Below are positions 1 to 64,000 of a DNA stretch of 64,000 bases, piece by piece. The notes under the pieces were generated by a model. The model was given only the letters and a program-made list of their open reading frames with translations. It had not been told where the DNA came from and made no database searches. The first letter of the stretch is position 1, and each line of letters opens with the position of its first letter. A program made the translations under genes and the position numbers. This DNA comes from a candidate division WOR-3 bacterium. Its GTDB lineage: Bacteria > Hydrothermota > Tepidihabitantia > B3-TA06. The stretch lies in NCBI GenBank assembly GCA_965649265.1, contig CBFGKC010000006.1, forward strand, positions 1 through 64,000. The letters run 5' to 3'.

Positions 1-128
1 AACTTGCCCCGCACAACTTCAACGGTCTTCTTTTTCTCAAAAGTGGTCGTGGTCAGGGTGAAATCGCTCTTAAATAGGCAAGCCTGATCAGAGACCGCTA
101 TCAGGTTAAGGATCAGAAAGAGTTGCAC
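1..128 (-). CDS. Hypothetical protein, N-terminal part (runs off the window edge)
   Basis: Hand translation from GTG at 128 gives MQLFLILNLIAVSDQACLFKSDFTLTTTTFEKKKTVEVVRGK, open to the edge, with a hydrophobic N-terminus. The start is uncertain. Confidence 0.35.
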   Translation of the reverse strand, partial: MQLFLILNLIAVSDQACLFKSDFTLTTTTFEKKKTVEVVRGK

Positions 129-260
129 TATTGCCGTTGCGTCAGTAGTACACTTTTTAACACAGGAACCTCCTTTGTAAAACTGCCGGTGACGGGTCAA
201 AACACGACTTGAACCCTCGCAGCTTTTTTTCAAAATGTGTTGGTTTCAGGTCCATCATAC

Positions 261-635
261 TCAAAAGCCGACGCACCCGCTTAAGGCTATGCCTCCGCCT
301 CCAAGCAGCACTACTAACGACCATATTAGACAGCCGTTGAAGGCTTTTTTCGTCTGCAAAGACCGGCCCTGTTCCTTGTAACAGTCGGTGTAGGCGGCAA
401 CGTAATCGGCGGATTTTCCCACAAGATTTATCACCTGGGGGGAAGGGGCAAAAATGTACGCCGCACCCACGCCGAAAACTCCGAAAAGGCACCCCAGCGT
501 AAACCAGAGGGTACCGCTGACATCCCTTCTTGCGTCGCCGCTCGCATCGCTGCAAGGGTCGCCTTCGGCAGCCAAAGCACCCATCGGTACGAGAAACACT
601 GAGGTGACTAAAATTATTGAAAGAATCTTCTTCAC
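261..635 (-). CDS. Small Cys-containing membrane protein with signal peptide (paralog of 735..1121)
   Basis: AGGAGG RBS, signal-like N-terminus and two hydrophobic segments. Shares LVGKS..YVAAYTDCYKE.GRSLQT.KA..GCLI with its neighbour. Confidence 0.75.
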   Translation of the reverse strand: MKKILSIILVTSVFLVPMGALAAEGDPCSDASGDARRDVSGTLWFTLGCLFGVFGVGAAYIFAPSPQVINLVGKSADYVAAYTDCYKEQGRSLQTKKAFNGCLIWSLVVLLGGGGIALSGCVGF

Positions 636-662
636 GCGATCCTCCTGGAAGTTTTACAGATG

Positions 663-690
663 ATTATGCGGTTTTATTGTGGCTTGTCAA
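663..690 (-). promoter_or_regulatory. Sigma70-type promoter for 261..635
   Basis: TTGACA-N16-CATAAT on the minus strand. Confidence 0.55.
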
Positions 691-734
691 TGCGTTTTAG
701 ACGGTCTCTCCTGCCCTACGAGTCGCCCTGGGTC

Positions 735-1121
735 TTAATACGTGCTGATCAAACCGCTTATTACCCCAGTAGCCAATGAAACAGCCGCGCCGGCTAAAGT
801 CCCGATAAGACAGCCCACGAGGGCCTTGTTCGTCTGAAGCGAGCGGCCCTTCTCCTTGTAGCAGTCGGTGTATGCCGCAACGTACTCCGGTGATTTGCCG
901 ACAAGGCTCATAGCTTCTGGTGACGCCTCAATGATATATGCGGCGCCGACGCCGAGGCATCCAAAAACGCAGCCCAGCGCCGTCCAGAGAAGTTTATCCG
1001 AGTCCCTTTCGGCATCTATCTTTGCCTGCACGCATGGATTTGCGTCCTCTGCGGCAAGGCTCAACGGCACCGCGATAATTAAAATCGCCAGTGCACTCGA
1101 TATCAATTTCTTCATACTCAT
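735..1121 (-). CDS. Small Cys-containing membrane protein with signal peptide (paralog of 261..635)
   Basis: AGGAGG RBS, same conserved core as 261..635, glycine-rich C-terminal helix. Confidence 0.75.
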   Translation of the reverse strand: MSMKKLISSALAILIIAVPLSLAAEDANPCVQAKIDAERDSDKLLWTALGCVFGCLGVGAAYIIEASPEAMSLVGKSPEYVAAYTDCYKEKGRSLQTNKALVGCLIGTLAGAAVSLATGVISGLISTY

Positions 1122-1187
1122 TCCTCCTTCTACAGATTATCCTGAATGTAAAATTATCCTTATTCCGTAAGCCCTTGTCAACAGCCC

Positions 1188-1486
1188 TCCTCAACCCGTA
1201 ACACACCAACTCCTTTCCCTCACCCCCTCTCGATTGAAATAATCTGCCGTGTATAGGTATAACTGAAGACAAGTGATGTGAAATGGCGGAAGCGGAGCTT
1301 GCGCCCAGCGCCTTCGTGGCGCTCGCCCGCCCTCAACCCGTAACACCCGTAACGCACCGACTCCATTCCCTCGCGCCCTCTCGATTGAAGCAATCTGCTG
1401 TGTATAGGTATAACTGAAGACGAGTGATGTGAAATGGCGAAAGCGAAGCTCACGCCCAGCGCCTTCGTGGCGCTCGCCCGCCCTCA
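1188..1486. repeat. Two tandem copies of a ~145-150 bp unit, each beginning CCTCAACCCGTAACAC
   Basis: Both copies contain CTCTCGATTGAA..AATCTGC.GTGTATAGGTATAACTGAAGAC.AGTGATGTGAAATGGCG and CCCAGCGCCTTCGTGGCGCTCGCCCGC. Confidence 0.9.
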
Positions 1487-1487
1487 A

Positions 1488-1720
1488 ACCCTCCTCAGAA
1501 AGGTTCCTCACATTTAGGGTAATCAGAATACATCCTCTCGATTAACAGGCGATGCCGAGTGGGGTGTGTTACGGGCCCTCCTCTGCAGAATTCCATTCTG
1601 CCAATGCGCCTCTGGCGCTCGCCCTCCCTCAGTAAACATTCTTACACTCATGGCATCGGAAGGAACTTTCATATTTACGAGCTATGTCGAGTGGGGGTGT
1701 GTTACGGGTGTCTTCCTCAG
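1488..1720. repeat. Two diverged copies of the CCTCAG...GTGTTACGGG dispersed element
   Basis: CCTCAG followed about 80 bp later by GAGTGGGG(G)TGTGTTACGGG, seen twice. Resembles the reverse complement of the units at 44950-45225. Confidence 0.65.
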
Positions 1721-1810
1721 CTTTGTGAAGGTTTCGATTTTCAATTTATTCTGTTGAGGTGCGGGAAGTAATCAATTTGGAAGCAGGTTTAACAGGAGGA
1801 GGGGGAGGGG

Positions 1811-2980
1811 TCAGTTGTTAGTGTCGGTCTTTCCCTGGCTCTGGCTGAAGGGGACGTAAAGGGTTGCCTGGCGCTGGCGGAGAACCTGGCCCGTCCACTG
1901 TTTCTTGTAAGCCGCTATTGCCTGCGAATCAATGGAGGTGTTGCCGGAGGATTTATAAATCGTGACTTCAACGAGCTTGCCTGTGGAGTCCACCACGACT
2001 CTCAGGGTTCCGGAGGGCTGGAACTGGCGGTCGAACACTATGGTGCCCTTCGGGTATGAGGTTTTGTCAACCGCTATCGTTGCAGCCTTTTGCGCCTCGG
2101 TGGCCGCTCCTAGAGCGGGTGTTTTGACCGCAGTGCCGCCTGTTGAGGTTTTGGTTTCCGTTTTAGCAACATTTTTGCTCTCCACGGTTCTTTTACCGTC
2201 GTCCGCGTCTTTCGCTGGTGCAGGACTTTGCTTCGTGGTAACTGCAGTAACCGAGGGTTTTGAGACCTCCTCCTCTTTTGAGGCTAGATTCTGTGTCGGT
2301 ACGGCCTTTTCTTCAGGTTTGACCGTCTCATCCTTGGCTGCCGTGACTTCAGCGGAAACCAGGCCGGAGAGTGCTTCGACTTCTTCTTCAGATGCGGCTG
2401 AGCCTGTTGCCACGATATCCTCCTGTCCCAAACCTCTTACTTGAGTTTCGTAAAGCTTGCTGTCAGCCTCTGCAAAGTCATCCTGCCGTCCTGGGGCTCC
2501 TTCCCGGCTTAGCGGTGAGGCGGGCCTTGCCATGTTCTTTCTTGAAACACCCTCATCCTGTTCGACCTTTACGGGTCCGAGCTGCTCTATCTTGCTTAAT
2601 TCTGAGAACCTGCCTGGAGCCTTTTCGAGGAGTTCGATACCTATTATTACGCCGAATACGACGGCAACTCCTGCTGAAAGATAGGGGATAAGCCTGAGTC
2701 CAAAAAGCTTGGGTCTGGAATGCCTGAGTGCAAGATGTCTTGGTTCGGAAAGCTTGTGGGATAACCTCTTCGAAAAGTTCTGCCAGTAATGCTCTCCCGG
2801 GTCGGGAATCTTTTCCGCATCGCCGTCGCGAACGAGCGCGTCCAGCGCCTTGATGCTCGAAAGCATCTTCTGGCATTCAGGGCATGATGAAAGGTGGGCT
2901 TCAAACTCTCTGCGCTTCTCGCCGTCTAACTCCCCGTCATGGTACAGGGGCACGAGCCTTTCAAAATCCTTGCAGTTCAT
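1811..2980 (-). CDS. Anti-sigma factor: zf-HC2 zinc finger, TM helix, low-complexity linker, TonB-C-like domain
   Basis: N-terminal MNC...HLSSCPEC (HxxxCxxC), one TM segment, C-terminal VVVDSTGKLVEVTIYKSSGNTSIDSQAIAA; overlaps the ECF sigma stop codon. Confidence 0.8.
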   Translation of the reverse strand: MNCKDFERLVPLYHDGELDGEKRREFEAHLSSCPECQKMLSSIKALDALVRDGDAEKIPDPGEHYWQNFSKRLSHKLSEPRHLALRHSRPKLFGLRLIPYLSAGVAVVFGVIIGIELLEKAPGRFSELSKIEQLGPVKVEQDEGVSRKNMARPASPLSREGAPGRQDDFAEADSKLYETQVRGLGQEDIVATGSAASEEEVEALSGLVSAEVTAAKDETVKPEEKAVPTQNLASKEEEVSKPSVTAVTTKQSPAPAKDADDGKRTVESKNVAKTETKTSTGGTAVKTPALGAATEAQKAATIAVDKTSYPKGTIVFDRQFQPSGTLRVVVDSTGKLVEVTIYKSSGNTSIDSQAIAAYKKQWTGQVLRQRQATLYVPFSQSQGKTDTNN

Positions 2981-3567
2981 AGGAGGTCTCCTAATTCCTC
3001 TTTAAGCGCGTTTCTTGCTCTTGCAAGTCGCGACATTACAGTACCTATCGGTAAATCGAGCACTTCGGCGATCCTTGAATAGGGCCAGTCCTCGTATACT
3101 CGAAGCACGAGAACCTGCCTCAGTTTCATCGGCAATTTTGCAATAGCGGTATGAACCTTCTTGCGGGTCTCTATCTGTTCCCTCGTGAGTTGCGGGGACG
3201 AACCGGATTCCTGGAATTCGAGATCTACGTCCGACATCTTCAGGCGGCGTTTCTTTAAGTGATTAATTGTCAGGTTGATGGCTATACGGTACATCCACGG
3301 GCCGAAGGGGTAATTCAAATCGAAGCGTCCTATAGCCTTGAAGGCGCGAATGAAAGCCTCCTGAGCCAGATCATCTGCTTCGTGATGATTCCTTACAAAC
3401 CTGTAGATCACGGTATAAACCTTCCTTTGATAGCGTTCCACGAGTTTCCCGAACGCCGCATAATCGCCATTTTTTGCGTCACATAAAAGTTCTTTCTCAT
3501 CATCGGGAGGCCCCTTGGTTTCTTCATGGGGCGCTGTCCCTTTGTCTTTTAATACAGAAAGAGGCAC
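2977..3567 (-). CDS. ECF RNA polymerase sigma factor (sigma-70 group 4)
   Basis: Region 2 ADDLAQEAFIRAF and WMYRIAIN; region 4 YSRIAEVLDLPIGTVMSRLARAR. Confidence 0.92.
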   Translation of the reverse strand: MPLSVLKDKGTAPHEETKGPPDDEKELLCDAKNGDYAAFGKLVERYQRKVYTVIYRFVRNHHEADDLAQEAFIRAFKAIGRFDLNYPFGPWMYRIAINLTINHLKKRRLKMSDVDLEFQESGSSPQLTREQIETRKKVHTAIAKLPMKLRQVLVLRVYEDWPYSRIAEVLDLPIGTVMSRLARARNALKEELGDLL

Positions 3568-3606
3568 GGATTATTCCGCAAAAGGCGCTTGCGTTCGCCG
3601 GACATC

Positions 3607-5181
3607 TTATCCTTTGCCTTCAAGAATGCGGCGCACGTCGGCGTCCATCTGGCCGGGATCGCGTCCGGTTACGATAATCTCGTGGGGAAAACTGCCTTCG
3701 GGTTCAAAAGAGGTTTTCATGCGTTCGTAAATCTCCCAAGTTGCGTCGGATTGAAGGTCTATGCCCTTGCGACGCTCTATCCACTCCTTGACCTTTTCGT
3801 CCGACGCCTGGCAGCGGATGAAATGGACGTCTGCACCCAGATCATCAGCCACCTTCTTCATCTCAACCCTGTCTTTTTCCTTATGAAAGGTGGCATCTAC
3901 TATAAGCGATTGGTACTGCGAGAGATACGCCTTTGCCTGGCCGCGAAGGTATTCGTAAACCTTTTTTGACATCTCGACCGTGTAAAGATCGGCGCCGAAG
4001 CCGGCGTAATGGTGCTCGTCCAGCGAAGCGCCTGCGAGAACCCTGCGAATGATGTCGGAGCGCACGTGCGCTGCGTTCGTCCAGTCCCTTGTTCTTGCCG
4101 CAAGGTAGGTCTTGCCCGTACCGGGAAGCCCGTAAAAGACGATAAGCCTGGGTTTACGGGTCTTCGAGGATAGGGAGGAAGCGTAAAGCCTTGCCAGATC
4201 GAAATATGCGCTAGCCCGGCTCTTTATTTCCTCAGGGTTTTCAGGGTTCTGGCCGAGCTGAAAACCGATGACCTTTCCGCGAACGTAGGCGCGGTAACAG
4301 CGGAAAAAGTCATGAAATTCGAGAATTCCATAGTCGCCGCTGGCATCCAGATACCTCATGAGGAGGAAATCGGCTAAATCTCTTCGACCATGAAAATCCA
4401 GATCCATGGTCATGAAGGCAAGGTCGGCCGCCGTGTCCGAACAGGCGAAACGCAGGTTAAACTCAATCCTGTCGAAGATATTTATCTTGCCGTCATGGAT
4501 GAATATATTGCCCGAATGCAGGTCGCCGTGGCAATATCTTATCATTCCCGCGGCCTCCCTTTGCCTGAAATCATCCTCCTTGTCATGGATGAATTCGTTC
4601 ACCGCGTCCTTGATGTCGTCAAATGTCTTTTTAGAGAGGGTTACGTCCCTTACACTCTCAGTCTGCAGAAAATTCTCCTCCCAGTTGAAGCGCACGCTCT
4701 CGAGAGACCCCTCCCGGGTGATCTCGTCCGAAGTGGGTGCGGAGCCGTGGAATCGTGCAATCTCCTGAGCCAGCCCGTCCACGACCGCGTAGTTCACCTT
4801 GCCTTCGGCGAGAAGGGTGCTCATCAAGGCTTCCTGCGGAAGCTCCATCATTACCACCACGTATTCCACAGTCTCGCCGTCGCCCGAAAGGGCAAGCGAG
4901 CCGTCCTTTTCCCTGGTAATGGTATCGACCCGCAGGTACAGGTCCGATAACTGCTTATTGAGATTCACTTCCTTTTCGCAGAACTCCTTGCGCTTCTCTA
5001 ACGTGGAAAAATCCAGAAACCCGAAGTTGACCGGTTTCTTGACCTTGTATGCATAACTTCCGGTCAAAAAGACCCATGCGGTATGGGTTTCGGCTTTTCT
5101 GACCTCGTTCGTCTTGTGGGGGTAGAACCCCGGATTCGTCATCGATTCGAGTAACTCTTTTTCGGTTATATTATGGAACAA
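3607..5181 (-). CDS. Bifunctional aminoglycoside-phosphotransferase-like / AAA_33 P-loop kinase protein
   Basis: ETHTAWVFLTG, KVKKPVNFGFLDFSTLEKR, CHGDLHSGNI, FDRIEFN; C-terminal Walker A GLPGTGKT. Confidence 0.88.
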   Translation of the reverse strand: MFHNITEKELLESMTNPGFYPHKTNEVRKAETHTAWVFLTGSYAYKVKKPVNFGFLDFSTLEKRKEFCEKEVNLNKQLSDLYLRVDTITREKDGSLALSGDGETVEYVVVMMELPQEALMSTLLAEGKVNYAVVDGLAQEIARFHGSAPTSDEITREGSLESVRFNWEENFLQTESVRDVTLSKKTFDDIKDAVNEFIHDKEDDFRQREAAGMIRYCHGDLHSGNIFIHDGKINIFDRIEFNLRFACSDTAADLAFMTMDLDFHGRRDLADFLLMRYLDASGDYGILEFHDFFRCYRAYVRGKVIGFQLGQNPENPEEIKSRASAYFDLARLYASSLSSKTRKPRLIVFYGLPGTGKTYLAARTRDWTNAAHVRSDIIRRVLAGASLDEHHYAGFGADLYTVEMSKKVYEYLRGQAKAYLSQYQSLIVDATFHKEKDRVEMKKVADDLGADVHFIRCQASDEKVKEWIERRKGIDLQSDATWEIYERMKTSFEPEGSFPHEIIVTGRDPGQMDADVRRILEGKG

Positions 5182-6277
5182 GTAAACGTCCTATCTGGGC
5201 TGCCGTGTGGGTCAGCCTGGTTTTGGTTTCGACCATCGCATCCCTCAGCGTTGTCGGTCCGGGCTGGATGGAGATGGCGGTTGTTCTTCTGTCGCGGGGC
5301 GCGATCTGAATGGCAATCTCGCCGCAGAGGAGTATCATGCGGCGGTGGGGCAGACGCCTGAGGTTTCCGACGACCTTGTACGAAAGGCTTTGCTTGTCGA
5401 GCCTGCCCTCGCCCGAAATTATCACGTCGTGCCTTGTCAGTCGCTCGCGAAGCCCGGAGAGCCTTAAGAGAAAGTCGGCGCCGCTCATGGACTTGGTGCC
5501 GGCAAGCGCTGCGAAGCCGAAGGCTATTCCGCCGGCGGCGCCCATGCCCTTGCGGTGATCGAGGCGCTGCGCGGTTGTGAGTTCGGCGATCACGGAATAT
5601 CTGTCGAGCGCGGCGGCAAGAAGCTTTATCTCCTTATCTCCCGCTCCCTTCTGCGGGGCGTAGACGAGCGCGCCGAGCGAGCCGACGAGCGGGCTGTCAA
5701 CGTCCCAAAGAATAGTGACTTGCTTGCGCACTCTAGAGTCGAAATCCGACAGGTCTATTCGCGCAAGGTGTGTCAGTTCCGCAGGACCCCTCCCGAGGGT
5801 GTTCCCGTGCGAATCGAGAAATCTTGCACCCAGGGCTTCGAGGGCGTCACGACCGCCGTCGACGGTTGCGCTTCCTCCAAGACCGACGATAACCTCGTCC
5901 ACGCCTTTGTCGAGGAGGTTCTTAATCGCTTCACCCAATCCTCTTGACGTCGTGTGAAGCGGATTGCGTTCCTCTTCCTTCACGAGCCGCAGTCCCAGTA
6001 TCGAGGCCGATTCGATGTAGGCGCGTTTGCCTGCGATGAGGGCTGCAGACTTTATCTTGCGGCCGGTGGGGCCTGTTACCTGCATGGTTGAAATCCTGGC
6101 CCTCTGGCCCTTCAGGTAGTAGGAGAGGCATTCGATGAATCCGTCTCCTCCGTCGGAAAGGGGATAAAGCTCCATCTTCTCCCTTTTAAGGCTGCTTTTC
6201 AGTCCTGCAAGGATGGCTCTTGCCGCGGCCACAGGACCCAATGCTTCCTTGTACGCGGTTGGGGCAATGAAGATCAT
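5171..6277 (-). CDS. glxK: Glycerate kinase (GlxK/GarK family)
   Basis: IAPTAYKEAL, PLSDGGDG, GLGGSATVDGG, APQKGA, GAAGGIAFG, GEGRLDKQS. Confidence 0.88.
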   Translation of the reverse strand: MIFIAPTAYKEALGPVAAARAILAGLKSSLKREKMELYPLSDGGDGFIECLSYYLKGQRARISTMQVTGPTGRKIKSAALIAGKRAYIESASILGLRLVKEEERNPLHTTSRGLGEAIKNLLDKGVDEVIVGLGGSATVDGGRDALEALGARFLDSHGNTLGRGPAELTHLARIDLSDFDSRVRKQVTILWDVDSPLVGSLGALVYAPQKGAGDKEIKLLAAALDRYSVIAELTTAQRLDHRKGMGAAGGIAFGFAALAGTKSMSGADFLLRLSGLRERLTRHDVIISGEGRLDKQSLSYKVVGNLRRLPHRRMILLCGEIAIQIAPRDRRTTAISIQPGPTTLRDAMVETKTRLTHTAAQIGRLLVP

Positions 6278-7536
6278 CTTGACCTCTCCATACTTTGCTT
6301 ATCATTTCCTTGACTCTCAAGGAGATTGAACTCCTCGAGTAGCCTTGTGATGGCGCGTTTGAGGTTCTGGGCGCGAAGGAAGAACGACAGTTTCAGTTCC
6401 GACGTCGTAAAGGCTTCAATGTGGGCGTCTTCAGCGCGAAGCACCTCGAAGGCGCGCTTGGTTATTTTTGAATCCTTTCCGGCCCCGGGACCTACGAGCG
6501 AAAGCTCGCTTATGCCTTTGAGCACGGTCAGGGCCTTTGCCTTGGTTCTGGCCTTGAATCTTTCAAGAATTGCAGACGCCCGTTCGGCATCCGTCTTGGT
6601 GACAATAAAATCCAGGTCAAAAAAAGAATCCTGCGGATGACCGTGATGGTACGAATGAATGCGTATTCCCTGATCGGCGAGCAGCGTTACCGCCTGAGTC
6701 ATTGCCTCGGGATTCTTTGGAACATCCTTCACCGTGATGCGAGCAAGCCCCGTGAGTTCCGTGACCGCTCTTACGAAACGTTCCTCTATCCTTCTGCCGG
6801 TGTTAAGCTCGCCCACCCTCGTACCCTTCCGGTCGGGTTTGATGCTCGAACGGATCTCAATCGGAACCCTGTAACGCATGGCGAGAGAGGCCGCTCTTGG
6901 ATGCAGGACCCTTGCACCGTAATCGGCCAGTTCGACTACTTCCTGATAGCTTATCTCGTCAAGAACCCTTGCGTGGGGAAAAAGCCTGGGGTCCGCGCTC
7001 GATAATCCCTTGACGGTCTTGTAGAATTCGCACGAATCCGCACCCAGAAAACGCGCAAGTGCCACCGCTGTGGTGTCCGATCCCCCCCTCCCCAGAGTCG
7101 TCACTTCCTTCGACTCGGCGCTCACACCCTGGAATCCGGCGACGATGGGAACAAAACCCTTGCCGATGGCGTCCTTAAGCCTCTGTCCCTTGACGTAAAG
7201 GATGCGTGCGTCATTGTAGCGCTCGTCCGTATGTATCCCGACCTGTGAGCCGGTGAAAGAGAGCGCCCTGACGCCGCGGTCCTCGAGTGCCATCGCAAGA
7301 AGGCTCATGGTTATTCTCTCGCCTGTCGTCAGGAGCATGTCGAGTTCCCTTCCTCCCGGTTTTTTCGCAACGAGCCTTGCAAGTGCGCCGAGTTCGTCCG
7401 TCTGGCTGCCCATGGCCGAGACCACTACGCACAGCCTGTCGGTGGCCGCCCTCTCGGAGAGATATTTCGCGACCCTTTTCAGATGGTTGACCGTGGCGAG
7501 CGATCGGCCACCGAATTTAGCAACAACTAGAGCCAC
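6274..7536 (-). CDS. lysC: Aspartate kinase
   Basis: VVAKFGG.S, VVSAMG, VAGFQG, TTLGRGGSDTTAVALA, C-terminal ACT domains. Confidence 0.93.
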   Translation of the reverse strand: MALVVAKFGGRSLATVNHLKRVAKYLSERAATDRLCVVVSAMGSQTDELGALARLVAKKPGGRELDMLLTTGERITMSLLAMALEDRGVRALSFTGSQVGIHTDERYNDARILYVKGQRLKDAIGKGFVPIVAGFQGVSAESKEVTTLGRGGSDTTAVALARFLGADSCEFYKTVKGLSSADPRLFPHARVLDEISYQEVVELADYGARVLHPRAASLAMRYRVPIEIRSSIKPDRKGTRVGELNTGRRIEERFVRAVTELTGLARITVKDVPKNPEAMTQAVTLLADQGIRIHSYHHGHPQDSFFDLDFIVTKTDAERASAILERFKARTKAKALTVLKGISELSLVGPGAGKDSKITKRAFEVLRAEDAHIEAFTTSELKLSFFLRAQNLKRAITRLLEEFNLLESQGNDKQSMERSR

Positions 7537-8672
7537 TTTGCCATTCTTTTGACGGCTTCATCGATCTGGGAGCGGTCTATCGTCAGCGAGAAGCGAACGT
7601 GGCCTTCTCCCGACTGGCCGAATCCTATCCCCGGCGTTACGAGCACTCCGGTTTCGGCAAGCATCCTTTTTGCGAAATCCATGGATGACATGCCTCTCCT
7701 GGGTACGTCCGCCCAGACATAAAACGTCGCCTTTGGCGCCGGTACGTTCCAGCCCATCATGTTCAGCCCGGCAAGGAGCGAGCCTCTGCGCGACCGGTAA
7801 AGCGCGCGCATGTCCTTGCTTACCTGTTCCTCTATCTCCAGAGCCGTCTGGGCCGCTCGTTGTATGGCCACGAACACTCCGGAATCGGTATTTTCCTTGA
7901 CTCTTCTCAGGGCGCCGATGACTTTCGAGTTGCCCACAACGAAACCGATGCGCCAGCCCGTCATGTTGAAGGTCTTTGAGAACGAGTGGAATTCCACCGA
8001 GCATTCCTTTGCTCCGGGCACGGCCAGTATGCTCGTGGGTTTCTCGTCGTAGTAAATCTCCGAGTAGCAGTTGTCGTTCATGAGCCACATGTTGTGACTG
8101 CGCGCGAACTGAACAGCTTCCGCGAAATCGATCGGCGTCGCCATCGCGCCGGTGGGGTTCGAAGGGTAGTTGAGGATGAGAAGCTTGGTTCGCTGCGTCG
8201 GTTTGAGGCGCGGGATATCTATAACGTAATGATTTTCTTCTACAACCGGAGCCGGTGTTGCCACGCCGCCGGCGAGCAGGGTCGCGTTGCGGTACACGGG
8301 GTAGGAAGGATCGGGGTAAATGACCTCGTCGTCCTTGTCGACGAGAGCCCAGATAAGGTGTGCAAGACCTTCCTTGGAACCTACGAGCACGCAAACCTCT
8401 GACTCCGGGTCGAGTTCGATACCGAATCGGTCCTTGTACCACTTGGCTATATCGCGTCGGAGTGTCTGTGTACCGGTATATGACGGATACCTGTGGGTGC
8501 TCGCGTCGCTTGATGCGCGCGCCAGGGCGTTGACTATCTCCGGGTTTGTAGGCTGATCCGGATCGCCTATTCCGAAATCAATCACTCCTTCGCCATACGA
8601 GTTCTTGAGTTTGTCGAGTTCGGCAAACAGGTACGGGGGCAGAAGCTCCAAACGTTTTGCGGTTTCTCTCAA
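7527..8672 (-). CDS. dapL: LL-diaminopimelate aminotransferase (class I/II PLP enzyme)
   Basis: LPPYLFAELD, GIGDPD, GSKEGLAH, NYPSNPTG, SFSKTFNMTGWRIG; located in the dapA-dapB-lysC operon. Confidence 0.8.
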   Translation of the reverse strand: MRETAKRLELLPPYLFAELDKLKNSYGEGVIDFGIGDPDQPTNPEIVNALARASSDASTHRYPSYTGTQTLRRDIAKWYKDRFGIELDPESEVCVLVGSKEGLAHLIWALVDKDDEVIYPDPSYPVYRNATLLAGGVATPAPVVEENHYVIDIPRLKPTQRTKLLILNYPSNPTGAMATPIDFAEAVQFARSHNMWLMNDNCYSEIYYDEKPTSILAVPGAKECSVEFHSFSKTFNMTGWRIGFVVGNSKVIGALRRVKENTDSGVFVAIQRAAQTALEIEEQVSKDMRALYRSRRGSLLAGLNMMGWNVPAPKATFYVWADVPRRGMSSMDFAKRMLAETGVLVTPGIGFGQSGEGHVRFSLTIDRSQIDEAVKRMAKWL

Positions 8673-9454
8673 TTTTCCTCCAGAATATCTGAGGGCTCGA
8701 GCAGAGCCGAAAATTCATACAGCCCGGCAGGCCGGCCTATGATAAATCGGACGGCTTCCAGCGTGCCCCGGGCGAAGGCAAGGCGGCTTGAAGCCCGGTG
8801 CGTGAGTTCTATGCGTTCGCCTTCCTGTGCAAAGTACACGGTGTGTTCGCCTGCTACATCCCCTCCCCTCAGTGCGAGAACACCTAGTTCCCCGGAGTCC
8901 CTCTCGCCGGTCATGCCCTCCCTTCCGTAAACGGTTTTAGTTATGGCACGCTCTCTTTTTATAATCTCGGCCAGTTTTTTTGCCGTTCCGGACGGCGCAT
9001 CCTTCTTGTGCCGGTGATGCATCTCGAGTATTTCCACGTCGTAGTCGCCAAGGAACCTCGCGGCATCGGCCGCAAGCTTGAAAAGCAAGTTGACTCCGAG
9101 CGACATGTTAGGCGACCATAGTATCGCTCTTTCATTGGCGCTTTCCCTGAGCGCCGCCATGTCGCTTTCCTCCAATCCGGTGGTGCCTGATACCAGGGGG
9201 AGGGGGGAACCCTTCAGGTCTTTCAAGAGGGCCGCCAATCCATCGGGTGATGTAAAATCCACCACGACGTCCGCCTTTGACAGCAAAGACCCTATATCGG
9301 ATGTGACCTTCACTCCGAATAGATCCTTGCCCGTATCCGGATATCCGGGTCTTTCGACGATTCCTGCGAGTTCCATATCCCCGGCGACTTTAATCAATTT
9401 GCATACCTCTCCCGCCATTCGCCCCAGGCCGCCGGCGACGATCACTCTTATCAT
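8669..9454 (-). CDS. dapB: 4-hydroxy-tetrahydrodipicolinate reductase
   Basis: GGLGRM, VDFTSP, GTTG, SPNMSLGVN, EMHHRHKKDAPSGTA. Confidence 0.95.
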   Translation of the reverse strand: MIRVIVAGGLGRMAGEVCKLIKVAGDMELAGIVERPGYPDTGKDLFGVKVTSDIGSLLSKADVVVDFTSPDGLAALLKDLKGSPLPLVSGTTGLEESDMAALRESANERAILWSPNMSLGVNLLFKLAADAARFLGDYDVEILEMHHRHKKDAPSGTAKKLAEIIKRERAITKTVYGREGMTGERDSGELGVLALRGGDVAGEHTVYFAQEGERIELTHRASSRLAFARGTLEAVRFIIGRPAGLYEFSALLEPSDILEEN

Positions 9455-10335
9455 TTAATCAAACCGTAATCCTTTAATGCGGTCTCGAGAATTTTTTGGT
9501 TCCCCTCAGTCAGCGGGCACATGGGAAGCCTGACCTCGCCCGTGTTCCAGCCGAGAATTCCCGTGGCCGACTTTACAGGTCCGGGGTTAGTTTCAATGAA
9601 AAGGGCTTTTATCAATTTGAATAGCCTGTGATGAAGCTCCTTTGCCTCTTCGAATTTGTGCTCCTCGAAGAGTTTTACGAGCGCTGCCGTGTCTTTCGGA
9701 ACAATGTTCGAAACCACCGAAATTACGCCTTTTGCGCCGACGGAAAGCATGGGCAGGGTCAGGCTGTCGTCACCCGAGAGTACGTTGAGCCAGCCGCAAC
9801 GCGAAATAATCTCCGTTACCTGGTCAAGACTGCCTGATGCCTCCTTGACAGCCACTATCTTGTCGTTTTTCCTTGCGACCTTTTCGAAAGTCGCCGGGGT
9901 CATGTTAACCCCGGTTCGTCCGGGAATATTGTAAATAACTATCGGCAGGTCGGTGTGTTCGCAGACTTCGGAGAAATGCCCGTATAGACCGTCCGGGGTC
10001 GGCTTATTGTAATAAGGGGTCACGACAAGGGCCGCGTCCGCGCCCCACTCCTTGACCTCCTGAACTTCCTTCACTGTCTTTGCAGTGGAGTTGGTGCCTG
10101 CGCCGGCAATGACCGGAACCTTGCAGTCGGCCTCTCGCGCAAGCTTTACCGTCGTTTTAACGATGAGGGCCTTTTCGTCATCTGAAAGAGCGGGAGTTTC
10201 GCCAGTCGTGCCAAGCGCTAAAATCCCGTCAATACCTTCTTTGATTTGCCAGCGGATGTGGCGTTCTAACGCCTCTTTATCCACCTTGCCGTTCTTGAAC
10301 GGCGTAACTAAAGCAGTGATCGCGCCACGGAACAT
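9451..10335 (-). CDS. dapA: 4-hydroxy-tetrahydrodipicolinate synthase
   Basis: TALVTPF, GTTGE, PYYNKP, YNIPGRTG, KEASG, ETNPGPVK. Confidence 0.96.
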   Translation of the reverse strand: MFRGAITALVTPFKNGKVDKEALERHIRWQIKEGIDGILALGTTGETPALSDDEKALIVKTTVKLAREADCKVPVIAGAGTNSTAKTVKEVQEVKEWGADAALVVTPYYNKPTPDGLYGHFSEVCEHTDLPIVIYNIPGRTGVNMTPATFEKVARKNDKIVAVKEASGSLDQVTEIISRCGWLNVLSGDDSLTLPMLSVGAKGVISVVSNIVPKDTAALVKLFEEHKFEEAKELHHRLFKLIKALFIETNPGPVKSATGILGWNTGEVRLPMCPLTEGNQKILETALKDYGLIK

Positions 10336-10679
10336 CTAGCCTCCTTGGAGACGTAATAATACTCGAATTTACCTTGCAAGTCAAGGGGTTTTTAAGCCTC
10401 GCATCTGATGGACTTCCATTGCTAACGATATCCCCGGTCTTCTCAAAGCGGACTTCTTCGATAAGCCGCTTAAATCCACAAATTGTATGTGATCGTAACG
10501 TTAACAACCTTTATACACATCTCGACTGCATCTGCGGGCTCAAAATAAATAAGGAAACCTGTTTCTTGCGTCAGAGCGGTCATTTCCGCGACGGCATTCT
10601 TAAACTTGAAAATCGCTGCTTCTTCCGAAATCACACTCAAAAAGGTACCGACAGGCTGCTTGATCATGACCGGTCTTTC

Positions 10680-10707
10680 TTGACATCCTCTTTATGTCTT
10701 ATATACT
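10680..10707 (+). promoter_or_regulatory. Sigma70-type promoter, probably leaderless
   Basis: TTGACA-N16-TATACT, 8 nt before ATG at 10716; no SD. Confidence 0.6.
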
Positions 10708-10715
10708 ACTCGTCA

Positions 10716-11564
10716 ATGATCTACGGATTTGACATTCTCGACTCAGAGATTCGCTGGGTACGTCTATCGAAAGCTGAGGAGGAGTTCTCCTACGGTATAC
10801 TTCCCCTTAAAGACGACCTTCCTTCTAGCGTAAAACAGGTCCTGAAGGGTTTTTTTAACCGCGAGAAGGTTCACCGCTTCGTGTTCGCATTGCAGGGGAG
10901 AGGTGTAAGGGTAAAGTCGTTCGCCTCCGACAAAGTCGATATCTCCGAACTGGAAGATAACGTCGCATGGGAAGCGCGATTTTTCCTTGAGTACGAGAAG
11001 AACCGGGACGTTTTGAGTTTCGATCCCCTGCGTAGCGTGGGACAGGAGACCTGGATTGTCGCCGCGGCTGCTCCGCTCGCCGAAGTCAAGCGACAATGTG
11101 AAATTTTTCCCTCCCCCCCTCTCCATGTGGAGACCGCCTTGACTGCCATATCGAACGGAATTCTTGAATCGAAATGGAATCAGAACTCCGTACTGCTGCT
11201 GCATCTCGATTATACCCGGGCGTTTCTGGTAATCGTAAGCCACGGAAATCCCATTCTTATGCAAGAAATAGAACCGGCCAAACCTTTTTCCGGCCAGCTT
11301 GACGAACAGTCGCTTTCCTTCTGGCAGGAAGAGCTTAAACTCAGGCGCAACTTTCTTTTGCCCGACCATCGTAAGCTCGACAAGCTGCTTCTTTCCGGCG
11401 TTGTCGCTCTCGAGGATGAGAACGCAAAAAGGCTCGGCGAACGGCTTGACCTTGACGGAGAGGTTTTCAATCCGTTTGAAGGCCTGGGCCAGGCAGCCGG
11501 AAAAAGCCAGGGGGCTCCCCTGTTTACGGTGGCTTTTTCTTGCGCCATGAGGAACGAAGCATGA
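10716..11564 (+). CDS. PilM-like (actin-fold) pilus assembly protein
   Basis: Starts MIYGFDILDSEIRWV (PilM-like GxDI); VAWEARFFL, LLLSG and EVFNPF motifs. Start reassigned from 10374 on promoter position. Confidence 0.65.
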   Translation: MIYGFDILDSEIRWVRLSKAEEEFSYGILPLKDDLPSSVKQVLKGFFNREKVHRFVFALQGRGVRVKSFASDKVDISELEDNVAWEARFFLEYEKNRDVLSFDPLRSVGQETWIVAAAAPLAEVKRQCEIFPSPPLHVETALTAISNGILESKWNQNSVLLLHLDYTRAFLVIVSHGNPILMQEIEPAKPFSGQLDEQSLSFWQEELKLRRNFLLPDHRKLDKLLLSGVVALEDENAKRLGERLDLDGEVFNPFEGLGQAAGKSQGAPLFTVAFSCAMRNEA

Positions 11565-12082
11565 TAAGAGTCGATCTTTCCTTACCCGTAAGCAGGCGCA
11601 AGCTTGCATTGTGGCAGTTCGCATTGATCTTCGTCGGCATATTCCTTTTTGTTGCCGCAGGTGCAGCGCTGGGGCTGTTCTTTCAGTGGCGCTACATGGG
11701 ATCAGTTGAGGAGCAAATGATCGATCTTGTCGATTCCCGTGATTCCCTTGTGCGAGTGAGGAGCGAAATGGTAAGCTACAACGATGTTGCCTCAAGGCTC
11801 GATTCGCTCAAGCGCGAGATAGCAAATGGTGAAGACGAGATGAGAGAACGTCTTTCGGCCGTTTACCTCCTCGAATCGAAGCTTGGACCCGGTATGAAAC
11901 TTGCCTCCATAAAGATCAGGGATTCCTACATCATCCTTGAATGCCTCAGCCCGTCGAACGTGAAGGTCGCCCGCTATCTGGACGCGCTTTCCGCAACCAC
12001 GAGGTTCGATTCCCTCATAAGCGAACCCCAGGGAACCAGGGAAGGGCTCATCGATCACAAAGTTACACTGAGGTTGAGATGA
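11561..12082 (+). CDS. PilN-like protein
   Basis: MIRVDLSLP start, single TM, coiled coil, C-terminal SNVKVARYLDAL; ATGA overlap with pilM-like gene. Confidence 0.65.
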   Translation: MIRVDLSLPVSRRKLALWQFALIFVGIFLFVAAGAALGLFFQWRYMGSVEEQMIDLVDSRDSLVRVRSEMVSYNDVASRLDSLKREIANGEDEMRERLSAVYLLESKLGPGMKLASIKIRDSYIILECLSPSNVKVARYLDALSATTRFDSLISEPQGTREGLIDHKVTLRLR

Positions 12083-12585
12083 GGACTCTGATCGTCACTT
12101 TGTTCGTTGTTTTTACTACGGCGGTGCTCGGCGTCGGCGGCTATCTTGGTGTGACCAATTTCGTCCGGACTAACACCCTTATTGAGGATCGAAAGAGCAT
12201 TGAGGCTGAGATTGCCGGTCTGGAAATGGAGATAGGTGATTTCCGCGTTTCTTCCGAGGAGACGGTCAATCTCATCAAGGAACTTGACAGCATAAGCAAC
12301 GCGATAACGGCCGCGGAACTGGATCTCAAAGATCGTCTTTCCAGACGCGGTTCTCTTTCACGTTCCCCTGTGGTTAAGCTCGATTCTGCCCAGGATAACG
12401 AAGCCTTGAGCACGTATCCGCTTTTTTTGTCGATCGAAGGCTCGAGATCTGCAATCGATACCTTCCTCGTCGGGTTGGCAAGGGATATTTTCTTCCTGAA
12501 ACTCGACAGCCTTGAACTCGCGCCAGGCTCGTCCTATTCCAAGCTCAGGGCCTGGGGTTCCGTATCCTATCCGAGAACCGAATAA
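12079..12585 (+). CDS. PilO-like protein
   Basis: Single TM plus coiled coil, YPLFLSIEGS..IDTFL motif; ATGA overlap. Confidence 0.55.
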   Translation: MRTLIVTLFVVFTTAVLGVGGYLGVTNFVRTNTLIEDRKSIEAEIAGLEMEIGDFRVSSEETVNLIKELDSISNAITAAELDLKDRLSRRGSLSRSPVVKLDSAQDNEALSTYPLFLSIEGSRSAIDTFLVGLARDIFFLKLDSLELAPGSSYSKLRAWGSVSYPRTE

Positions 12586-12587
12586 AG

Positions 12588-13541
12588 TTGAAAGAAAGCC
12601 TTTACGACATCGTCGTTCGTCTCAGGAGCGAGTGTCCGTGGGACGCAAAACAGACCCTTGACTCAATCCGCCACCTCTATATCGAAGAAGCCTATGAACT
12701 CTCCGAAGCGCTCGCGTCAGGCGACGGCAAAAAAATCGAAGAGGAGCTTGCCGACCTCCTCTACGTCGTCCTCATGGGCGTCCAGATAGCAAAAGACGAG
12801 GGCCTTACAACCCTCGAAAAGGTCGAAGAATCAGCCGCAACTAAGCTCATCCGCCGTCACCCGCACGTGTTCGACAAGACATCCGTATCCTCCGAAACCG
12901 AAGTCCTGCAAAACTGGGAGCGCATCAAGCAGGAGGAGAAAGAAGAAAAGGGCGAAGCCAACGGCTTCTTCTCCGGCATCCCCAAATCGCTGCCCGCTCT
13001 CATCCGTGCCCAGATGGTCCAGGAGCGCGCCGCACGGGTAGGCTTCGACTGGCCGCCCTCCCCCGTAACACACCCCGTAACACACCCCGTAACACACCCA
13101 CTCCCCCCCTCCTCCTTACCCCAAAAGAATTCGGAGAATTCTTTTGGGGACCCCACGCCCTCCTCAGAGCCCTCCTCAGAGCCCTCCTCAAAGCCCTCCC
13201 CAGAGCCTTCCTCAGAACCTTCCTTACCCATAACATACTCTTCGGCATACGGGCCGCTAGCCAAGATTCATGAAGAGGCCGACGAGCTTGCTCACAATAT
13301 CGGCTCCGGGGATAAGAAAGGACTCGAGGAGGAGCTTGGCGACCTTCTCTTCTCCGTGGTCAACCTTGCCCGCCATATCGACGTTCAGGCCGAGGAGGCG
13401 CTTGCGTCCGCAGTACTCAAATTCCAGAAACGATTCGAGGGGGTCCGCAGCCTCGCAAAGGAGCGCAACCTCGAACTGGACAAGCTTGACATCGAAGAAC
13501 TAGACAAACTCTGGGACGAGGTAAAACATACGCCCCAGTAA
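12588..13541 (+). CDS. mazG: Nucleoside triphosphate pyrophosphohydrolase MazG with a ~62-aa repeat-derived insertion
   Basis: LRSECPWDAKQT, EEAYE, EELADLL, KLIRRHPHVF, GFDW, EELGDLLFSVVNLARH. Confidence 0.93.
   Translation: MKESLYDIVVRLRSECPWDAKQTLDSIRHLYIEEAYELSEALASGDGKKIEEELADLLYVVLMGVQIAKDEGLTTLEKVEESAATKLIRRHPHVFDKTSVSSETEVLQNWERIKQEEKEEKGEANGFFSGIPKSLPALIRAQMVQERAARVGFDWPPSPVTHPVTHPVTHPLPPSSLPQKNSENSFGDPTPSSEPSSEPSSKPSPEPSSEPSLPITYSSAYGPLAKIHEEADELAHNIGSGDKKGLEEELGDLLFSVVNLARHIDVQAEEALASAVLKFQKRFEGVRSLAKERNLELDKLDIEELDKLWDEVKHTPQ
13056..13241. repeat. In-frame insertion in mazG: (CCCCGTAACACA)x3, a hairpin, and (CCCTCCTCAGAG)x5
   Basis: Read directly from the sequence; encodes PVTH x3 and PSSE-like x5. 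Confidence 0.9.
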
Positions 13542-13608
13542 AACAGCCAGCTGTTTTACTGGGGACCCCTGAATCACCCCAAAAGAAGACGGGGTCTTCT
13601 TTCTGGGG
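13533..13608. repeat. Two CCCCA...TGGGG hairpins; the first overlaps the mazG stop codon
   Basis: CCCCAGTAAAACAGC/GCTGTTTTACTGGGG and CCCCAAAAGAAGAC/GTCTTCTTTCTGGGG. Confidence 0.75.
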
Positions 13609-13674
13609 CCCCGCCACTTTAGAATCCTCCCCATATCATGAAGGTTTATTTTGAGAAATTTGCATAAAGGCTCC

Positions 13675-13714
13675 AAAAATAAGTAACGCCCCCACAGGTA
13701 TCCTGCGGGGGCGT
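13675..13714 (-). terminator. Intrinsic terminator after the AsnA-like gene
   Basis: ACGCCCCCACAGG/CCTGCGGGGGCGT stem followed by a T-rich tract on the minus strand. Confidence 0.6.
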
Positions 13715-13730
13715 CAGCAATCGCTTTTAT

Positions 13731-14591
13731 CTAAAGTTTTTCTTCAAGCTTCAATCCTCTGATCAATCGAGTCATGCCGATTCCGCCGCCGAAGCGCTCG
13801 ACCATCGGCAGTTCCAGAAATGCCTCAAGCTCTGCAAGCACGCGATCCTTGCCGAAATGGGCGTAGAGGAGTTCCGAGTACATCCCGTCCGAAATCGCAT
13901 GAAACCTGTCGCGCATGATGACGGGATCGGTCTCTCGCTCGGCAGAGCCTATGGTCTCTATGCCGTGAACGATCACGTCCACCTTGTTGGCAAGGTCGCC
14001 GTTGCGCCTCATGTTCCAGAACGGTGAGGTTCTTTCAGGGAAATCCTTCAGGAATGCCACGTTCCCGAAATCCCTTTCGAGCGCTTCCTCCTGATCGGCT
14101 CCGATATAATCCACCGCATACTTCCTGCATGCCGATTCGTACGTTATCGCCGGATACTTAAGGTTTTCCAAGTTGGTCGGTTCGCCTTGTCCTGCATTGC
14201 CCGATTCAAAACCCATGTGCAGGCAAAGGTCCGTCTCCAGTGCAATCAAATCATCCAGGCTTCCGCGTGACTCGAACTCGAACATCGGGAATATGAGGTC
14301 GTGCCTGTCCGGAACAGGGTTCGCTTCCTGCCGGTAGCTGGTGCTCTGGCAGAACACGCCAGGGTATTCGGGGTGTTTCAGGAGTTCGTACTCGAGCCAC
14401 ATCTGGCCGGTCTGCGGAAGCGGCCACACGGCTCCGTTGTAGTCGAACGAGCCGATGGTCGTTGGGTCTTCGCACGCGGCAAGGATGCTCAGCCGCGATT
14501 GAGTGGGCACTTCAACGAAGCCCCTGGATAAAAAAAAACCCCTCAAAGGGGTTATAGTCCGGTGGTAGTCCAATGGATCAATCAGTTTCAA
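13731..14591 (-). CDS. Class II aminoacyl-tRNA-synthetase catalytic-domain paralog (Asn/AspRS-related, archaeal-type asparagine synthetase A-like)
   Basis: Motif 1 LRGFFLSRGFVEVPT, motif 2 SYRQE...RHDLIFPMFEFE, ETIGSAERE, motif 3 GGGIGMTRL; no anticodon-binding domain; TTG start with AAGGAG RBS. Confidence 0.8.
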   Translation of the reverse strand: MKLIDPLDYHRTITPLRGFFLSRGFVEVPTQSRLSILAACEDPTTIGSFDYNGAVWPLPQTGQMWLEYELLKHPEYPGVFCQSTSYRQEANPVPDRHDLIFPMFEFESRGSLDDLIALETDLCLHMGFESGNAGQGEPTNLENLKYPAITYESACRKYAVDYIGADQEEALERDFGNVAFLKDFPERTSPFWNMRRNGDLANKVDVIVHGIETIGSAERETDPVIMRDRFHAISDGMYSELLYAHFGKDRVLAELEAFLELPMVERFGGGIGMTRLIRGLKLEEKL

Positions 14592-14695
14592 TCTGACTCC
14601 TTTTTATAGTTGTTGTGGGTTGTGCCCCGGTTTGCGTCCCGGGGGGTGTTACTTCCTTTGATTTATTGTTGCTTATGGAAGTGCCCCGAAGGGGT

Positions 14696-14730
14696 ACGGG
14701 TTGTGTTACGGGTGTTACGGGTGTTACGGG
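14696..14730. repeat. (GTGTTACGG)n short tandem repeat of the CCCGTAACAC family
   Basis: GTGTTACGGGTGTTACGGGTGTTACGGG. Confidence 0.85.
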
Positions 14731-14739
14731 TCTGACACC

Positions 14740-14772
14740 AAAAAAATAATCCCCCACGGTCATTGGGGGGAA
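14740..14772 (-). terminator. Intrinsic terminator or attenuator upstream of the AsnA-like gene
   Basis: TCCCCCCAATGACCGTGGGGGAT followed by TATTTTTTT on the minus strand. Confidence 0.65.
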
Positions 14773-14918
14773 TCTTTCATGCCTGGTCATTAAAATGGAT
14801 TATACTAAATCTTGGCATCAAAGTCAAGAAAATCATACCCTAATTCTTCCATATACCTTTGTGGAGATACATGCGAGATCTGGAGAAGCGCCAGGGGAGG
14901 TGTCCGGCCTCGCCCTCG

Positions 14919-15572
14919 CTAGAAAAGCAGAACGATCGCTTTTGCCAGCGGCACGAGCCAGGAGAGGTCAACGACTTTCAAGATGCCCCATGAACCGAGG
15001 AGGGCGAGGAGGGCCGGGATTACGGTCGTCCTGAGAACGGCAAGCCCGAAAAGCGCGGCGACCGCGAGCCAGGTCTGCCACTCGCGAAGCGCCCAGGAGA
15101 GGCTGAACCCTTTGAAGAGCGGCCCCTCGAATCTCTTCGGGAAGAAGAGCGTTACTCTCGCGGCGTACTCCTTGTGAGAATCGCCGTAGCGTTCGCGAAG
15201 ACTCCTCTCCTCGGCTCTGCCTATCAACACGTAAAGGACCACGAAGCCCACCGCGGTCAGAACGACGAGAATCCAGTGCGGCCGGAGCATTGCGAGCCCG
15301 GCCGCCACAAGGAGGGCGTTCGCTACGTAGAGGGGATGCCTTGATAGGGAGTATGGGCCGCGGGTCATAAGACTATCGGTTGATATCTTGGGGTTGCGCG
15401 AGACCGGACCTATGAAGCCCGCGGCCCAGAACCTTAAAGCTAAACCTGGTAAAAACAGAAGTGCGCTCCACACACTTATCCAGGGCGTCGAGAAGGCCAG
15501 GAGAAGGAGTACCCACAGCGCCGCGAGGGCGCTGCGGGTATGGAAGAGGGTTTGTCCTAAAGAAGCCTTCAA
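14919..15572 (-). CDS. Isoprenylcysteine carboxyl methyltransferase / PEMT-family membrane methyltransferase
   Basis: GLALRFWAAG, LMTRGPYSLSRHPLY, EERSLRERYG..YAARV..FFP. Confidence 0.85.
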   Translation of the reverse strand: MKASLGQTLFHTRSALAALWVLLLLAFSTPWISVWSALLFLPGLALRFWAAGFIGPVSRNPKISTDSLMTRGPYSLSRHPLYVANALLVAAGLAMLRPHWILVVLTAVGFVVLYVLIGRAEERSLRERYGDSHKEYAARVTLFFPKRFEGPLFKGFSLSWALREWQTWLAVAALFGLAVLRTTVIPALLALLGSWGILKVVDLSWLVPLAKAIVLLF

Positions 15573-15910
15573 TGAAGGTAAATCTCCACGCGTTTGCCCT
15601 CCGCGTCCTTGACTTCAAAGACCTTACCGGGTTGCGCTTCTTCGAGCGCTGCAAGGATGGTTTCTGCCGGAATCTCCTGCTTGGCCATTACGCTCGCGGG
15701 CACGAACCGCATGGCGAAGCGCGCGAGCGAGATGGGAAGGTTCACCCTGACCTGCGGTTTGTCGCCTGTTTTGTCGAAGACAAGCACCGTTATCTGGTGA
15801 GCGTAGGGCTTTGCACCGTCGATGGCCTCCAGAAGTTGACCGGCCTGGGTCGCCGTTATCTTGCCGTCCGAGACCATCCTGAGGATGCGAAGGGTAGTGT
15901 CGTTACTCAT
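15569..15910 (-). CDS. SHOCT-like (YvlB/LiaX N-terminal) domain protein, DUF2089-associated
   Basis: LRILRMVSDGKITATQAGQLLEAI, VRVNLPISLA, C-terminal GKRVEIY. Confidence 0.85.
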   Translation of the reverse strand: MSNDTTLRILRMVSDGKITATQAGQLLEAIDGAKPYAHQITVLVFDKTGDKPQVRVNLPISLARFAMRFVPASVMAKQEIPAETILAALEEAQPGKVFEVKDAEGKRVEIYLH

Positions 15911-16424
15911 GACGTCTTCTCGCCCTTCTTCTCTTATCCTTGTCTATGTCCACGTCGACCGTGACCCCGAAGCCTTCTTCGTGGCCCGACTTGGTCTTGC
16001 GTATCTCGTCTACGGCCGTATCCACGTCGATCTTTCCTTCCTCGAGCCGGTCGATAATATTGCCCACTTGCCTTGGTTTGTGGGTCGTCTTGATTATGAC
16101 GCTTATGATTATGGTAACGCCCAGTATCACGATTATGACGGGCCACCACTGCGCAAAGGTCACGGGTATTATGGCCGCGTTTGAGAGCCACAGGCCCGTT
16201 CCGAAGGCGCTTACCAGGAGCCCCCAGAAAAGGCTCCAGCCCGAAAACCGCTTGAAGCGTTTGCCTATGGAAAGAAACGATTCCAGAAGAATCATGAGCC
16301 CGAAGATAGCTATTATCAGAGGCCATGCTACCTTGAATGAAAGCAGCGCCGGGTAGAGATTTCCGAGGTAAATCCATACTCCTACCCATGCGACGACGAG
16401 TCCCCAGAATATTCCTCTAATCAC
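15903..16424 (-). CDS. Four-TM LiaI/LiaF-like membrane protein with C-terminal SHOCT-like module
   Basis: Duplicated FWGL....G..W...N....WP.I hairpins; IIDRLEEGKIDVDTAV. Confidence 0.8.
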   Translation of the reverse strand: MIRGIFWGLVVAWVGVWIYLGNLYPALLSFKVAWPLIIAIFGLMILLESFLSIGKRFKRFSGWSLFWGLLVSAFGTGLWLSNAAIIPVTFAQWWPVIIVILGVTIIISVIIKTTHKPRQVGNIIDRLEEGKIDVDTAVDEIRKTKSGHEEGFGVTVDVDIDKDKRRRARRRHE

Positions 16425-16573
16425 TTATGCCTCCTTTTCGTTTCCACTCTTACCAGGACCGGCGAGCCTTTTACGGTTCGGCCGGCAAGGAAGTATACCA
16501 GCGCAACCGTTCCGGCAATCAGAGCGGTTACCAGGAAGCTTCCTATTCCGGCGCTGTATATCAAACCTGTCAC
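16421..16573 (-). CDS. 50-aa single-pass membrane protein (not in ORF track)
   Basis: AAGGAGG RBS, GTG start, MTGLIYSAGIGSFLVTALIAGTVALVYFLAGRTVKGSPVLVRVETKRRHK; GTGA overlap with the next gene. Confidence 0.7.
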   Translation of the reverse strand: MTGLIYSAGIGSFLVTALIAGTVALVYFLAGRTVKGSPVLVRVETKRRHK

Positions 16574-16603
16574 TTATTCCTCCTTTGGAATAATGTTTTC
16601 ATC

Positions 16604-18067
16604 TTAAAACTTCTCATCGCCGCGCTCCTCGGGCACGGCAGGTTCAAGCGCAAGCTGCTCGGATATGCTCAGCTCCACGCTCCTTGCATCCTTCACTGAC
16701 CATACCCCCAGCTTCTTCATGCTCGCGTAGGCCCAGATTGCGTAAAGGATGAAGAGAATAACTTCTATCACCGGTATCCCGTACCAGATGCTCAAGGGGT
16801 TCTTCAGGGACACGAGCAGGAGAACTGCCGGCGGGGTGAGAACCCTCGAAAGCGTTCCGAGAACGAGCGACGGCACGGCCTGGCCGGTTCCCTGGAAGTA
16901 GGTCGTGAAGGCGAAAAGACTGCCCTCGAGCGCGAATGCCAGACAGCCTATGCGCAGGGCGGGCGCTGCATATGCGAGAAAATCGGGCGCCCTGTTGAAG
17001 ATACCGGCAAGGCCTTGCGGGAAGACAATGGCGGCAAGCGACACCAGGGTGGTTATTCCCGTGCATACAAGAAACGCCCGGATGAGCGTCGCCCGCACGC
17101 GTTCAGGTTTCTTTGCCCCGAAGTTGTATCCTATTATCGGCATTGCGCCGCCCGATACACCCACGCACGGCATGGTTCCGAATTGCATGATGCTTGCGTA
17201 CACACCGAAGGTCGCTATGACTATCGTTCCGAGCTGGGACACGACCTTTATCGTGAAGGCCATAGTCACGCTCCCCAGGACGAGCATGAGCATCTGGGGG
17301 GCCCCTATCTTGAATATCTCGCCGAGAATCTTGAAGTCCGGCTTAAAATGGGCTGGTTTTATCCGGTACTCGGTTTTTCGTCCGAACAGGTAGGCGGTGA
17401 GGACCACGCTCGTCATTACCTGTGAGAGGACGGTAGCGAGCGCGGCGCCCGATACGCCCATCTTGAGCGCGTAGATGAAGATGGGGTCGAGCGCGGTGTT
17501 GAGAACCGCACTCGCGATTACAGTAATCATCGGCAGGGTGGGGTTGCCTTCCGCCCTTACAAGGTTTGCACTGACCATGTTCAAGAGACCGAATACTGCC
17601 CCGAAGATGATGATTGAAAAATACGAGTAGGAATCGGCCAGGATCTCACTCGTCGCACCCATGAGCTTGAGCAGCGGGTAGCCGAGGAAGTATCCCAGAA
17701 GAGCGGAGACTACTCCGATAATCACCGTAATGCCCAGCGCCTGGCCAACTGCCGCGTTGGCATCGTCGGGCCTTCCCTCTCCGAGCCTTCTCGCTATCAA
17801 TGAAGAAGCGCCGATGCCCACGCCCGAACCGAGCGCGAGAACGATCATCTGAATAGGAAAGACTACGGTCAGAGCGGCGAGGGCATCTGGCCCAAGACCG
17901 CCTACAAAAATCCGGTCGACCATGTTGTAGGTTGCGTTGACCAGCATCGCTATCACTCCCGGCAGTGAGAATTTCCACAAGAGCTTGCTTATGGGCGCCG
18001 AGCCCATGAGTTCCGACCGAGAGGGGTTCATTCTGTTTGCCGCCGGGGTTTTGGGATTTTCCGTCAT
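16604..18067 (-). CDS. MATE family efflux transporter (MepA-like)
   Basis: LLWKFSLPGVIAMLVNATYNMVDRIFVG, LNTALDPIFI, GVSGAALATVLSQ, PIIGYNFGAK; about 12 TM segments. Confidence 0.92.
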   Translation of the reverse strand: MTENPKTPAANRMNPSRSELMGSAPISKLLWKFSLPGVIAMLVNATYNMVDRIFVGGLGPDALAALTVVFPIQMIVLALGSGVGIGASSLIARRLGEGRPDDANAAVGQALGITVIIGVVSALLGYFLGYPLLKLMGATSEILADSYSYFSIIIFGAVFGLLNMVSANLVRAEGNPTLPMITVIASAVLNTALDPIFIYALKMGVSGAALATVLSQVMTSVVLTAYLFGRKTEYRIKPAHFKPDFKILGEIFKIGAPQMLMLVLGSVTMAFTIKVVSQLGTIVIATFGVYASIMQFGTMPCVGVSGGAMPIIGYNFGAKKPERVRATLIRAFLVCTGITTLVSLAAIVFPQGLAGIFNRAPDFLAYAAPALRIGCLAFALEGSLFAFTTYFQGTGQAVPSLVLGTLSRVLTPPAVLLLVSLKNPLSIWYGIPVIEVILFILYAIWAYASMKKLGVWSVKDARSVELSISEQLALEPAVPEERGDEKF

Positions 18068-18074
18068 CTGTTCT

Positions 18075-19022
18075 TTATCCCTTGCTTATGCTTATATCTC
18101 CACGCTTGACCTTCACGTAGAGCTTTGTTTTTGGTTCGCCGATGACTATCTTGTATTCTTCCATGTTGAATGCGGGTTCGAAATCGGTGCGTTCGGAATC
18201 GAAGTCCGAATCCAGGGTCATATTCTTGTGTTTGTGAACGATTACCTCAACGTCTGCATCCTGCGGAAGCGTCAGATCCAGGTCTCCCGACCCAAGGTCA
18301 ATGTTTCCACCCTTGCAATCGTCCAACTCCATACTGATGTCACCGGAACCCACCGATACGGATAACACCGCCGAGAGATCTTCGGCATCCAGATCGCCCG
18401 AGCCGAGGGAAACGGTCATCTCGCCTTGAATGCGTTCGAGGCTGATGTCGCCCGAACCCAGCGAGATGGTCGTTATGGTCGCCACATCCTTCACGTCCGC
18501 GTCGCCGGAGTTGTTGCGCACCGAGATTTCGGATAGATTCTCGATGTTAATGTCCCCGGAGGCCGCTTTGATTATTATCTTCTGACTTGTCGGCACGTCG
18601 AGATGCATGTCGCCCGAGATGGTCTTGATTACCAGATCCTTTTCGTCTTCGTGTATCTTATGTCCGCCTTCGAGCTTGACTCGTATGGTGTTTTCGTCGT
18701 CGCCCTTGACCGTGATATCTCCCGAGACCGACTTGACGAGGAGGTTCTCCCTGGGCTTGAACTCGACCTCCTTGGTCTCATCGTCGCCGGTTACGAAACC
18801 AAGTCCGGATATGCTCGTGGAGATCATTTCAGGAAGGTTCTTGAGGCTTAATTCAACCTTGCGCGCGATGCGCTCGCCGAATTCGGGACCCATGTGCCTG
18901 GGGCCGAATCGAGTGTAGCGCTCGCCCAGCACCTCGAGCAGCCTTGCCGCTTCGGGTGCCGTTATCTTGCCGTCTTCCAGCAACTTAAGAATTCTTTCTC
19001 TTTCGTCCATGACGCGCTCCAT
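18075..19022 (-). CDS. SHOCT-like N-terminus plus DUF4097 beta-strand repeat protein (YvlB/LiaX-like)
   Basis: ERERILKLLEDGKITAPEAARLLEVL followed by repeated SGDI/GSGDL beta repeats. Confidence 0.88.
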   Translation of the reverse strand: MERVMDERERILKLLEDGKITAPEAARLLEVLGERYTRFGPRHMGPEFGERIARKVELSLKNLPEMISTSISGLGFVTGDDETKEVEFKPRENLLVKSVSGDITVKGDDENTIRVKLEGGHKIHEDEKDLVIKTISGDMHLDVPTSQKIIIKAASGDINIENLSEISVRNNSGDADVKDVATITTISLGSGDISLERIQGEMTVSLGSGDLDAEDLSAVLSVSVGSGDISMELDDCKGGNIDLGSGDLDLTLPQDADVEVIVHKHKNMTLDSDFDSERTDFEPAFNMEEYKIVIGEPKTKLYVKVKRGDISISKG

Positions 19023-19573
19023 TAATCACAGCAGTCAAAATGCATGTCGCCCGGGCGAAGCTTGACCACTACTCTTTTGCGGTCCGGTCCGAAGTGATGG
19101 TGAGAAAAGTGATGGTGTTCGCCGAACCGGGTTCCGCCGAACCACGACCCATGTCGACCAGGATCTCTTTCGACTTCTATTATGCAATCGTCGGAGGCAT
19201 AACTCTTTCTCACTGCCTTTATAAGCTGCGACGCCTCTTCGGCCGTTATCTTACCTTCTTTCAGCATCTTGATTATGCGGGCGTTTTCTTCAGAGCCGTT
19301 CGCTTTTCCAGAATGTGACTTACTCATATTAATCCTGATTGGACCGATGCAGTCGGCAATCCCGGAATCGAGTAGAGATTCTTCGCAATCATCTTCGCCT
19401 AAACACCGTTCAAATCCGAATCCGTGTCTTTTCATGTGTAACATGTGTTTGTTGAGATGCTTAACCTTTCTTTTTTCGAGCTTTAACTTGAGCGCCTCGA
19501 ACAAGCGGGATGCCTCTTCGGCGCGAAGTTTTCCTTCCTCGAGCATTTGGAGTATCTTTTCGTGTTCTTCCAT
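19022..19573 (-). CDS. Protein with two SHOCT-like modules and His/Cys-rich segments
   Basis: AAGGAG RBS before ATG 19573 (track start 19666 rejected); ILQMLEEGKLRAEEA and IIKMLKEGKITAEEA; HHHFSHHHF; ends FDCCD. Confidence 0.82.
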   Translation of the reverse strand: MEEHEKILQMLEEGKLRAEEASRLFEALKLKLEKRKVKHLNKHMLHMKRHGFGFERCLGEDDCEESLLDSGIADCIGPIRINMSKSHSGKANGSEENARIIKMLKEGKITAEEASQLIKAVRKSYASDDCIIEVERDPGRHGSWFGGTRFGEHHHFSHHHFGPDRKRVVVKLRPGDMHFDCCD

Positions 19574-19587
19574 GATATTCTCCTTAC

Positions 19588-19758
19588 TTAATCTTCTTCC
19601 GGTTCCTCGGGCGGTTCCGGTGGTTCTGGCGGCTCGGGACACTCGACTTCTTCGTCCGGGCAGCACTGCTCATCGAGTGCCTTGAAGAGCATAACCGCCT
19701 CATCTACACTTATCTTACCTTCTTCGAGAAGGTTAAGAACTTGTATGCGTTCTTCCAT
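19588..19758 (-). CDS. 56-aa SHOCT-like protein with Cys cluster and Pro/Glu tail (not in ORF track)
   Basis: GGAGG RBS; MEERIQVLNLLEEGKISVDEAVMLFKALDEQCCPDEEVECPEPPEPPEPPEEPEED. Confidence 0.8.
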   Translation of the reverse strand: MEERIQVLNLLEEGKISVDEAVMLFKALDEQCCPDEEVECPEPPEPPEPPEEPEED

Positions 19759-20332
19759 TTGTTCCTCCGGAAGTAATTTTTCTAAAGTTGTACGTTTTTG
19801 ACCCCTTCCCCTTCAACTTAAACAATCCCTCCGACTCAATTATCTCTATAACCTCTTGTTCCTGCATGTGATGGTCATTCACCGAGAGGGTCCCTTCACC
19901 CGTCAGTACTCGATATAACTCTTTAAGAATCTGATTCTTATCTTCAAGACCATGCACGATATCGTAAAGAAGGACGGCGTCCACGCTCGAATCTTGGAGG
20001 TCTGTAGCGCATCCCGACGTGATGGTTTCCACGTTTAAGTACCCGTTGTTAAATGCGAGTTTCGCAAGTCTTTTAGTTGCAATAGGATTGATGTCGAGGC
20101 CGTACACCTTGCCGCAATCGCCGACCATCTCTGCCGCCGCAAGGGTGTGTCCGCCAGGGCCGCATCCGAAGTCTAGTACATTTGAACCTTGCGTGATTCC
20201 GACTTCCTTGAGCGTTTCCTGGGGCGGGTTCTTTTTATTTCGCCGATTGAGCCTGGCAAGCATCATTCTGTAAGCGATGCCCGACAAGAAGTTATTGTCA
20301 TTACGCGGTTTATGCAAGGTGTGGTCGCTCAT
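19733..20332 (-). CDS. Class I SAM-dependent methyltransferase
   Basis: VLDFGCGPG motif I, VYGLDI, SVDAVLLYD, LKELYRVL..G.L. Confidence 0.9.
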   Translation of the reverse strand: MSDHTLHKPRNDNNFLSGIAYRMMLARLNRRNKKNPPQETLKEVGITQGSNVLDFGCGPGGHTLAAAEMVGDCGKVYGLDINPIATKRLAKLAFNNGYLNVETITSGCATDLQDSSVDAVLLYDIVHGLEDKNQILKELYRVLTGEGTLSVNDHHMQEQEVIEIIESEGLFKLKGKGSKTYNFRKITSGGTNGRTHTSS

Positions 20333-20341
20333 CTCAATTCA

Positions 20342-20605
20342 CTAATGGCACCGGGATGTCATTATTATTCTTGGGGCAAGTCGCCTGAAGGCCGAGCCAA
20401 ATCCGCAGCAAAACGCCGCTCGCATGGGTGCAAGAGGAAGGTAAGGGGGGAGGGTCGGCAACGGTGGAACAGGCGGCAGGCGGAAAGCCGTTCTAACTTG
20501 CCTGAATCCGTAGCTTTTCTTTAGCGCTTCGAGCAGCTGGCCGGCCTCTTGCGCGGAAATTTTTCCTTCCTCGAGAAGTTTCAAAATCCTTTGCCTGGGG
20601 TTCAC
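20342..20605 (-). CDS. Small SHOCT-like protein with Pro-rich and Cys-containing tail
   Basis: RQRILKLLEEGKISAQEAGQLLEALK, LPPVPPLPTLPP, FCCG; GGAGG RBS. Confidence 0.78.
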   Translation of the reverse strand: MNPRQRILKLLEEGKISAQEAGQLLEALKKSYGFRQVRTAFRLPPVPPLPTLPPYLPLAPMRAAFCCGFGSAFRRLAPRIIMTSRCH

Positions 20606-20616
20606 TCGCTCCTCCG

Positions 20617-20712
20617 TTACAGTCCTAAGAAGAATCCTGTGAGAAGATTCCGCAGGTACTCTTCTGTAAGTGATGGTTTTCTGTTAATTATAGGGCGTCT
20701 TGGGAAGATCAC
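20617..20712 (-). CDS. 31-aa peptide (not in ORF track)
   Basis: TAAGGAGG RBS, GTG start, MIFPRRPIINRKPSLTEEYLRNLLTGFFLGL; fills the gap between two operon genes. Confidence 0.55.
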   Translation of the reverse strand: MIFPRRPIINRKPSLTEEYLRNLLTGFFLGL

Positions 20713-20724
20713 AATTCCTCCTTA

Positions 20725-21102
20725 TTATTCTTCTTCATCCTTGCGGATGAGTTTTATTGCGTCCTCTGCGGAGAGCTCGCCTTGCTCAAGTTTATCGAGT
20801 ACGTCACTTATCTCTTCCTGGGATGCCTTTGAGGTTATTATGCCCATCTTGGCCAGTAATGCGTCCAGACGGTTGCGCACCGTAGGGTAGGAGAGTGCAA
20901 GTTCACGTTGTACGTCTCTTAAGCTACCCCTGGAGCGCAGGAAAATCATGAGAAATTCGCGCTCCGCTTCATCCAGCCTTGAAAATGGCGGAATCTCAAA
21001 GTCACCCTTGATCTTAGTGTCGCACTCACGACAACTTAGCTCGGAAATGTAAAGCTCGCCTGAGCAGACAGGACATTTTCCGATGAGTTTCTTTTCAGCC
21101 AT
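20725..21102 (-). CDS. DUF2089 family protein (Zn ribbon, HTH, SHOCT-like C-terminus); probable transcription regulator
   Basis: CPVC..C.EC.TKIKGDF, FLRSRGSLRDVQRELALSYPTVRNRLD, VLDKLEQGELSAEDAI. Confidence 0.9.
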   Translation of the reverse strand: MAEKKLIGKCPVCSGELYISELSCRECDTKIKGDFEIPPFSRLDEAEREFLMIFLRSRGSLRDVQRELALSYPTVRNRLDALLAKMGIITSKASQEEISDVLDKLEQGELSAEDAIKLIRKDEEE

Positions 21103-21108
21103 ATCGGA

Positions 21109-21179
21109 ATTATAGTCAAATTTTAAACTTTGTCAAGGTCTAGTTTAACATTGTTAAACTAATTGAATTTAGTTTGACA
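21109..21179 (-). promoter_or_regulatory. Promoter and palindromic operator of the DUF2089 operon
   Basis: TTGACA-N16-TATAAT ending 6 nt before the ATG; perfect inverted repeat TAGTTTAACA-T-TGTTAAACTA at 21141-21161; extra half-site TAGTTTGACA at 21170. Confidence 0.75.
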
Positions 21180-21240
21180 CATTGGGCATTCCTGAATTAA
21201 TAATTTCCGTGCACTCCGAACCGGGGGTGCCGTATAAAAA

Positions 21241-21326
21241 GCTGGTCAGAAGTTGGACAAAATTAGGTAAAAAAAGCTGGACAAAAGTGGGACAAAAGAT
21301 GGTCAAAAGATGGACAAAACGGCAAA
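21241..21326. repeat. Degenerate 11-13 bp tandem repeat (TGGACAAAAG-like, about 7 units)
   Basis: GCTGGTCAGAAGTTGGACAAAATTAGGTAAAAAAAGCTGGACAAAAGTGGGACAAAAGATGGTCAAAAGATGGACAAAA. Confidence 0.7.
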
Positions 21327-21761
21327 TTTTCCCTCCAAAATGACTGAATTTCAGGGCAAATTTCAAAGCGCCGCCATGAGCGGGGTAGGTTTTCTCGGGG
21401 TAAAAAAGGGTGAATTAACGGGTCTTTTGAGGTGTAAAAAACTTTTATTGCCTTCGAGCGAGCTCAACCGCCTCCGGCGGTGCGAAGCAACCCTATTGGT
21501 CGCTGAAGATGTATTCATGTAAGGAATACTCTTTTTTGTCATTGCGAGGAGCGAGGCGACGCGGCAATCTCATAGCACAATGTGTTAATGATTGGACGTT
21601 CTCTGCAAACTCAACCGTCTAACTTGACAATGGAGTCTTTGCGAGTGTCACCCTGAGCGATCGAAGCTCCGTAGGGCGAACGCAGGGAGCAATCTATTCC
21701 CGAAGGGAATGCTCCTTTGTTTCCCCTCCCTAGCGGAGGGGGGGAAGGGGGCGGGATTAAC

Positions 21762-21788
21762 GTAGGGGCCGACCTTAAGGTCGGCCCG
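21762..21788 (+). repeat. GTAG-type REP palindrome (left copy)
   Basis: GTAGGGGCCGACCTTAAGGTCGGCCCG. Confidence 0.85.
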
Positions 21789-21800
21789 ACAAAGTTTCAA

Positions 21801-22544
21801 TCAACAACTATTCTCTATGTTAAAGGAAGCTTTACACTTTTCGCATAAAACCGTAAAAGGCAAATCCTTTGTACTTCCCTTGAGGGTTGTCAAACAATTT
21901 CTACACAGTATTTCGTATTCGTTGACTTTATCCAGTTTGTTAATTATAGCTCTCTTACCAATCATTTCTCCAAGAGCGACAAGTGAGTATTCCCAGGCGG
22001 CAATTGAAAAGATTTTGGCGTTGCCTTTGATGAGACCGTTAATGTACGACATTAGCGTGATGCTGTTTTCAGATGGTGTGATTGAGTATTGTTCAGAACG
22101 AATCACAAGATCATTGTCGAGTTGTTTAGTTTGTTCATCAGTGAGTTTGAGAGATTCTTGCAATGTTGAATACAGCCGGTGCTGTGTTTTACTCCGAAGT
22201 TGAAGCCATATTTCCTTATCCTTGCTACTTTGCAAGAAGGAATCAGCCCATGCAAAGACGAACCATAAAACCTCTAGGAATAACTGCTGATTGAAACTTG
22301 GAGAAGAAAAATAATTATCAAAATCGCGTTTATTGTTCCACCCGTTTGAGAAATCTTCAATAACATTCTTAAGAGTAATGTCTCTTTTAGCCAAGGTCGC
22401 AGTTTCGTAGTTTTGATAAGTTTCAATGATGTCCTGAGTTATTTTGAAGCAAACCCCAAGTAAATTAGAATCGAAACTACTAGAGCGTATTAATACGTAC
22501 CCTTCGTTCACAATTAATGGTAAATCACTTTCATCAAAAGTCAA
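21801..22544 (-). CDS. AT-rich hypothetical protein with C-terminal CxxC...CxxC zinc ribbon
   Basis: 247-aa ORF, visibly lower GC than its flanks; CRNC...CEKC; start uncertain. Confidence 0.65.
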   Translation of the reverse strand: MTFDESDLPLIVNEGYVLIRSSSFDSNLLGVCFKITQDIIETYQNYETATLAKRDITLKNVIEDFSNGWNNKRDFDNYFSSPSFNQQLFLEVLWFVFAWADSFLQSSKDKEIWLQLRSKTQHRLYSTLQESLKLTDEQTKQLDNDLVIRSEQYSITPSENSITLMSYINGLIKGNAKIFSIAAWEYSLVALGEMIGKRAIINKLDKVNEYEILCRNCLTTLKGSTKDLPFTVLCEKCKASFNIENSC

Positions 22545-22560
22545 GCTTACGTCACAATAT

Positions 22561-22587
22561 CGGGCCGACCTAAAGGTCGGCCCCTAC
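22561..22587 (-). repeat. GTAG-type REP palindrome (right copy, inverted)
   Basis: Reverse complement is GTAGGGGCCGACCTTTAGGTCGGCCCG, one mismatch to the left copy. Confidence 0.85.
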
Positions 22588-22791
22588 ATTGTTAAGATTC
22601 TCACGGACGCTAGTGGCGTCTTCAGAATGACAAGCTCAAAATCGACCTGTCACCCTGAGGAGTAGAGGCCGGAGGCCGAAACGACGTGAGGGTCTCATCT
22701 TTCAGACACCGTAATAACACAAGAAGTCATGTGCCGGGTTTAGGCGATTGCTTCGCCCTCCCTTGGAGGACTACCCACTGTTAAAAAGGTC

Positions 22792-22853
22792 GTGTGTTAC
22801 GGGAGGTGGTGTTACAGGAGGTGATGTTGCGGGTGTTACTGAGGAGGGCGGGC
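22792..22853. repeat. Degenerate GTGTTACGGG x4 plus CTGAGGAGGG (dispersed repeat family)
   Basis: GTGTTACGGGAGGTGGTGTTACAGGAGGTGATGTTGCGGGTGTTACTGAGGAGGGCG. Confidence 0.75.
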
Positions 22854-22961
22854 TTGACACCCCCTCCCCTTCACATGAAACGATTTGCAGTTATCAATAT
22901 CCTTTTACCGTATCAAAAGGCTTAACGGTTTTTAGAGGCTAGTGTGCTTCTTGCCACGGGA

Positions 22962-22989
22962 TTGACAAAAGTTGATAAAGGTGTATATT
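22962..22989 (+). promoter_or_regulatory. Sigma70-type promoter for the leader peptide-rsgA unit
   Basis: TTGACA-N16-TATATT. Confidence 0.6.
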
Positions 22990-23021
22990 TTCAACGTAAA
23001 CAAACCACAAAGGAGGACGTT

Positions 23022-23084
23022 ATGTTTTACACTAATCAATCGAGTTGCACAAGGGTATTACCCGCTGCTCCGCCCCCGTCGTGA
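23022..23084 (+). CDS. Putative 20-aa leader peptide MFYTNQSSCTRVLPAAPPPS
   Basis: AAGGAGG RBS upstream of the ATG; lies between the promoter and rsgA. Confidence 0.55.
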   Translation: MFYTNQSSCTRVLPAAPPPS

Positions 23085-23201
23085 GATCAGCCTGATCTGA
23101 TCGGCTGTTTCCGGGGGTAGCTTCGAGGTGATTTAACCTTTCCTGCGACTAGACCAAAAAAAATCGTAGTAGAAAAAACAACAATCCTCTGGAGGATTAT
23201 T

Positions 23202-24185
23202 TTGAACGAAAGTTCCGGAAAGGTATTCAAAAAAGTCATCGGCCGGTACTGGGTAAAGTCGGGCTCGAGGACCGTGGTCTGCACGCTCTCGACGAAGCTG
23301 CGCAAGGTGCTCGTATACCCCGAGGCCGACCCCTCCTCCCGGCACCCGACCGTAGACCGCGTCGCCGAGATAGAGATGGTGGACCCGGTTGCCGTGGGCG
23401 ACGACGTGTGGTTCGTTTGCTCTGCGGACGACACGGGCATGATAACGTCCGTGCTCGAGCGTCGCAACAAGCTCTCGCGCCGCGCGGTCGTGCACGGTGC
23501 GGATAAGTGGGAGTCACGAAACAAGAACGTCGAGCAGATAATCGTCGCGAACGTGGACCAGATAGTCGCGGTCGTTTCCGCCGCTAACCCGAAGCCGTCG
23601 TGGCGGCTTCTTGACCGCTACCTTGCGGACGCCGAGCTCTACGAACTGCCCGTTGTCATCCTCTTCACGAAGATGGACCTGGTCGAGGAATCAAGCTTCA
23701 GGAAAGAAGTGGAGGTCTACCTCAGCATCGGCTACAGGCTTATCTTCACGAGTGCGGTCACATCGCTCGGCCTGGATGAACTCCGCACCCTCCTTGCAAA
23801 CAAAACCTCAGTCCTTATGGGGAAATCCGGTGTGGGCAAGACCACGCTGCTCAACGTTCTTGAACCCGGGCTCGGTCTGCGGGTTCAGGAGGTCTCCGGC
23901 CGCGTCAACAAGGGGCGCCACACGACCACCAATCTCGAGATGTTCCCGCTTGCCTCGGGCGGCTTCGTGATAGACACGCCCGGGATGCGCGAGTTCGCGC
24001 CGTGGCAGTCCGGGGACGTGAACACCGCCTGGCTCTTTCGCGAGATGCGGCCCTACATTGGAGCATGCAAGTTCGGCATGGACTGCACGCACTCGCACGA
24101 GCCCGGCTGCGCGGTCAAGCAAGCGGTGGCTTCCGGCGCTATCTCAGAACGCAGGTTCGACAGCTATCTGAGGATTATCCGGTAA
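23202..24185 (+). CDS. rsgA: Ribosome small subunit-dependent GTPase A
   Basis: AVGD, ANVDQ, TKMDL, GKSGVGKTT, GRHTTT, DTPGMREF, CKFGMDCTHSHEPGCAV. Confidence 0.95.
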   Translation: MNESSGKVFKKVIGRYWVKSGSRTVVCTLSTKLRKVLVYPEADPSSRHPTVDRVAEIEMVDPVAVGDDVWFVCSADDTGMITSVLERRNKLSRRAVVHGADKWESRNKNVEQIIVANVDQIVAVVSAANPKPSWRLLDRYLADAELYELPVVILFTKMDLVEESSFRKEVEVYLSIGYRLIFTSAVTSLGLDELRTLLANKTSVLMGKSGVGKTTLLNVLEPGLGLRVQEVSGRVNKGRHTTTNLEMFPLASGGFVIDTPGMREFAPWQSGDVNTAWLFREMRPYIGACKFGMDCTHSHEPGCAVKQAVASGAISERRFDSYLRIIR

Positions 24186-24188
24186 CGA

Positions 24189-24212
24189 GAGGGGCCGGCA
24201 AGCCGGCCCCTC
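24189..24212 (+). terminator. GC-rich hairpin after rsgA
   Basis: GAGGGGCCGGC-AA-GCCGGCCCCTC; no clear U tract. Confidence 0.5.
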
Positions 24213-24463
24213 CTCAATAAATCCGCTGCGCAGTTACTGCGCCGAGTCGTCATTTCATGATGCTTGGGCTGATCTAATCTTCGATTCGGGCAAGGGTTCC
24301 GACATTGACTCACCCTTTTCTCGCGCCGGTGTTTTTTAGTCTGAGTGCGTTCGTGGATTCTGAGGAGGGCGAGGAGGGCGGCGACATCGAATGTCGCTTG
24401 TCGAACTTCGTTCGACCGGAAGGTTCCTGGATATTCTTCAAATTGGGAAATGTGAAGGGTGTT

Positions 24464-24530
24464 GCTGAGGGGGGCTGAGGGGGGCTGAGGGGGGCTGAGG
24501 AGGGCTGAGGAGGGCTGAGGAGGGCGAGGA
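24464..24530. repeat. 10-bp minisatellite (GCTGAGG[G/A]GG) x6-7 abutting a stop codon
   Basis: Read directly; a related copy lies at 24360-24380. Confidence 0.9.
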
Positions 24531-25634
24531 CTATTCCTCTATCCTGACAGGGGTACCCACCCTGACCATCTGCTTGAGTTCGGTGATATCCTCGTTATGC
24601 AGGCGGATGCATCCTTCCGACGCGCGGGTGCCGATCGATGCGGGGTCGTGGGTGCCGTGAACGGCGATACCTTCCCATGCCTTGCCCGACTCGGTTTCCG
24701 TTGCCAGTGTCGAGAGCAGCAGGAACCATGGCCCGTAAGCGCCCTTTATAGGGCCCTTGCCGTCGCCGAAATCGTGCTCCCATGTGTGCGAGTCCTGGAT
24801 CGCCGTGATCGTGAAGTCTCCCAGCGGCGTGCGGCAGTCGCCTCGGCGCTCCTTGTCCCCTGCATTGCGGCCCGTGGCTATCGCGTAGGTCTTGACGAGC
24901 GCGCCTTCCTTGTATACGAAAAGCTGGAAGGTGGATTTCTTTATCACGATCGAAACCCCGCCGGGTGCGGCCTTCACCTTTGATGCCGTGATGGCATCCG
25001 TTCCCAGAACGAGAATCATGTCCGCGAGGTTCGTTCTCGTCTCTACCCGGCCGGTGCCCAGCTCGGCCACTATCTTTTCCGCGAGCGGCTTGTCCGACTT
25101 GGAACAGTAGAGTACCGTTTTCGTGAAGGTGTCGGCGTCCGCAGACTGAGGCTCGAGCGCCGATATACCGAAGCGCGCGGTGAAACGGTACGCGGCGTCA
25201 CGCGCGATTCCCGCCTTTGATGTTCCGTTCAATACCAGTATGCTGCGTCCGAAGGGCACCGAATCGAACGCGAAGGCGTTGATTCCCAGGAAAACGTGAA
25301 CGGTGCCGCGTGAATCGGTATCGGCCACGTCCGCTTCCGGGAAAACCTTTCTAAGAGCATCGAGCCAGATACGGTCCTCGGGATGTATGAAGATGCGGGA
25401 GTCCACCTTGTAAGAAAAATCGGAGTCCTTTGAACCGACCGAATCATTGAGCCCGAGCGAATCCAGAAGAATCCTGGTCTCCGGTGTCGGGTAGTTGAGA
25501 TTCCTGAGCGTCGCGTAACCCGAACATGAGTTGTGCAAAATCAGGAGCGGCTGCCGGGGTTTGCACGCCGGCATGAGAAAGATGAAAGCGAGCAAGATGA
25601 TTCCAGGGACCAGGAGGGGGACTTTTCTTTTCAT
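24531..25634 (-). CDS. L,D-transpeptidase (YkuD) lipoprotein with LytR_C-like domain
   Basis: IAVHGT...SEGCIRL catalytic motif; VLNGTSKAGIA; signal ending MPAC; start moved from 25886 to the ATG following TTGACA-N16-TAGACT. Confidence 0.88.
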   Translation of the reverse strand: MKRKVPLLVPGIILLAFIFLMPACKPRQPLLILHNSCSGYATLRNLNYPTPETRILLDSLGLNDSVGSKDSDFSYKVDSRIFIHPEDRIWLDALRKVFPEADVADTDSRGTVHVFLGINAFAFDSVPFGRSILVLNGTSKAGIARDAAYRFTARFGISALEPQSADADTFTKTVLYCSKSDKPLAEKIVAELGTGRVETRTNLADMILVLGTDAITASKVKAAPGGVSIVIKKSTFQLFVYKEGALVKTYAIATGRNAGDKERRGDCRTPLGDFTITAIQDSHTWEHDFGDGKGPIKGAYGPWFLLLSTLATETESGKAWEGIAVHGTHDPASIGTRASEGCIRLHNEDITELKQMVRVGTPVRIEE

Positions 25635-25776
25635 AATGTACAGTCTACAGCGGAGGAAGGGGATGTCAACGCAAGGGCTTGACAACGGGTTGCAATCCCT
25701 TAGACTTATAGAGTATATGTGGGAAATTGGGGTCATTGACTTGACAATTAAAAAAACCGGACTATACTCAAAGCCG

Positions 25777-26247
25777 ATGAAGATAGAGAGTAGAAAACAG
25801 GGATATGGAGTTTCCAAAAGAAGCGGAGATTCTTCGCCTCGACCTCGCGGTCGGGGATTTTTTTTGCCGAGTCGCTGGAGCTTCAAGAACGGAAAACTGT
25901 CCCTGAAGTTCTACGCGCGCACGCCCAATGACCAGTGGCGCTTCAGGCGAAGCTGGATATTCCAGAAGTTTCTCAAGCACGGACTGAAGGGTGAAAATTT
26001 AACCAACAACGCATCCTCAAAAACGAGACATGGATCGGACGCCTTCTGCAGGCATGTGCGATCCATTGCAAATCCCGAGCTCTGCTACGACAGCTTCTTT
26101 TACCTGCTGGTATCGGGGTTCGGCGGTGACGCGAATCTTTTCAAGGCAGTGCGCTATGAGAGCGCGCTGCCTTTTATTTTGACCCCGACCTTGAGTCGGG
26201 GTATTTCTTTAGCATCAGAAAACGTGATAACAAAGGAGGTTCAATGA
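25777..26247 (+). CDS. Hypothetical protein
   Basis: ATG 8 nt after TTGACA-N16-TATACT (25741-25768); stop overlaps the next ATG; no recognisable motif. Confidence 0.4.
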   Translation: MKIESRKQGYGVSKRSGDSSPRPRGRGFFLPSRWSFKNGKLSLKFYARTPNDQWRFRRSWIFQKFLKHGLKGENLTNNASSKTRHGSDAFCRHVRSIANPELCYDSFFYLLVSGFGGDANLFKAVRYESALPFILTPTLSRGISLASENVITKEVQ

Positions 26248-26399
26248 ACCACATCCTGAATCTCGACGATACCGAGAGAGAACTAATCAAGGCCGAGCTT
26301 TTTGAAAGGCTCTACATGATCCTTGAAGATCGCGACGATCGTGAATCAGGGAAACTGATCGAAACGCTTCTTGCGCCTTGCGAGTGCGCAGGGGCATGA
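26244..26399 (+). CDS. 51-aa hypothetical protein (not in ORF track)
   Basis: AAGGAGG RBS; MNHILNLDDTERELIKAELFERLYMILEDRDDRESGKLIETLLAPCECAGA. Confidence 0.6.
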   Translation: MNHILNLDDTERELIKAELFERLYMILEDRDDRESGKLIETLLAPCECAGA

Positions 26400-26434
26400 G
26401 AACGAGAAACACCCAAAAACCTTTAGGAGGTACA

Positions 26435-27610
26435 ATGGGTCATAGCGCAAAAAAGGGCCGCGCTTTTGGCGCAGCCCTGACTGCATGCTTGAGCGTCCTT
26501 TTTGCAGCCGGAACGCTCAACGCAGCTTGGACGGACATTATCACCCTTAAGGGTGACTTCCGCTATCGTTTTGAGTATATAGGCGAGCAGTTTAATGTCA
26601 ACGATACTGCCGTCGCGGACACGCTCCAGACGAGATACCGCCACCGCATACGCGGACGCCTGGGCGTCGAGGCGAAGATATTTGACGATCTGAAAGCCTA
26701 CGTCGGCCTCTCGACCGGAGATGCGGACCCGGTTTCCACGAACCAGACTCTCACGTCTGGTTTCACGCACAAGCCCGTAATGCTCGATCTCGCGTATTTC
26801 GAGTACAAACCGTCCTTCGTTCCCGGTCTCTGGGCGACGGGCGGAAAGATAAAGAAGCCCTGGACGATGTCGTCAGACCTCGTCTGGGACTCGGACCTCA
26901 ATCCCGAGGGCATGGCGTTGGGTTACAACGCTGCGTTCGGAGCCTTCAGTCCGTTTGCCGACGCGAGCGGACTCTGGGTCATGGAGAACTCAAAGGATAA
27001 AAACGACATATACCTCTACTCCGGCCAGCTCGGAACGAGGGTTTCATTCGCGCCCGGCTACGGCATCACGCTGGGCGGTTCGTATTACACGTACGCAAAC
27101 ATCTCGGGCGCCAGGGTCATAGACTACTCGGGTTCGCAGTCCGGATTCGGCAACTCGACTTGGGACAAGGACACCACGGCCGCGGGAAAGGACATTCGCT
27201 ACACTTACGGCTATAAACTCGCGGAAGGCTTCGGCGAGATAGGCCTTAACACCACGGGCTTGCTCTCGGTGACCCTATACGGCGACTTAGTGATGAACAC
27301 GGCCGCTGACAGCCTTAATACGGGCTACCTTGCGGGCGTAAGGATAGGAAAGGCGTCCGCTCCGGGGACGTTCGAGATAGACGCCAACTATCGTTTCATA
27401 CAAAAGGACGCCGTGCTCGGCGCCTTCACGGACTCCGACCAGCGCGGCGGCGGAACGGACGGTTCGGGCTTAAAGGTATCCGCGAAATATCAATTCAAAT
27501 ACTTTCAACCTGCAATCACCTGGTTCCACGACGTGAAGGGTCTCGGGACAGGCGCAACGAACGGTCTCGCATACGACCGTCTGCAGGCCGACATCAACTT
27601 CAAGTTTTAA
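26435..27610 (+). CDS. Putative porin (probably phosphate-related)
   Basis: Signal peptide, GDFRYRFE, R.RIRGRLG, DPVSTNQTL, LVWDSDLNPEG, C-terminal LQADINFKF; AGGAGG RBS. Confidence 0.85.
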   Translation: MGHSAKKGRAFGAALTACLSVLFAAGTLNAAWTDIITLKGDFRYRFEYIGEQFNVNDTAVADTLQTRYRHRIRGRLGVEAKIFDDLKAYVGLSTGDADPVSTNQTLTSGFTHKPVMLDLAYFEYKPSFVPGLWATGGKIKKPWTMSSDLVWDSDLNPEGMALGYNAAFGAFSPFADASGLWVMENSKDKNDIYLYSGQLGTRVSFAPGYGITLGGSYYTYANISGARVIDYSGSQSGFGNSTWDKDTTAAGKDIRYTYGYKLAEGFGEIGLNTTGLLSVTLYGDLVMNTAADSLNTGYLAGVRIGKASAPGTFEIDANYRFIQKDAVLGAFTDSDQRGGGTDGSGLKVSAKYQFKYFQPAITWFHDVKGLGTGATNGLAYDRLQADINFKF

Positions 27611-27622
27611 GGAGGAATTGCA

Positions 27623-28483
27623 ATGAAATCATTAGGCACTTTAACATCGAACCTGGTGAAGGGCATCCTTGTCGCGGCTGCGGCACTTGCCTTTACGGGA
27701 GCGAAGAATTCAAACGAACTCCGAATCAAGGGCTCGGACACGATGGTCAACCTCGCGTCGGCCTGGGCCGAGGAATACATGGCGAAGAACTCCTCGGCCT
27801 ACGTCTCCGTTGACGGAGGCGGTTCGGGAACCGGCATCGCCGCCCTCATCAACAAGACCGTCGATATCGCGACGGCGTCCCGCGAGATTAAGCAGAAGGA
27901 AAAGGAATCGGCCGCTGCAAACTACATCAACCCTGTCGAGACTAAAGTCGCCCGTGACGCCATCTCCTTCATAGTGAATCCTTCGAACCCCGTCACGGAA
28001 CTCACAATAGATCAACTCGCGAGGATCTACACGGGCGAGTACACCAACTGGAACCAGGTGGGCGGTCCGAACCAGAAGATCACCCTCTGCTCGCGCGAGA
28101 ACACCTCCGGCACCTACGCGTTCGTGCAGGAGTTCGTGATGAAGAACAGGAATTACGCGCAGACCGCCCTCCTTTTGCCCTCCAACGCTTCGATAGTCCT
28201 GGAGGTCGAGAGCAACAAGTGGGCAATAGGCTATGTGGGGCTCGGCTACCTCGTTGAAGCCGGCAACAAGGTCAAGGCGCTGGGCGTAAAGAAGACCTCC
28301 TCCTCCCCCTCGGTTATGCCGTCGGAGGTGAACGTGAAGAACGGCACGTACGCGGTAGCGCGATACCTTTATTTCTATACTCCGGGCCAGCCCGCGGGTC
28401 TTGTCAAGAAGTTCATAGACTTCGTTCTGAGCACTGAGGGTCAGAAGATTGCCCAGGATGCGGGCTTCGTGACCCTCAAGTAA
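27623..28483 (+). CDS. pstS: Phosphate ABC transporter substrate-binding protein
   Basis: IKGSDTM, GGGSGTGIAAL, SRENTSGT, AIGYVGLGY. Confidence 0.92.
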   Translation: MKSLGTLTSNLVKGILVAAAALAFTGAKNSNELRIKGSDTMVNLASAWAEEYMAKNSSAYVSVDGGGSGTGIAALINKTVDIATASREIKQKEKESAAANYINPVETKVARDAISFIVNPSNPVTELTIDQLARIYTGEYTNWNQVGGPNQKITLCSRENTSGTYAFVQEFVMKNRNYAQTALLLPSNASIVLEVESNKWAIGYVGLGYLVEAGNKVKALGVKKTSSSPSVMPSEVNVKNGTYAVARYLYFYTPGQPAGLVKKFIDFVLSTEGQKIAQDAGFVTLK

Positions 28484-28519
28484 AAATGGAAAAAGACCTT
28501 GAGCACTTGCTCTTTACAT

Positions 28520-28545
28520 GGAAGGCGGCATCCGTGCCGCCTTCC
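28520..28545 (+). terminator. Stem-loop after the first pstS
   Basis: GGAAGGCGGCA-TCCG-TGCCGCCTTCC. Confidence 0.5.
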
Positions 28546-28607
28546 GGGAAGGTTTCAAGGAAGCGCGACGCTCATGAATGTTGTCATAATCACGGAGGAT
28601 CTGCATA

Positions 28608-29069
28608 ATGAATTCCGGATCAAGGATTCATGCAAAGGATGTGTATTATTCCCTCAAGGCTCTCTGCCTGGGCATTGACAGTTATACCAGGGAGTACATT
28701 ACACTTTGCGATGAAGTTGTAGCCGTGGTCTTGAAGAGGGAGTGGATGGAGAAGAACAGCGATGTCTCTGACATGGAACTCGTAAGGCAGATGAAATGGA
28801 TCTTGAATCAGTTCGACGATGAATTTTTGCGGAACAGGGCTTTGAAGAATGAACATCTCTATCGTCTGATGGCATGGCTCGAATCAACAACAAACGAATC
28901 TTTCTGTAAAGAGCCGGGCAGTTGCCAAAAATCATGCGCTTGCCACAAACCATCCGGTAGAACTCCGAATGAGCCTGGAGATTTTGGGGGGCCGGACAGG
29001 GATGCCGTAACGATGCGCGGGGATGATTTCAATATGACAGGCTTGCTTGAAAGAGTGAGCTTGACTTGA
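28608..29069 (+). CDS. Hypothetical protein with Cys-rich patch
   Basis: GGAGG RBS, 153 aa, FCKEPGSCQKSCACH. Confidence 0.6.
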   Translation: MNSGSRIHAKDVYYSLKALCLGIDSYTREYITLCDEVVAVVLKREWMEKNSDVSDMELVRQMKWILNQFDDEFLRNRALKNEHLYRLMAWLESTTNESFCKEPGSCQKSCACHKPSGRTPNEPGDFGGPDRDAVTMRGDDFNMTGLLERVSLT

Positions 29070-29111
29070 ATAAAGGATTGAAGAAACTATCACAAAAGCC
29101 AAGGAGGAATA

Positions 29112-29963
29112 ATGAAGATCAAGAATCTCTTTACAATCCTCGTTTCGGCGGCAGTACTCACAACTGCTACCGTCTGCAAAAAGAAGGAGTCGCAGTCCAT
29201 AACGATCAAGGGGTCGGACACCATGGTGAACCTCGCATCAGCATGGGCCGAGGAATACATGCTCGAAAACCCCAAGGTCTCTATTTCCGTTGACGGCGGG
29301 GGATCGGGTACAGGCATTGCGGCACTCATAAGCGGAACCACGCAAATCGCGTCGGCCTCACGCAGCATCAAGGCCTCGGAGATAGATCAGGCGAAGGCCA
29401 ACGGTATCACACCCGTCGAGCATACGGTCGCGCGCGACGCCATCTCGGTCATTGTCAATCCGGCGAACCCTGTAAAGGAACTCACGATCCAGCAGATCGG
29501 CGGCATCTACACCGGTAAGATAACCAACTGGAGCCAGGTAGGCGGACCCGACGAGCGCATCACCGTGCTCTCGCGCGAGAACTCTTCCGGTACTTACGCC
29601 TTTTTCCAGGAGCACGTACTCGAAAACAAGGACTACACAAAATCCGCGCTCTTCCTCACCTCCAACGCCACCATCGTGCAGGAAGTCTCCAGCAACAAGT
29701 GGGCGATCGGCTACTGCGGGCTCGGCTACCTTCTTGAGGCAAAGGGTAAGGTCTCGGCACTCGCAGTCATGCCTGCTCCCTCCACCCCCGGCGTCGTGCC
29801 TTCCGAGGAAACCGTGAAATCCGGCTCGTACTCAATAGCCAGACCGCTCTACCTCTACACGGCAGGCAACCCCGAAGGTCTGGTGAAGAGCTTTCTCGAC
29901 TTCGTGATGAGCGAGAAGGGCCAGAAGATCGTCGAGGAAACCGGATTCGTGACGGCAAAATGA
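29112..29963 (+). CDS. pstS: Phosphate ABC transporter substrate-binding protein (second copy)
   Basis: IKGSDTMVNL, GGGSGTG, SRENSSGT; highly similar to 27623..28483. Confidence 0.92.
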   Translation: MKIKNLFTILVSAAVLTTATVCKKKESQSITIKGSDTMVNLASAWAEEYMLENPKVSISVDGGGSGTGIAALISGTTQIASASRSIKASEIDQAKANGITPVEHTVARDAISVIVNPANPVKELTIQQIGGIYTGKITNWSQVGGPDERITVLSRENSSGTYAFFQEHVLENKDYTKSALFLTSNATIVQEVSSNKWAIGYCGLGYLLEAKGKVSALAVMPAPSTPGVVPSEETVKSGSYSIARPLYLYTAGNPEGLVKSFLDFVMSEKGQKIVEETGFVTAK

Positions 29964-30044
29964 AAATGTCGGTAAATCTTTACCTTTTAATTCTTCGCCC
30001 GCTCGCAGATGTTTTATCCCGGGGCAGGCGATGAGGCTCGAAGC

Positions 30045-30932
30045 ATGAAGGCTAAACGCGCGGCCTGGCAGGACGCGGCGATCAGGGTGCTCCTCACCGC
30101 CGCAGGTTCGACAAGCATCCTAATAGTCATCCTCATATTCATCTTCCTGTTTCGCGAAGCGTTGCCCTTCTCGTGGAAACCCGGGCTCGACAAGCTCTTC
30201 TCGGGAAACTGGATTCCCACCTCGCCCGTAAAGGAGCAGTTCGGGGTATTTCCCCTGGTCACCGGTTCACTTCTTGTCACTTTCATCGCGACCGTTATCG
30301 CGGTGCCTTTCGGAATATGCGCCGCCGTCTACATCTCGGAAATAGCTACAACCCCTGAACGCGAGTTCTTCAAGCCTTTCATCGAACTCCTTGCGGGCAT
30401 CCCTTCGGTGGTCATCGGCTTCTTCGGGCTGGTCGTTCTCGCACCCCTGGTGCAAAAGGTCTTCCATCTCGATTCCGGGCTCAACGCCCTGACGGGCGCG
30501 CTGCTCCTGGCGCTCATGGCGTCACCGACGATAATCTCCATCTCCGAGGACGCTATACGTTCGGTTCCACGCTCGTACAAGGAAGCCTCGCTCGCACTCG
30601 GCGCGAGCAAGATACAGACCGTCTGGAAGGTCACGGTACCGTCCGCGCTTTCGGGAATAATAGCCGCCGTCATGCTCGGAATGGGCCGCGTGATAGGCGA
30701 GACCATGGCCGTTCTCATGGTGACGGGCAATGCGCCCGTGATGAGGTTGAATCCCTTCCTTTCCGTGCGAACGATGACCGCGACCATTGCCGCCGAGATG
30801 GGCGAGGTGGCCTTCGGAAGCGACCACTACCGCGCGCTGTTCTGGATCGGCATCCTTCTCCTTCTCTTCACGTTCGGACTCAACATTATAGCGCAGCGCG
30901 CGCTTCGCAAATTCGGGAGCACTCGCAGATGA
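30045..30932 (+). CDS. pstC: Phosphate ABC transporter permease PstC
   Basis: ELLAGIPSVVIG, EASLALGAS, GRVIGETMAVLMV.GN; alternative start at 30009. Confidence 0.93.
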   Translation: MKAKRAAWQDAAIRVLLTAAGSTSILIVILIFIFLFREALPFSWKPGLDKLFSGNWIPTSPVKEQFGVFPLVTGSLLVTFIATVIAVPFGICAAVYISEIATTPEREFFKPFIELLAGIPSVVIGFFGLVVLAPLVQKVFHLDSGLNALTGALLLALMASPTIISISEDAIRSVPRSYKEASLALGASKIQTVWKVTVPSALSGIIAAVMLGMGRVIGETMAVLMVTGNAPVMRLNPFLSVRTMTATIAAEMGEVAFGSDHYRALFWIGILLLLFTFGLNIIAQRALRKFGSTRR

Positions 30933-31780
30933 GCAAGAGAAGAACCTTATCTGACGGCCTCGTGCGCTGGGCAATACGAATCGCCACTTACCTGATCGTC
31001 ATCGTTGTCGGCTATATACTTGTGGACATCATCATAAAGGGTCTGCCCGCAATCAACTGGGAGTTCCTGTCCTCTTTCCCCAAGCGGCGCGGAACCCAGG
31101 GCGGCATATTCCCGGCCATAATGGGAACGCTTTTCCTCGTCACAGGGACCATTGCGGTGGCCCTCCCCCTGGGTGTGGCCAGCGCAATCTACCTCACCGA
31201 GTACGCACGGGACAACCGCTTTACGAGGACAATCCGACTCGCCATCGTTACCCTTGCGGGCGTCCCGTCAATAGTTTTCGGCCTGTTCGGACTCGGGCTT
31301 TTCGTTCTCTTCCTCGGGTTCGGACCGTCCATCCTCGCAGGGAGCCTGACGCTGGCCTGCATGATTCTTCCCACGATCATCGTCGCATCTGAAGAGGCGC
31401 TCAAGGCCGTGCCACAAGCCCTTCGCGAGGGGAGCCTTGCCCTGGGCGCCACCAAGTGGCAGACCATACGCAAGAACGTTCTACCCTACGCGGTTCCGGG
31501 AATTATCACCGGTTCGATTCTCGGCATAGGCCGTGCCGCGGGCGAGACCGCGCCCATCCTTCTTACAGTGGCCGCGTTCTTCATGCCCAGGCTTCCTCAG
31601 GGAATCCTTGACAAAGTAATGGCGCTTCCGTATCACCTTTTCGTCCTGGCCACTCAGGTGCCCGACGCGCCGGAATCGTACAAATACGGAACCGCGCTCG
31701 TGCTTGTCGCGCTCGTTCTGGGAATCAATCTTATAGCAATAATCATACGCATCCGAATGAGGAGAAAGACCAGATGGTAA
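30929..31780 (+). CDS. pstA: Phosphate ABC transporter permease PstA
   Basis: [31 protein letters not shown]. Confidence 0.93.
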
Positions 31781-32607
31781 AAGAAGCAAGAAAAATCACA
31801 ATCTCCACCGCAGTGTCGCCCTCTCGGGGCGACGGCATCACTTTTCCCGAATCCAGGGTGGCCATTCGCTCTGAGGATTTGAATTTCTTCTACGGTTCGC
31901 AGCAGGCCTTGTTCGACGTAACGCTGGATGTTCCCTCAAGACAGGTCACCGCGCTCATCGGGCCCTCCGGCTGCGGAAAGTCCACGTATCTGCGGACCCT
32001 TAACCGCATGAACGACATCATTGCCGGAGCAAGGGTCACGGGCAGGGTTTTCATTCAAGGCGAGGACATCTATTCGAGGAACGCCGATGTCGTCGCGCTC
32101 CGCAAGAAGGTCGGTATGGTATTCCAGAAGTCCAACCCCTTCCCTAAATCCATCTTTGAGAACGTCGCGTACGGGCCAAGGATTCACGGCGAAAGAAACA
32201 AACGCAATCTCGGAGAAATCGTCGAACGAAGCCTCAAGCGCGCCGGTCTATGGGAAGAGGTCGAATCAAGACTCGACAAGAACGCACTCGATCTCTCGGG
32301 CGGCCAGCAGCAGCGTCTTTGCATCGCCCGAGCGCTCGCAATTGACCCCGAGGTCCTTCTCATGGACGAGCCCACTTCCGCGCTCGACCCGAAAGCAACC
32401 GCGCGCGTCGAGGATCTTATCGGCGAACTCGTAAAGGACTACACCATCATCATCGTCACCCACAATATACAGCAGGCCGCCCGCGTTTCCGCCTATACCG
32501 CTTTCCTCTATGAAGGAAGGCTCATCGAGTTCGGGGTTACCACCAAGATGTTCACGAGACCGGCGGAAAAGCAGACGGAAGATTATATAACGGGCCGATT
32601 CGGCTAA
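31774..32607 (+). CDS. pstB: Phosphate ABC transporter ATP-binding protein
   Basis: [36 protein letters not shown]. Confidence 0.96.
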
Positions 32608-32616
32608 GGAGGAAGA

Positions 32617-33312
32617 ATGTCAAGACACCTTGAAAGAGAGATTGCAAGGCTCAAGAAAAAGATTTTGAAGCTCGGTAAAACCGTCGAAGAAAGCATCATG
32701 AACGCCATTCTCTCCGTAAAAAAGCGGGATGCCGCGCTCGCCAAGAAAGTCATAGAGAACGACATTGAGATAGATAAAATGGAAGTGGAAACCGAGGAGG
32801 AATGCCTCAAAATTCTCGCCCTTCACCAGCCGGTGGCCATCGACCTCCGGTTCATTATCGGCGTTCTCAAGATGAACAGCGACCTCGAGAGGATGGCCGA
32901 TCTCGCGGCCAACATTGCCGAAAGGTCTCTCGACCTGGCCGGCCACAAGGGAAAGATAGACGTTCCTGATGACATCTTCGTTATGGCAGGAAAGGTCAAC
33001 AAGATGGTCGAGAAGGGGCTTAAGGCGATGATAAACATGGATGTCGCCGGGTCGCGCGAGGTCTGCAGCGATGACGACGAAGTCGACGATCTGCACAGGA
33101 AGATATTTGCAGACGCAAGGCGGCTCATGGAGAAAGACAAGACAAAGGTGGAGTCGACCATAACCATCCTCTCCATTTCCCGCTACCTTGAAAGGATTGC
33201 CGACCACGTGACCAACATCGCCGAGGATGTAGTATACATGGTAGAAGGCATCATTCACAGGCATACCTACAAACTGGATAAAACCCAGGAGAAATCTTGC
33301 AGGTCTGAATAG
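32617..33312 (+). CDS. phoU: Phosphate signalling protein PhoU
   Basis: HQPVAIDLR, DLERMADLA.NIA, LERIADH.TNIAE. Confidence 0.95.
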   Translation: MSRHLEREIARLKKKILKLGKTVEESIMNAILSVKKRDAALAKKVIENDIEIDKMEVETEEECLKILALHQPVAIDLRFIIGVLKMNSDLERMADLAANIAERSLDLAGHKGKIDVPDDIFVMAGKVNKMVEKGLKAMINMDVAGSREVCSDDDEVDDLHRKIFADARRLMEKDKTKVESTITILSISRYLERIADHVTNIAEDVVYMVEGIIHRHTYKLDKTQEKSCRSE

Positions 33313-33388
33313 GGACCTTATAAGAGCCATGTATCGAGTTCACTCGACTTAAGACTCACCCCCCCGCCCTTTTCGGAAGATATTTACC

Positions 33389-33416
33389 TTGACATGGCCT
33401 TAAATCCCTACATAAT
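33389..33416 (+). promoter_or_regulatory. secA promoter
   Basis: TTGACA-N16-CATAAT, 9 nt before the ATG; no SD. Confidence 0.55.
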
Positions 33417-33425
33417 TAGAGTCTT

Positions 33426-36400
33426 ATGGCAAACTTCTTAGGAAAGATTTTCGGAACAAAACAGGAACGTGAGGTCAAGAGGATGACGCCTGTTGTCGAT
33501 GAGATCAATGAGATTCTCGTTGCCCTTCATGACTACAGGTCTAACCCGGTGCCGATAACACATCTTACAGGCATGAAGGAGGACGAGGTAAGGAGCCAGG
33601 CGCATGAGTTCGAGCGCCGCTGGAACGATTTTATCAAGAACATACCTCCCGAGGACCCGGAAAGACCGAAGAAAATTCGCGAGGCGGAGGAGAAAGCGGC
33701 CGAGTGGTTTTCTGAAAATGATAAAGGCGAAGCGCCGGAGTTTGACTGGCGGGCGATATACTGGGGCATAGAGCAGGAGGTGCGGTCCGTAAATTCGTGG
33801 GCCGCAGCGGGTGACGACTGGATTTGTGAGCATCTTGAGGATACGGTCGGGAAACCTTTATATAAAGTCCTGAAAGAGGAACTCGAAAAAAAGCAAAAGG
33901 GAGCTACGAAGTTATGGCTTGAGGCAAAGAAGCAGCTTCAGGCGAGAATCCGTCCCGCGATTGTCGCCCGGACACGAGCGTGGCAGAAGAAGTTCAAAGA
34001 CTTGACTCTTTCTATCCAGGAAGAAGCAAAAAAAGTGGATGAGACAGAGCGCAAAGAATTCTGGAAGAGGCGCGCCCTGGAAACGCTCGAGCCCATAATC
34101 GTGGAGGCCTTCACGATGGTTCGCGAGGCGTGTTACCTGCTTCTCGGAAACGTCTGGAACGTTCGCGGATTCGACACGGAGTGGGACATGTTCCCCTTCA
34201 ACGTGCAGGTAATCGGCGGACTTGCCCTTCACGAGGGCAAGATAGCCGAGATGAGAACGGGCGAGGGAAAAACACTCGTGGCGACGATGCCTCTTTATCT
34301 CAACGCCCTGATGGGACGCGGCGCTCACCTCATAACCGTAAACGACTACCTCGCTGCCCGTGACCGCGAGTGGATGGGCTCCATATACGAATATCTTGGG
34401 CTTACCGTGGGCGTCATCCAAACGGGCATGAATCCTGCGGAGCGCAAGCCCATGTACGAAGCCGATATCACCTACGGGACCAACAACGAGTGCGGTTTCG
34501 ATTACCTTCGCGACAACATGGTAATATCCCTTTCCCACAAGGTTCAACGCGCTCACGCCTATGCGATAGTCGACGAGGTTGACTCGGTTCTCATAGATGA
34601 GGCAAGAACGCCTCTCATCATCTCCGGTCCAACTGAATACGTGGACAGGGGGTACGCCCGTTTCAAGCCGGGGGTCGAAAAACTCTTCCGGCTGCAGCAG
34701 GGGCTTTCCAACGAACGGGTGAGCCAGGCAGAGAAGCTCATGGAGGAGGAGAAGGATATGGAGGCGGGGCGTGTGTTGCTCATGGTTCGCCGCGCGACAC
34801 CGAAGCATAAGCGGTTGCTTCGTATAGAAAAGGAAGGCCCCATGAAGCGTCTTATAGACGACATGGAACTTGCCCTGATGCGGGACAAGAAAATGCACGA
34901 GATCGACGAGGAGAACTATTTCACTTACGACGAGCACAATCGCGCGGTCGAGCTGAACGAGAAGGGACGCGAGATATTAAATCCGCAGGATCCAGAGGCG
35001 TTTACCTTGCCTGATCTTTCGACCGGCCTCGCGGAGATTGATAAGAGGGAGGATGTGCCCGTTCAGCAGAAGCTGAAATTAAAAGAGGCGCTTTACGAAG
35101 AGCATGCGCGCAAGAGCGAGATGCTCAACAACTATCATGCGCTGCTCAAGGCCTACGTGCTCTTTAACCGCGACGAGGATTATATCGTGGACGGCGGAAA
35201 AGTAGTCATCGTCGATCCTTTTACCGGCAGGCCTCAGCCCGGCAGGCGTTACTCCGACGGTCTGCACGAGGCACTTGAAGCGAAGGAGAGCGTTCAGGTT
35301 CAGGAAGAGACCCAGACTGTGGCATCAATCACCCACCAGAATTACTTCCGCATGTACGAAAAGCTCGCCGGCATGACAGGTACGGCTCTTACCGAGGCCT
35401 CTGAGTTCTGGAATATCTACAAGCTCGAGGTTCTCGAAATTCCCACAAACAAACCGGTGCGCAGACTCGATTATCCCGACATAGTCTACAAAACAAGGGC
35501 GGAGAAATACTCGGCGGTTATCGAAGAAATAGAAACGCTGCACAAATCGGGCAGGCCCGTGCTCGTCGGCACCACGTCCGTGGACGTTTCAGAAACACTT
35601 TCCCGAATGCTCAAACGTAAGGGAATTAACCACAACGTCCTCAACGCAAAGCAGCATCAGAGAGAGGCCGAGATTGTAAAAGACGCAGGCAGGCTCAACA
35701 GCGTGACCATCGCGACCAACATGGCAGGCCGCGGAACGGACATCAAACTGACACCCGAGGTCATGGACGTTGAAACCAGATGCAAGATACAGGATGCCGA
35801 GTTTGAAACCGACATCGATCGCATGAGGCGTTCGAAGGACTGCGACGAGGAGTATCCGACGGGGCTGATCATCATCGGTACCGAGCGCCACGAATCGCGG
35901 CGAATAGACAACCAGCTTCGCGGGCGTTCGGGTCGTCAGGGGGACCCGGGGGCGTCTCAATTCTTCCTGAGTCTGGAAGATGATCTTTTAAGAATCTTCG
36001 GCGCGGACAGGATGAACCAGGTCATTGAGCGTTTCGGCGGCAAGGAGATGGAACCTGTATCCTCGCCGTTCGTCACGACCGCTATCGAGAGCGCCCAGAA
36101 GAGGGTTGAGCAGAACAACTTCGAGATTCGCAAGAGGCTCTTGGAATACGACGACGTGATGAACAAGCAGCGCGAGGAGATATATGCCACTCGTGACGAG
36201 ATTCTTGCAGGCGAAGATCTTGACGGTCTGTGCCGTTTCATTTTCGGAGAGGTGATCGAGCAGCTCGTCGCCGAAAGGTGCCAGAGCCGCAACGGAGAGG
36301 AGTGGGAGTGGGAGGGTCTCGTGTCCGATTTCGTGAGCTATTTCATGCTCGATTTCCCGGTTCCCTCGCCCGATGAGCAAGCAAGAGTTAAGCGTGATGA

Positions 36401-36899
36401 GCTTATACAGGTTCTTATCCAAAAATCCGAGGAGGCTCTTTCGCTCAGGAGAGAGACGCTTGGCGAGCAACTCTTCGCGGAGCTTCGCAACCTCGTTCTG
36501 CTCACAGTTATAGACAGGCACTGGCGCGATCACCTTTCGGAGATGGAAGATTTGAGAAAAGGAATCTCTCTGCGTGGCTACGGTCAGAAGGACCCGATCA
36601 TCGAATACAAGCGCGAAGCCTACGGCAAGTACCAGGAGATGGTTCGTTCCTTCCAGAAAGAGGTAACCAAGCTCATCTTTCGCGCGCAGTTGAGGCAGGC
36701 ACCGGTTCGCAGGCAGGCTCCGGTACACGCCTACAAGGAGGAGGCTGCCGCATCCCAGGGAGGTGGAGAAGGTCAGCCTTCACAATCGCCGCCTAAAGCC
36801 GCTCCGGCCCAGGCGCAGGCAAAGGTCGGCCGCAACGATCCTTGTCCGTGCGGTTCAGGAAAGAAATACAAGAAATGCTGCTACCCGAAATACGGTTGA
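33426..36899 (+). CDS. secA: Protein translocase subunit SecA with a large N-terminal insertion
   Basis: [50 protein letters not shown], SEC-C motif [18 protein letters not shown]. Confidence 0.97.
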   Translation: [1157 protein letters not shown]

Positions 36900-36971
36900 G
36901 GTCGGTTGTGTTAATAGCGCAGTCGCTTTCAGGGAAGTGTACACCGGAATTCACATACGAGAGGAGGTCTG

Positions 36972-37919
36972 ATGGATAAGAAGCTTTTGGAACCACTGAA
37001 ATCCAAACGCGTGCTCGTATGTTCGGGCGGGTGGTCTTCAGAACGGGAAATTTCCCTTCTTTCCGGGCGCAACGTGTTCGAGGCGCTACGCAGGCAAGGA
37101 ATTGAAGCCGTTAGCTTTGATTTAACGTCTCACGAGGATTTGCCTAAAATTCTCAAGGAGAAACCCGATCTCATCTTCATCGCACTGCACGGGAAGATGG
37201 GCGAGGACGGTTCTTTCCAGGGTTTCTGCGAGACGGCCGGCATTCCTTACACGGGCTCAGCCGTCGAGGCCTCGGCGGTAGGGCTCGACAAATGGGTTTC
37301 GAAGTGGGTGTTTGCACGCAACGACATTCCCACTCCGCGTTTCATTCCCCTTCACTCCGGAGAAGACTACGTTGCAAACGTCCACAAGGCCTCGTACGAA
37401 CTCGGCTTTCCTGTTGTCATAAAACCGCGCTACGAGGGTTCGAGCATTGGAGTGAAGATTGTTCACGAGGAACTCGCGCTTCTCGAGGAAACTCGTCGAA
37501 TACAGGCGGAGTTCGGAGATTTGCTTCTTGAAGAGTTTATTTCGGGAATGACATGCACCGCCGGAATTCTGGGTGAACAGGCCCTGCCTCTTCTCGAACT
37601 GGTGCCGAAGACCCAGGAGTTTTACGACTACCAGGCCAAGTACACTAAAGGTGCCACCGAGTTTCACTGCCCGGCGCGGATTAATCCGCAACAGACAAGA
37701 CTCGCTCAGGAGCTCGCTCTCAAGGCGTTTCGATCGATCGGAGCCAGGCATTTCGGCAGGGTAGATTTCATGCTTTCAGAGAACGGCCTGCCCTTCTTTC
37801 TCGAAGTAAACACCATTCCGGGATTGACCGATCTCAGTGATCTCCCTGCAGAGGCCAAGGTTGCCGGAATAGAGTACGATGAACTTATTATCCGCATCGC
37901 TCTTCTTGCATTGAAGTGA
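36972..37919 (+). CDS. ddl: D-alanine--D-alanine ligase
   Basis: GGWSSEREISL, ALHGKMGEDG, EGSSIG, FYDYQAKY, LEVNTIPG.T..S. Confidence 0.95.
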   Translation: MDKKLLEPLKSKRVLVCSGGWSSEREISLLSGRNVFEALRRQGIEAVSFDLTSHEDLPKILKEKPDLIFIALHGKMGEDGSFQGFCETAGIPYTGSAVEASAVGLDKWVSKWVFARNDIPTPRFIPLHSGEDYVANVHKASYELGFPVVIKPRYEGSSIGVKIVHEELALLEETRRIQAEFGDLLLEEFISGMTCTAGILGEQALPLLELVPKTQEFYDYQAKYTKGATEFHCPARINPQQTRLAQELALKAFRSIGARHFGRVDFMLSENGLPFFLEVNTIPGLTDLSDLPAEAKVAGIEYDELIIRIALLALK

Positions 37920-39328
37920 AAATACTCACAATTTTTCTGTTTACCATTACGCTTTGGGCAGCGAGTTACGGAGTGTCCGGCTCCAAGGCATATCTTCTCG
38001 ATGATTCAGATCTGAGAATCATTACGAGCCAGGGTTCCAGAAGACTTCCTCTCTTCGGTATCCCCGTAACAATATTGCTCGGTTCCAAACCGTACGTTCT
38101 GACCAGTCAGGCGCTCTTTGCTGTCGATCCCGCGAAAGAAGAAGTGACATCGGTTTCCAGGCTTGACCGTTCTTACATGGATGCCGTGGTTTCAAAGGAT
38201 GATCGAATCTATCTCATGGGCGGAAACGTCCTCACTGTTTTCCAGGGGTCGGCTTCCAAATTCACGCTCCTTTATTCTTACGAACTTCCTGGAGCACCTG
38301 ATCGCGTCTTCCTTCTACCTACAGGGGAATTGCTTTTTACGGGATCGAGGACCTTCACGTACAATCCGGCCACGAGTTCCACCGAAGATATTTCACCGGG
38401 GTGGAAACCAACGCATCCGTCTCTTGCAGGCAGCACGATGGTCGAGAACGAAGGCTCGGCACTTTTCCTGTTCAATACGGCATCAAAGACACGGGACACC
38501 GTCTATTTTTCATCCGAGATTAAACATGTGACCCCATGGCGGGATAAAATCCTTCTGGCAACATCGTCAGAAGTAATGCTGCTCGATCCCGTTTCCGCAT
38601 CAGTTGTTTCAAGCAGTCCGGTGCTCGGTATAGAAAAGCTTTCTTGCGTGAACCAGGATACCATTGCCGTCGCTCTTCAGAAGGATGTCATTTCGACGTT
38701 CAGTCTTCCCGGGCTTATGCCGCTCGAGACCTTCAACGCTTCGTGTGACGCGCAGGCTTCTGTGTATCCTTTCTTTCATCAGCCGATTTTTGAGTGTCGT
38801 GACAAGCTCGCTTTGCCTTCAGGAACGAAAGGGACTCAGACTTATCTGGTTCAATCCGTGAAACCCCAGGAAGGGGCCTATTTTGCTCTTCAGGTAGGCG
38901 CCTTCTCCAATCTCGCGAGTGTCGGGACCCTCATGGAAAGGCTTGCGGGACAGGGGCTTCCGTACTATACAATCCAGGATGGAAACCTGACCAAATTCAG
39001 GGTGGGATATTTTCGCACGAGAGCCGATGCGGAGCGAATCCGCTCGTTTCTCGGTGATCTCGATGCGTGGATTGTCACCGAAAAGACTCAGCAGCCGCTC
39101 ATTCATTCAATCCATGACCTCAATCACGACGTCCGGCCTGATGGTATAGTTTCAAAGGGTGACAGTGTGCTGGTTCTCACTTTGCGTGATCAAACCTGGA
39201 TTGATGTGATTAAGGCCTCAAGGCTTCCCGAACCGGCAACCGAGGTCTACCTTCAGGGAAACAAGGCGTACGCAAAGCTTGCGACTTCCGGCCTGCGCGA
39301 ACTCGTACTGCCTGATTCTTCCAAATAA
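37916..39328 (+). CDS. Secreted beta-rich protein with SPOR domain
   Basis: Signal peptide; FALQVGAFSN...FRVGYFRTRADA. Confidence 0.75.
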   Translation: MKILTIFLFTITLWAASYGVSGSKAYLLDDSDLRIITSQGSRRLPLFGIPVTILLGSKPYVLTSQALFAVDPAKEEVTSVSRLDRSYMDAVVSKDDRIYLMGGNVLTVFQGSASKFTLLYSYELPGAPDRVFLLPTGELLFTGSRTFTYNPATSSTEDISPGWKPTHPSLAGSTMVENEGSALFLFNTASKTRDTVYFSSEIKHVTPWRDKILLATSSEVMLLDPVSASVVSSSPVLGIEKLSCVNQDTIAVALQKDVISTFSLPGLMPLETFNASCDAQASVYPFFHQPIFECRDKLALPSGTKGTQTYLVQSVKPQEGAYFALQVGAFSNLASVGTLMERLAGQGLPYYTIQDGNLTKFRVGYFRTRADAERIRSFLGDLDAWIVTEKTQQPLIHSIHDLNHDVRPDGIVSKGDSVLVLTLRDQTWIDVIKASRLPEPATEVYLQGNKAYAKLATSGLRELVLPDSSK

Positions 39329-39335
39329 AGATTCC

Positions 39336-42300
39336 TCAGAAATACATCCCCGCAGAAAGCTTGAATTCGTTGGTTAGTCCGCGCTCGTCGGGATAAAGGG
39401 TTCCGGTGTAGGAAAGACGAACCGAGAGACCTTTTGCAATTGAACGTTCGACACCTGCGTTCCACGAAGGGGTGAGTCCGAGGGGGTCTTCCTGCCCGAT
39501 GAGGTATGGAAGTTCTGTTTGCGAAATGTTCGAAAGCCGTTGGGTAAGCCTGAAGCCGGCGCTAGTGCGCCAGTCCTTGAATGTCTTTTCGGCATCTGCC
39601 GATATCCATATTCGCCTGATCTCTATTTGTCCAAGTTCCGGGTAGTAATACGGCTCCTCAGCGACGAGGTTGGCGAACCCGATCTGGGGTTCAAGCCTGA
39701 GCCACAAATCGATAACTGGTGCCAGCCACGAACTTGACTCGGTTTTGGTACGCAGCGCAAGCTCGTTGCGAGCTCTCGATTCGCTCGTGAAAGACCCAAG
39801 CAATCTCAAAAGGTACGATGGATGAACCCGTGAGCGCAGCTCCGCATCGGCCCTCCATGTTTCTTGCCGTTCGTCGGCACCTCCCCATGCCGGGAAGCGG
39901 CCGTTTCTGTACGAGGGGGAGAGTATTACGTTCAAAAGCTCATAGCCGGGCAGGAGGGTAACCCTTGAGCTTGCCGCAAACGAGTTCGAATAATATGAAT
40001 CGTTGTAATCGAGTGAAACCCATATCTTCGCCGGCGCAAGACTCATATCGGCGGCCAGGTTTGCTTTGCGCTGCGGGGCAAGGGCTGCCCCCTCCTCCTT
40101 TCTTATCTCCAGTTTGTAATCCCCTTTCTCGTCGGGTATGTATTCACCGGTCTCGGGGTCGCGTTTGTAGTCACCTGTCCCGGGGGTGACAGGAAGGTAA
40201 TATAAAACCTCTTTCTCAATACTTTGCGGATGCTGGGAAAGGTTTGCAGAGATATTTATCCTTGGCGATGGTGAATACTCAAGTCCCATATCCCCGAAGA
40301 GAAAAAACCAGCTGGTATCCGCAGGGAGATTTTTGATTGTGAACCTGTCCAGTCCTGCGGTGAGTCTTGTCTCAATTTTTTTGGCGCCGTAGTCGGCTGA
40401 AAAGAAAATGCGATCGTAATACAAGGTGTCTTGCCAGGTCTCCTGATCGTTGGCAAGGCTCTGGTCGATGCGCCTTGAACCGGTAAGCTTGATCTCGATC
40501 TCACTCAGGGGTCGCATCGCGAGACCGAGAAGCGGCTCGAAATTCTGTTTCATGTCAACCGTATCGTACCTTGCCCACGAGAAACCTGCGAGAGGAGTCC
40601 AGATTCCGAAACGAGGGTGAATACCGATCGAGGCGCGCTGCCTTGATTTAAGCCAGTCGCCCGAAAGGTCAAAAAAAGGTGCTCTTGATGACGCCCGGCC
40701 GCTGAATTCGTGCCCAGCGGTCCAAAGATGGCCTCCACCTATTCCTATGGTCAATGAGTCGAAGGGGTTTGCTTCCAGTTCGAGCAGCTGTTCATTGAAG
40801 TACGTGGGTAGCGAATCCATGTTCCACCTGTCGGCTGCCGCCGCATCCGACGTTCTCACCGGCAGGCTTACGTCTTGTGAACCGAAGCTGTGCGAGAGGT
40901 TGAGTCCGAGTTTTTCCCATTTTGCCTCCACGCCAATACGATGGGCGTGTCCGAAGACGTAGCTCGTGTCGTTGTATAAGTTCGATGTCAGTCTCGATCC
41001 GGCAGCCGACAAATCGATTCCTAACGGTCCAAAGACCTTTCTGAACGAAACACCCAGAGCCTCCTGTCTGCCGGGAAGAGTCGTAAGAATCTCGGCTTTG
41101 TAATTCCCCGCATCCGGTCCGGTGTAAATGAAGAAGCCTGAATCGGGATTAAGCACGTAGTCACCGGAAGTGGAATCGACCAGCCTGAAGCTCACGTCGT
41201 AGTCGCCCTGACCCTGGCCTGCCCATATGAAATGGTCGTCCGAAAGCAAGTAGCTGCCTGAGCCCGATCCAACGTAGACACCTCCCGGGACGACGGCCTC
41301 GGAGGAAGTCACGGTATCAAGTATCGCCTGCTGCGAATCGCTCCAGGTGTGAAAGAGATGGGTTCGGGAGTCGGCTTCCCTGTAAAAGTAAACGCCGAAA
41401 GGTCCTGCTGATACACCCAAAAGTTCGTTGTTGGCAGCGTAATCGGAGCCGGTGTAGGTATAGTCTACCTCAGCCCTCGAGCGTGAGCGAATATCTATCC
41501 TCGAATTGAAGGTGATTGCACCGGTCGAGTAATCGATCACATAATCGTTCTCCGAGCCGCGTACAAGAAGCCGCGTATCGAGCCAGATCTTTTCGGAACC
41601 CGGTACGAGCGGTTCTGCGGATTCTGCGGAACCGACAAGGTAGGGTCCGCGCTTGCCGTCAACGAGCGAAAGAATCGAATGGCCTCTTTTGGTGCCCTCT
41701 ATTCCGAATGCACCGGTGGTACTCACTGGTCCAAGAGACATTCCTGTGGATGCCCCTTTTATTCTTCTTTCCAGCAATCCGTATCCTGCGAACGGGTCCG
41801 ACAAATCAATATCTCCCAGGTTTACTTTCCAGTTTTTCTGCGAGAGCGAGACCGAGATCCGGTCAAAGTCCTCTATCCTTTCCGTGGTTCCTTCCGGAAC
41901 AAACGCACCCTGCTCGTCAGCGATATGTCCTGATACATCAACCCCGGCAAGGTTTCCGTTCATGTTTACCGAAAGCCCTTGGGAAAGATCGCTCGATCCC
42001 TTGTCGTTCAATGAGAGCGAGAGGGTTTTTGAGCCGTGAACCTCGAGCCGCTCTGCTGTCGACGCGGGCTCGAGGTTTCTTAGAGAATCCCCGGGTTCAA
42101 AGCTTGTAGTTTCTTTCGCCTCGTATAATGAATACGGCTCAATCGAATCAGCCGCAATCGTCTGATACTTCAGGATGACTTCCAGGGTTTCAGGGGGGGG
42201 AGGCGTCAGTATAAGCCTGTTAGAAACAATGCTTGCCTTTGAAGTCACGGGCGGGTCGAATATGATGCTGCCTTCCACTATCAAAGCATCGGATAAATAA

Positions 42301-42386
42301 TACTCAACCCTGCCGGGTTCAAGAACAAGGGTTTGTTCGTGAGGGACCAGAAAAGAGGAGATCAGAAACAGATACAGAGGGACCAT
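39336..42386 (-). CDS. Large hypothetical outer-membrane protein
   Basis: 1016 aa, amphipathic beta strands, C-terminal Phe; GSEKIWLD..LL.RG.ENDY.IDY..G.ITF motif. Confidence 0.75.
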   Translation of the reverse strand: MVPLYLFLISSFLVPHEQTLVLEPGRVEYYLSDALIVEGSIIFDPPVTSKASIVSNRLILTPPPPETLEVILKYQTIAADSIEPYSLYEAKETTSFEPGDSLRNLEPASTAERLEVHGSKTLSLSLNDKGSSDLSQGLSVNMNGNLAGVDVSGHIADEQGAFVPEGTTERIEDFDRISVSLSQKNWKVNLGDIDLSDPFAGYGLLERRIKGASTGMSLGPVSTTGAFGIEGTKRGHSILSLVDGKRGPYLVGSAESAEPLVPGSEKIWLDTRLLVRGSENDYVIDYSTGAITFNSRIDIRSRSRAEVDYTYTGSDYAANNELLGVSAGPFGVYFYREADSRTHLFHTWSDSQQAILDTVTSSEAVVPGGVYVGSGSGSYLLSDDHFIWAGQGQGDYDVSFRLVDSTSGDYVLNPDSGFFIYTGPDAGNYKAEILTTLPGRQEALGVSFRKVFGPLGIDLSAAGSRLTSNLYNDTSYVFGHAHRIGVEAKWEKLGLNLSHSFGSQDVSLPVRTSDAAAADRWNMDSLPTYFNEQLLELEANPFDSLTIGIGGGHLWTAGHEFSGRASSRAPFFDLSGDWLKSRQRASIGIHPRFGIWTPLAGFSWARYDTVDMKQNFEPLLGLAMRPLSEIEIKLTGSRRIDQSLANDQETWQDTLYYDRIFFSADYGAKKIETRLTAGLDRFTIKNLPADTSWFFLFGDMGLEYSPSPRINISANLSQHPQSIEKEVLYYLPVTPGTGDYKRDPETGEYIPDEKGDYKLEIRKEEGAALAPQRKANLAADMSLAPAKIWVSLDYNDSYYSNSFAASSRVTLLPGYELLNVILSPSYRNGRFPAWGGADERQETWRADAELRSRVHPSYLLRLLGSFTSESRARNELALRTKTESSSWLAPVIDLWLRLEPQIGFANLVAEEPYYYPELGQIEIRRIWISADAEKTFKDWRTSAGFRLTQRLSNISQTELPYLIGQEDPLGLTPSWNAGVERSIAKGLSVRLSYTGTLYPDERGLTNEFKLSAGMYF

Positions 42387-42994
42387 TACCTTACTATCAG
42401 GATATGGGTAGGATCGGCAAGGTAGTAAACCAGCTTGTCCGTTATCGCCATCTGGTTTGTAAGATAAGCGATGGTTTCAGTTGTAAGGCCGAGACTTGAA
42501 AGCTCGTGATTCACCGTCGAATCCATCGGAAGCGGTTCGTTTTTTTGCAGGTAATAGATGCTGTCCGCGATGCACCATATAGAAAGCGGCGCTCTCGATA
42601 TGCTTCTTTCCTCAAGAATACTTCCCAGAGGGGAAAGCCGTCTTAATGTAAAGTCTGAAAGAACCCATAACTCACCGGAAGTCGTTAACGCAGCGTCGTC
42701 CGCATCATTGGCAACCGCTCCTCCTATCGCTTTCCTGAGATCGTAAAGCATCAGTTTTCTGCCTCTTAGCACGTAAAGCAGTTCGTCAAAATAAAGCAAG
42801 CGTTGAGCACCGCTTATTCTCTCCGGAAGCGAATAATTTGTCCACTCATCGTTGTCTTCAAGCACGAAAACTTCGTCTCCTGCTCGTGAAAGGAAAACCA
42901 GTCGCGAGTCTGGAGAGGCCGCCAGGGCTTTTGCAGGCTGTGGAAGTTGTAATGTGTCCACCCTTCCTATGAACAAGGCAAGAAAAAAGATCAC
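42386..42994 (-). CDS. Hypothetical secreted beta-propeller-like protein
   Basis: Hydrophobic N-terminus; GTG 6 nt after TTGACT-N16-TATCCT; TAATG overlap with the next gene. Confidence 0.65.
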   Translation of the reverse strand: MIFFLALFIGRVDTLQLPQPAKALAASPDSRLVFLSRAGDEVFVLEDNDEWTNYSLPERISGAQRLLYFDELLYVLRGRKLMLYDLRKAIGGAVANDADDAALTTSGELWVLSDFTLRRLSPLGSILEERSISRAPLSIWCIADSIYYLQKNEPLPMDSTVNHELSSLGLTTETIAYLTNQMAITDKLVYYLADPTHILIVR

Positions 42995-43096
42995 AGCCTA
43001 AGGATAACCGTCACATCCCGGTAGTCAAGCCCAGGATTAAACTTTTTGTCCCCTTCGTTGTCAATAAATAGTGATGAACAAGAAAAGGAGTAATTC

Positions 43097-43564
43097 ATGC
43101 TAAAGTTAGCAACAATACCTTTGATTCTGGCCGCTTTCTTCGCCGCGCCGGGATCGCACGACGCCGCACGCTCCCGCGGGCCACATTCCGGCATGTTTCT
43201 TTCTCCACAAGCAATTCAAGAATTGGCACTTACCGACGAACAAATATCCAAGATCAAGGATCTCAAGGATACTCGCATGGATAAGACGCTCGAAATAAGA
43301 CAGAAGATGGAGAAGTCGCGGCTTGAGCTTGCCAAGCTTACCGATGACAATGAACCGAACCAGACAAAAATCGAAACAAAGATTCGCGAGATAGGCAACC
43401 TTAAAACCGAAATGGAACTAGAGCGGATCAATTTCTTCTTTCAGGTTCGTAAGCTGCTTACCCCTGAGCAGATAGAAAAACTCGGAACTATTCATGCGTT
43501 CGGCAGAAATCCCGGCGGCCGTTCGGAAAGACCATGCCGTGACGCAGGACCCGACCACGATTAA
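43097..43564 (+). CDS. Spy/CpxP-family periplasmic chaperone or metal sensor
   Basis: Signal peptide; LALTDEQ and LLTPEQ (LTxxQ motifs). Confidence 0.82.
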   Translation: MLKLATIPLILAAFFAAPGSHDAARSRGPHSGMFLSPQAIQELALTDEQISKIKDLKDTRMDKTLEIRQKMEKSRLELAKLTDDNEPNQTKIETKIREIGNLKTEMELERINFFFQVRKLLTPEQIEKLGTIHAFGRNPGGRSERPCRDAGPDHD

Positions 43565-43646
43565 CAAGATGAAATTCCCTGACAAATCCCCTGACGGAGA
43601 AAAAAACCTGCCTCCATTGGGGATATCAAAACCCCATGGTGTAACA

Positions 43647-43674
43647 AAGGTGGCCGGTTCGACTCGGCCACCTT
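43647..43674. terminator. Stem-loop between the two Spy/CpxP genes
   Basis: AAGGTGGCCG...CGGCCACCTT. Confidence 0.45.
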
Positions 43675-43747
43675 GCCATCACCTGAAAAAATACTATAAT
43701 TTAGATATGAATTTTTTAGAAAACCAAACTGTGAAAAAGGAGTACGC

Positions 43748-44266
43748 ATGTTGAACATCGCGACGACGGCTTTACTTGCCCTTTCCCTTGTGGGAGCTCA
43801 GGGTGAAGGATGCCCTATGATGGGTGGAGGGATGATGGAAGGAACCATGATGGCGGGCGGGATGATGAGTCTGCCCATGATTCTCGATAATCCCGAGATG
43901 ACAAAAACCCTTAACCTTACCGAAGATCAGCAGAAGAAGCTCAAGGATCTGCGTTATTCACACCAGGATAAGGTTCTCGAAATCAAGCAGAAACTCGAGC
44001 GCGAGGAACTCGCTTTAAGAAAACTCATGGATGCCGACACCCCGGATAAGGCGCAAATAGAAGCCAAGATAAAGGTTATAGGTAGTCTTCGTACTGATAT
44101 GGAACTCGCTCGCATAGGGATGTTCTTCGATATCCAGAAGATACTTACCGCCGATCAGTTGAAGCAGCTCAAATCCATGCGCGGCGCCGGAAGCCATATG
44201 GGTATGGGTAATCCCAAGGCTCCCGGTCCATCAGATCAGGACATGCCCGGTATGCAGCACGAATAA
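43748..44266 (+). CDS. Spy/CpxP-family protein with Met-rich N-terminus
   Basis: CPMMGGGMMEGTMMAGGMM; LNLTEDQ and ILTADQ. Confidence 0.85.
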   Translation: MLNIATTALLALSLVGAQGEGCPMMGGGMMEGTMMAGGMMSLPMILDNPEMTKTLNLTEDQQKKLKDLRYSHQDKVLEIKQKLEREELALRKLMDADTPDKAQIEAKIKVIGSLRTDMELARIGMFFDIQKILTADQLKQLKSMRGAGSHMGMGNPKAPGPSDQDMPGMQHE

Positions 44267-44418
44267 AGGGCTTGACTAACTCCTCGAAAAGGATTAATAT
44301 GGCCGGAAGAGATTCCGGCCATAACCTTTTTTAATGTCCGGATTCTTACCTGCCTCATCGAGGCATGGGTTGCAATTCGTTGGAATGAAAAGTCGTTTTA
44401 GTCATTCAAGGAGGAGAA

Positions 44419-44952
44419 ATGAAACGCATGATATCCGTCTTTGTACTCTTGATAGCGCTCTCGTCATCAGCCCTGGCTGCTGCGGCTCCGAAAGCCCCTG
44501 GGAAGGTGTATCCGATGATGATGGGCCCAAAGATCTCGACCACCGTTCTTCCCATAAGCGGCCTGCTGAATCCCCTGAACGTTTCGGGTGAAATGCTAAT
44601 AAATCTCTACCGCAACGTATTATGGCTCAGAACCGACCTTCTTTCCCTTTCGATCCGTGACAGTGCCAACAATCTGGGTATCAATCTCGGTTCACCGTTC
44701 GATATCGTATTTATGGGCTACTACAAGGGCGTCCGGCCTTACGGCTTCGGCGGGTTCGGTATATACGTCAATTCGTTTGGAGAGAATACAAACTACTGGA
44801 CTGGTGTCGATCTCGGCGGCGGGGCTTCCTACGAGGTCTCGCGCGGGCTCCATCTCTTTGGCGAGCTTGGCGGAAGATTGGGATATAACGGTTCGAATCT
44901 CGATTACGGAATATTCCTCGGAGCGGGTGCTAGGTTCGCGTTCGTCTGGTAA
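44419..44952 (+). CDS. Small outer-membrane beta-barrel protein
   Basis: Signal peptide, RPYGFGGFG, C-terminal GAGARFAFVW. Confidence 0.75.
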   Translation: MKRMISVFVLLIALSSSALAAAAPKAPGKVYPMMMGPKISTTVLPISGLLNPLNVSGEMLINLYRNVLWLRTDLLSLSIRDSANNLGINLGSPFDIVFMGYYKGVRPYGFGGFGIYVNSFGENTNYWTGVDLGGGASYEVSRGLHLFGELGGRLGYNGSNLDYGIFLGAGARFAFVW

Positions 44953-45225
44953 CCCGTAACACACCCGTAACACCCGTAACACGCCACATTTCCCACTAGT
45001 CCGTAAATTAAGAGAATAGTATTCAGATTCTCATAATTGAGTGAGGTGACGTCTGGGAATGTTTCTGAGGGGGGCCGTAACACACCCGTAACACCCGTAA
45101 CACGCCACTTTTCCCTCTAGTACGTAAAATAAGAGGATGGTTTTCAGACTCTTTTAATGAGTGAGTTGACGCCTGAGTATGTTTCTGAGGGGGGCCCCGT
45201 AACACTCCACCCCCCGTAACACTCG
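44950..45225. repeat. Array of ~122-bp units delimited by CCCGTAACAC clusters and CTGAGGGGGG
   Basis: Two diverged full units plus a third CCCGTAACAC cluster; begins at the upstream TAA stop codon. Confidence 0.88.
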
Positions 45226-45238
45226 TCCCCTACGGGGA

Positions 45239-45320
45239 GGGTCTCGTACTTGAGATGAGTCTTCATCTCATAGGTCAGGGTCTGACCCTTGAGATGAGTC
45301 TTCATCTCATAGGTCAAACC
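45239..45320. repeat. Two tandem 39-bp palindromic units
   Basis: TTGAGATGAGTCTTCATCTCATAGGTCA twice, with internal hairpin TGAGATGA/TCATCTCA. Confidence 0.85.
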
Positions 45321-45491
45321 AATGCCGTCTTGAGCTGCTTCTCGAGCCGACCAAGGGGGGGAGGGGGGATCGCGATTACCGGTAATATCTGCAGGCATCT
45401 TGGCGCCTCTTAATCGTGGCATTGGGGCATACGGCAATCTAACTTTCAAAAAAGCGCTGCTTGCGGTAATAGCTATTGTAGTATAAACTAC

Positions 45492-45519
45492 TTGCACTTC
45501 CCTCAAAAGGGAGTATACT
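45492..45519 (+). promoter_or_regulatory. Putative hydrogenase operon promoter
   Basis: TTGCAC-N16-TATACT, about 195 nt before the first gene. Confidence 0.5.
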
Positions 45520-45714
45520 TAATTCCGTTTAGTGACCAAATCACCGAACAAATTATGGAGGGTAAGATTCGTTAGGGTAATCATATCCCTGCCCCAGCGA
45601 GTCCTGTTTCAATCGGGACGCCAGGAGATATTCCCCTCTTAACTTGCGGGGCGCAGCCCGAAGGCCGCTCCGGATAAAATGCATACGAGCTTTGAATCAA
45701 GGAGGCTCTTTAAT

Positions 45715-46236
45715 ATGTTAATGTCTCAACAGGACAGATTGAGGGCCGATCTGGAGTCGCTCGCCTCTCGGTACGGACGCGACCGGACCGCCCTTATCCC
45801 GATTCTACAAAAGGTACAGGAAAAGTATCATTACGTCTCCAATTTCGCCATGCAGAACATTGCCGACATCCTCAACATTCATCCTGTCGAGGTTTACGGC
45901 GTGGTTACGTTCTATGCGTTTCTGAATTCAAAGTATCACGGCAAGTTCGTAATTCGCCTGTGTCGTACTATAAGCTGCGACATGGCCAACACCTCGGGTG
46001 TTGCGCGCCAGCTCGAGAACGATCTCGGGATTAAATTCGGGGAAACCACTCCTGACGAGCTTTTTACCCTCGAATACGCCAACTGTCTTGGGATGTGCGA
46101 TCAGGGACCGGCGCTCTTGGTTAACGATCAGATATTCACGCGTGTTACCCCCGAAATGGCGTTCAAGGTTATCGAATCTTGCCGCCGCGCGATATCCGCT
46201 CACGCTGTTCAAAAGGATCACGGGGAGCTTATATGA
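45715..46236 (+). CDS. hydC: [FeFe]-hydrogenase gamma subunit (NuoE-like, 2Fe-2S)
   Basis: VYGVVTFY, CRTISC, CLGMCDQGP; AAGGAGG RBS. Confidence 0.9.
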   Translation: MLMSQQDRLRADLESLASRYGRDRTALIPILQKVQEKYHYVSNFAMQNIADILNIHPVEVYGVVTFYAFLNSKYHGKFVIRLCRTISCDMANTSGVARQLENDLGIKFGETTPDELFTLEYANCLGMCDQGPALLVNDQIFTRVTPEMAFKVIESCRRAISAHAVQKDHGELI

Positions 46237-47435
46237 ACACTGTACGTAATAACTGTAAGAAACTTACTTTCGGAGAGATTAAAGTCGATTCCGGTCTCAA
46301 GACCACCCTCGCAAAGAATCCCATGGAGGTCATTGACGAGGTGCTCGAGTCCAAGATAAAGGGAAGAGGCGGAGCAGGCTTCCCGACAGGTCTCAAATGG
46401 AAGCTCTGCCGCGAGGCTCCCGGTGATGAGAAGTTCGTGGTTTGCAACGCCGATGAGGGCGAACCCGGGACCTTCAAGGACAGGGTCATTCTCACCGAGC
46501 ATGCCGATCTGGTGTTCGAGGGAATGACCATCGGCGCTTACGCAATCGGCGCCATGACCGGTATCGTATACTTGCGAGGAGAGTTTACCTATCTCCGCAA
46601 ACACCTCGATGAGGTTCTTGAAAAGAGACGCGCCAACAATCTTCTGGGCAAGAACGTGATGGGTAAGAAGGGATTCGACTTCGACATAGAGGTCAGGCTC
46701 GGCGCAGGCGCCTACGTCTGCGGTGAAGAGACCGCTCTCATAGAGTCCCTGGAGGGGCAGAGGGGCGAACCCCGTAACCGTCCTCCTTTCCCGGTAGACA
46801 CCGGATTCATGGACAGGCCGACTTTCGTCAACAACGTCGAGACGTTTGCCTGGGTCAGTTCCATCATGTCCAAGGGTGCAGCGTGGTTCAAGAGCATAGG
46901 CACCGAGCAATCGACTGGCCACAAGCTCTTCAGCGTTTCCGGCGACGTGGACAGGCCCGGAGTTTATGAATACCCTCTTGGCATAACGATCAAACAAATC
47001 CTCGATGAAGCCGGGGCCCGCAACCCCAAGGCCGCGCAGATAGGCGGTGCGTCGGGGCAGTGCATTCCCGCGTCCCAGTTCGACCGTTCCATCTCGTTCG
47101 AGGATGTCTCGACCGGCGGTTCCGTAATCGTCTTCGGCCAGCACCGCGACATGCTGGATGCGGCCCAGAACTTCCTCGAGTTCTTCTGCGAGGAATCCTG
47201 CGGACAGTGCACGCCTTGCAGAATTGGTAACGAAAAACTGCTTGAGACCGTGCACATGCTCAAGGAAGGCCACTGTTCCATGAAATACCTCAGGGAAATT
47301 TCTAAGCTCGGTGAGACCATGAAAATAGCATCTAAATGCGGCCTGGGTCAGTCCAGTCCCAACGCGTTCCTCTCGATCGTGGAACATTTCAAACACGAAA
47401 TCATGGGTCGCATCCCGACGACTGCGAAGGAGTAG
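46233..47435 (+). CDS. hydB: [FeFe]-hydrogenase beta subunit (NuoF-like NADH/FMN-binding), short form
   Basis: GRGGAGFPTG, NADEGEPGTFKDR, GAGAYVCGEETAL, ESCGQCTPCR. Confidence 0.92.
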   Translation: MNTVRNNCKKLTFGEIKVDSGLKTTLAKNPMEVIDEVLESKIKGRGGAGFPTGLKWKLCREAPGDEKFVVCNADEGEPGTFKDRVILTEHADLVFEGMTIGAYAIGAMTGIVYLRGEFTYLRKHLDEVLEKRRANNLLGKNVMGKKGFDFDIEVRLGAGAYVCGEETALIESLEGQRGEPRNRPPFPVDTGFMDRPTFVNNVETFAWVSSIMSKGAAWFKSIGTEQSTGHKLFSVSGDVDRPGVYEYPLGITIKQILDEAGARNPKAAQIGGASGQCIPASQFDRSISFEDVSTGGSVIVFGQHRDMLDAAQNFLEFFCEESCGQCTPCRIGNEKLLETVHMLKEGHCSMKYLREISKLGETMKIASKCGLGQSSPNAFLSIVEHFKHEIMGRIPTTAKE

Positions 47436-47437
47436 AA

Positions 47438-49360
47438 ATGAATAACGACCCTAAAATCAAGGAATCCGCAGGTCGCGCTCCAATTAGTCAAAGCGGACGT
47501 CCGGCCGAAATAAAAGAAGGTGCCCCGCAGATAACGGTGAAGATTGACGGTATAGACGTCACCATTCCCGAAAATACCACCATTCTTGAGGCCGCTCGCA
47601 AGATAGGCGTGCGCATTCCCACCCTGTGTCATCACGACGACTTGTGCGTGGCCGGCGTGTGCCGTATGTGTCTTGTTGAGGTCGAGGGGATGCGTACCCT
47701 TCAGGCGGCATGCGCGTTTCCGATCTCCAGACCCATGACAATCCATACATACTCCCCCAAGGTTCGCCAGGCGCGCAGACACATTCTTGACCTGCTTCTT
47801 TCCGAACACTGCGGCGAGTGCTATACCTGCTTCCGCAACAACAACTGCGAATTGCAGAAGCTGGCAAAGGAATACGGTGTAGATTTCTTCAGATTCGGTC
47901 ATATCACCGAGCCGCAGCACAAGGTTGACCAATCGAGCTACTCGGTCATGCGTGACATGAACAAGTGTATTCTCTGCAGGCGCTGCGTGCGTACGTGTAT
48001 TGACCTTCAGGAAGTGGGCACACTCGAGGTTATCAACCGCGGGAGCCATTCGAAGGTTTCGACATACATGGATAAACCTCTCGGAGAGGTCGTTTGCATC
48101 AACTGCGGTCAGTGCATAAACCGCTGTCCGACTGGAGCGCTTGGCGCGAGTGACCCGACCGACGAAGTCTGGGAAGCTCTAGAGGATCCCACAAAGCATG
48201 TCGTCATCCAAACGGCTCCGGCCCCGCGCGCGGCCATATGCGAGGAATTCGGAGTCGAACCGGGTACGCCTTTAACCTGGCAGATGAATACCGCCATTCG
48301 CCGCTGCGGGTTCAACAAGGTTTTTGACACCAACTTCACCGCCGATCTCACTATCATTGAGGAAGGAACCGAACTCATCACTCGCCTCTACAAAAATCTG
48401 GTCAAGGGCGATAACTCCCTGCCTGTACCCCAGTTCACGAGCTGTTCGCCCGGATGGATTAAGTTCATCGAGCACTTCTATCCCGAATACCTCAAGAATC
48501 TTTCCACATGCAAGAGCCCTCAGCAGATGTTCGGTTCCATCATCAAGACCTACTATGCAAAGCTGAATAACATCGATCCGGCCAACATCGTGGCCGTCGC
48601 GCTCATGCCTTGCTCTGCCAAGAAGTTCGAATGCAACAGGCCCGAGATGAACGACAGCGGATACAAGGATGTCGATTACGGACTTACCACACGCGAACTC
48701 GCCCAGATGTTCAAGGAAGCGGGCATCAATCTGCCCGATATGCCCAAGTCCGATTTCGACGATCCGTTCGGTTCGGCCACAGGCTCGGGTATAATCTTCG
48801 GTGCCACCGGTGGAGTAATGGAAGCGGCGTTGAGAACCGTTCTCGAACTCGTGACAGGCAAAAAGGTCGAAAGCTTCTACGATCATGCCGACATCATCCC
48901 CCTGCGCGGGTTCGATGGCGTGCGCTATGCGGAAATAAAGGTCCCGGACGAGGTAGGCCCGGTTCCCCAGATACTTGCGCACCTTGTACCCGACTGGAAC
49001 TGGCTCAAGGGCGCGACCATCAAGGTCGGCGTCGCTCACGGCACGGCAAATGCCAAGAAGGTTATGGAAGATATCAAGCAAGGTGGCAAGTTCAGCGAAT
49101 GCCACTTCATTGAATTCATGGCTTGTCCGGGCGGTTGTCTTGGCGGCGGCGGGATGCCCATCCCGACAACTCCCGAGATTCGCGCTGCGAGAGCAAGAGC
49201 GATCTATGCAGAAGATAAGGCCTACGACATACGCAAATCCCACGAGAATCCTGCCGTTCTCAAACTCTACTCCGAATTCCTCACTGACGGGCCTTGCGGT
49301 CACATGAGCCACAAGCTTCTTCATACCCATTACACCGCAAGAGGCAAGTATATAGGCTGA
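47438..49360 (+). CDS. hydA: [FeFe]-hydrogenase catalytic subunit (group A)
   Basis: N-terminal Fe-S motifs; H-cluster motifs FTSCSPGW, MPCSAKKFE, EFMACPGGCLGGGG; small-subunit tail LLHTHY. Confidence 0.96.
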   Translation: MNNDPKIKESAGRAPISQSGRPAEIKEGAPQITVKIDGIDVTIPENTTILEAARKIGVRIPTLCHHDDLCVAGVCRMCLVEVEGMRTLQAACAFPISRPMTIHTYSPKVRQARRHILDLLLSEHCGECYTCFRNNNCELQKLAKEYGVDFFRFGHITEPQHKVDQSSYSVMRDMNKCILCRRCVRTCIDLQEVGTLEVINRGSHSKVSTYMDKPLGEVVCINCGQCINRCPTGALGASDPTDEVWEALEDPTKHVVIQTAPAPRAAICEEFGVEPGTPLTWQMNTAIRRCGFNKVFDTNFTADLTIIEEGTELITRLYKNLVKGDNSLPVPQFTSCSPGWIKFIEHFYPEYLKNLSTCKSPQQMFGSIIKTYYAKLNNIDPANIVAVALMPCSAKKFECNRPEMNDSGYKDVDYGLTTRELAQMFKEAGINLPDMPKSDFDDPFGSATGSGIIFGATGGVMEAALRTVLELVTGKKVESFYDHADIIPLRGFDGVRYAEIKVPDEVGPVPQILAHLVPDWNWLKGATIKVGVAHGTANAKKVMEDIKQGGKFSECHFIEFMACPGGCLGGGGMPIPTTPEIRAARARAIYAEDKAYDIRKSHENPAVLKLYSEFLTDGPCGHMSHKLLHTHYTARGKYIG

Positions 49361-49374
49361 TTAAAACCTACCAA

Positions 49375-49400
49375 AGGGGGCCCTGAAACCAGGGCCCCCT
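49375..49400 (+). terminator. Stem-loop between hydA and hydG
   Basis: AGGGGGCCCTG-AAAC-CAGGGCCCCCT. Confidence 0.5.
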
Positions 49401-49431
49401 CTATCCAGATAACCGACATTCAAAAGGAGTA

Positions 49432-50844
49432 ATGATGTTTGCCGCAAGGGACAAGGTGATGATAGATGAGGAGGAAATATACGGAGTCCTGGATAAGAAA
49501 ATCCACTCTGACGAGTCACTGATCAGGGAGATACTCGCAAAGGCAAGCGAACTCAAGGGGCTTGACCCGGAGGATGTAAGCGCTCTTGCCTTGATTCGTG
49601 ATCCGGAACTTATCACGGAACTCTTCGATACGGCAAGATTCGTGAAGGAATCCATCTACGGAAGGCGTCTCGTTATCTTTGCGCCCCTTTACGTGTCCAA
49701 TCTCTGCGCAAACGAGTGCCTCTACTGCGCGTTCAGGGCCAGCAACAAGTCTCTCAAGCGAAGCGTCTTGGATACATCCGAGATCGCGTCGGAAACCAGA
49801 ATCCTGATCGAGCATGGGCACAAACGAATCCTTCTCGTGGCAGGCGAGGCCTACCCGGATGATGGCTTCGATTATATACTCAAAGCAATCGATACGATTT
49901 ATAACACGAAAAGCGGCAACGGCGAGATTCGGAGAGTCAACGTGAATATCGCTCCCCTCGGAACCGAAGAGTTCAAGGAGCTTAAGCGAGCCCAAATAGG
50001 AACTTACCAGCTTTTTCAGGAAACTTACCACCACGAAACGTATAGCAAGGTTCACAAGGGTGGAAGGAAGACCGACTACGACTGGCGAATTTCGGCAATG
50101 GACAGAGCTGTAGAGGCCGGCATTGACGACGTCGGCATAGGCGTTCTTTTTGGCCTTGCCGACTGGCGTTTTGAGATACTTGCCCTGATGCAGCACGTGA
50201 GGCATCTCGAGGAGAGATACGGAATAGGTCCGCATACAATAAGCGTTCCCAGGCTTGAACCCGCCTCAGGATCCTCCATTGCGTCAAATCCGCCGAGTCC
50301 GGTGTCCGATATGGATTTCCGTAAGATAGTAGCCATACTCCGTCTGGCCGTGCCTTACACTGGAATAATAATGTCTACGAGGGAGACACCCGACACCAGA
50401 CGCGAAACCTTCGCCCTTGGCGTCTCCCAGATTTCCGCGGGTTCAAGGACCGACCCCGGGGGGTACTCGCATGAACCCGCCGCTAATCCCCAAATAGATG
50501 CAAGTCAGTTCTCCCTCGGCGACCACAGATCTCTGGACGAGGTAATCAGGGACGTGCTTGAACTCGGATACGTGCCGTCGTTTTGCACCGGCTGCTACAG
50601 GCTGGGAAGAACCGGTCAGGATTTCATGGATCTGGCTAAACCTGGTGAAATAAAACATCACTGCGATCCTAACGCAGCCTCGACCCTTATGGAGTATCTA
50701 ATCGACTACGCGTCAGATGAAACAAGAAAGGTGGGGGAGAGGGTTATCACGGAATTCGTAGACCAAATGGACACCGAGGCAAGAATGAAGGCTCTATCCA
50801 TGATTCGAAAGACCAAAGAGGGTTCAAGAGATGTTTACTGTTAA
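49432..50844 (+). CDS. hydG: [FeFe]-hydrogenase maturase HydG (radical SAM)
   Basis: FAPLYVSNLCANECLYC, FQETYH, C-terminal CTGC-x22-C. Confidence 0.95.
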   Translation: MMFAARDKVMIDEEEIYGVLDKKIHSDESLIREILAKASELKGLDPEDVSALALIRDPELITELFDTARFVKESIYGRRLVIFAPLYVSNLCANECLYCAFRASNKSLKRSVLDTSEIASETRILIEHGHKRILLVAGEAYPDDGFDYILKAIDTIYNTKSGNGEIRRVNVNIAPLGTEEFKELKRAQIGTYQLFQETYHHETYSKVHKGGRKTDYDWRISAMDRAVEAGIDDVGIGVLFGLADWRFEILALMQHVRHLEERYGIGPHTISVPRLEPASGSSIASNPPSPVSDMDFRKIVAILRLAVPYTGIIMSTRETPDTRRETFALGVSQISAGSRTDPGGYSHEPAANPQIDASQFSLGDHRSLDEVIRDVLELGYVPSFCTGCYRLGRTGQDFMDLAKPGEIKHHCDPNAASTLMEYLIDYASDETRKVGERVITEFVDQMDTEARMKALSMIRKTKEGSRDVYC

Positions 50845-50862
50845 TCAAGGTTCAGCTACTCT

Positions 50863-52095
50863 ATGTTGAGTGAGAAGACGCCAAAGGGGTTCAGAATTCA
50901 CATCGGCATCTTTGGCCGCCGCAACACGGGCAAGTCGAGCCTGCTTAATGCCATCACGAGACAGCAGGTCTCGATCGTATCGGCGCAAGCCGGAACCACT
51001 ACCGACCCTGTCGAAAAGCCAATGGAACTCCTTCCCCTTGGTCCCGTGCTTTTCATAGACACCGCCGGTCTCGACGATACGGGGGCGGTCGGCATGCTAA
51101 GGGTTGAAAGGACGAGGCAGGTCTTTGACAGAACCGATCTGGGCGTAATCGTCACCGACGGCCAGTGGGGAGAGTATGAGGAGCGTATTCTCGCCGAGCT
51201 TCAATCGAGAAAAATACCCGTGATTGCGGTATTCAACAAATCCGACATCGTTTCGCCGTCAAATGATTCGTTAAAGCGTATCACCGAAGCCGGCATCCCC
51301 TTCGTCCAGATATCAACCCTGGAAAAGAAGGGAATACTCGAATTCAGGCAGGCGCTTCTGGACAACGCGCCGTCCGACTACATGTCCAATTTTCCGATAC
51401 TATCCGATCTGGTCGGCCCTTCCGAGATGGCGATACTTGTCACCCCTATCGACAAGGAGGCTCCAAAGGGAAGGCTCATTCTTCCGCAGGTTCAGGCAAT
51501 CAGGGACCTTCTCGATAACGACTCATTCTCTATCGTTGTAAGGGAAAACCAGCTGGCGAATGCCCTCGAAAGACTCAAAATTCCGCCTAAACTCGTAGTA
51601 ACCGACTCGCAGGCATTTGCCGAGGTATCCAAAATAGTCCCGAGAGGCATCCCGTTGACCGGTTTCTCAATACTCTTTGCCAGACTCAAGGGCAATCTTG
51701 CGATTCAAACCGAGGGTGCCATGATGGTAGATAACCTCAACCCCGGTGACGAGATTCTTATTGCGGAGGCCTGCTCGCATCATCCCATTGAAGGCGACAT
51801 TGGCCGGGAGAAGATCCCGCGCTGGCTCAACGGGTACGTGGGTGCGTCGCTCAAATACACCACTGTCCAGGGGCACGATTTGCCTGAGGATCTTTCCAGA
51901 TTCAAGCTCGTCATCCACTGCGGCGCATGCATGTGGAACAGGCGCGAGATGCAGTCGAGGATAATGCGCTGCGTAAGTACCGGTGTCCCGATCACCAACT
52001 ACGGTCTCGTCATCGCCAGGAGCCTCGGGATGTTCGAGCGGGCGCTCGAACCGTTTCCTGAGGCGTTACAAGTCTACCGCAGTCTCCAAAAATAA
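50863..52095 (+). CDS. hydF: [FeFe]-hydrogenase maturation GTPase HydF
   Basis: GRRNTGKSS, GTTTDPV, DTAG, APKGRLILPQ, EACSHH, HCGACM. Confidence 0.96.
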   Translation: MLSEKTPKGFRIHIGIFGRRNTGKSSLLNAITRQQVSIVSAQAGTTTDPVEKPMELLPLGPVLFIDTAGLDDTGAVGMLRVERTRQVFDRTDLGVIVTDGQWGEYEERILAELQSRKIPVIAVFNKSDIVSPSNDSLKRITEAGIPFVQISTLEKKGILEFRQALLDNAPSDYMSNFPILSDLVGPSEMAILVTPIDKEAPKGRLILPQVQAIRDLLDNDSFSIVVRENQLANALERLKIPPKLVVTDSQAFAEVSKIVPRGIPLTGFSILFARLKGNLAIQTEGAMMVDNLNPGDEILIAEACSHHPIEGDIGREKIPRWLNGYVGASLKYTTVQGHDLPEDLSRFKLVIHCGACMWNRREMQSRIMRCVSTGVPITNYGLVIARSLGMFERALEPFPEALQVYRSLQK

Positions 52096-53174
52096 TGATC
52101 GACCGGAACATACCCGTCGTCGAAATCGAGAAATGGCTCAGGGAAGAGGACGAAATCAAGCTTGAGGAACTCTGGAAAACCGCTGATGGAATCCGAAAGC
52201 AAGAGGTTAGCGATCAAGTTCATCTGCGCGGGCTTTTGGAGATATCCAATCACTGCATTCGTTCGTGCGCTTATTGCGGACTCAGGAAGGAGAATCAAGA
52301 CCTCGCTCGTTACCGCATGACAGAACAAGAAATAATCGCCGGCGTGCAGGAGATAACGAGACTCGGATACGGCACCATCGTCATGCAGGCAGGAGAGGAT
52401 TGTGGGATCGATGCATTATGGCTTTCGGGAATCGTCCGTCGTATCAAACAAGAGACGCCGCTTGCAGTCGCGCTTTCCCTCGGCGAACGCTCAATCGAAG
52501 AACTCGGCTTGTGGAAACAGGCAGGAGCAGACCGCTATCTTTTGCGTTTTGAAACGTCTGATCCACTGCTTTATCAAAAGATACATCCTGCTCTGTCGGG
52601 CCGACACATAGACAGGTTCTCAATCCTGAAAGTTCTGAGGGAACTAGGTTATGAAACTGGCAGTGGGATAATGATAGGCATACCCGGACAAACATACTCG
52701 TCGGTCGCTGGTGATATCGGCATCTTCAGGCAGCTCGAACTCGACATGATTGGTGTCGGACCTTTCATCTCAAATCCTTCCACACCGCTCGGTTCGTCAG
52801 GCAGCATTCAGCAGTCGTGCAAAAACGACCAGGTTCCATCAACCAATCTTATGACTTATAAGGTGCTTGCCCTTTCAAGAATCGTTTGCCCCCAGGCAAA
52901 CATTCCGGCAACTACCGCTCTCGGAACACTCGATCCCGCAATGGGCCGAAGGCTTGCACTCTCAAGGGGTGCAAATGTGCTGATGCCGAATGTGACACCT
53001 GCCGGGTACCGCGAGAGATACCTCGTCTATCCGGGCAAGCCGGGCAAGCATGAAACATCAATGGTCGACATCCCCGGTTTCCTCTATTCTATCGGCCGCA
53101 GGCCGGGCAAAGGGCCAGGGGGAAGGCTTACCGATGCAGAGGGAAGTGGGCGAGGCTTTTTTCAGGACGAGTGA
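52095..53174 (+). CDS. hydE: [FeFe]-hydrogenase maturase HydE (radical SAM)
   Basis: RGLLEISNHCIRSCAYCG, RYLLRFET, MIGVGPFI, GANVLMPN.TP..YR..Y..YPGK. Confidence 0.93.
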   Translation: MIDRNIPVVEIEKWLREEDEIKLEELWKTADGIRKQEVSDQVHLRGLLEISNHCIRSCAYCGLRKENQDLARYRMTEQEIIAGVQEITRLGYGTIVMQAGEDCGIDALWLSGIVRRIKQETPLAVALSLGERSIEELGLWKQAGADRYLLRFETSDPLLYQKIHPALSGRHIDRFSILKVLRELGYETGSGIMIGIPGQTYSSVAGDIGIFRQLELDMIGVGPFISNPSTPLGSSGSIQQSCKNDQVPSTNLMTYKVLALSRIVCPQANIPATTALGTLDPAMGRRLALSRGANVLMPNVTPAGYRERYLVYPGKPGKHETSMVDIPGFLYSIGRRPGKGPGGRLTDAEGSGRGFFQDE

Positions 53175-53314
53175 AATCTTAATCATATCATCATAGTCGA
53201 GAACCAGAAAAAATCCATATGAATCAGAACCATTCTGGGTTAAGTCTTTTGCGGTCCCTCTCTACAATTCTTGACGGATTTTTTGTGAAAGAATTATTCA
53301 AAACTTGACGGCAG

Positions 53315-53342
53315 TTGACATTTAGTTGTCCTTAGTTAAAAT
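53315..53342 (+). promoter_or_regulatory. tRNA-Arg promoter
   Basis: TTGACA-N16-TAAAAT, 10 nt before the tRNA. Confidence 0.6.
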
Positions 53343-53352
53343 ACCGTAATCT

Positions 53353-53426
53353 GCGCCCGTGGCTCAACTGGATAGAGCATCTGACTACGGATCAGAAGGT
53401 TGGGGGTTCAAGTCCCTCCGGGCGTA
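53353..53426 (+). tRNA. tRNA-Arg(ACG)
   Basis: Acceptor stem GCGCCCG/CGGGCGT, anticodon arm TCTGA-CTACGGA-TCAGA, GGTTCAAGTCC T arm; CCA not encoded. Confidence 0.95.
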
Positions 53427-53431
53427 CTTCA

Positions 53432-53470
53432 CTTAAGTAAAAAGCGGCTTTAAAGCCGCTTTTTACTTAA
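53432..53470. terminator. Bidirectional intrinsic terminator
   Basis: TAAGTAAAAAGCGGCTTT/AAAGCCGCTTTTTACTTA. Confidence 0.8.
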
Positions 53471-53550
53471 AGATTTAGCTTGACATTAATCGAGTTATAA
53501 CTATCCTTAGAGTTAATGCTTAAGGGAATCTTTGTTCGAGGAGGTGTTTT

Positions 53551-54045
53551 GTGACAGACTCGGATGAGCGCTGGATGAGGGAGGCTTTAAGAGAGGCAGA
53601 GGCCGCTTACAGAGAGGGGGAGATTCCAGTAGGAGCCGTGGTCGTCCACGAGAATAAGGTGATAGGCAGGGGGCACAATCAGACCGAGCGCCTGCAGGAT
53701 CCTACCGCGCACGCCGAGATGATCGCGATAACGGCGGCAGCCTCGGCTCTCGGATCGTGGAGGCTTCTTGATACGGTGCTTTATGTAACTGCCGAGCCGT
53801 GTCTTATGTGTGCTGGAGCAGCAGTTCTTGCAAGGATTCCTCGGGTTGTTTACGGTGTGCGCGACCCGAAGTTCGGGGCGGTGAACTCCCTCTTTTCGGT
53901 GGGCAGTGACGAAAGGCTCAATCACAGGTTTGAAGTGAAAGAGGGGGTCTTTGCCGAAGAGGCTAAATCGCTCATGCAGTCTTTTTTTCGTGAAAGACGC
54001 AGGGCGGAGCCAAGTCGTACTTCAGAGATAGGGGAGGAGGTTTGA
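53551..54045 (+). CDS. tadA: tRNA-specific adenosine(34) deaminase
   Basis: [31 protein letters not shown]; own promoter TTGACA-N16-TATCCT at 53480-53507. Confidence 0.95.
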
Positions 54046-54092
54046 TTGGCGAATATTTAAAAAGAGAGGCTCAAGTGGCCTCAAGGTTCAAA

Positions 54093-54177
54093 GGAGAGAT
54101 GGCCGAGTGGACGAAGGCGCACGACTCGAAATCGTGTAGGCCGAAAGGTCTCGGGGGTTCAAATCCCTCTCTCTCCG
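54093..54177 (+). tRNA. tRNA-Ser(CGA)
   Basis: GGAGAGA/TCTCTCC acceptor stem, anticodon arm CACGA-CTCGAAA-TCGTG, long variable arm, GGTTCAAATCC. Confidence 0.93.
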
Positions 54178-54285
54178 TTTATGAAAATGGATTACTGTCG
54201 AACGACGAAATTTAACCCAGGAGGCAATCGAGGTATTCCTTGCTTGTTTTTTTAAAAATCGACAGATAAGGAAGGAGTGAAGAAT

Positions 54286-57200
54286 ATGTTTAAACGAATA
54301 GCCCTTGCAGGGCTTCTTGCCTCGATTGTACTTGTTGCAGAGACGATAAAGATACCCGTAGAGCCTTTCAAGTCCAGGCTTGATGACCCCTACTACCGCA
54401 GCATCCTCGAACGCGCGGCAAAAACCCCAACATGGGTTAATACGGCCGCCCACGATTACTTACTTTCCCTGGCCGGCGCTGCTTTCCCGGAAACCTTGCG
54501 CGTTCTTGCCATTAGGGTCGAATTCGCGGAAGACGACGACTCTGCAACCTGGGGTAATGGAAAAATGGATCTTGAGGGCTTCGGCACTCCGTCGAACGGT
54601 CTTTCATACGACCCCCCCCATGACAGGGTGTATTTCGAAAACCAGATGCTCGGCCTCAGAAACTTCTATCTTTTGAACTCGCGGGGCAAGCTCAATATCG
54701 AGTACGATGTGTACCCTAAGGATCCTTTCAAATGCTACCAGGTTCCTCACAAAATGTCATATTATGGAGATACCAGCAATCCCGACAGGGGGCTTGTCCT
54801 TTTTATGCGGGACGCCCTGGAGGCGGCTTCGAAAGACCCTGATATAGACTTCTCAAAGTACCACTATAGCATCAACGAACAGAATTTCGACATGGTTGTC
54901 ATATTTCATGCCGGGAGTACCATTCAGACGTCATCGGCTTACGGTTACACCTCCGATCTTGCTTCTGCGACCGTAAGCTCCGCAGCCCTGGAATATTATA
55001 CCGGCAGTTCTTATTTTGACGCAAACGGTACACCTGTATCATCGGCTTCTATACTTCCGGAATCCCCAAGGGTAGAGGGTGCCATGAACGGTTTACCAGG
55101 CGTTCTTTACCACGAGTTCGCTCATCTCCTTGGTGCTTATGATCTGTATGACATTACGTACTACTCACAAGGTGTTGGTGCGTGGGCTCTTATGGGAGGG
55201 GGTGGATGGCTCAGCTATCCTCCCGGCCAGATTCCCTCAATGCACGATGCCTTTCACCGTTACTATTGGGGTTGGGACAGCGCAGTCGTTGTCACTCGTG
55301 ATACCACTATATCCCTTTACGCCGCAGAGATGGATACCCTTATGATTCCACAGAGGGGGGGGGCGGCTCATCCCACTCTCATAAAGATCCCGATCAGGGA
55401 GGGGGAGTACTTCCTTATTGAAAATCGCCAGGCGGATATCCTCGCGAAGGATACGGTTGAACTTGAACTTAAAGGCGGGGTGCCGATATGGGTCGTAAAC
55501 GGCGAGTACGACGCTTACCAGCCGGGCTCGGGTGTAATCATCTGGCACATTGACGAGGATGTGATATCGAGGTGGGGAACGTATAACAGGGTAAATGCAT
55601 GGTCACAATTCTCGGCCTACGGTGAGCATAATGCCGTGGATATGGAGGAGGCCGACGGCATCCAGGATTACGAGATCGCTTATCTTTCAACCGGAAGTTA
55701 TGCTTCTCAGGGTTCGATATATGACCCGTTCTTCAAGGGCGGCAATAACGAGTTCAACATAACCAGCAATCCGTCATCTTCCGGTTATTTCGGTGAGACC
55801 GGAATTAATGTTGAAGTACTCGACAGTTCAGATACAGTGATGCGTATTAAGATTTCCTTCGGCGAGAATCTTCGGGGTTTTCCTCAAATGGCCCCTTATC
55901 TTTCGGAGGTCGAGTCCATTAACGCCCTGGATCTCGACGGCGACGGTTCCAGGGAACTTGTCGCCTTTGGGGTCGGAAACACCTCACAAGAGTACAGGGT
56001 TGGTTTTGCCTGGAATCAGGATGGTTCTCCATATGCTGCCGAGCCCAATTTTATATCTTTCACTAACGATCGTCTGGTTTCTCCTCCAGCGTTCGGCGAT
56101 CTGGACGCAGACGCTCTTCCCGAAATAGTTCTTCTTGGAGGCGCAGGCAAGATTTCGGTATATGATCCCGATTCGCTTATCAATGGAGCAGTCGCGTTCC
56201 AGAAGTATACTTTTCTCGAGGGTAAGTTTTTTTCTGCCCCGATGCTTACGGATCTTGACGGTGACGATAAACTGGAAATACTTGCGGTGAACGAGACGGG
56301 AAAGATTTACGCGCTCGAGGTGGAATCTGATACGTTCAGCCTTTTCCCCGGGTACCCGATAGATATCGGTGAAGAAGCAAGACCGGGTTTTGCCCTGGTT
56401 GAAACTTCCCCGGTACGCATTGCGGTGCTGGCATCATCCGGAACCCTTTACCTCTTTGATGGGGCCGGAAAAATAGTCAAGGGTTTTCCCTTGGAGCTAG
56501 GACACGCATCTGCTCAATGCGAAGTACCTCCGGTGGTGGCCGATATTGACGGCGACGGAAACCGGGAAATCATAGTTTTTGCTTTTGAATATAACGTCTA
56601 CAGGTTTTTCGTCGTATCACAGGATGGCTCCGTAAAATACAAATCGACAAGAACCTTCACGCCGCCTATCACGGCGCCTGCCATTGCAGACGTCAATTCG
56701 GACAGCATTCCGGAGGTCGTTTTCGGGTCAGCCAACGGTCTGTGGGCTCTTGAAGCGGATGGTTCTTCCGCATCGGGTTTCCCGGTTATATTTCCTGACT
56801 CATACGACAGGCTTGTCTGGATAGAGCATGAAGGGTATATCTATCCCTTTGTCTTTCCATACACCTTCGCATTCCGAACCTCGCCCGTTGTTGCCGATTT
56901 TGACGCGGACGGCGCTATGGAGATTGCGATAGGCTCTCCCGATCACGGTGTGTATCTTGTCAAATCAGGAGCGAGCAGTCCCTATAAAACCCTGTACACA
57001 AGATGGGGAGTGGGAAAGGCTCTTTCCCTGGCCGACCTCGACAAGAAAAATGGACTTGAGATTTTAGTTGCATCCGACAGCGGTTATATTAACGTCTGGA
57101 AGTCAAGCGCGGTTGCAGCGCAGTGGTCTTCATGGATGCACGATCCGGCGAACACCGGCCTTTTCTCAGGGGATGTCAAAGCTTCCGCTCAACCTCCATT

Positions 57201-57480
57201 GCCTCTTTCATCGGTTTATGTTTATCCTAATCCCGCAGGCGATCATGCCTATCTTCGTGCTATTCTGGGTGATGTCGATGAATTAAAAGTGCAGGTTATA
57301 GACATCTCCGGTAAAATTCAAGGGACGCTTGAACCCGAATTCCAGCCTGGGATGACTAACGATATTCCTCTCGACAAAATCCTTCCCGATTTGGTTCCAG
57401 GGCTTTACATCGTCAGAGTCGAGGCAATTGCAGGTAGCGAAAAATCAGTCGAACTCTACAAACTTGGCGTAGTTCGCTAG
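54286..57480 (+). CDS. M6 (immune inhibitor A-like) metalloprotease with FG-GAP repeats and T9SS-type C-terminal domain
   Basis: HEFAHLLGAYDLYD, WALMGGG, EYFLIENRQ, several DLDGDG repeats, VYVYPNP...GLYIVRV tail. Confidence 0.88.
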   Translation: MFKRIALAGLLASIVLVAETIKIPVEPFKSRLDDPYYRSILERAAKTPTWVNTAAHDYLLSLAGAAFPETLRVLAIRVEFAEDDDSATWGNGKMDLEGFGTPSNGLSYDPPHDRVYFENQMLGLRNFYLLNSRGKLNIEYDVYPKDPFKCYQVPHKMSYYGDTSNPDRGLVLFMRDALEAASKDPDIDFSKYHYSINEQNFDMVVIFHAGSTIQTSSAYGYTSDLASATVSSAALEYYTGSSYFDANGTPVSSASILPESPRVEGAMNGLPGVLYHEFAHLLGAYDLYDITYYSQGVGAWALMGGGGWLSYPPGQIPSMHDAFHRYYWGWDSAVVVTRDTTISLYAAEMDTLMIPQRGGAAHPTLIKIPIREGEYFLIENRQADILAKDTVELELKGGVPIWVVNGEYDAYQPGSGVIIWHIDEDVISRWGTYNRVNAWSQFSAYGEHNAVDMEEADGIQDYEIAYLSTGSYASQGSIYDPFFKGGNNEFNITSNPSSSGYFGETGINVEVLDSSDTVMRIKISFGENLRGFPQMAPYLSEVESINALDLDGDGSRELVAFGVGNTSQEYRVGFAWNQDGSPYAAEPNFISFTNDRLVSPPAFGDLDADALPEIVLLGGAGKISVYDPDSLINGAVAFQKYTFLEGKFFSAPMLTDLDGDDKLEILAVNETGKIYALEVESDTFSLFPGYPIDIGEEARPGFALVETSPVRIAVLASSGTLYLFDGAGKIVKGFPLELGHASAQCEVPPVVADIDGDGNREIIVFAFEYNVYRFFVVSQDGSVKYKSTRTFTPPITAPAIADVNSDSIPEVVFGSANGLWALEADGSSASGFPVIFPDSYDRLVWIEHEGYIYPFVFPYTFAFRTSPVVADFDADGAMEIAIGSPDHGVYLVKSGASSPYKTLYTRWGVGKALSLADLDKKNGLEILVASDSGYINVWKSSAVAAQWSSWMHDPANTGLFSGDVKASAQPPLPLSSVYVYPNPAGDHAYLRAILGDVDELKVQVIDISGKIQGTLEPEFQPGMTNDIPLDKILPDLVPGLYIVRVEAIAGSEKSVELYKLGVVR

Positions 57481-57490
57481 AGGAGCAGAG

Positions 57491-58141
57491 ATGGGATTTT
57501 TTATTTCACTTATTTTGTTGACGCAGGGAATATCTACCACGACAGATTCGCTGCAACTTTCAAGAAAAGAAAGACTCGCTCCGTGGGCTTCACTCGCTCT
57601 TCCCGGGACAGGCGAGCTTATGCGAGGTTATCGAGTCAAGGGAGAGCTTTTTCTCTGGTTGGATGGATTGACTATTGCAGGTGTTACCGGATTCGGCATC
57701 GATGCCCTTGAAAAGAACAATGCGGCTTGCGGCATGGCCGTGATGAATGCGGGGGCCAATCCGGCAAATCGTTCCCATACGTACCTCAGTGCAATGGAGA
57801 GCTACCTTTCCTCTGACGATTACAACATCGATCTCGCGATAGAAGCCCGCTATCTCTACCCGGACGATCTTACAAAGCAAAAAGAGTACATAGACGCTCG
57901 CAGCATCAAGGAAGAGGACGTATGGTTGTGGAACTCTGATTCGATAAGAATCGAATACTTCAAGGAAAGAACCGCGGTCAGGCGTTCACAGCAAACCGCT
58001 CAGATTCTTGCAGGCGTTATGGTCGTTACCCGGATAGTGAGCGTTTTTGATGTCTCCTTCTTCTCACCGCGAAAAGAGGCAAATCTCGGCATCATTCCGA
58101 GTTTGGATACCCCCGGAATTTCGCTTGTTTACCGCTTTTAA
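57491..58141 (+). CDS. Hypothetical membrane protein
   Basis: GAGGAG RBS; SLALPGTGEL motif; ends YRF. Confidence 0.7.
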   Translation: MGFFISLILLTQGISTTTDSLQLSRKERLAPWASLALPGTGELMRGYRVKGELFLWLDGLTIAGVTGFGIDALEKNNAACGMAVMNAGANPANRSHTYLSAMESYLSSDDYNIDLAIEARYLYPDDLTKQKEYIDARSIKEEDVWLWNSDSIRIEYFKERTAVRRSQQTAQILAGVMVVTRIVSVFDVSFFSPRKEANLGIIPSLDTPGISLVYRF

Positions 58142-58144
58142 CAT

Positions 58145-59710
58145 ATGATCATTGAGACCGACTTTATTGTAGTCGGGTCCGGGATGGCCGGGTTGTGGTT
58201 CGCCCACAGGCTTTCCAAGCATAACAAGGTACTCGTTCTCACAAAAAAAGACGACACCGAGTCCAACACTAATTACGCACAGGGTGGTATAGCTGCAGCA
58301 CTCGGTAAGGATGATTCGCCCGAGGCGCATCTTGCGGATACCATTCGGGCGGGGGACGGCCTTTGTGACGCGGATGCGGTCAGGGTGATGGTTGAAGAGG
58401 GGCCGCGTCTCGTGAAAGAGTTAAACGAACTTCATATAGAGTTCTCAAAGGGAAATAGCGGTCTCGATCTGGGCATTGAAGGTGGTCACTCAAAGCGAAG
58501 AGTGGTACATGCAGCTGATATGACCGGCCAGGTGGTTGAAAATGGTCTATTGGAAGCGGTGCGTGTTTCTTCCAATACGAATGTCGTTGAACACCATTTT
58601 GTCATTGATCTTATTTTGGACAGAGGAGGTCGTTGTTGTGGGGTATTCAGCTTTGACAGGCAGAGCGGTGATTTTGCGGAAATCCGTTCAAAAGCTGTGT
58701 TACTCGCCGCCGGTGGACTTTGCCGGGTATACGAACACACAACCAATCCGCCCATCGCAACCGGTGACGGCGTGGCAATGGCATGGCGAGCGGGGGCGAC
58801 GGTAGCCGACCTCGAATTCATTCAGTTTCATCCCACTTCCTTATTCGGATACAAGGTCGACGGCAGGGCTTTCCTTATCTCCGAAGCCGTCAGGGGAGAG
58901 GGGGGGCTACTTAAAACGCCAGACGGTGAACGTTTCATGCCGCGTTATCATCCCGATGCCGAAATGGCACCGCGAGATGTCGTTGCCCGGGCAATATATA
59001 ATGAGCTGCGGACGCGGCGACTTGACTACGTAATTCTGGATTTGTCCTCAATCCCACCTGAAAGAATTCTTTCCCGGTTTCCTATGATAGCAGACACATG
59101 TGCCCGATTCGGCCTCGATATCACCAGGAAACCAATACCTGTCGTACCCGCGGCTCACTACTCGGTCGGCGGGATTCGGACTGACCTCTGGGGACGTACG
59201 TCCATTCCCGGTTTATATGCCGCCGGTGAATGCGCCAATACCGGCGTTCACGGTGCCAACCGTCTCGCATCGAACTCCTTGCTGGAAGCCCTTGTTTTTG
59301 CCGATCGCGCGGCAGCGGCACTCTCTTCGGATGAAATTCCTCTCTCTGATGCTCTACCGGAAGAAACTCTTGAACGACGCCTGCGCAGTGTAACTGATCC
59401 CTCGCTCGTGAATTACCTGGTTTCCTCGTTGAGACAAACCATGTGGCGTCAGGCAGGCATCGTACGTTCTGTCGCTGAAATGGAAAGAGGACGGGCAAGA
59501 CTTGCCGAACTCGCACGAGAACTAGACGCACTTTATCCCCAAAGGACCTTTAGTCCGGCGATCCAGGAGTTTCGCAACATGCTTCTTGTCGGCGACCTGA
59601 TATTTCGTTCGGCTCTTGAGCGTAAGGAATCCAGGGGATTAAACTATGTTGAAGAGTATCCCGATACCCTAGTAGAGTCTAAACATACGATTTTAGCGCC
59701 CAGTAATTAA
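58145..59710 (+). CDS. nadB: L-aspartate oxidase
   Basis: GSGMAGL, TNYAQGGIAA, EGGHS.RR, QFHPT, LISEAVRGEG, GVHGANRLASNSLLE. Confidence 0.95.
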   Translation: MIIETDFIVVGSGMAGLWFAHRLSKHNKVLVLTKKDDTESNTNYAQGGIAAALGKDDSPEAHLADTIRAGDGLCDADAVRVMVEEGPRLVKELNELHIEFSKGNSGLDLGIEGGHSKRRVVHAADMTGQVVENGLLEAVRVSSNTNVVEHHFVIDLILDRGGRCCGVFSFDRQSGDFAEIRSKAVLLAAGGLCRVYEHTTNPPIATGDGVAMAWRAGATVADLEFIQFHPTSLFGYKVDGRAFLISEAVRGEGGLLKTPDGERFMPRYHPDAEMAPRDVVARAIYNELRTRRLDYVILDLSSIPPERILSRFPMIADTCARFGLDITRKPIPVVPAAHYSVGGIRTDLWGRTSIPGLYAAGECANTGVHGANRLASNSLLEALVFADRAAAALSSDEIPLSDALPEETLERRLRSVTDPSLVNYLVSSLRQTMWRQAGIVRSVAEMERGRARLAELARELDALYPQRTFSPAIQEFRNMLLVGDLIFRSALERKESRGLNYVEEYPDTLVESKHTILAPSN

Positions 59711-59824
59711 TCGGTTCCCTTTCAGTTAGAAGGCTTTTCCATCCCGGTCGCTTTTGTTTGAAGAGATGTTTATGAGTTAAACTTGATCCTCTATTGAATT
59801 TACAAACCAAAGCGCTATGAAAGT

Positions 59825-59848
59825 GGAAGGCCCGCATTGCGGGCCTTC
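59825..59848. terminator. Hairpin between convergent genes
   Basis: GAAGGCCCGCA-T-TGCGGGCCTTC. Confidence 0.65.
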
Positions 59849-59889
59849 AATATCTTTTTCAAGCTTTTCAGACTAACCTGAAAAGTTTT

Positions 59890-61479
59890 TTACCAGCGAA
59901 TCATGTGGAGGGCGTTGTTCCAGTCAGCTATAATAGCCTGGGTTATGGTTCCTTCGCTTCTAATGATTACATCTCTGAGATCATTGGCACCCACGATATC
60001 GGTGATGTCCTTGGTCCCGATGTGGTTGGGGTACAGTGGATCTGTAAGATTCAGAACCCGCAGTCCATATTCGCCGTCGGCAACATACACGATGTTTCCA
60101 GATGTTTGTATACCGTAGGAGTTGCTGGCCGGATCACCCGCCCAAAGGGCCGCCTGGTAAGGACTTGTCGGATTTCCGACGTCTACAACTACGAATCCCT
60201 GTGAACCTGCTGCTATGTAGGCATACTGGCCTGCCACGTATACTCGGTGAGCTGCATCGTACGTAGAGAAGAGACTTACGGGCTGCATGGGATCTGTAGC
60301 CGTAGGATTCCAACTCAGTATTTCCATGCCAGCATTGCCTTCGGCAACATATATGTAATTGTTTATGACGTGTATGTCTTCGGGGATGTCATAGAGGGTG
60401 TCTATATATAGCGCGCCGGCATTGTTATAGTCGAAGTAAACCAATGTATGAGTGTTCGTGGCAGGATCGGTGCAACCGACAAAAATCGAGCTGCCGACCG
60501 CGTAGACTGCGCGCGCCTCGCCGCCAAGAGTGGCCGCAGGTACGGGAGTTGAGTCGACCGGGTTAAATGGATTACCGATATTGTAGGAGCAGTATCCACC
60601 TTTTCCGAAGGCCACATGCAAGAGGGTGCCTGTAACGTACAAATCGTATGCCCATGCGCTGTTGTCGTTCAAGGGGTGGGGGATAGTCGGGCCGGCATCA
60701 AGACCAGCACTTCCAATCGTGAATATCTTCACGCTCTGTTCGCGAGCGGCGCAGAAGATATAAAGATCTTTGTTTGCAAGTCTTACACCATGGCCGCCGC
60801 CCAGGGGCTGTCTGTTGCCTACATATTCGAAGCTCATTGTTGTCACAGGAGCTTCGTCCGAAAAAGCCTCATTGCCGGAGGAGTCGACAACCTGAATTGC
60901 ATAATAGTATGTTTTTCCGGGATCCAACTTGTCATCAGTGTAGGTGGTATCGAAGCGATTGTAACCTTTCGTATAGTTGAACGTTTCTATCAGGTCGCCC
61001 CACGTTTGCACGTCGGGTGTAGTAGCACGGTAGATCTTGTAACCCATCCAGGATGATGCGGCACTTGTCCACATCACGGTAACTTTTCTTGTGCCGACAC
61101 CTGTGAAGGGAAGCATCTTTACCGCTTCTATACCCTGATAGGCGACCGTCACAATCAGGGAGGAGTCGTAGGCTACCCCGCCCTTACCGTCGCTTACAGT
61201 CACGTAAAAACGATATGGGCCGGTAGCGGTAGGTGCTGTCCAATCGAATGATGCGTTATTATAAGTTTTACCGCCTTCATCTACAGATGTCCACTCATAG
61301 TTGAGCATGTCACCATCTTGATCTGTTGCCGTACATGTAATTGTTGCTTTTTCTCCGGGTTGCACACTGCTTGGTGAAGCTGTAACTCCAGAGATTGTGG
61401 GCGGATAGTTCCCACATCCGGTTAATGATACTAAAACCAACGCAACCAAAACCATCGAAACGAATAAACGTTTCGTCAT
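59890..61479 (-). CDS. Lipoprotein with Ig/PKD-like, FN3-like and LVIVD-repeat domains
   Basis: Lipobox LTGC, DQDGD..Y.W, VSDGKGG, YVAEGNAG and YVADGEYGLRVLNLTDP repeats; AGGAGG RBS before ATG 61479. Confidence 0.82.
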   Translation of the reverse strand: MTKRLFVSMVLVALVLVSLTGCGNYPPTISGVTASPSSVQPGEKATITCTATDQDGDMLNYEWTSVDEGGKTYNNASFDWTAPTATGPYRFYVTVSDGKGGVAYDSSLIVTVAYQGIEAVKMLPFTGVGTRKVTVMWTSAASSWMGYKIYRATTPDVQTWGDLIETFNYTKGYNRFDTTYTDDKLDPGKTYYYAIQVVDSSGNEAFSDEAPVTTMSFEYVGNRQPLGGGHGVRLANKDLYIFCAAREQSVKIFTIGSAGLDAGPTIPHPLNDNSAWAYDLYVTGTLLHVAFGKGGYCSYNIGNPFNPVDSTPVPAATLGGEARAVYAVGSSIFVGCTDPATNTHTLVYFDYNNAGALYIDTLYDIPEDIHVINNYIYVAEGNAGMEILSWNPTATDPMQPVSLFSTYDAAHRVYVAGQYAYIAAGSQGFVVVDVGNPTSPYQAALWAGDPASNSYGIQTSGNIVYVADGEYGLRVLNLTDPLYPNHIGTKDITDIVGANDLRDVIIRSEGTITQAIIADWNNALHMIRW

Positions 61480-61568
61480 GCGACCTCCTTGTGCATTATT
61501 CATGATTAAAATTGTAAAGATTTTTCGCGAATTGTCAACCCCCATAGAGAGATTAACTTAGCAATTAG

Positions 61569-61612
61569 TTATCCACAAGGTCACTTGACGCAGCCCGCTT
61601 TCTTTTTATAAT
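61569..61612 (+). promoter_or_regulatory. DnaA box and promoter of grpE-dnaK
   Basis: TTATCCACA at 61569-61577; TTGACG-N16-TATAAT at 61585-61612. Confidence 0.55.
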
Positions 61613-61622
61613 GTGACATCAG

Positions 61623-62168
61623 ATGTTGAATAAAGGTCCCGTAACAAAGCTGAAAGAAGAACTCCGCACAAAAGAAAAAGAACTTGCGGAGATGCGTTCG
61701 CTTGCGGTTCGAACGGCGGCGGAGTTCGACAATGCGCGCAAGCGCTGGATAAGAGAAACTGACGAGATAAGAAATTATGCCTCATCGAAGCTAATTCAAG
61801 ATTTCATAGAGATTTGGGATAACTTCGAACGAGCGCTCTCCCCCGGTAACCACGCTAAGAACGAGGTAACGTATGAATCGTATCGCCGGGGAGTCGAGTT
61901 GATTTTTGATCAGTTCAAAAATACACTTACGCGTCATGGTCTCGAGTCCTACAGCGTACTGGGTGAGGACTTCGATCCTTCCAAAGCCGAAGCTATAGGG
62001 TACGTGGAAACACCAGATGCCCGACCAGGGGAGGTTGTTGAGGAATTAAAAAAAGGATTTACGCTGGCCAAGCGTGTCCTGCGTCCGGCGCAGGTTATGG
62101 TGGCCAGAGAAGTTAAAAAGTCTCAGGAACCGGAGAGTGATACTTTCTCCGGTTCTCAAGGAGGATAA
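61623..62168 (+). CDS. grpE: Nucleotide exchange factor GrpE
   Basis: [25 protein letters not shown]....VLRPAQVMV. Confidence 0.94.
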
Positions 62169-62175
62169 AAGAATT

Positions 62176-64000
62176 ATGGCGAAAGTTATAGGTATCGATC
62201 TTGGTACTACCAATTCCTGCGTGGCTATCGTGGAGCAGGGGCAGGCTTCTGTAATTCCCAATCCCGAAGGCGGGCGAACGACGCCATCCGTTGTTTCCTT
62301 CGGCAAGGAGCGTCTTGTGGGCGTTTTGGCAAAACGCCAGGCGGTTCTCCATCCCGAGGATACTATCTATTCAATCAAACGCTTCATGGGCAGGCGCTAC
62401 TCCGAGGTTGCCGATGAACGCGCACGAGTTCCTTACAAGGTTGTTCCCGCCGACAATGGTGATGCATGGGTCGAAGTCGCAGGCAAGAAGATGGCTCCGC
62501 CCGAGGTCTCGGCCATGATACTTCAGTATCTCAAAAAGGCTGCAGAGGCATATCTGGGTGAACCCGTTCAGCAGGCCGTTATCACTGTTCCCGCTTACTT
62601 CAACGATTCCCAGCGCCAGGCGACAAAGGATGCGGGCAAGATTGCCGGTCTTGACGTACTGCGAATCATCAACGAGCCAACGGCGGCCGCGCTTGCATAC
62701 GGCCTCGACAAGCAGAAGTCGGCAAAGGTTGCCGTTTACGATCTTGGCGGCGGTACGTTCGATATCTCTATCATAGAGATAGACTCCGAGGCAAAGACGA
62801 TAGAGGTTCGTTCCACCAATGGAAATACCCATCTCGGCGGCGACGACTTCGACCAGCGCATCATGGAATACATAATAGAAGAGTTCAAGCGTGAACAGGG
62901 CATAGACCTTTCCCAGGACCGTTCGGCGCTCGCCCGTATCAAGGACGCGGCTGAGAAGGCCAAGATTGAACTCTCATCGAGCCTTGAGACGACGATAAGC
63001 CAGCCCTTCATCGCCTCGACACCTGACAAGGGTCCCTTGCATCTTGAGATGCGGCTCACGCGGACCAAGCTCGAATCACTCGTCGGCGATCTTGTCGAGA
63101 GCTCGTTCGGCCCCGTAAGGCAGGCGCTCGAGGATGCAAAACTCACGCCCGCGCAGATAGACGAGGTAATACTCGTCGGCGGTCAGATAAGGATGCCTAT
63201 GGTTCAGGAACGCGTCCGACAGTTCTTCTCTAAGGAGCCGCACAAGGGCATCAATCCCGATGAGGTAGTTGCCGTCGGCGCGGCACAGGCCGCATTCCAA
63301 GCTTCAGGTCAGGCAGAGAAGGATTCTGCGCTTCTTCTTCTCGACGTTACCCCCCTCTCCCTTGGCATCGAGACTCTCGGCGGTGTGATGACCGTTCTCA
63401 TTCCCCGCAACACCACAATACCCACAAAGAAAGCAGAAACCTTCACGACGGCTGAGGACAACCAGCCTGCGGTGACCGTGCACGTTCTGCAGGGGGAGCG
63501 CCCGATGGCTCAGGATAATCGCACTCTCGGCCGCTTCGAGCTCGACGGCATTCCTCCCGCCCGGCGCGGTGCTCCGCAAATCGAGGTTACGTTTGACATC
63601 GACGAGAACGGAATCCTTCATGTCTCGGCGAAGGACAAGGGAACGGGCAAAGAACAATCCATACGCATCACGGCCTCCTCCGGTCTTTCCGATACCGAGA
63701 AGGAGAAGATGGTCAAGGATGCCGAACTTCATGCCGCGGAGGACCGCAAGCGCCGCGAGATCATAGACGCCCGCAACAAGGCCGACGGCTTCATCTACTC
63801 CGTTGAGAAAACCATGCGAGAAGCCGGCGACAAAATCTCTGCGGAAGACAAGACCCTTATCGAACAGAAGATTACGGCTCTCAAGGATGCAATGAAAGGT
63901 GAGGATGCCGCCGCAATCAATCGTTCTCTCGAAGAACTGCAGCAGGCTTCCTATAAGCTCTCTGAGGCTCTATATAAGACCCAGCAGCAGGGTGCTGGCT
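62176..64000 (+). CDS. dnaK: Chaperone DnaK (3' end beyond the window)
   Basis: Hand translation: [59 protein letters not shown]. Confidence 0.97.

Follow-up and report, generated by a model that had tools for sequence, protein, structure and literature searches.

Arrays of the decamer CCCGTAACAC (motif A), scattered through genomes of Candidatus Stahlbacteria (WOR-3), gain and lose units at fixed sites and behave like a small self-copying DNA mosaic that is new to description; no published account of motif A in tandem was found in the literature. As a tentative best explanation we propose that the A unit is both the core and the target of lineage-wide, non-autonomous mosaic repeats, expanded by slippage and surviving where they do no harm. 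The evidence comes from a 64-kb stretch of WOR-3 DNA analysed at its full length (the window) and from four further genomes.

Abundance and distribution of the repeats

Motif A occurs in 18 exact copies in the window where base composition predicts 0.13, a density of 0.28 exact copies per kb in a stretch that was not selected for it, and it is the most frequent 8-, 9- and 10-mer there. With up to one mismatch allowed we counted 25 matches, whereas 100 shuffles of the window averaged 2.58 and never exceeded 7; a second motif, B (CCCTCCTCAG), gave 23 matches, 8 of them exact, against 5.04 on average and at most 14 in the shuffles. Both motifs are enriched in the window. Read from the sequence, the same strand is C-rich and G-poor in both (5:1 in A, 6:1 in B). 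The features are collected in Table 1.

Table 1. Repeat features of the 64-kb window and their surroundings
Position	Strand	Feature	Context	Source or family
1176..1204	-	A unit (1195-1204), then B-like unit (1185-1194), into -35 box TTGACA (1181-1176)	promoter of small membrane-protein gene 1121..735: -35, 17 nt, GATAAT; 11/12 consensus positions matched	
1194-1487		151-bp unit x1.9		Tandem Repeats Finder
1194..1490	+	151-bp unit, two tandem copies, 90% identical	each copy opens with A unit(s), then cap ACCnACTCC	repeat families D5, D6, D16
1562..1720	+	two single A units (1566-1575, 1699-1708) in opposite orientation, B-like unit after each		
13056..13241	+	62 codons inserted in frame in the MazG ORF 12588-13541	in order: A x3, period 12, translated PVTH; palindromic hairpin at 13119-13149; B x5.7, period 12, translated PSSE; degenerate A unit at 13226-13237	
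13061-13099 and 13157-13224		tandem repeat, period 12		Tandem Repeats Finder
13577..13607	+	second CCCCAAAAGAA...TTCTTTTGGGG-type hairpin	just 3' of MazG stop codon; hairpin arm present in window only, compared with the other four genomes	repeat family I9
14592..14740	-	A x3 (period 9, 14703-14730), then hairpin-containing stretch	start of stretch resembles relatives' 75-nt module; located 5' of EpmA-like gene 14591..13731 and 3' of a promoter-like site and a terminator-like hairpin	
14703-14731		tandem repeat, period 9		Tandem Repeats Finder
22787..22859	+	degenerating A units and one B, G-rich on +, into TTGACA (22854-22859)	no -10 box found after this TTGACA	
24358..24530	-	B arrays, C-rich on - strand: 24464-24530 (period 10 x6.8), 24358-24384 (x2)	begin right after stop codon of L,D-transpeptidase gene 25886..24531	
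24464-24530		tandem repeat, period 10 x6.8		Tandem Repeats Finder
44950..45225	+	A x3, 91-nt spacer, inverted B' + A x3, second spacer, inverted B' + A x2	first array opens at stop codon of lipoprotein-like gene 44419..44952 (GGTAA-CCCGTAACAC)	
44953-45205		121-bp unit x2.1		Tandem Repeats Finder

A preliminary description of the window had reported real, non-palindromic repeats in both orientations with variable unit length and copy number, and all of this holds: every cluster it placed is present, and its two joined strings start at 1562 and 45065. Its treatment of A and B as one family does not stand, as A is common to at least five genomes and B is amplified in the window genome only (8 exact copies in the window against 2 in ~193 kb from the other four genomes), and one of its listed clusters, at 13056-13241, is coding, not intergenic, and lies in frame within the MazG gene. 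No replichore bias, which it had proposed looking for, was seen among the 21 countable units of the window, where the origin is a candidate only. A search for co-located mobility genes, also suggested there, returned no transposase, HUH nuclease or reverse transcriptase domain in the 57 window ORFs at E<=1e-5, nor in the 14 unexplained window ORFs at E<=1, which we count in favour of a non-autonomous element. The 10-nt A unit differs from its own reverse complement and its arrays run head to tail, and so the 20-40-nt palindrome of REP/REPIN-RAYT elements is lacking. Neither are these CRISPR arrays, in which repeats of 24-48 nt alternate with unique spacers; the units here measure 9-13 nt and stand 0-3 nt apart.

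In the genome scan, where loci were selected by two adjacent units, 63 loci are listed from a total of at least 63. Four Candidatus Stahlbacteria genomes of 41-54% GC yield 42 of these, and the remaining 21 among the matches listed are isolated two-unit pairs. Arrays comprise 1-7 A units at a spacing of 9-13 nt, with two or more units in 64 of the 85 arrays listed; many hold just two or three. Across five genomes the A core was found in 167 exact and 57 one-mismatch copies, with ~0.5 and 15.5 expected, and perfect cores are flanked by differing spacer bases (locus L004). This excess of exact over decayed units is as compatible with selection by a host factor as with a selfish element, which counts against the mosaic-repeat explanation. 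The worry that the repeats might be an assembly artefact is answered by their recurrence in four other independent assemblies; taken with the matching positions in two species and the in-frame proteins from independent sources, this makes such an artefact very unlikely.

Changes at fixed sites and insertions within proteins

At four matching locus pairs from two species, with 80-89% nucleotide identity, 7 of 7 arrays are common to both, which indicates low mobility on that time scale and counts against the mosaic-repeat explanation; at matching sites the arrays of the two species differ in copy number. MazG and ApbE relatives likewise vary in copy number at fixed sites: the MazG site carries a variable insert of 24-62 aa in 7 of 21 aligned homologs and none in the other 14, and ApbE carries (VLR)n in 8 of 15 (alignment read by eye). 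The earlier suggestion of a self-expanding element agrees with these differences between relatives.

Modules nested as passengers within the arrays are specific to each genome. The window carries, as such passengers, B arrays, the palindromic hairpin and units of 121 and 151 bp. One relative carries a 75-nt two-hairpin module, and 6 of the module's 8 copies lie between CCCGTA(C) and (A)TAACACC. CCCGTA...TACGGG surrounds the MazG insert. Terminal symmetry of the 75-nt module reaches 4-5 nt at best. In some copies (L001, L013) a hairpin core is enclosed by inverted arrays; most arrays are one-sided. No clear terminal inverted repeats were found at the element ends, and the apparent duplication is the unit itself.

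Within proteins the arrays follow the reading frame. Unit spacings are a multiple of three in 38 of 38 cases in coding arrays versus 39 of 101 in non-coding ones (Fisher p = 7e-13). In-frame arrays occur in MazG, a metallophosphoesterase, ApbE, a nitroreductase, a Na/Ca exchanger and others, as inserts of 21-186 nt that add 7-62 residues relative to homologs and are translated, by frame and strand, as PVTH, RNT, VLR or CYG. Insertion in frame into unrelated conserved genes is thus found here as it is for Rickettsia palindromic elements.

The one clean filled/empty pair, which suits the preliminary description's suggestion of non-autonomous mobility, is a metallophosphoesterase of JAUVJT. It has 240 aa; its nearest homolog has 209 aa and is 95% identical, with 199 of 209 positions the same outside one 31-aa gap in the protein comparison. 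None of the other 21 homologs (E <= 1e-69) has 240 aa: their lengths are 208, 209 or 226, with 19 at 209 aa. The 93-nt insert consists of the 75-nt module and two A units, is ~93% identical to other module copies (read from the alignment, uncomputed), and lies at a unit-like site between the flanks TTACGGAGGG and TTACGGGGGG. The flanking 10-nt imperfect direct repeat (9/10) is the unit core itself, the filled allele being compared as DNA and the empty allele as protein. That this is the only clean pair counts against the mosaic-repeat explanation.

Under that explanation, a piece made of array and module would have been copied at least once into a new site that already resembled the unit, so that the unit core came to flank the insert as an imperfect direct repeat of 10 nt. 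Spread might depend on a putative recombinase or nuclease that recognises a specific sequence and is encoded elsewhere, or on homology-guided copying, either of which would keep the 10-nt core exact as spacers drift. Copies would then persist only where harmless. Such places would be directly against a -35 box, on its outer side; at the end of a reading frame, which the TAA of the unit itself could close; and within the linkers, tails and loops of proteins, if the frame is kept. Motif B would be a local passenger outside the conserved core.

Orientation of the arrays and competing explanations

The arrays are oriented towards gene boundaries. The 3' side of the G-rich strand lies within 14 nt of a full -35/-10 promoter of the sigma70 type in 16 of the 85 arrays listed, the other side does so in 1 of 85, and random positions did so in 507 of 85,875 cases (0.6%). 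With the C-rich strand as sense, 11 of the arrays listed start within 20 nt after a stop codon, versus 0 in the opposite orientation, and the nearest gene is closer on the 5' side of the C-rich strand (median 59.5 vs 144.5 nt, p = 1.5e-4). This oriented contact with -35 boxes and stop codons keeps alive the idea that the arrays, (GTGTTACGGG)n, are iterated sites for a putative lineage-conserved DNA-binding protein at gene boundaries, which might work as an upstream promoter element or activator, or as a polar insulator or terminator stopping RNA polymerase at outer promoter edges and gene ends, the coding copies being by-products of array turnover. The core that stays exact across genomes of 41-54% GC with varying spacers, and the array positions kept between two species, speak for such sites. 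We nevertheless consider this unlikely: the last full unit stands anywhere from 0 to 13 nt from the -35 box, the spacing of 9-13 nt shows no helical phase, ~48 of 63 promoter-like sites (read from the list) have no array, and conserved enzymes hold insertions in both orientations. The 14 genes behind array-bearing promoters, moreover, are functionally unrelated and form no regulon, which we count for the mosaic-repeat explanation. Against that explanation, a test for a TTGAC-like target beside non-promoter arrays gave no enrichment, and the polarity towards -35 boxes and stop codons is accounted for only by inference, as tolerance together with target preference. Polar terminators with promoter-proximal sites are familiar as eukaryotic TTF-I/Reb1 and mitochondrial mTERF; a bacterial counterpart in Stahlbacteria, with decamer arrays as gene-edge marks for a sequence-specific, orientation-dependent factor that stops or shields RNA polymerase, and with coding and mosaic copies that would be by-products of array turnover, strikes us as improbable.

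A function in RNA, with the transcribed C-rich, G-poor strand as a putative Rho-loading (rut-like) site or a site for an RNA-binding protein that ends transcripts, would draw on the shared composition of A and B, on the invariably C-rich sense of the stop-adjacent arrays, on a C excess that persists 40 nt past the arrays (C 789 vs G 481) and on transcribed contexts, where the sense strand is C-rich in ~10-11 genes vs 5 opposite (one case by reading). To our knowledge Rho needs no exact 10-mer, and so the exactness of the core across species would go unexplained; arrays within operons are translated as N-terminal or linker segments, arrays of just two or three units are common, and promoter-side arrays in C-rich sense would need hypothetical divergent transcripts, all of which leaves this very improbable. 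We give only a slender chance to a DNA-uptake-type signal of the kind that biased uptake and recombination accumulate in Neisseria and Pasteurellaceae. The density in the unselected window, the occurrence in related species, in both orientations, at gene ends and in tolerant protein parts, and the lack of a nearby transposase are in keeping with it, and uptake sequences are similarly very dense 9-12-nt motifs common to relatives and tolerated in poorly conserved, weakly constrained protein positions (PMC2817400). They are, however, single and derived by substitution, whereas A units are mostly tandem, insertional and oriented to -35 boxes and stops; coding copies lengthen their proteins, the strict -35 orientation is not predicted, and no competence genes were seen in the window. 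Action through G-quadruplex or i-motif structure, not sequence, is extremely improbable: arrays of period 9 and 10 do read GGG-N6-GGG on the G-rich strand, but a canonical four-run motif with loops <=7 nt occurs in only 13 of the 64 listed arrays with at least two units, and the mismatch profile has the loop sequence as strictly conserved as the G runs.

Relation to known repeats and significance

Several known systems share part of this picture. Rickettsia palindromic elements, as PMC10969869 describes them, are short, have no transposase of their own, and are translated in frame in unrelated housekeeping genes, much as the translated inserts found here in MazG, metallophosphoesterase, ApbE, nitroreductase and others. 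They span ~100-150 bp with a conserved encoded peptide, whereas what is conserved here is a non-palindromic unit of 10 nt, whose variable tandem arrays are read in several frames and both orientations, with most copies intergenic; the range of insert lengths and frames sets that type aside. Correia elements and other bacterial MITEs (PMC10969869) are small, non-autonomous and gene-adjacent and can contribute promoter elements, which recalls the filled/empty pair and the frequent -35 contact. The A arrays, by contrast, have neither long terminal inverted repeats nor a set length. Their flanking direct repeat consists of the 10-nt unit and not of a TA duplication, and they lie outside the -35 box instead of supplying it.

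The nested units that sit between A units, the 121- and 151-bp units and the 75-nt module, resemble a different class. Neisseria dRS3-flanked intergenic mosaics and E. coli BIME/REP consist of a short repeat scaffold with variable nested units, the scaffold repeat being thought a recombination target, and both dRS3 and REP have dyad symmetry. The A unit lacks such symmetry, its core stands as a rule in head-to-tail tandem runs, and no integrase, RAYT or phage link was seen for the arrays. Whole-unit change in copy number at fixed loci is the hallmark of VNTRs, such as mycobacterial MIRUs and repeat-based phase variation; A arrays vary in the same manner, at gene junctions and upstream of promoters. 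Each MIRU-type locus has its own unit, whereas here one exact 10-mer extends across scores of loci in at least five genomes.

With the A family, the short list of interspersed repeats known from bacteria would grow by a new type, one whose conserved part is a non-palindromic tandem 10-mer across an uncultured phylum-level lineage. We know of no oriented anchoring to -35 boxes and stop codons among REP, MITE or uptake sequences. The family also shows how, in nature, repeat DNA becomes part of conserved enzymes in the form of variable linkers, and its arrays offer a marker for WOR-3 genome binning and strain typing. If a trans-acting factor exists, it would be new either as a site-specific recombination activity or as a factor acting at gene boundaries.

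Repeat content of the window and carriers of the A unit

All six clusters named in the preliminary description between positions 1185 and 45225 are present in the window. The dispersed 10-nt motif CCCGTAACAC (the A unit) supplies the most frequent 8-, 9- and 10-mer, where base composition predicts 0.13 exact copies, and the short arrays, that is tandem runs of units, have periods of 9, 10 and 12 (Tandem Repeats Finder). Chance frequency and assembly artefact, both raised earlier as possible sources of the repeats, are ruled out by shuffles, by composition, by A arrays in other genomes and by MazG homologs. The window, ~53% GC, is part of a bacterial chromosome and carries, among other genes, those for an ECF sigma/anti-sigma pair, lysine biosynthesis, the pst operon, SecA, an [FeFe] hydrogenase and its maturases, and GrpE/DnaK. 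A domain search of it came up empty for transposases, HUH nucleases and reverse transcriptases, in keeping with the earlier remark that a transposase is lacking, and only two tRNAs reach gathering score among known RNA families. SecA is unusually long (1157 aa), with a ~160-aa N-terminal extension and a large insertion within its DEAD-like domain; it holds no array-derived low-complexity segment, and neither addition is repeat-derived. Pfam gives nothing for two adjoining ORFs of 1016 and 202 aa, even with the threshold relaxed to E ≤ 1. Directly past an A/B mosaic, a 39-nt unit stands twice in tandem, the copies being 90% identical and each containing a hairpin (GAGATGAGTCTTCATCTC).

Two A units lying 0-3 nt from each other were sought in one genome for each species, which gave at least 63 loci. 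Among the matches listed, 42 of 63 loci came from four genomes, three Candidatus Stahlbacteria and one relative (41-54% GC), the remaining 21 being isolated two-unit pairs in unrelated genomes. There was no overlap with the window among the 63 listed loci, the single match being a 49-nt array hit; the nearest matches of the window MazG are proteins labelled candidate division WOR-3, which suggests that the window belongs to a relative of the carrier genomes. The second motif, B, behaves differently. Eight exact copies lie in the window vs two in ~193 kb of four other genomes, and in the same comparison amplification of B and of the hairpin arm was confined to the window. The earlier grouping of A and B into one repeat family therefore has to be given up, since B is amplified only in the window and A is common to the four genomes too; judged by sequence comparison, A is a conserved core and B a local passenger.

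Features of the window and of related loci (L-numbers denote loci from the genome scan for paired A units)
Feature	Position	Detail
A unit, CCCGTAACAC		≤1 mismatch: 25 matches, 18 exact; shuffle mean 2.58, maximum 7
B motif, CCCTCCTCAG		≤1 mismatch: 23 matches, 8 exact; shuffle mean 5.04, maximum 14
Larger tandem unit	1194-1487	151 bp (Tandem Repeats Finder)
Larger tandem unit	44953-45205	121 bp (Tandem Repeats Finder)
Promoter-contact example	1176-1204	upstream of gene 1121..735
Stop-adjacent array starts	44953; 24530	A; B
MazG insert	13056-13241	A x3 read PVTH, hairpin, B x5.7 read PSSE
Module, partial copy	14592-14703 (-)	
Module copies	L015, L035, L003, L037, L041, L056, L050	
Promoter and terminator-like hairpin	14741-14827 (-)	
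11-nt tandem array	21237-21319	~7 units
11-nt array again	L053, 2432-2475 and 2536-2568	genome JAUVJT
SecA	33426-36899	
1016-aa ORF	39336-42386 (-)	
202-aa ORF	42386-42994 (-)	
39-nt tandem unit	45238-45315	
Split RsmF ORFs	L005, 2119-3474 and 1652-2128	
Split RsmF ORFs	L012, 1620-2570 and 1123-1647	
496-aa ORF with array	L003, 1958-3448 (-)	

Array anatomy and contacts with promoters and stop codons

Pooling the window with the 42 loci, which were chosen for two adjacent units and in which ORFs were called mechanically, gave 85 arrays of 1-7 units. Units are spaced 9-13 nt apart with no preferred helical phase, and the bases in the spacers vary between perfect cores; 167 cores are exact and 57 carry one mismatch, where ~0.5 and ~15.5 are expected. 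Along the C-rich strand, decayed units are twofold more frequent at the 3' side than at the 5' side (36 vs 18, 62 arrays).

Sixteen of 85 arrays have a G-rich strand that reaches a TTGACA-type hexamer within 14 nt, with a -10 box 16-18 nt after the hexamer; the same contact occurs at 1/85 on the opposite array side and at 507/85,875 random positions. With matching locus pairs reduced to a single member each, 12 of 78 arrays kept a TTGACA-type hexamer within 16 nt. The 14 genes downstream of array-bearing promoters, among them TrkH, MarR-type and Crp-type regulators, GlmM, PBP1A and SufS, are functionally unrelated, and a regulon was rejected on this ground; many of these genes seem to be leaderless. 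A general promoter element was likewise rejected, as ~48 of 63 promoter-like sites (by reading of the list) carry no array and the bases upstream share no pattern; (T)ACGG ends three such sites, again by reading, in the carrier genome CAZUXE. Beside non-promoter arrays no 4-mer enrichment pointed to a TTGAC-like insertion target, and the cases seen (L003, L041, L056 and window position 14731) are anecdotal. By our own count a start codon lies 4-10 nt past the -10 box at ~28 of 63 promoter-like sites (e.g., L015 2609-2640, L043, L035 and L006), and this proximity to a predicted -10 box suggests that leaderless mRNAs are frequent in this lineage. Upstream of one A array and an EpmA-like gene stands a near-consensus promoter (TTGACT, 17 nt, TATAAT) and, ~25 nt beyond it, a terminator-like hairpin with a T run; the two may represent a leader, an attenuator or a very short transcript.

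Eleven arrays begin within 20 nt past a stop codon, always with the C-rich strand reading as sense; the opposite orientation supplies no such case. In four of the eleven the stop codon is the TAA of the unit itself. This orientation would follow from the presence of TAA on the C-rich strand of the unit only. Genes on the C-strand 5' side are also nearer to the arrays (median 59.5 nt vs 144.5 nt, p = 1.5e-4). Two genomes have RsmF divided at an identical position: one ORF holds the methyltransferase, another the PUA domain (aa identity 80% and 63%). An A array occupies the junction, and in one of the genomes the unit's TAA ends the first ORF.

Near 21 kb the window holds a tandem array of the 11-mer AAAAGnTGG(A/T)C, the reverse complement of which resembles the DnaA box consensus. 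It is located at the cumulative G-C minimum (~20 kb) and adjoins a switch from - to + strand genes (22.5-23.2 kb), and the same array recurs after an A array in L053. On its sequence it is a candidate replication origin or iteron cluster; dnaA and dnaN are absent from the window. The replichore bias that the preliminary description had proposed to look for was not borne out around this candidate origin, the sign being inconsistent (6 vs 5 units to the left, 2 vs 8 to the right).

Arrays inside proteins and the nested module

The cluster earlier reported near 13 kb stands as to its position, with the amendment that it is an in-frame 62-codon insert of MazG, closed by a degenerate A unit. An insert of 24-62 aa occurs at exactly this site in 7 of 21 aligned homologs and is missing from 14; one has the form (PVTHL)n, and in three the hairpin survives as translated sequence. 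The best tree, poorly resolved, needs three changes and is compatible with one origin or several. According to domain scans, other coding arrays sit in tails, linkers and loops, in RsmF, nitroreductase, a Na/Ca exchanger, V-ATPase B, M48 and M28 peptidases, RuvX, ApbE, a metallophosphoesterase and a cyclophilin, and the sense strand is C-rich in ~10-11 genes and G-rich in five (one case by reading only). Spacings are divisible by three in 38 of 38 cases in coding arrays, a set picked by ORF and domain context, vs 39 of 101 outside genes (Fisher p = 7e-13). In ApbE, VLR-type repeats occupy one site in 8 of 15 aligned homologs (by reading of the alignment), and among three proteins with 87-91% identity the length there varies by multiples of 4 aa.

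The suggested comparison of filled and empty sites gave one pair in favour of insertion. The metallophosphoesterase of carrier genome JAUVJT has 240 aa and its nearest homolog 209, with one 31-aa gap outside which 199 of 209 positions are identical; of 21 other homologs (E ≤ 1e-69), 19 have 209 aa and none reaches 240. The 93 extra nt consist of a 75-nt two-hairpin module and two A units, and the resident left flank (TTACGGAGGG) is unit-like, agreeing at 9 of 10 positions with the final 10 nt of the insert. This module (a hairpin with a tetraloop-type loop, ATTTTCACTATA, a second hairpin, AAGGACATAACACC) is found at six or more other loci, bracketed by A-unit halves in 6 of 8 aligned copies. 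Among 10 predicted pairs, two are compensatory (6 sequences). Rfam gave no match for the module, four module-bearing loci at E ≤ 1 yielding two weak snoRNA-model hits, both elsewhere; the module could be a small mobile element or a structured RNA. In four matching locus pairs from two species (80-89% nt identity) all 7 arrays are present in both and copy number alone differs, which disfavours high mobility.

Nature of the repeat

A non-autonomous mosaic repeat with the A unit as its core fits these data best, the unit probably serving also as the insertion target. The array would grow and shrink by whole units, the repeat would now and then be copied into unit-like sites, and copies would be kept where harmless. 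The anchors at promoters and stop codons could then reflect tolerance together with target preference; a TTGAC-like target was looked for away from promoters, with a negative result. A putative host DNA-binding factor at gene edges stays a serious rival, because a core kept exact from one species to another calls for a sequence-specific partner, itself putative. Functions at the RNA level (Rho-type) or in DNA uptake are weaker explanations, as is quadruplex structure, which we rejected given a four-run motif in just 13 of 64 arrays.

The nesting of A mosaics is comparable to that of neisserial dRS3 mosaics and E. coli BIMEs. Rickettsia palindromic elements share the in-frame behaviour of A arrays and Correia elements recall their promoter contact (PMC10969869), and uptake sequences are similar to A in density and in tolerance within proteins (PMC2817400). 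None of these families has all its defining features represented in A arrays. Outside subscription journals we found no mention of the tandem A motif and, among the papers listed, no Stahlbacteria or WOR-3 literature on repeats, the latter judged by title; single-unit A strings appeared, among the matches listed and again by title, in primer-type contexts only.

Two composite regions gave no match in phage and plasmid collections. Locus L003 carries a 496-aa ORF without a Pfam match in which an A array is read (V/G)CYG, and the sequence downstream looks terminase-like, by eye only. If this call is right, the A repeat enters prophage genes too.
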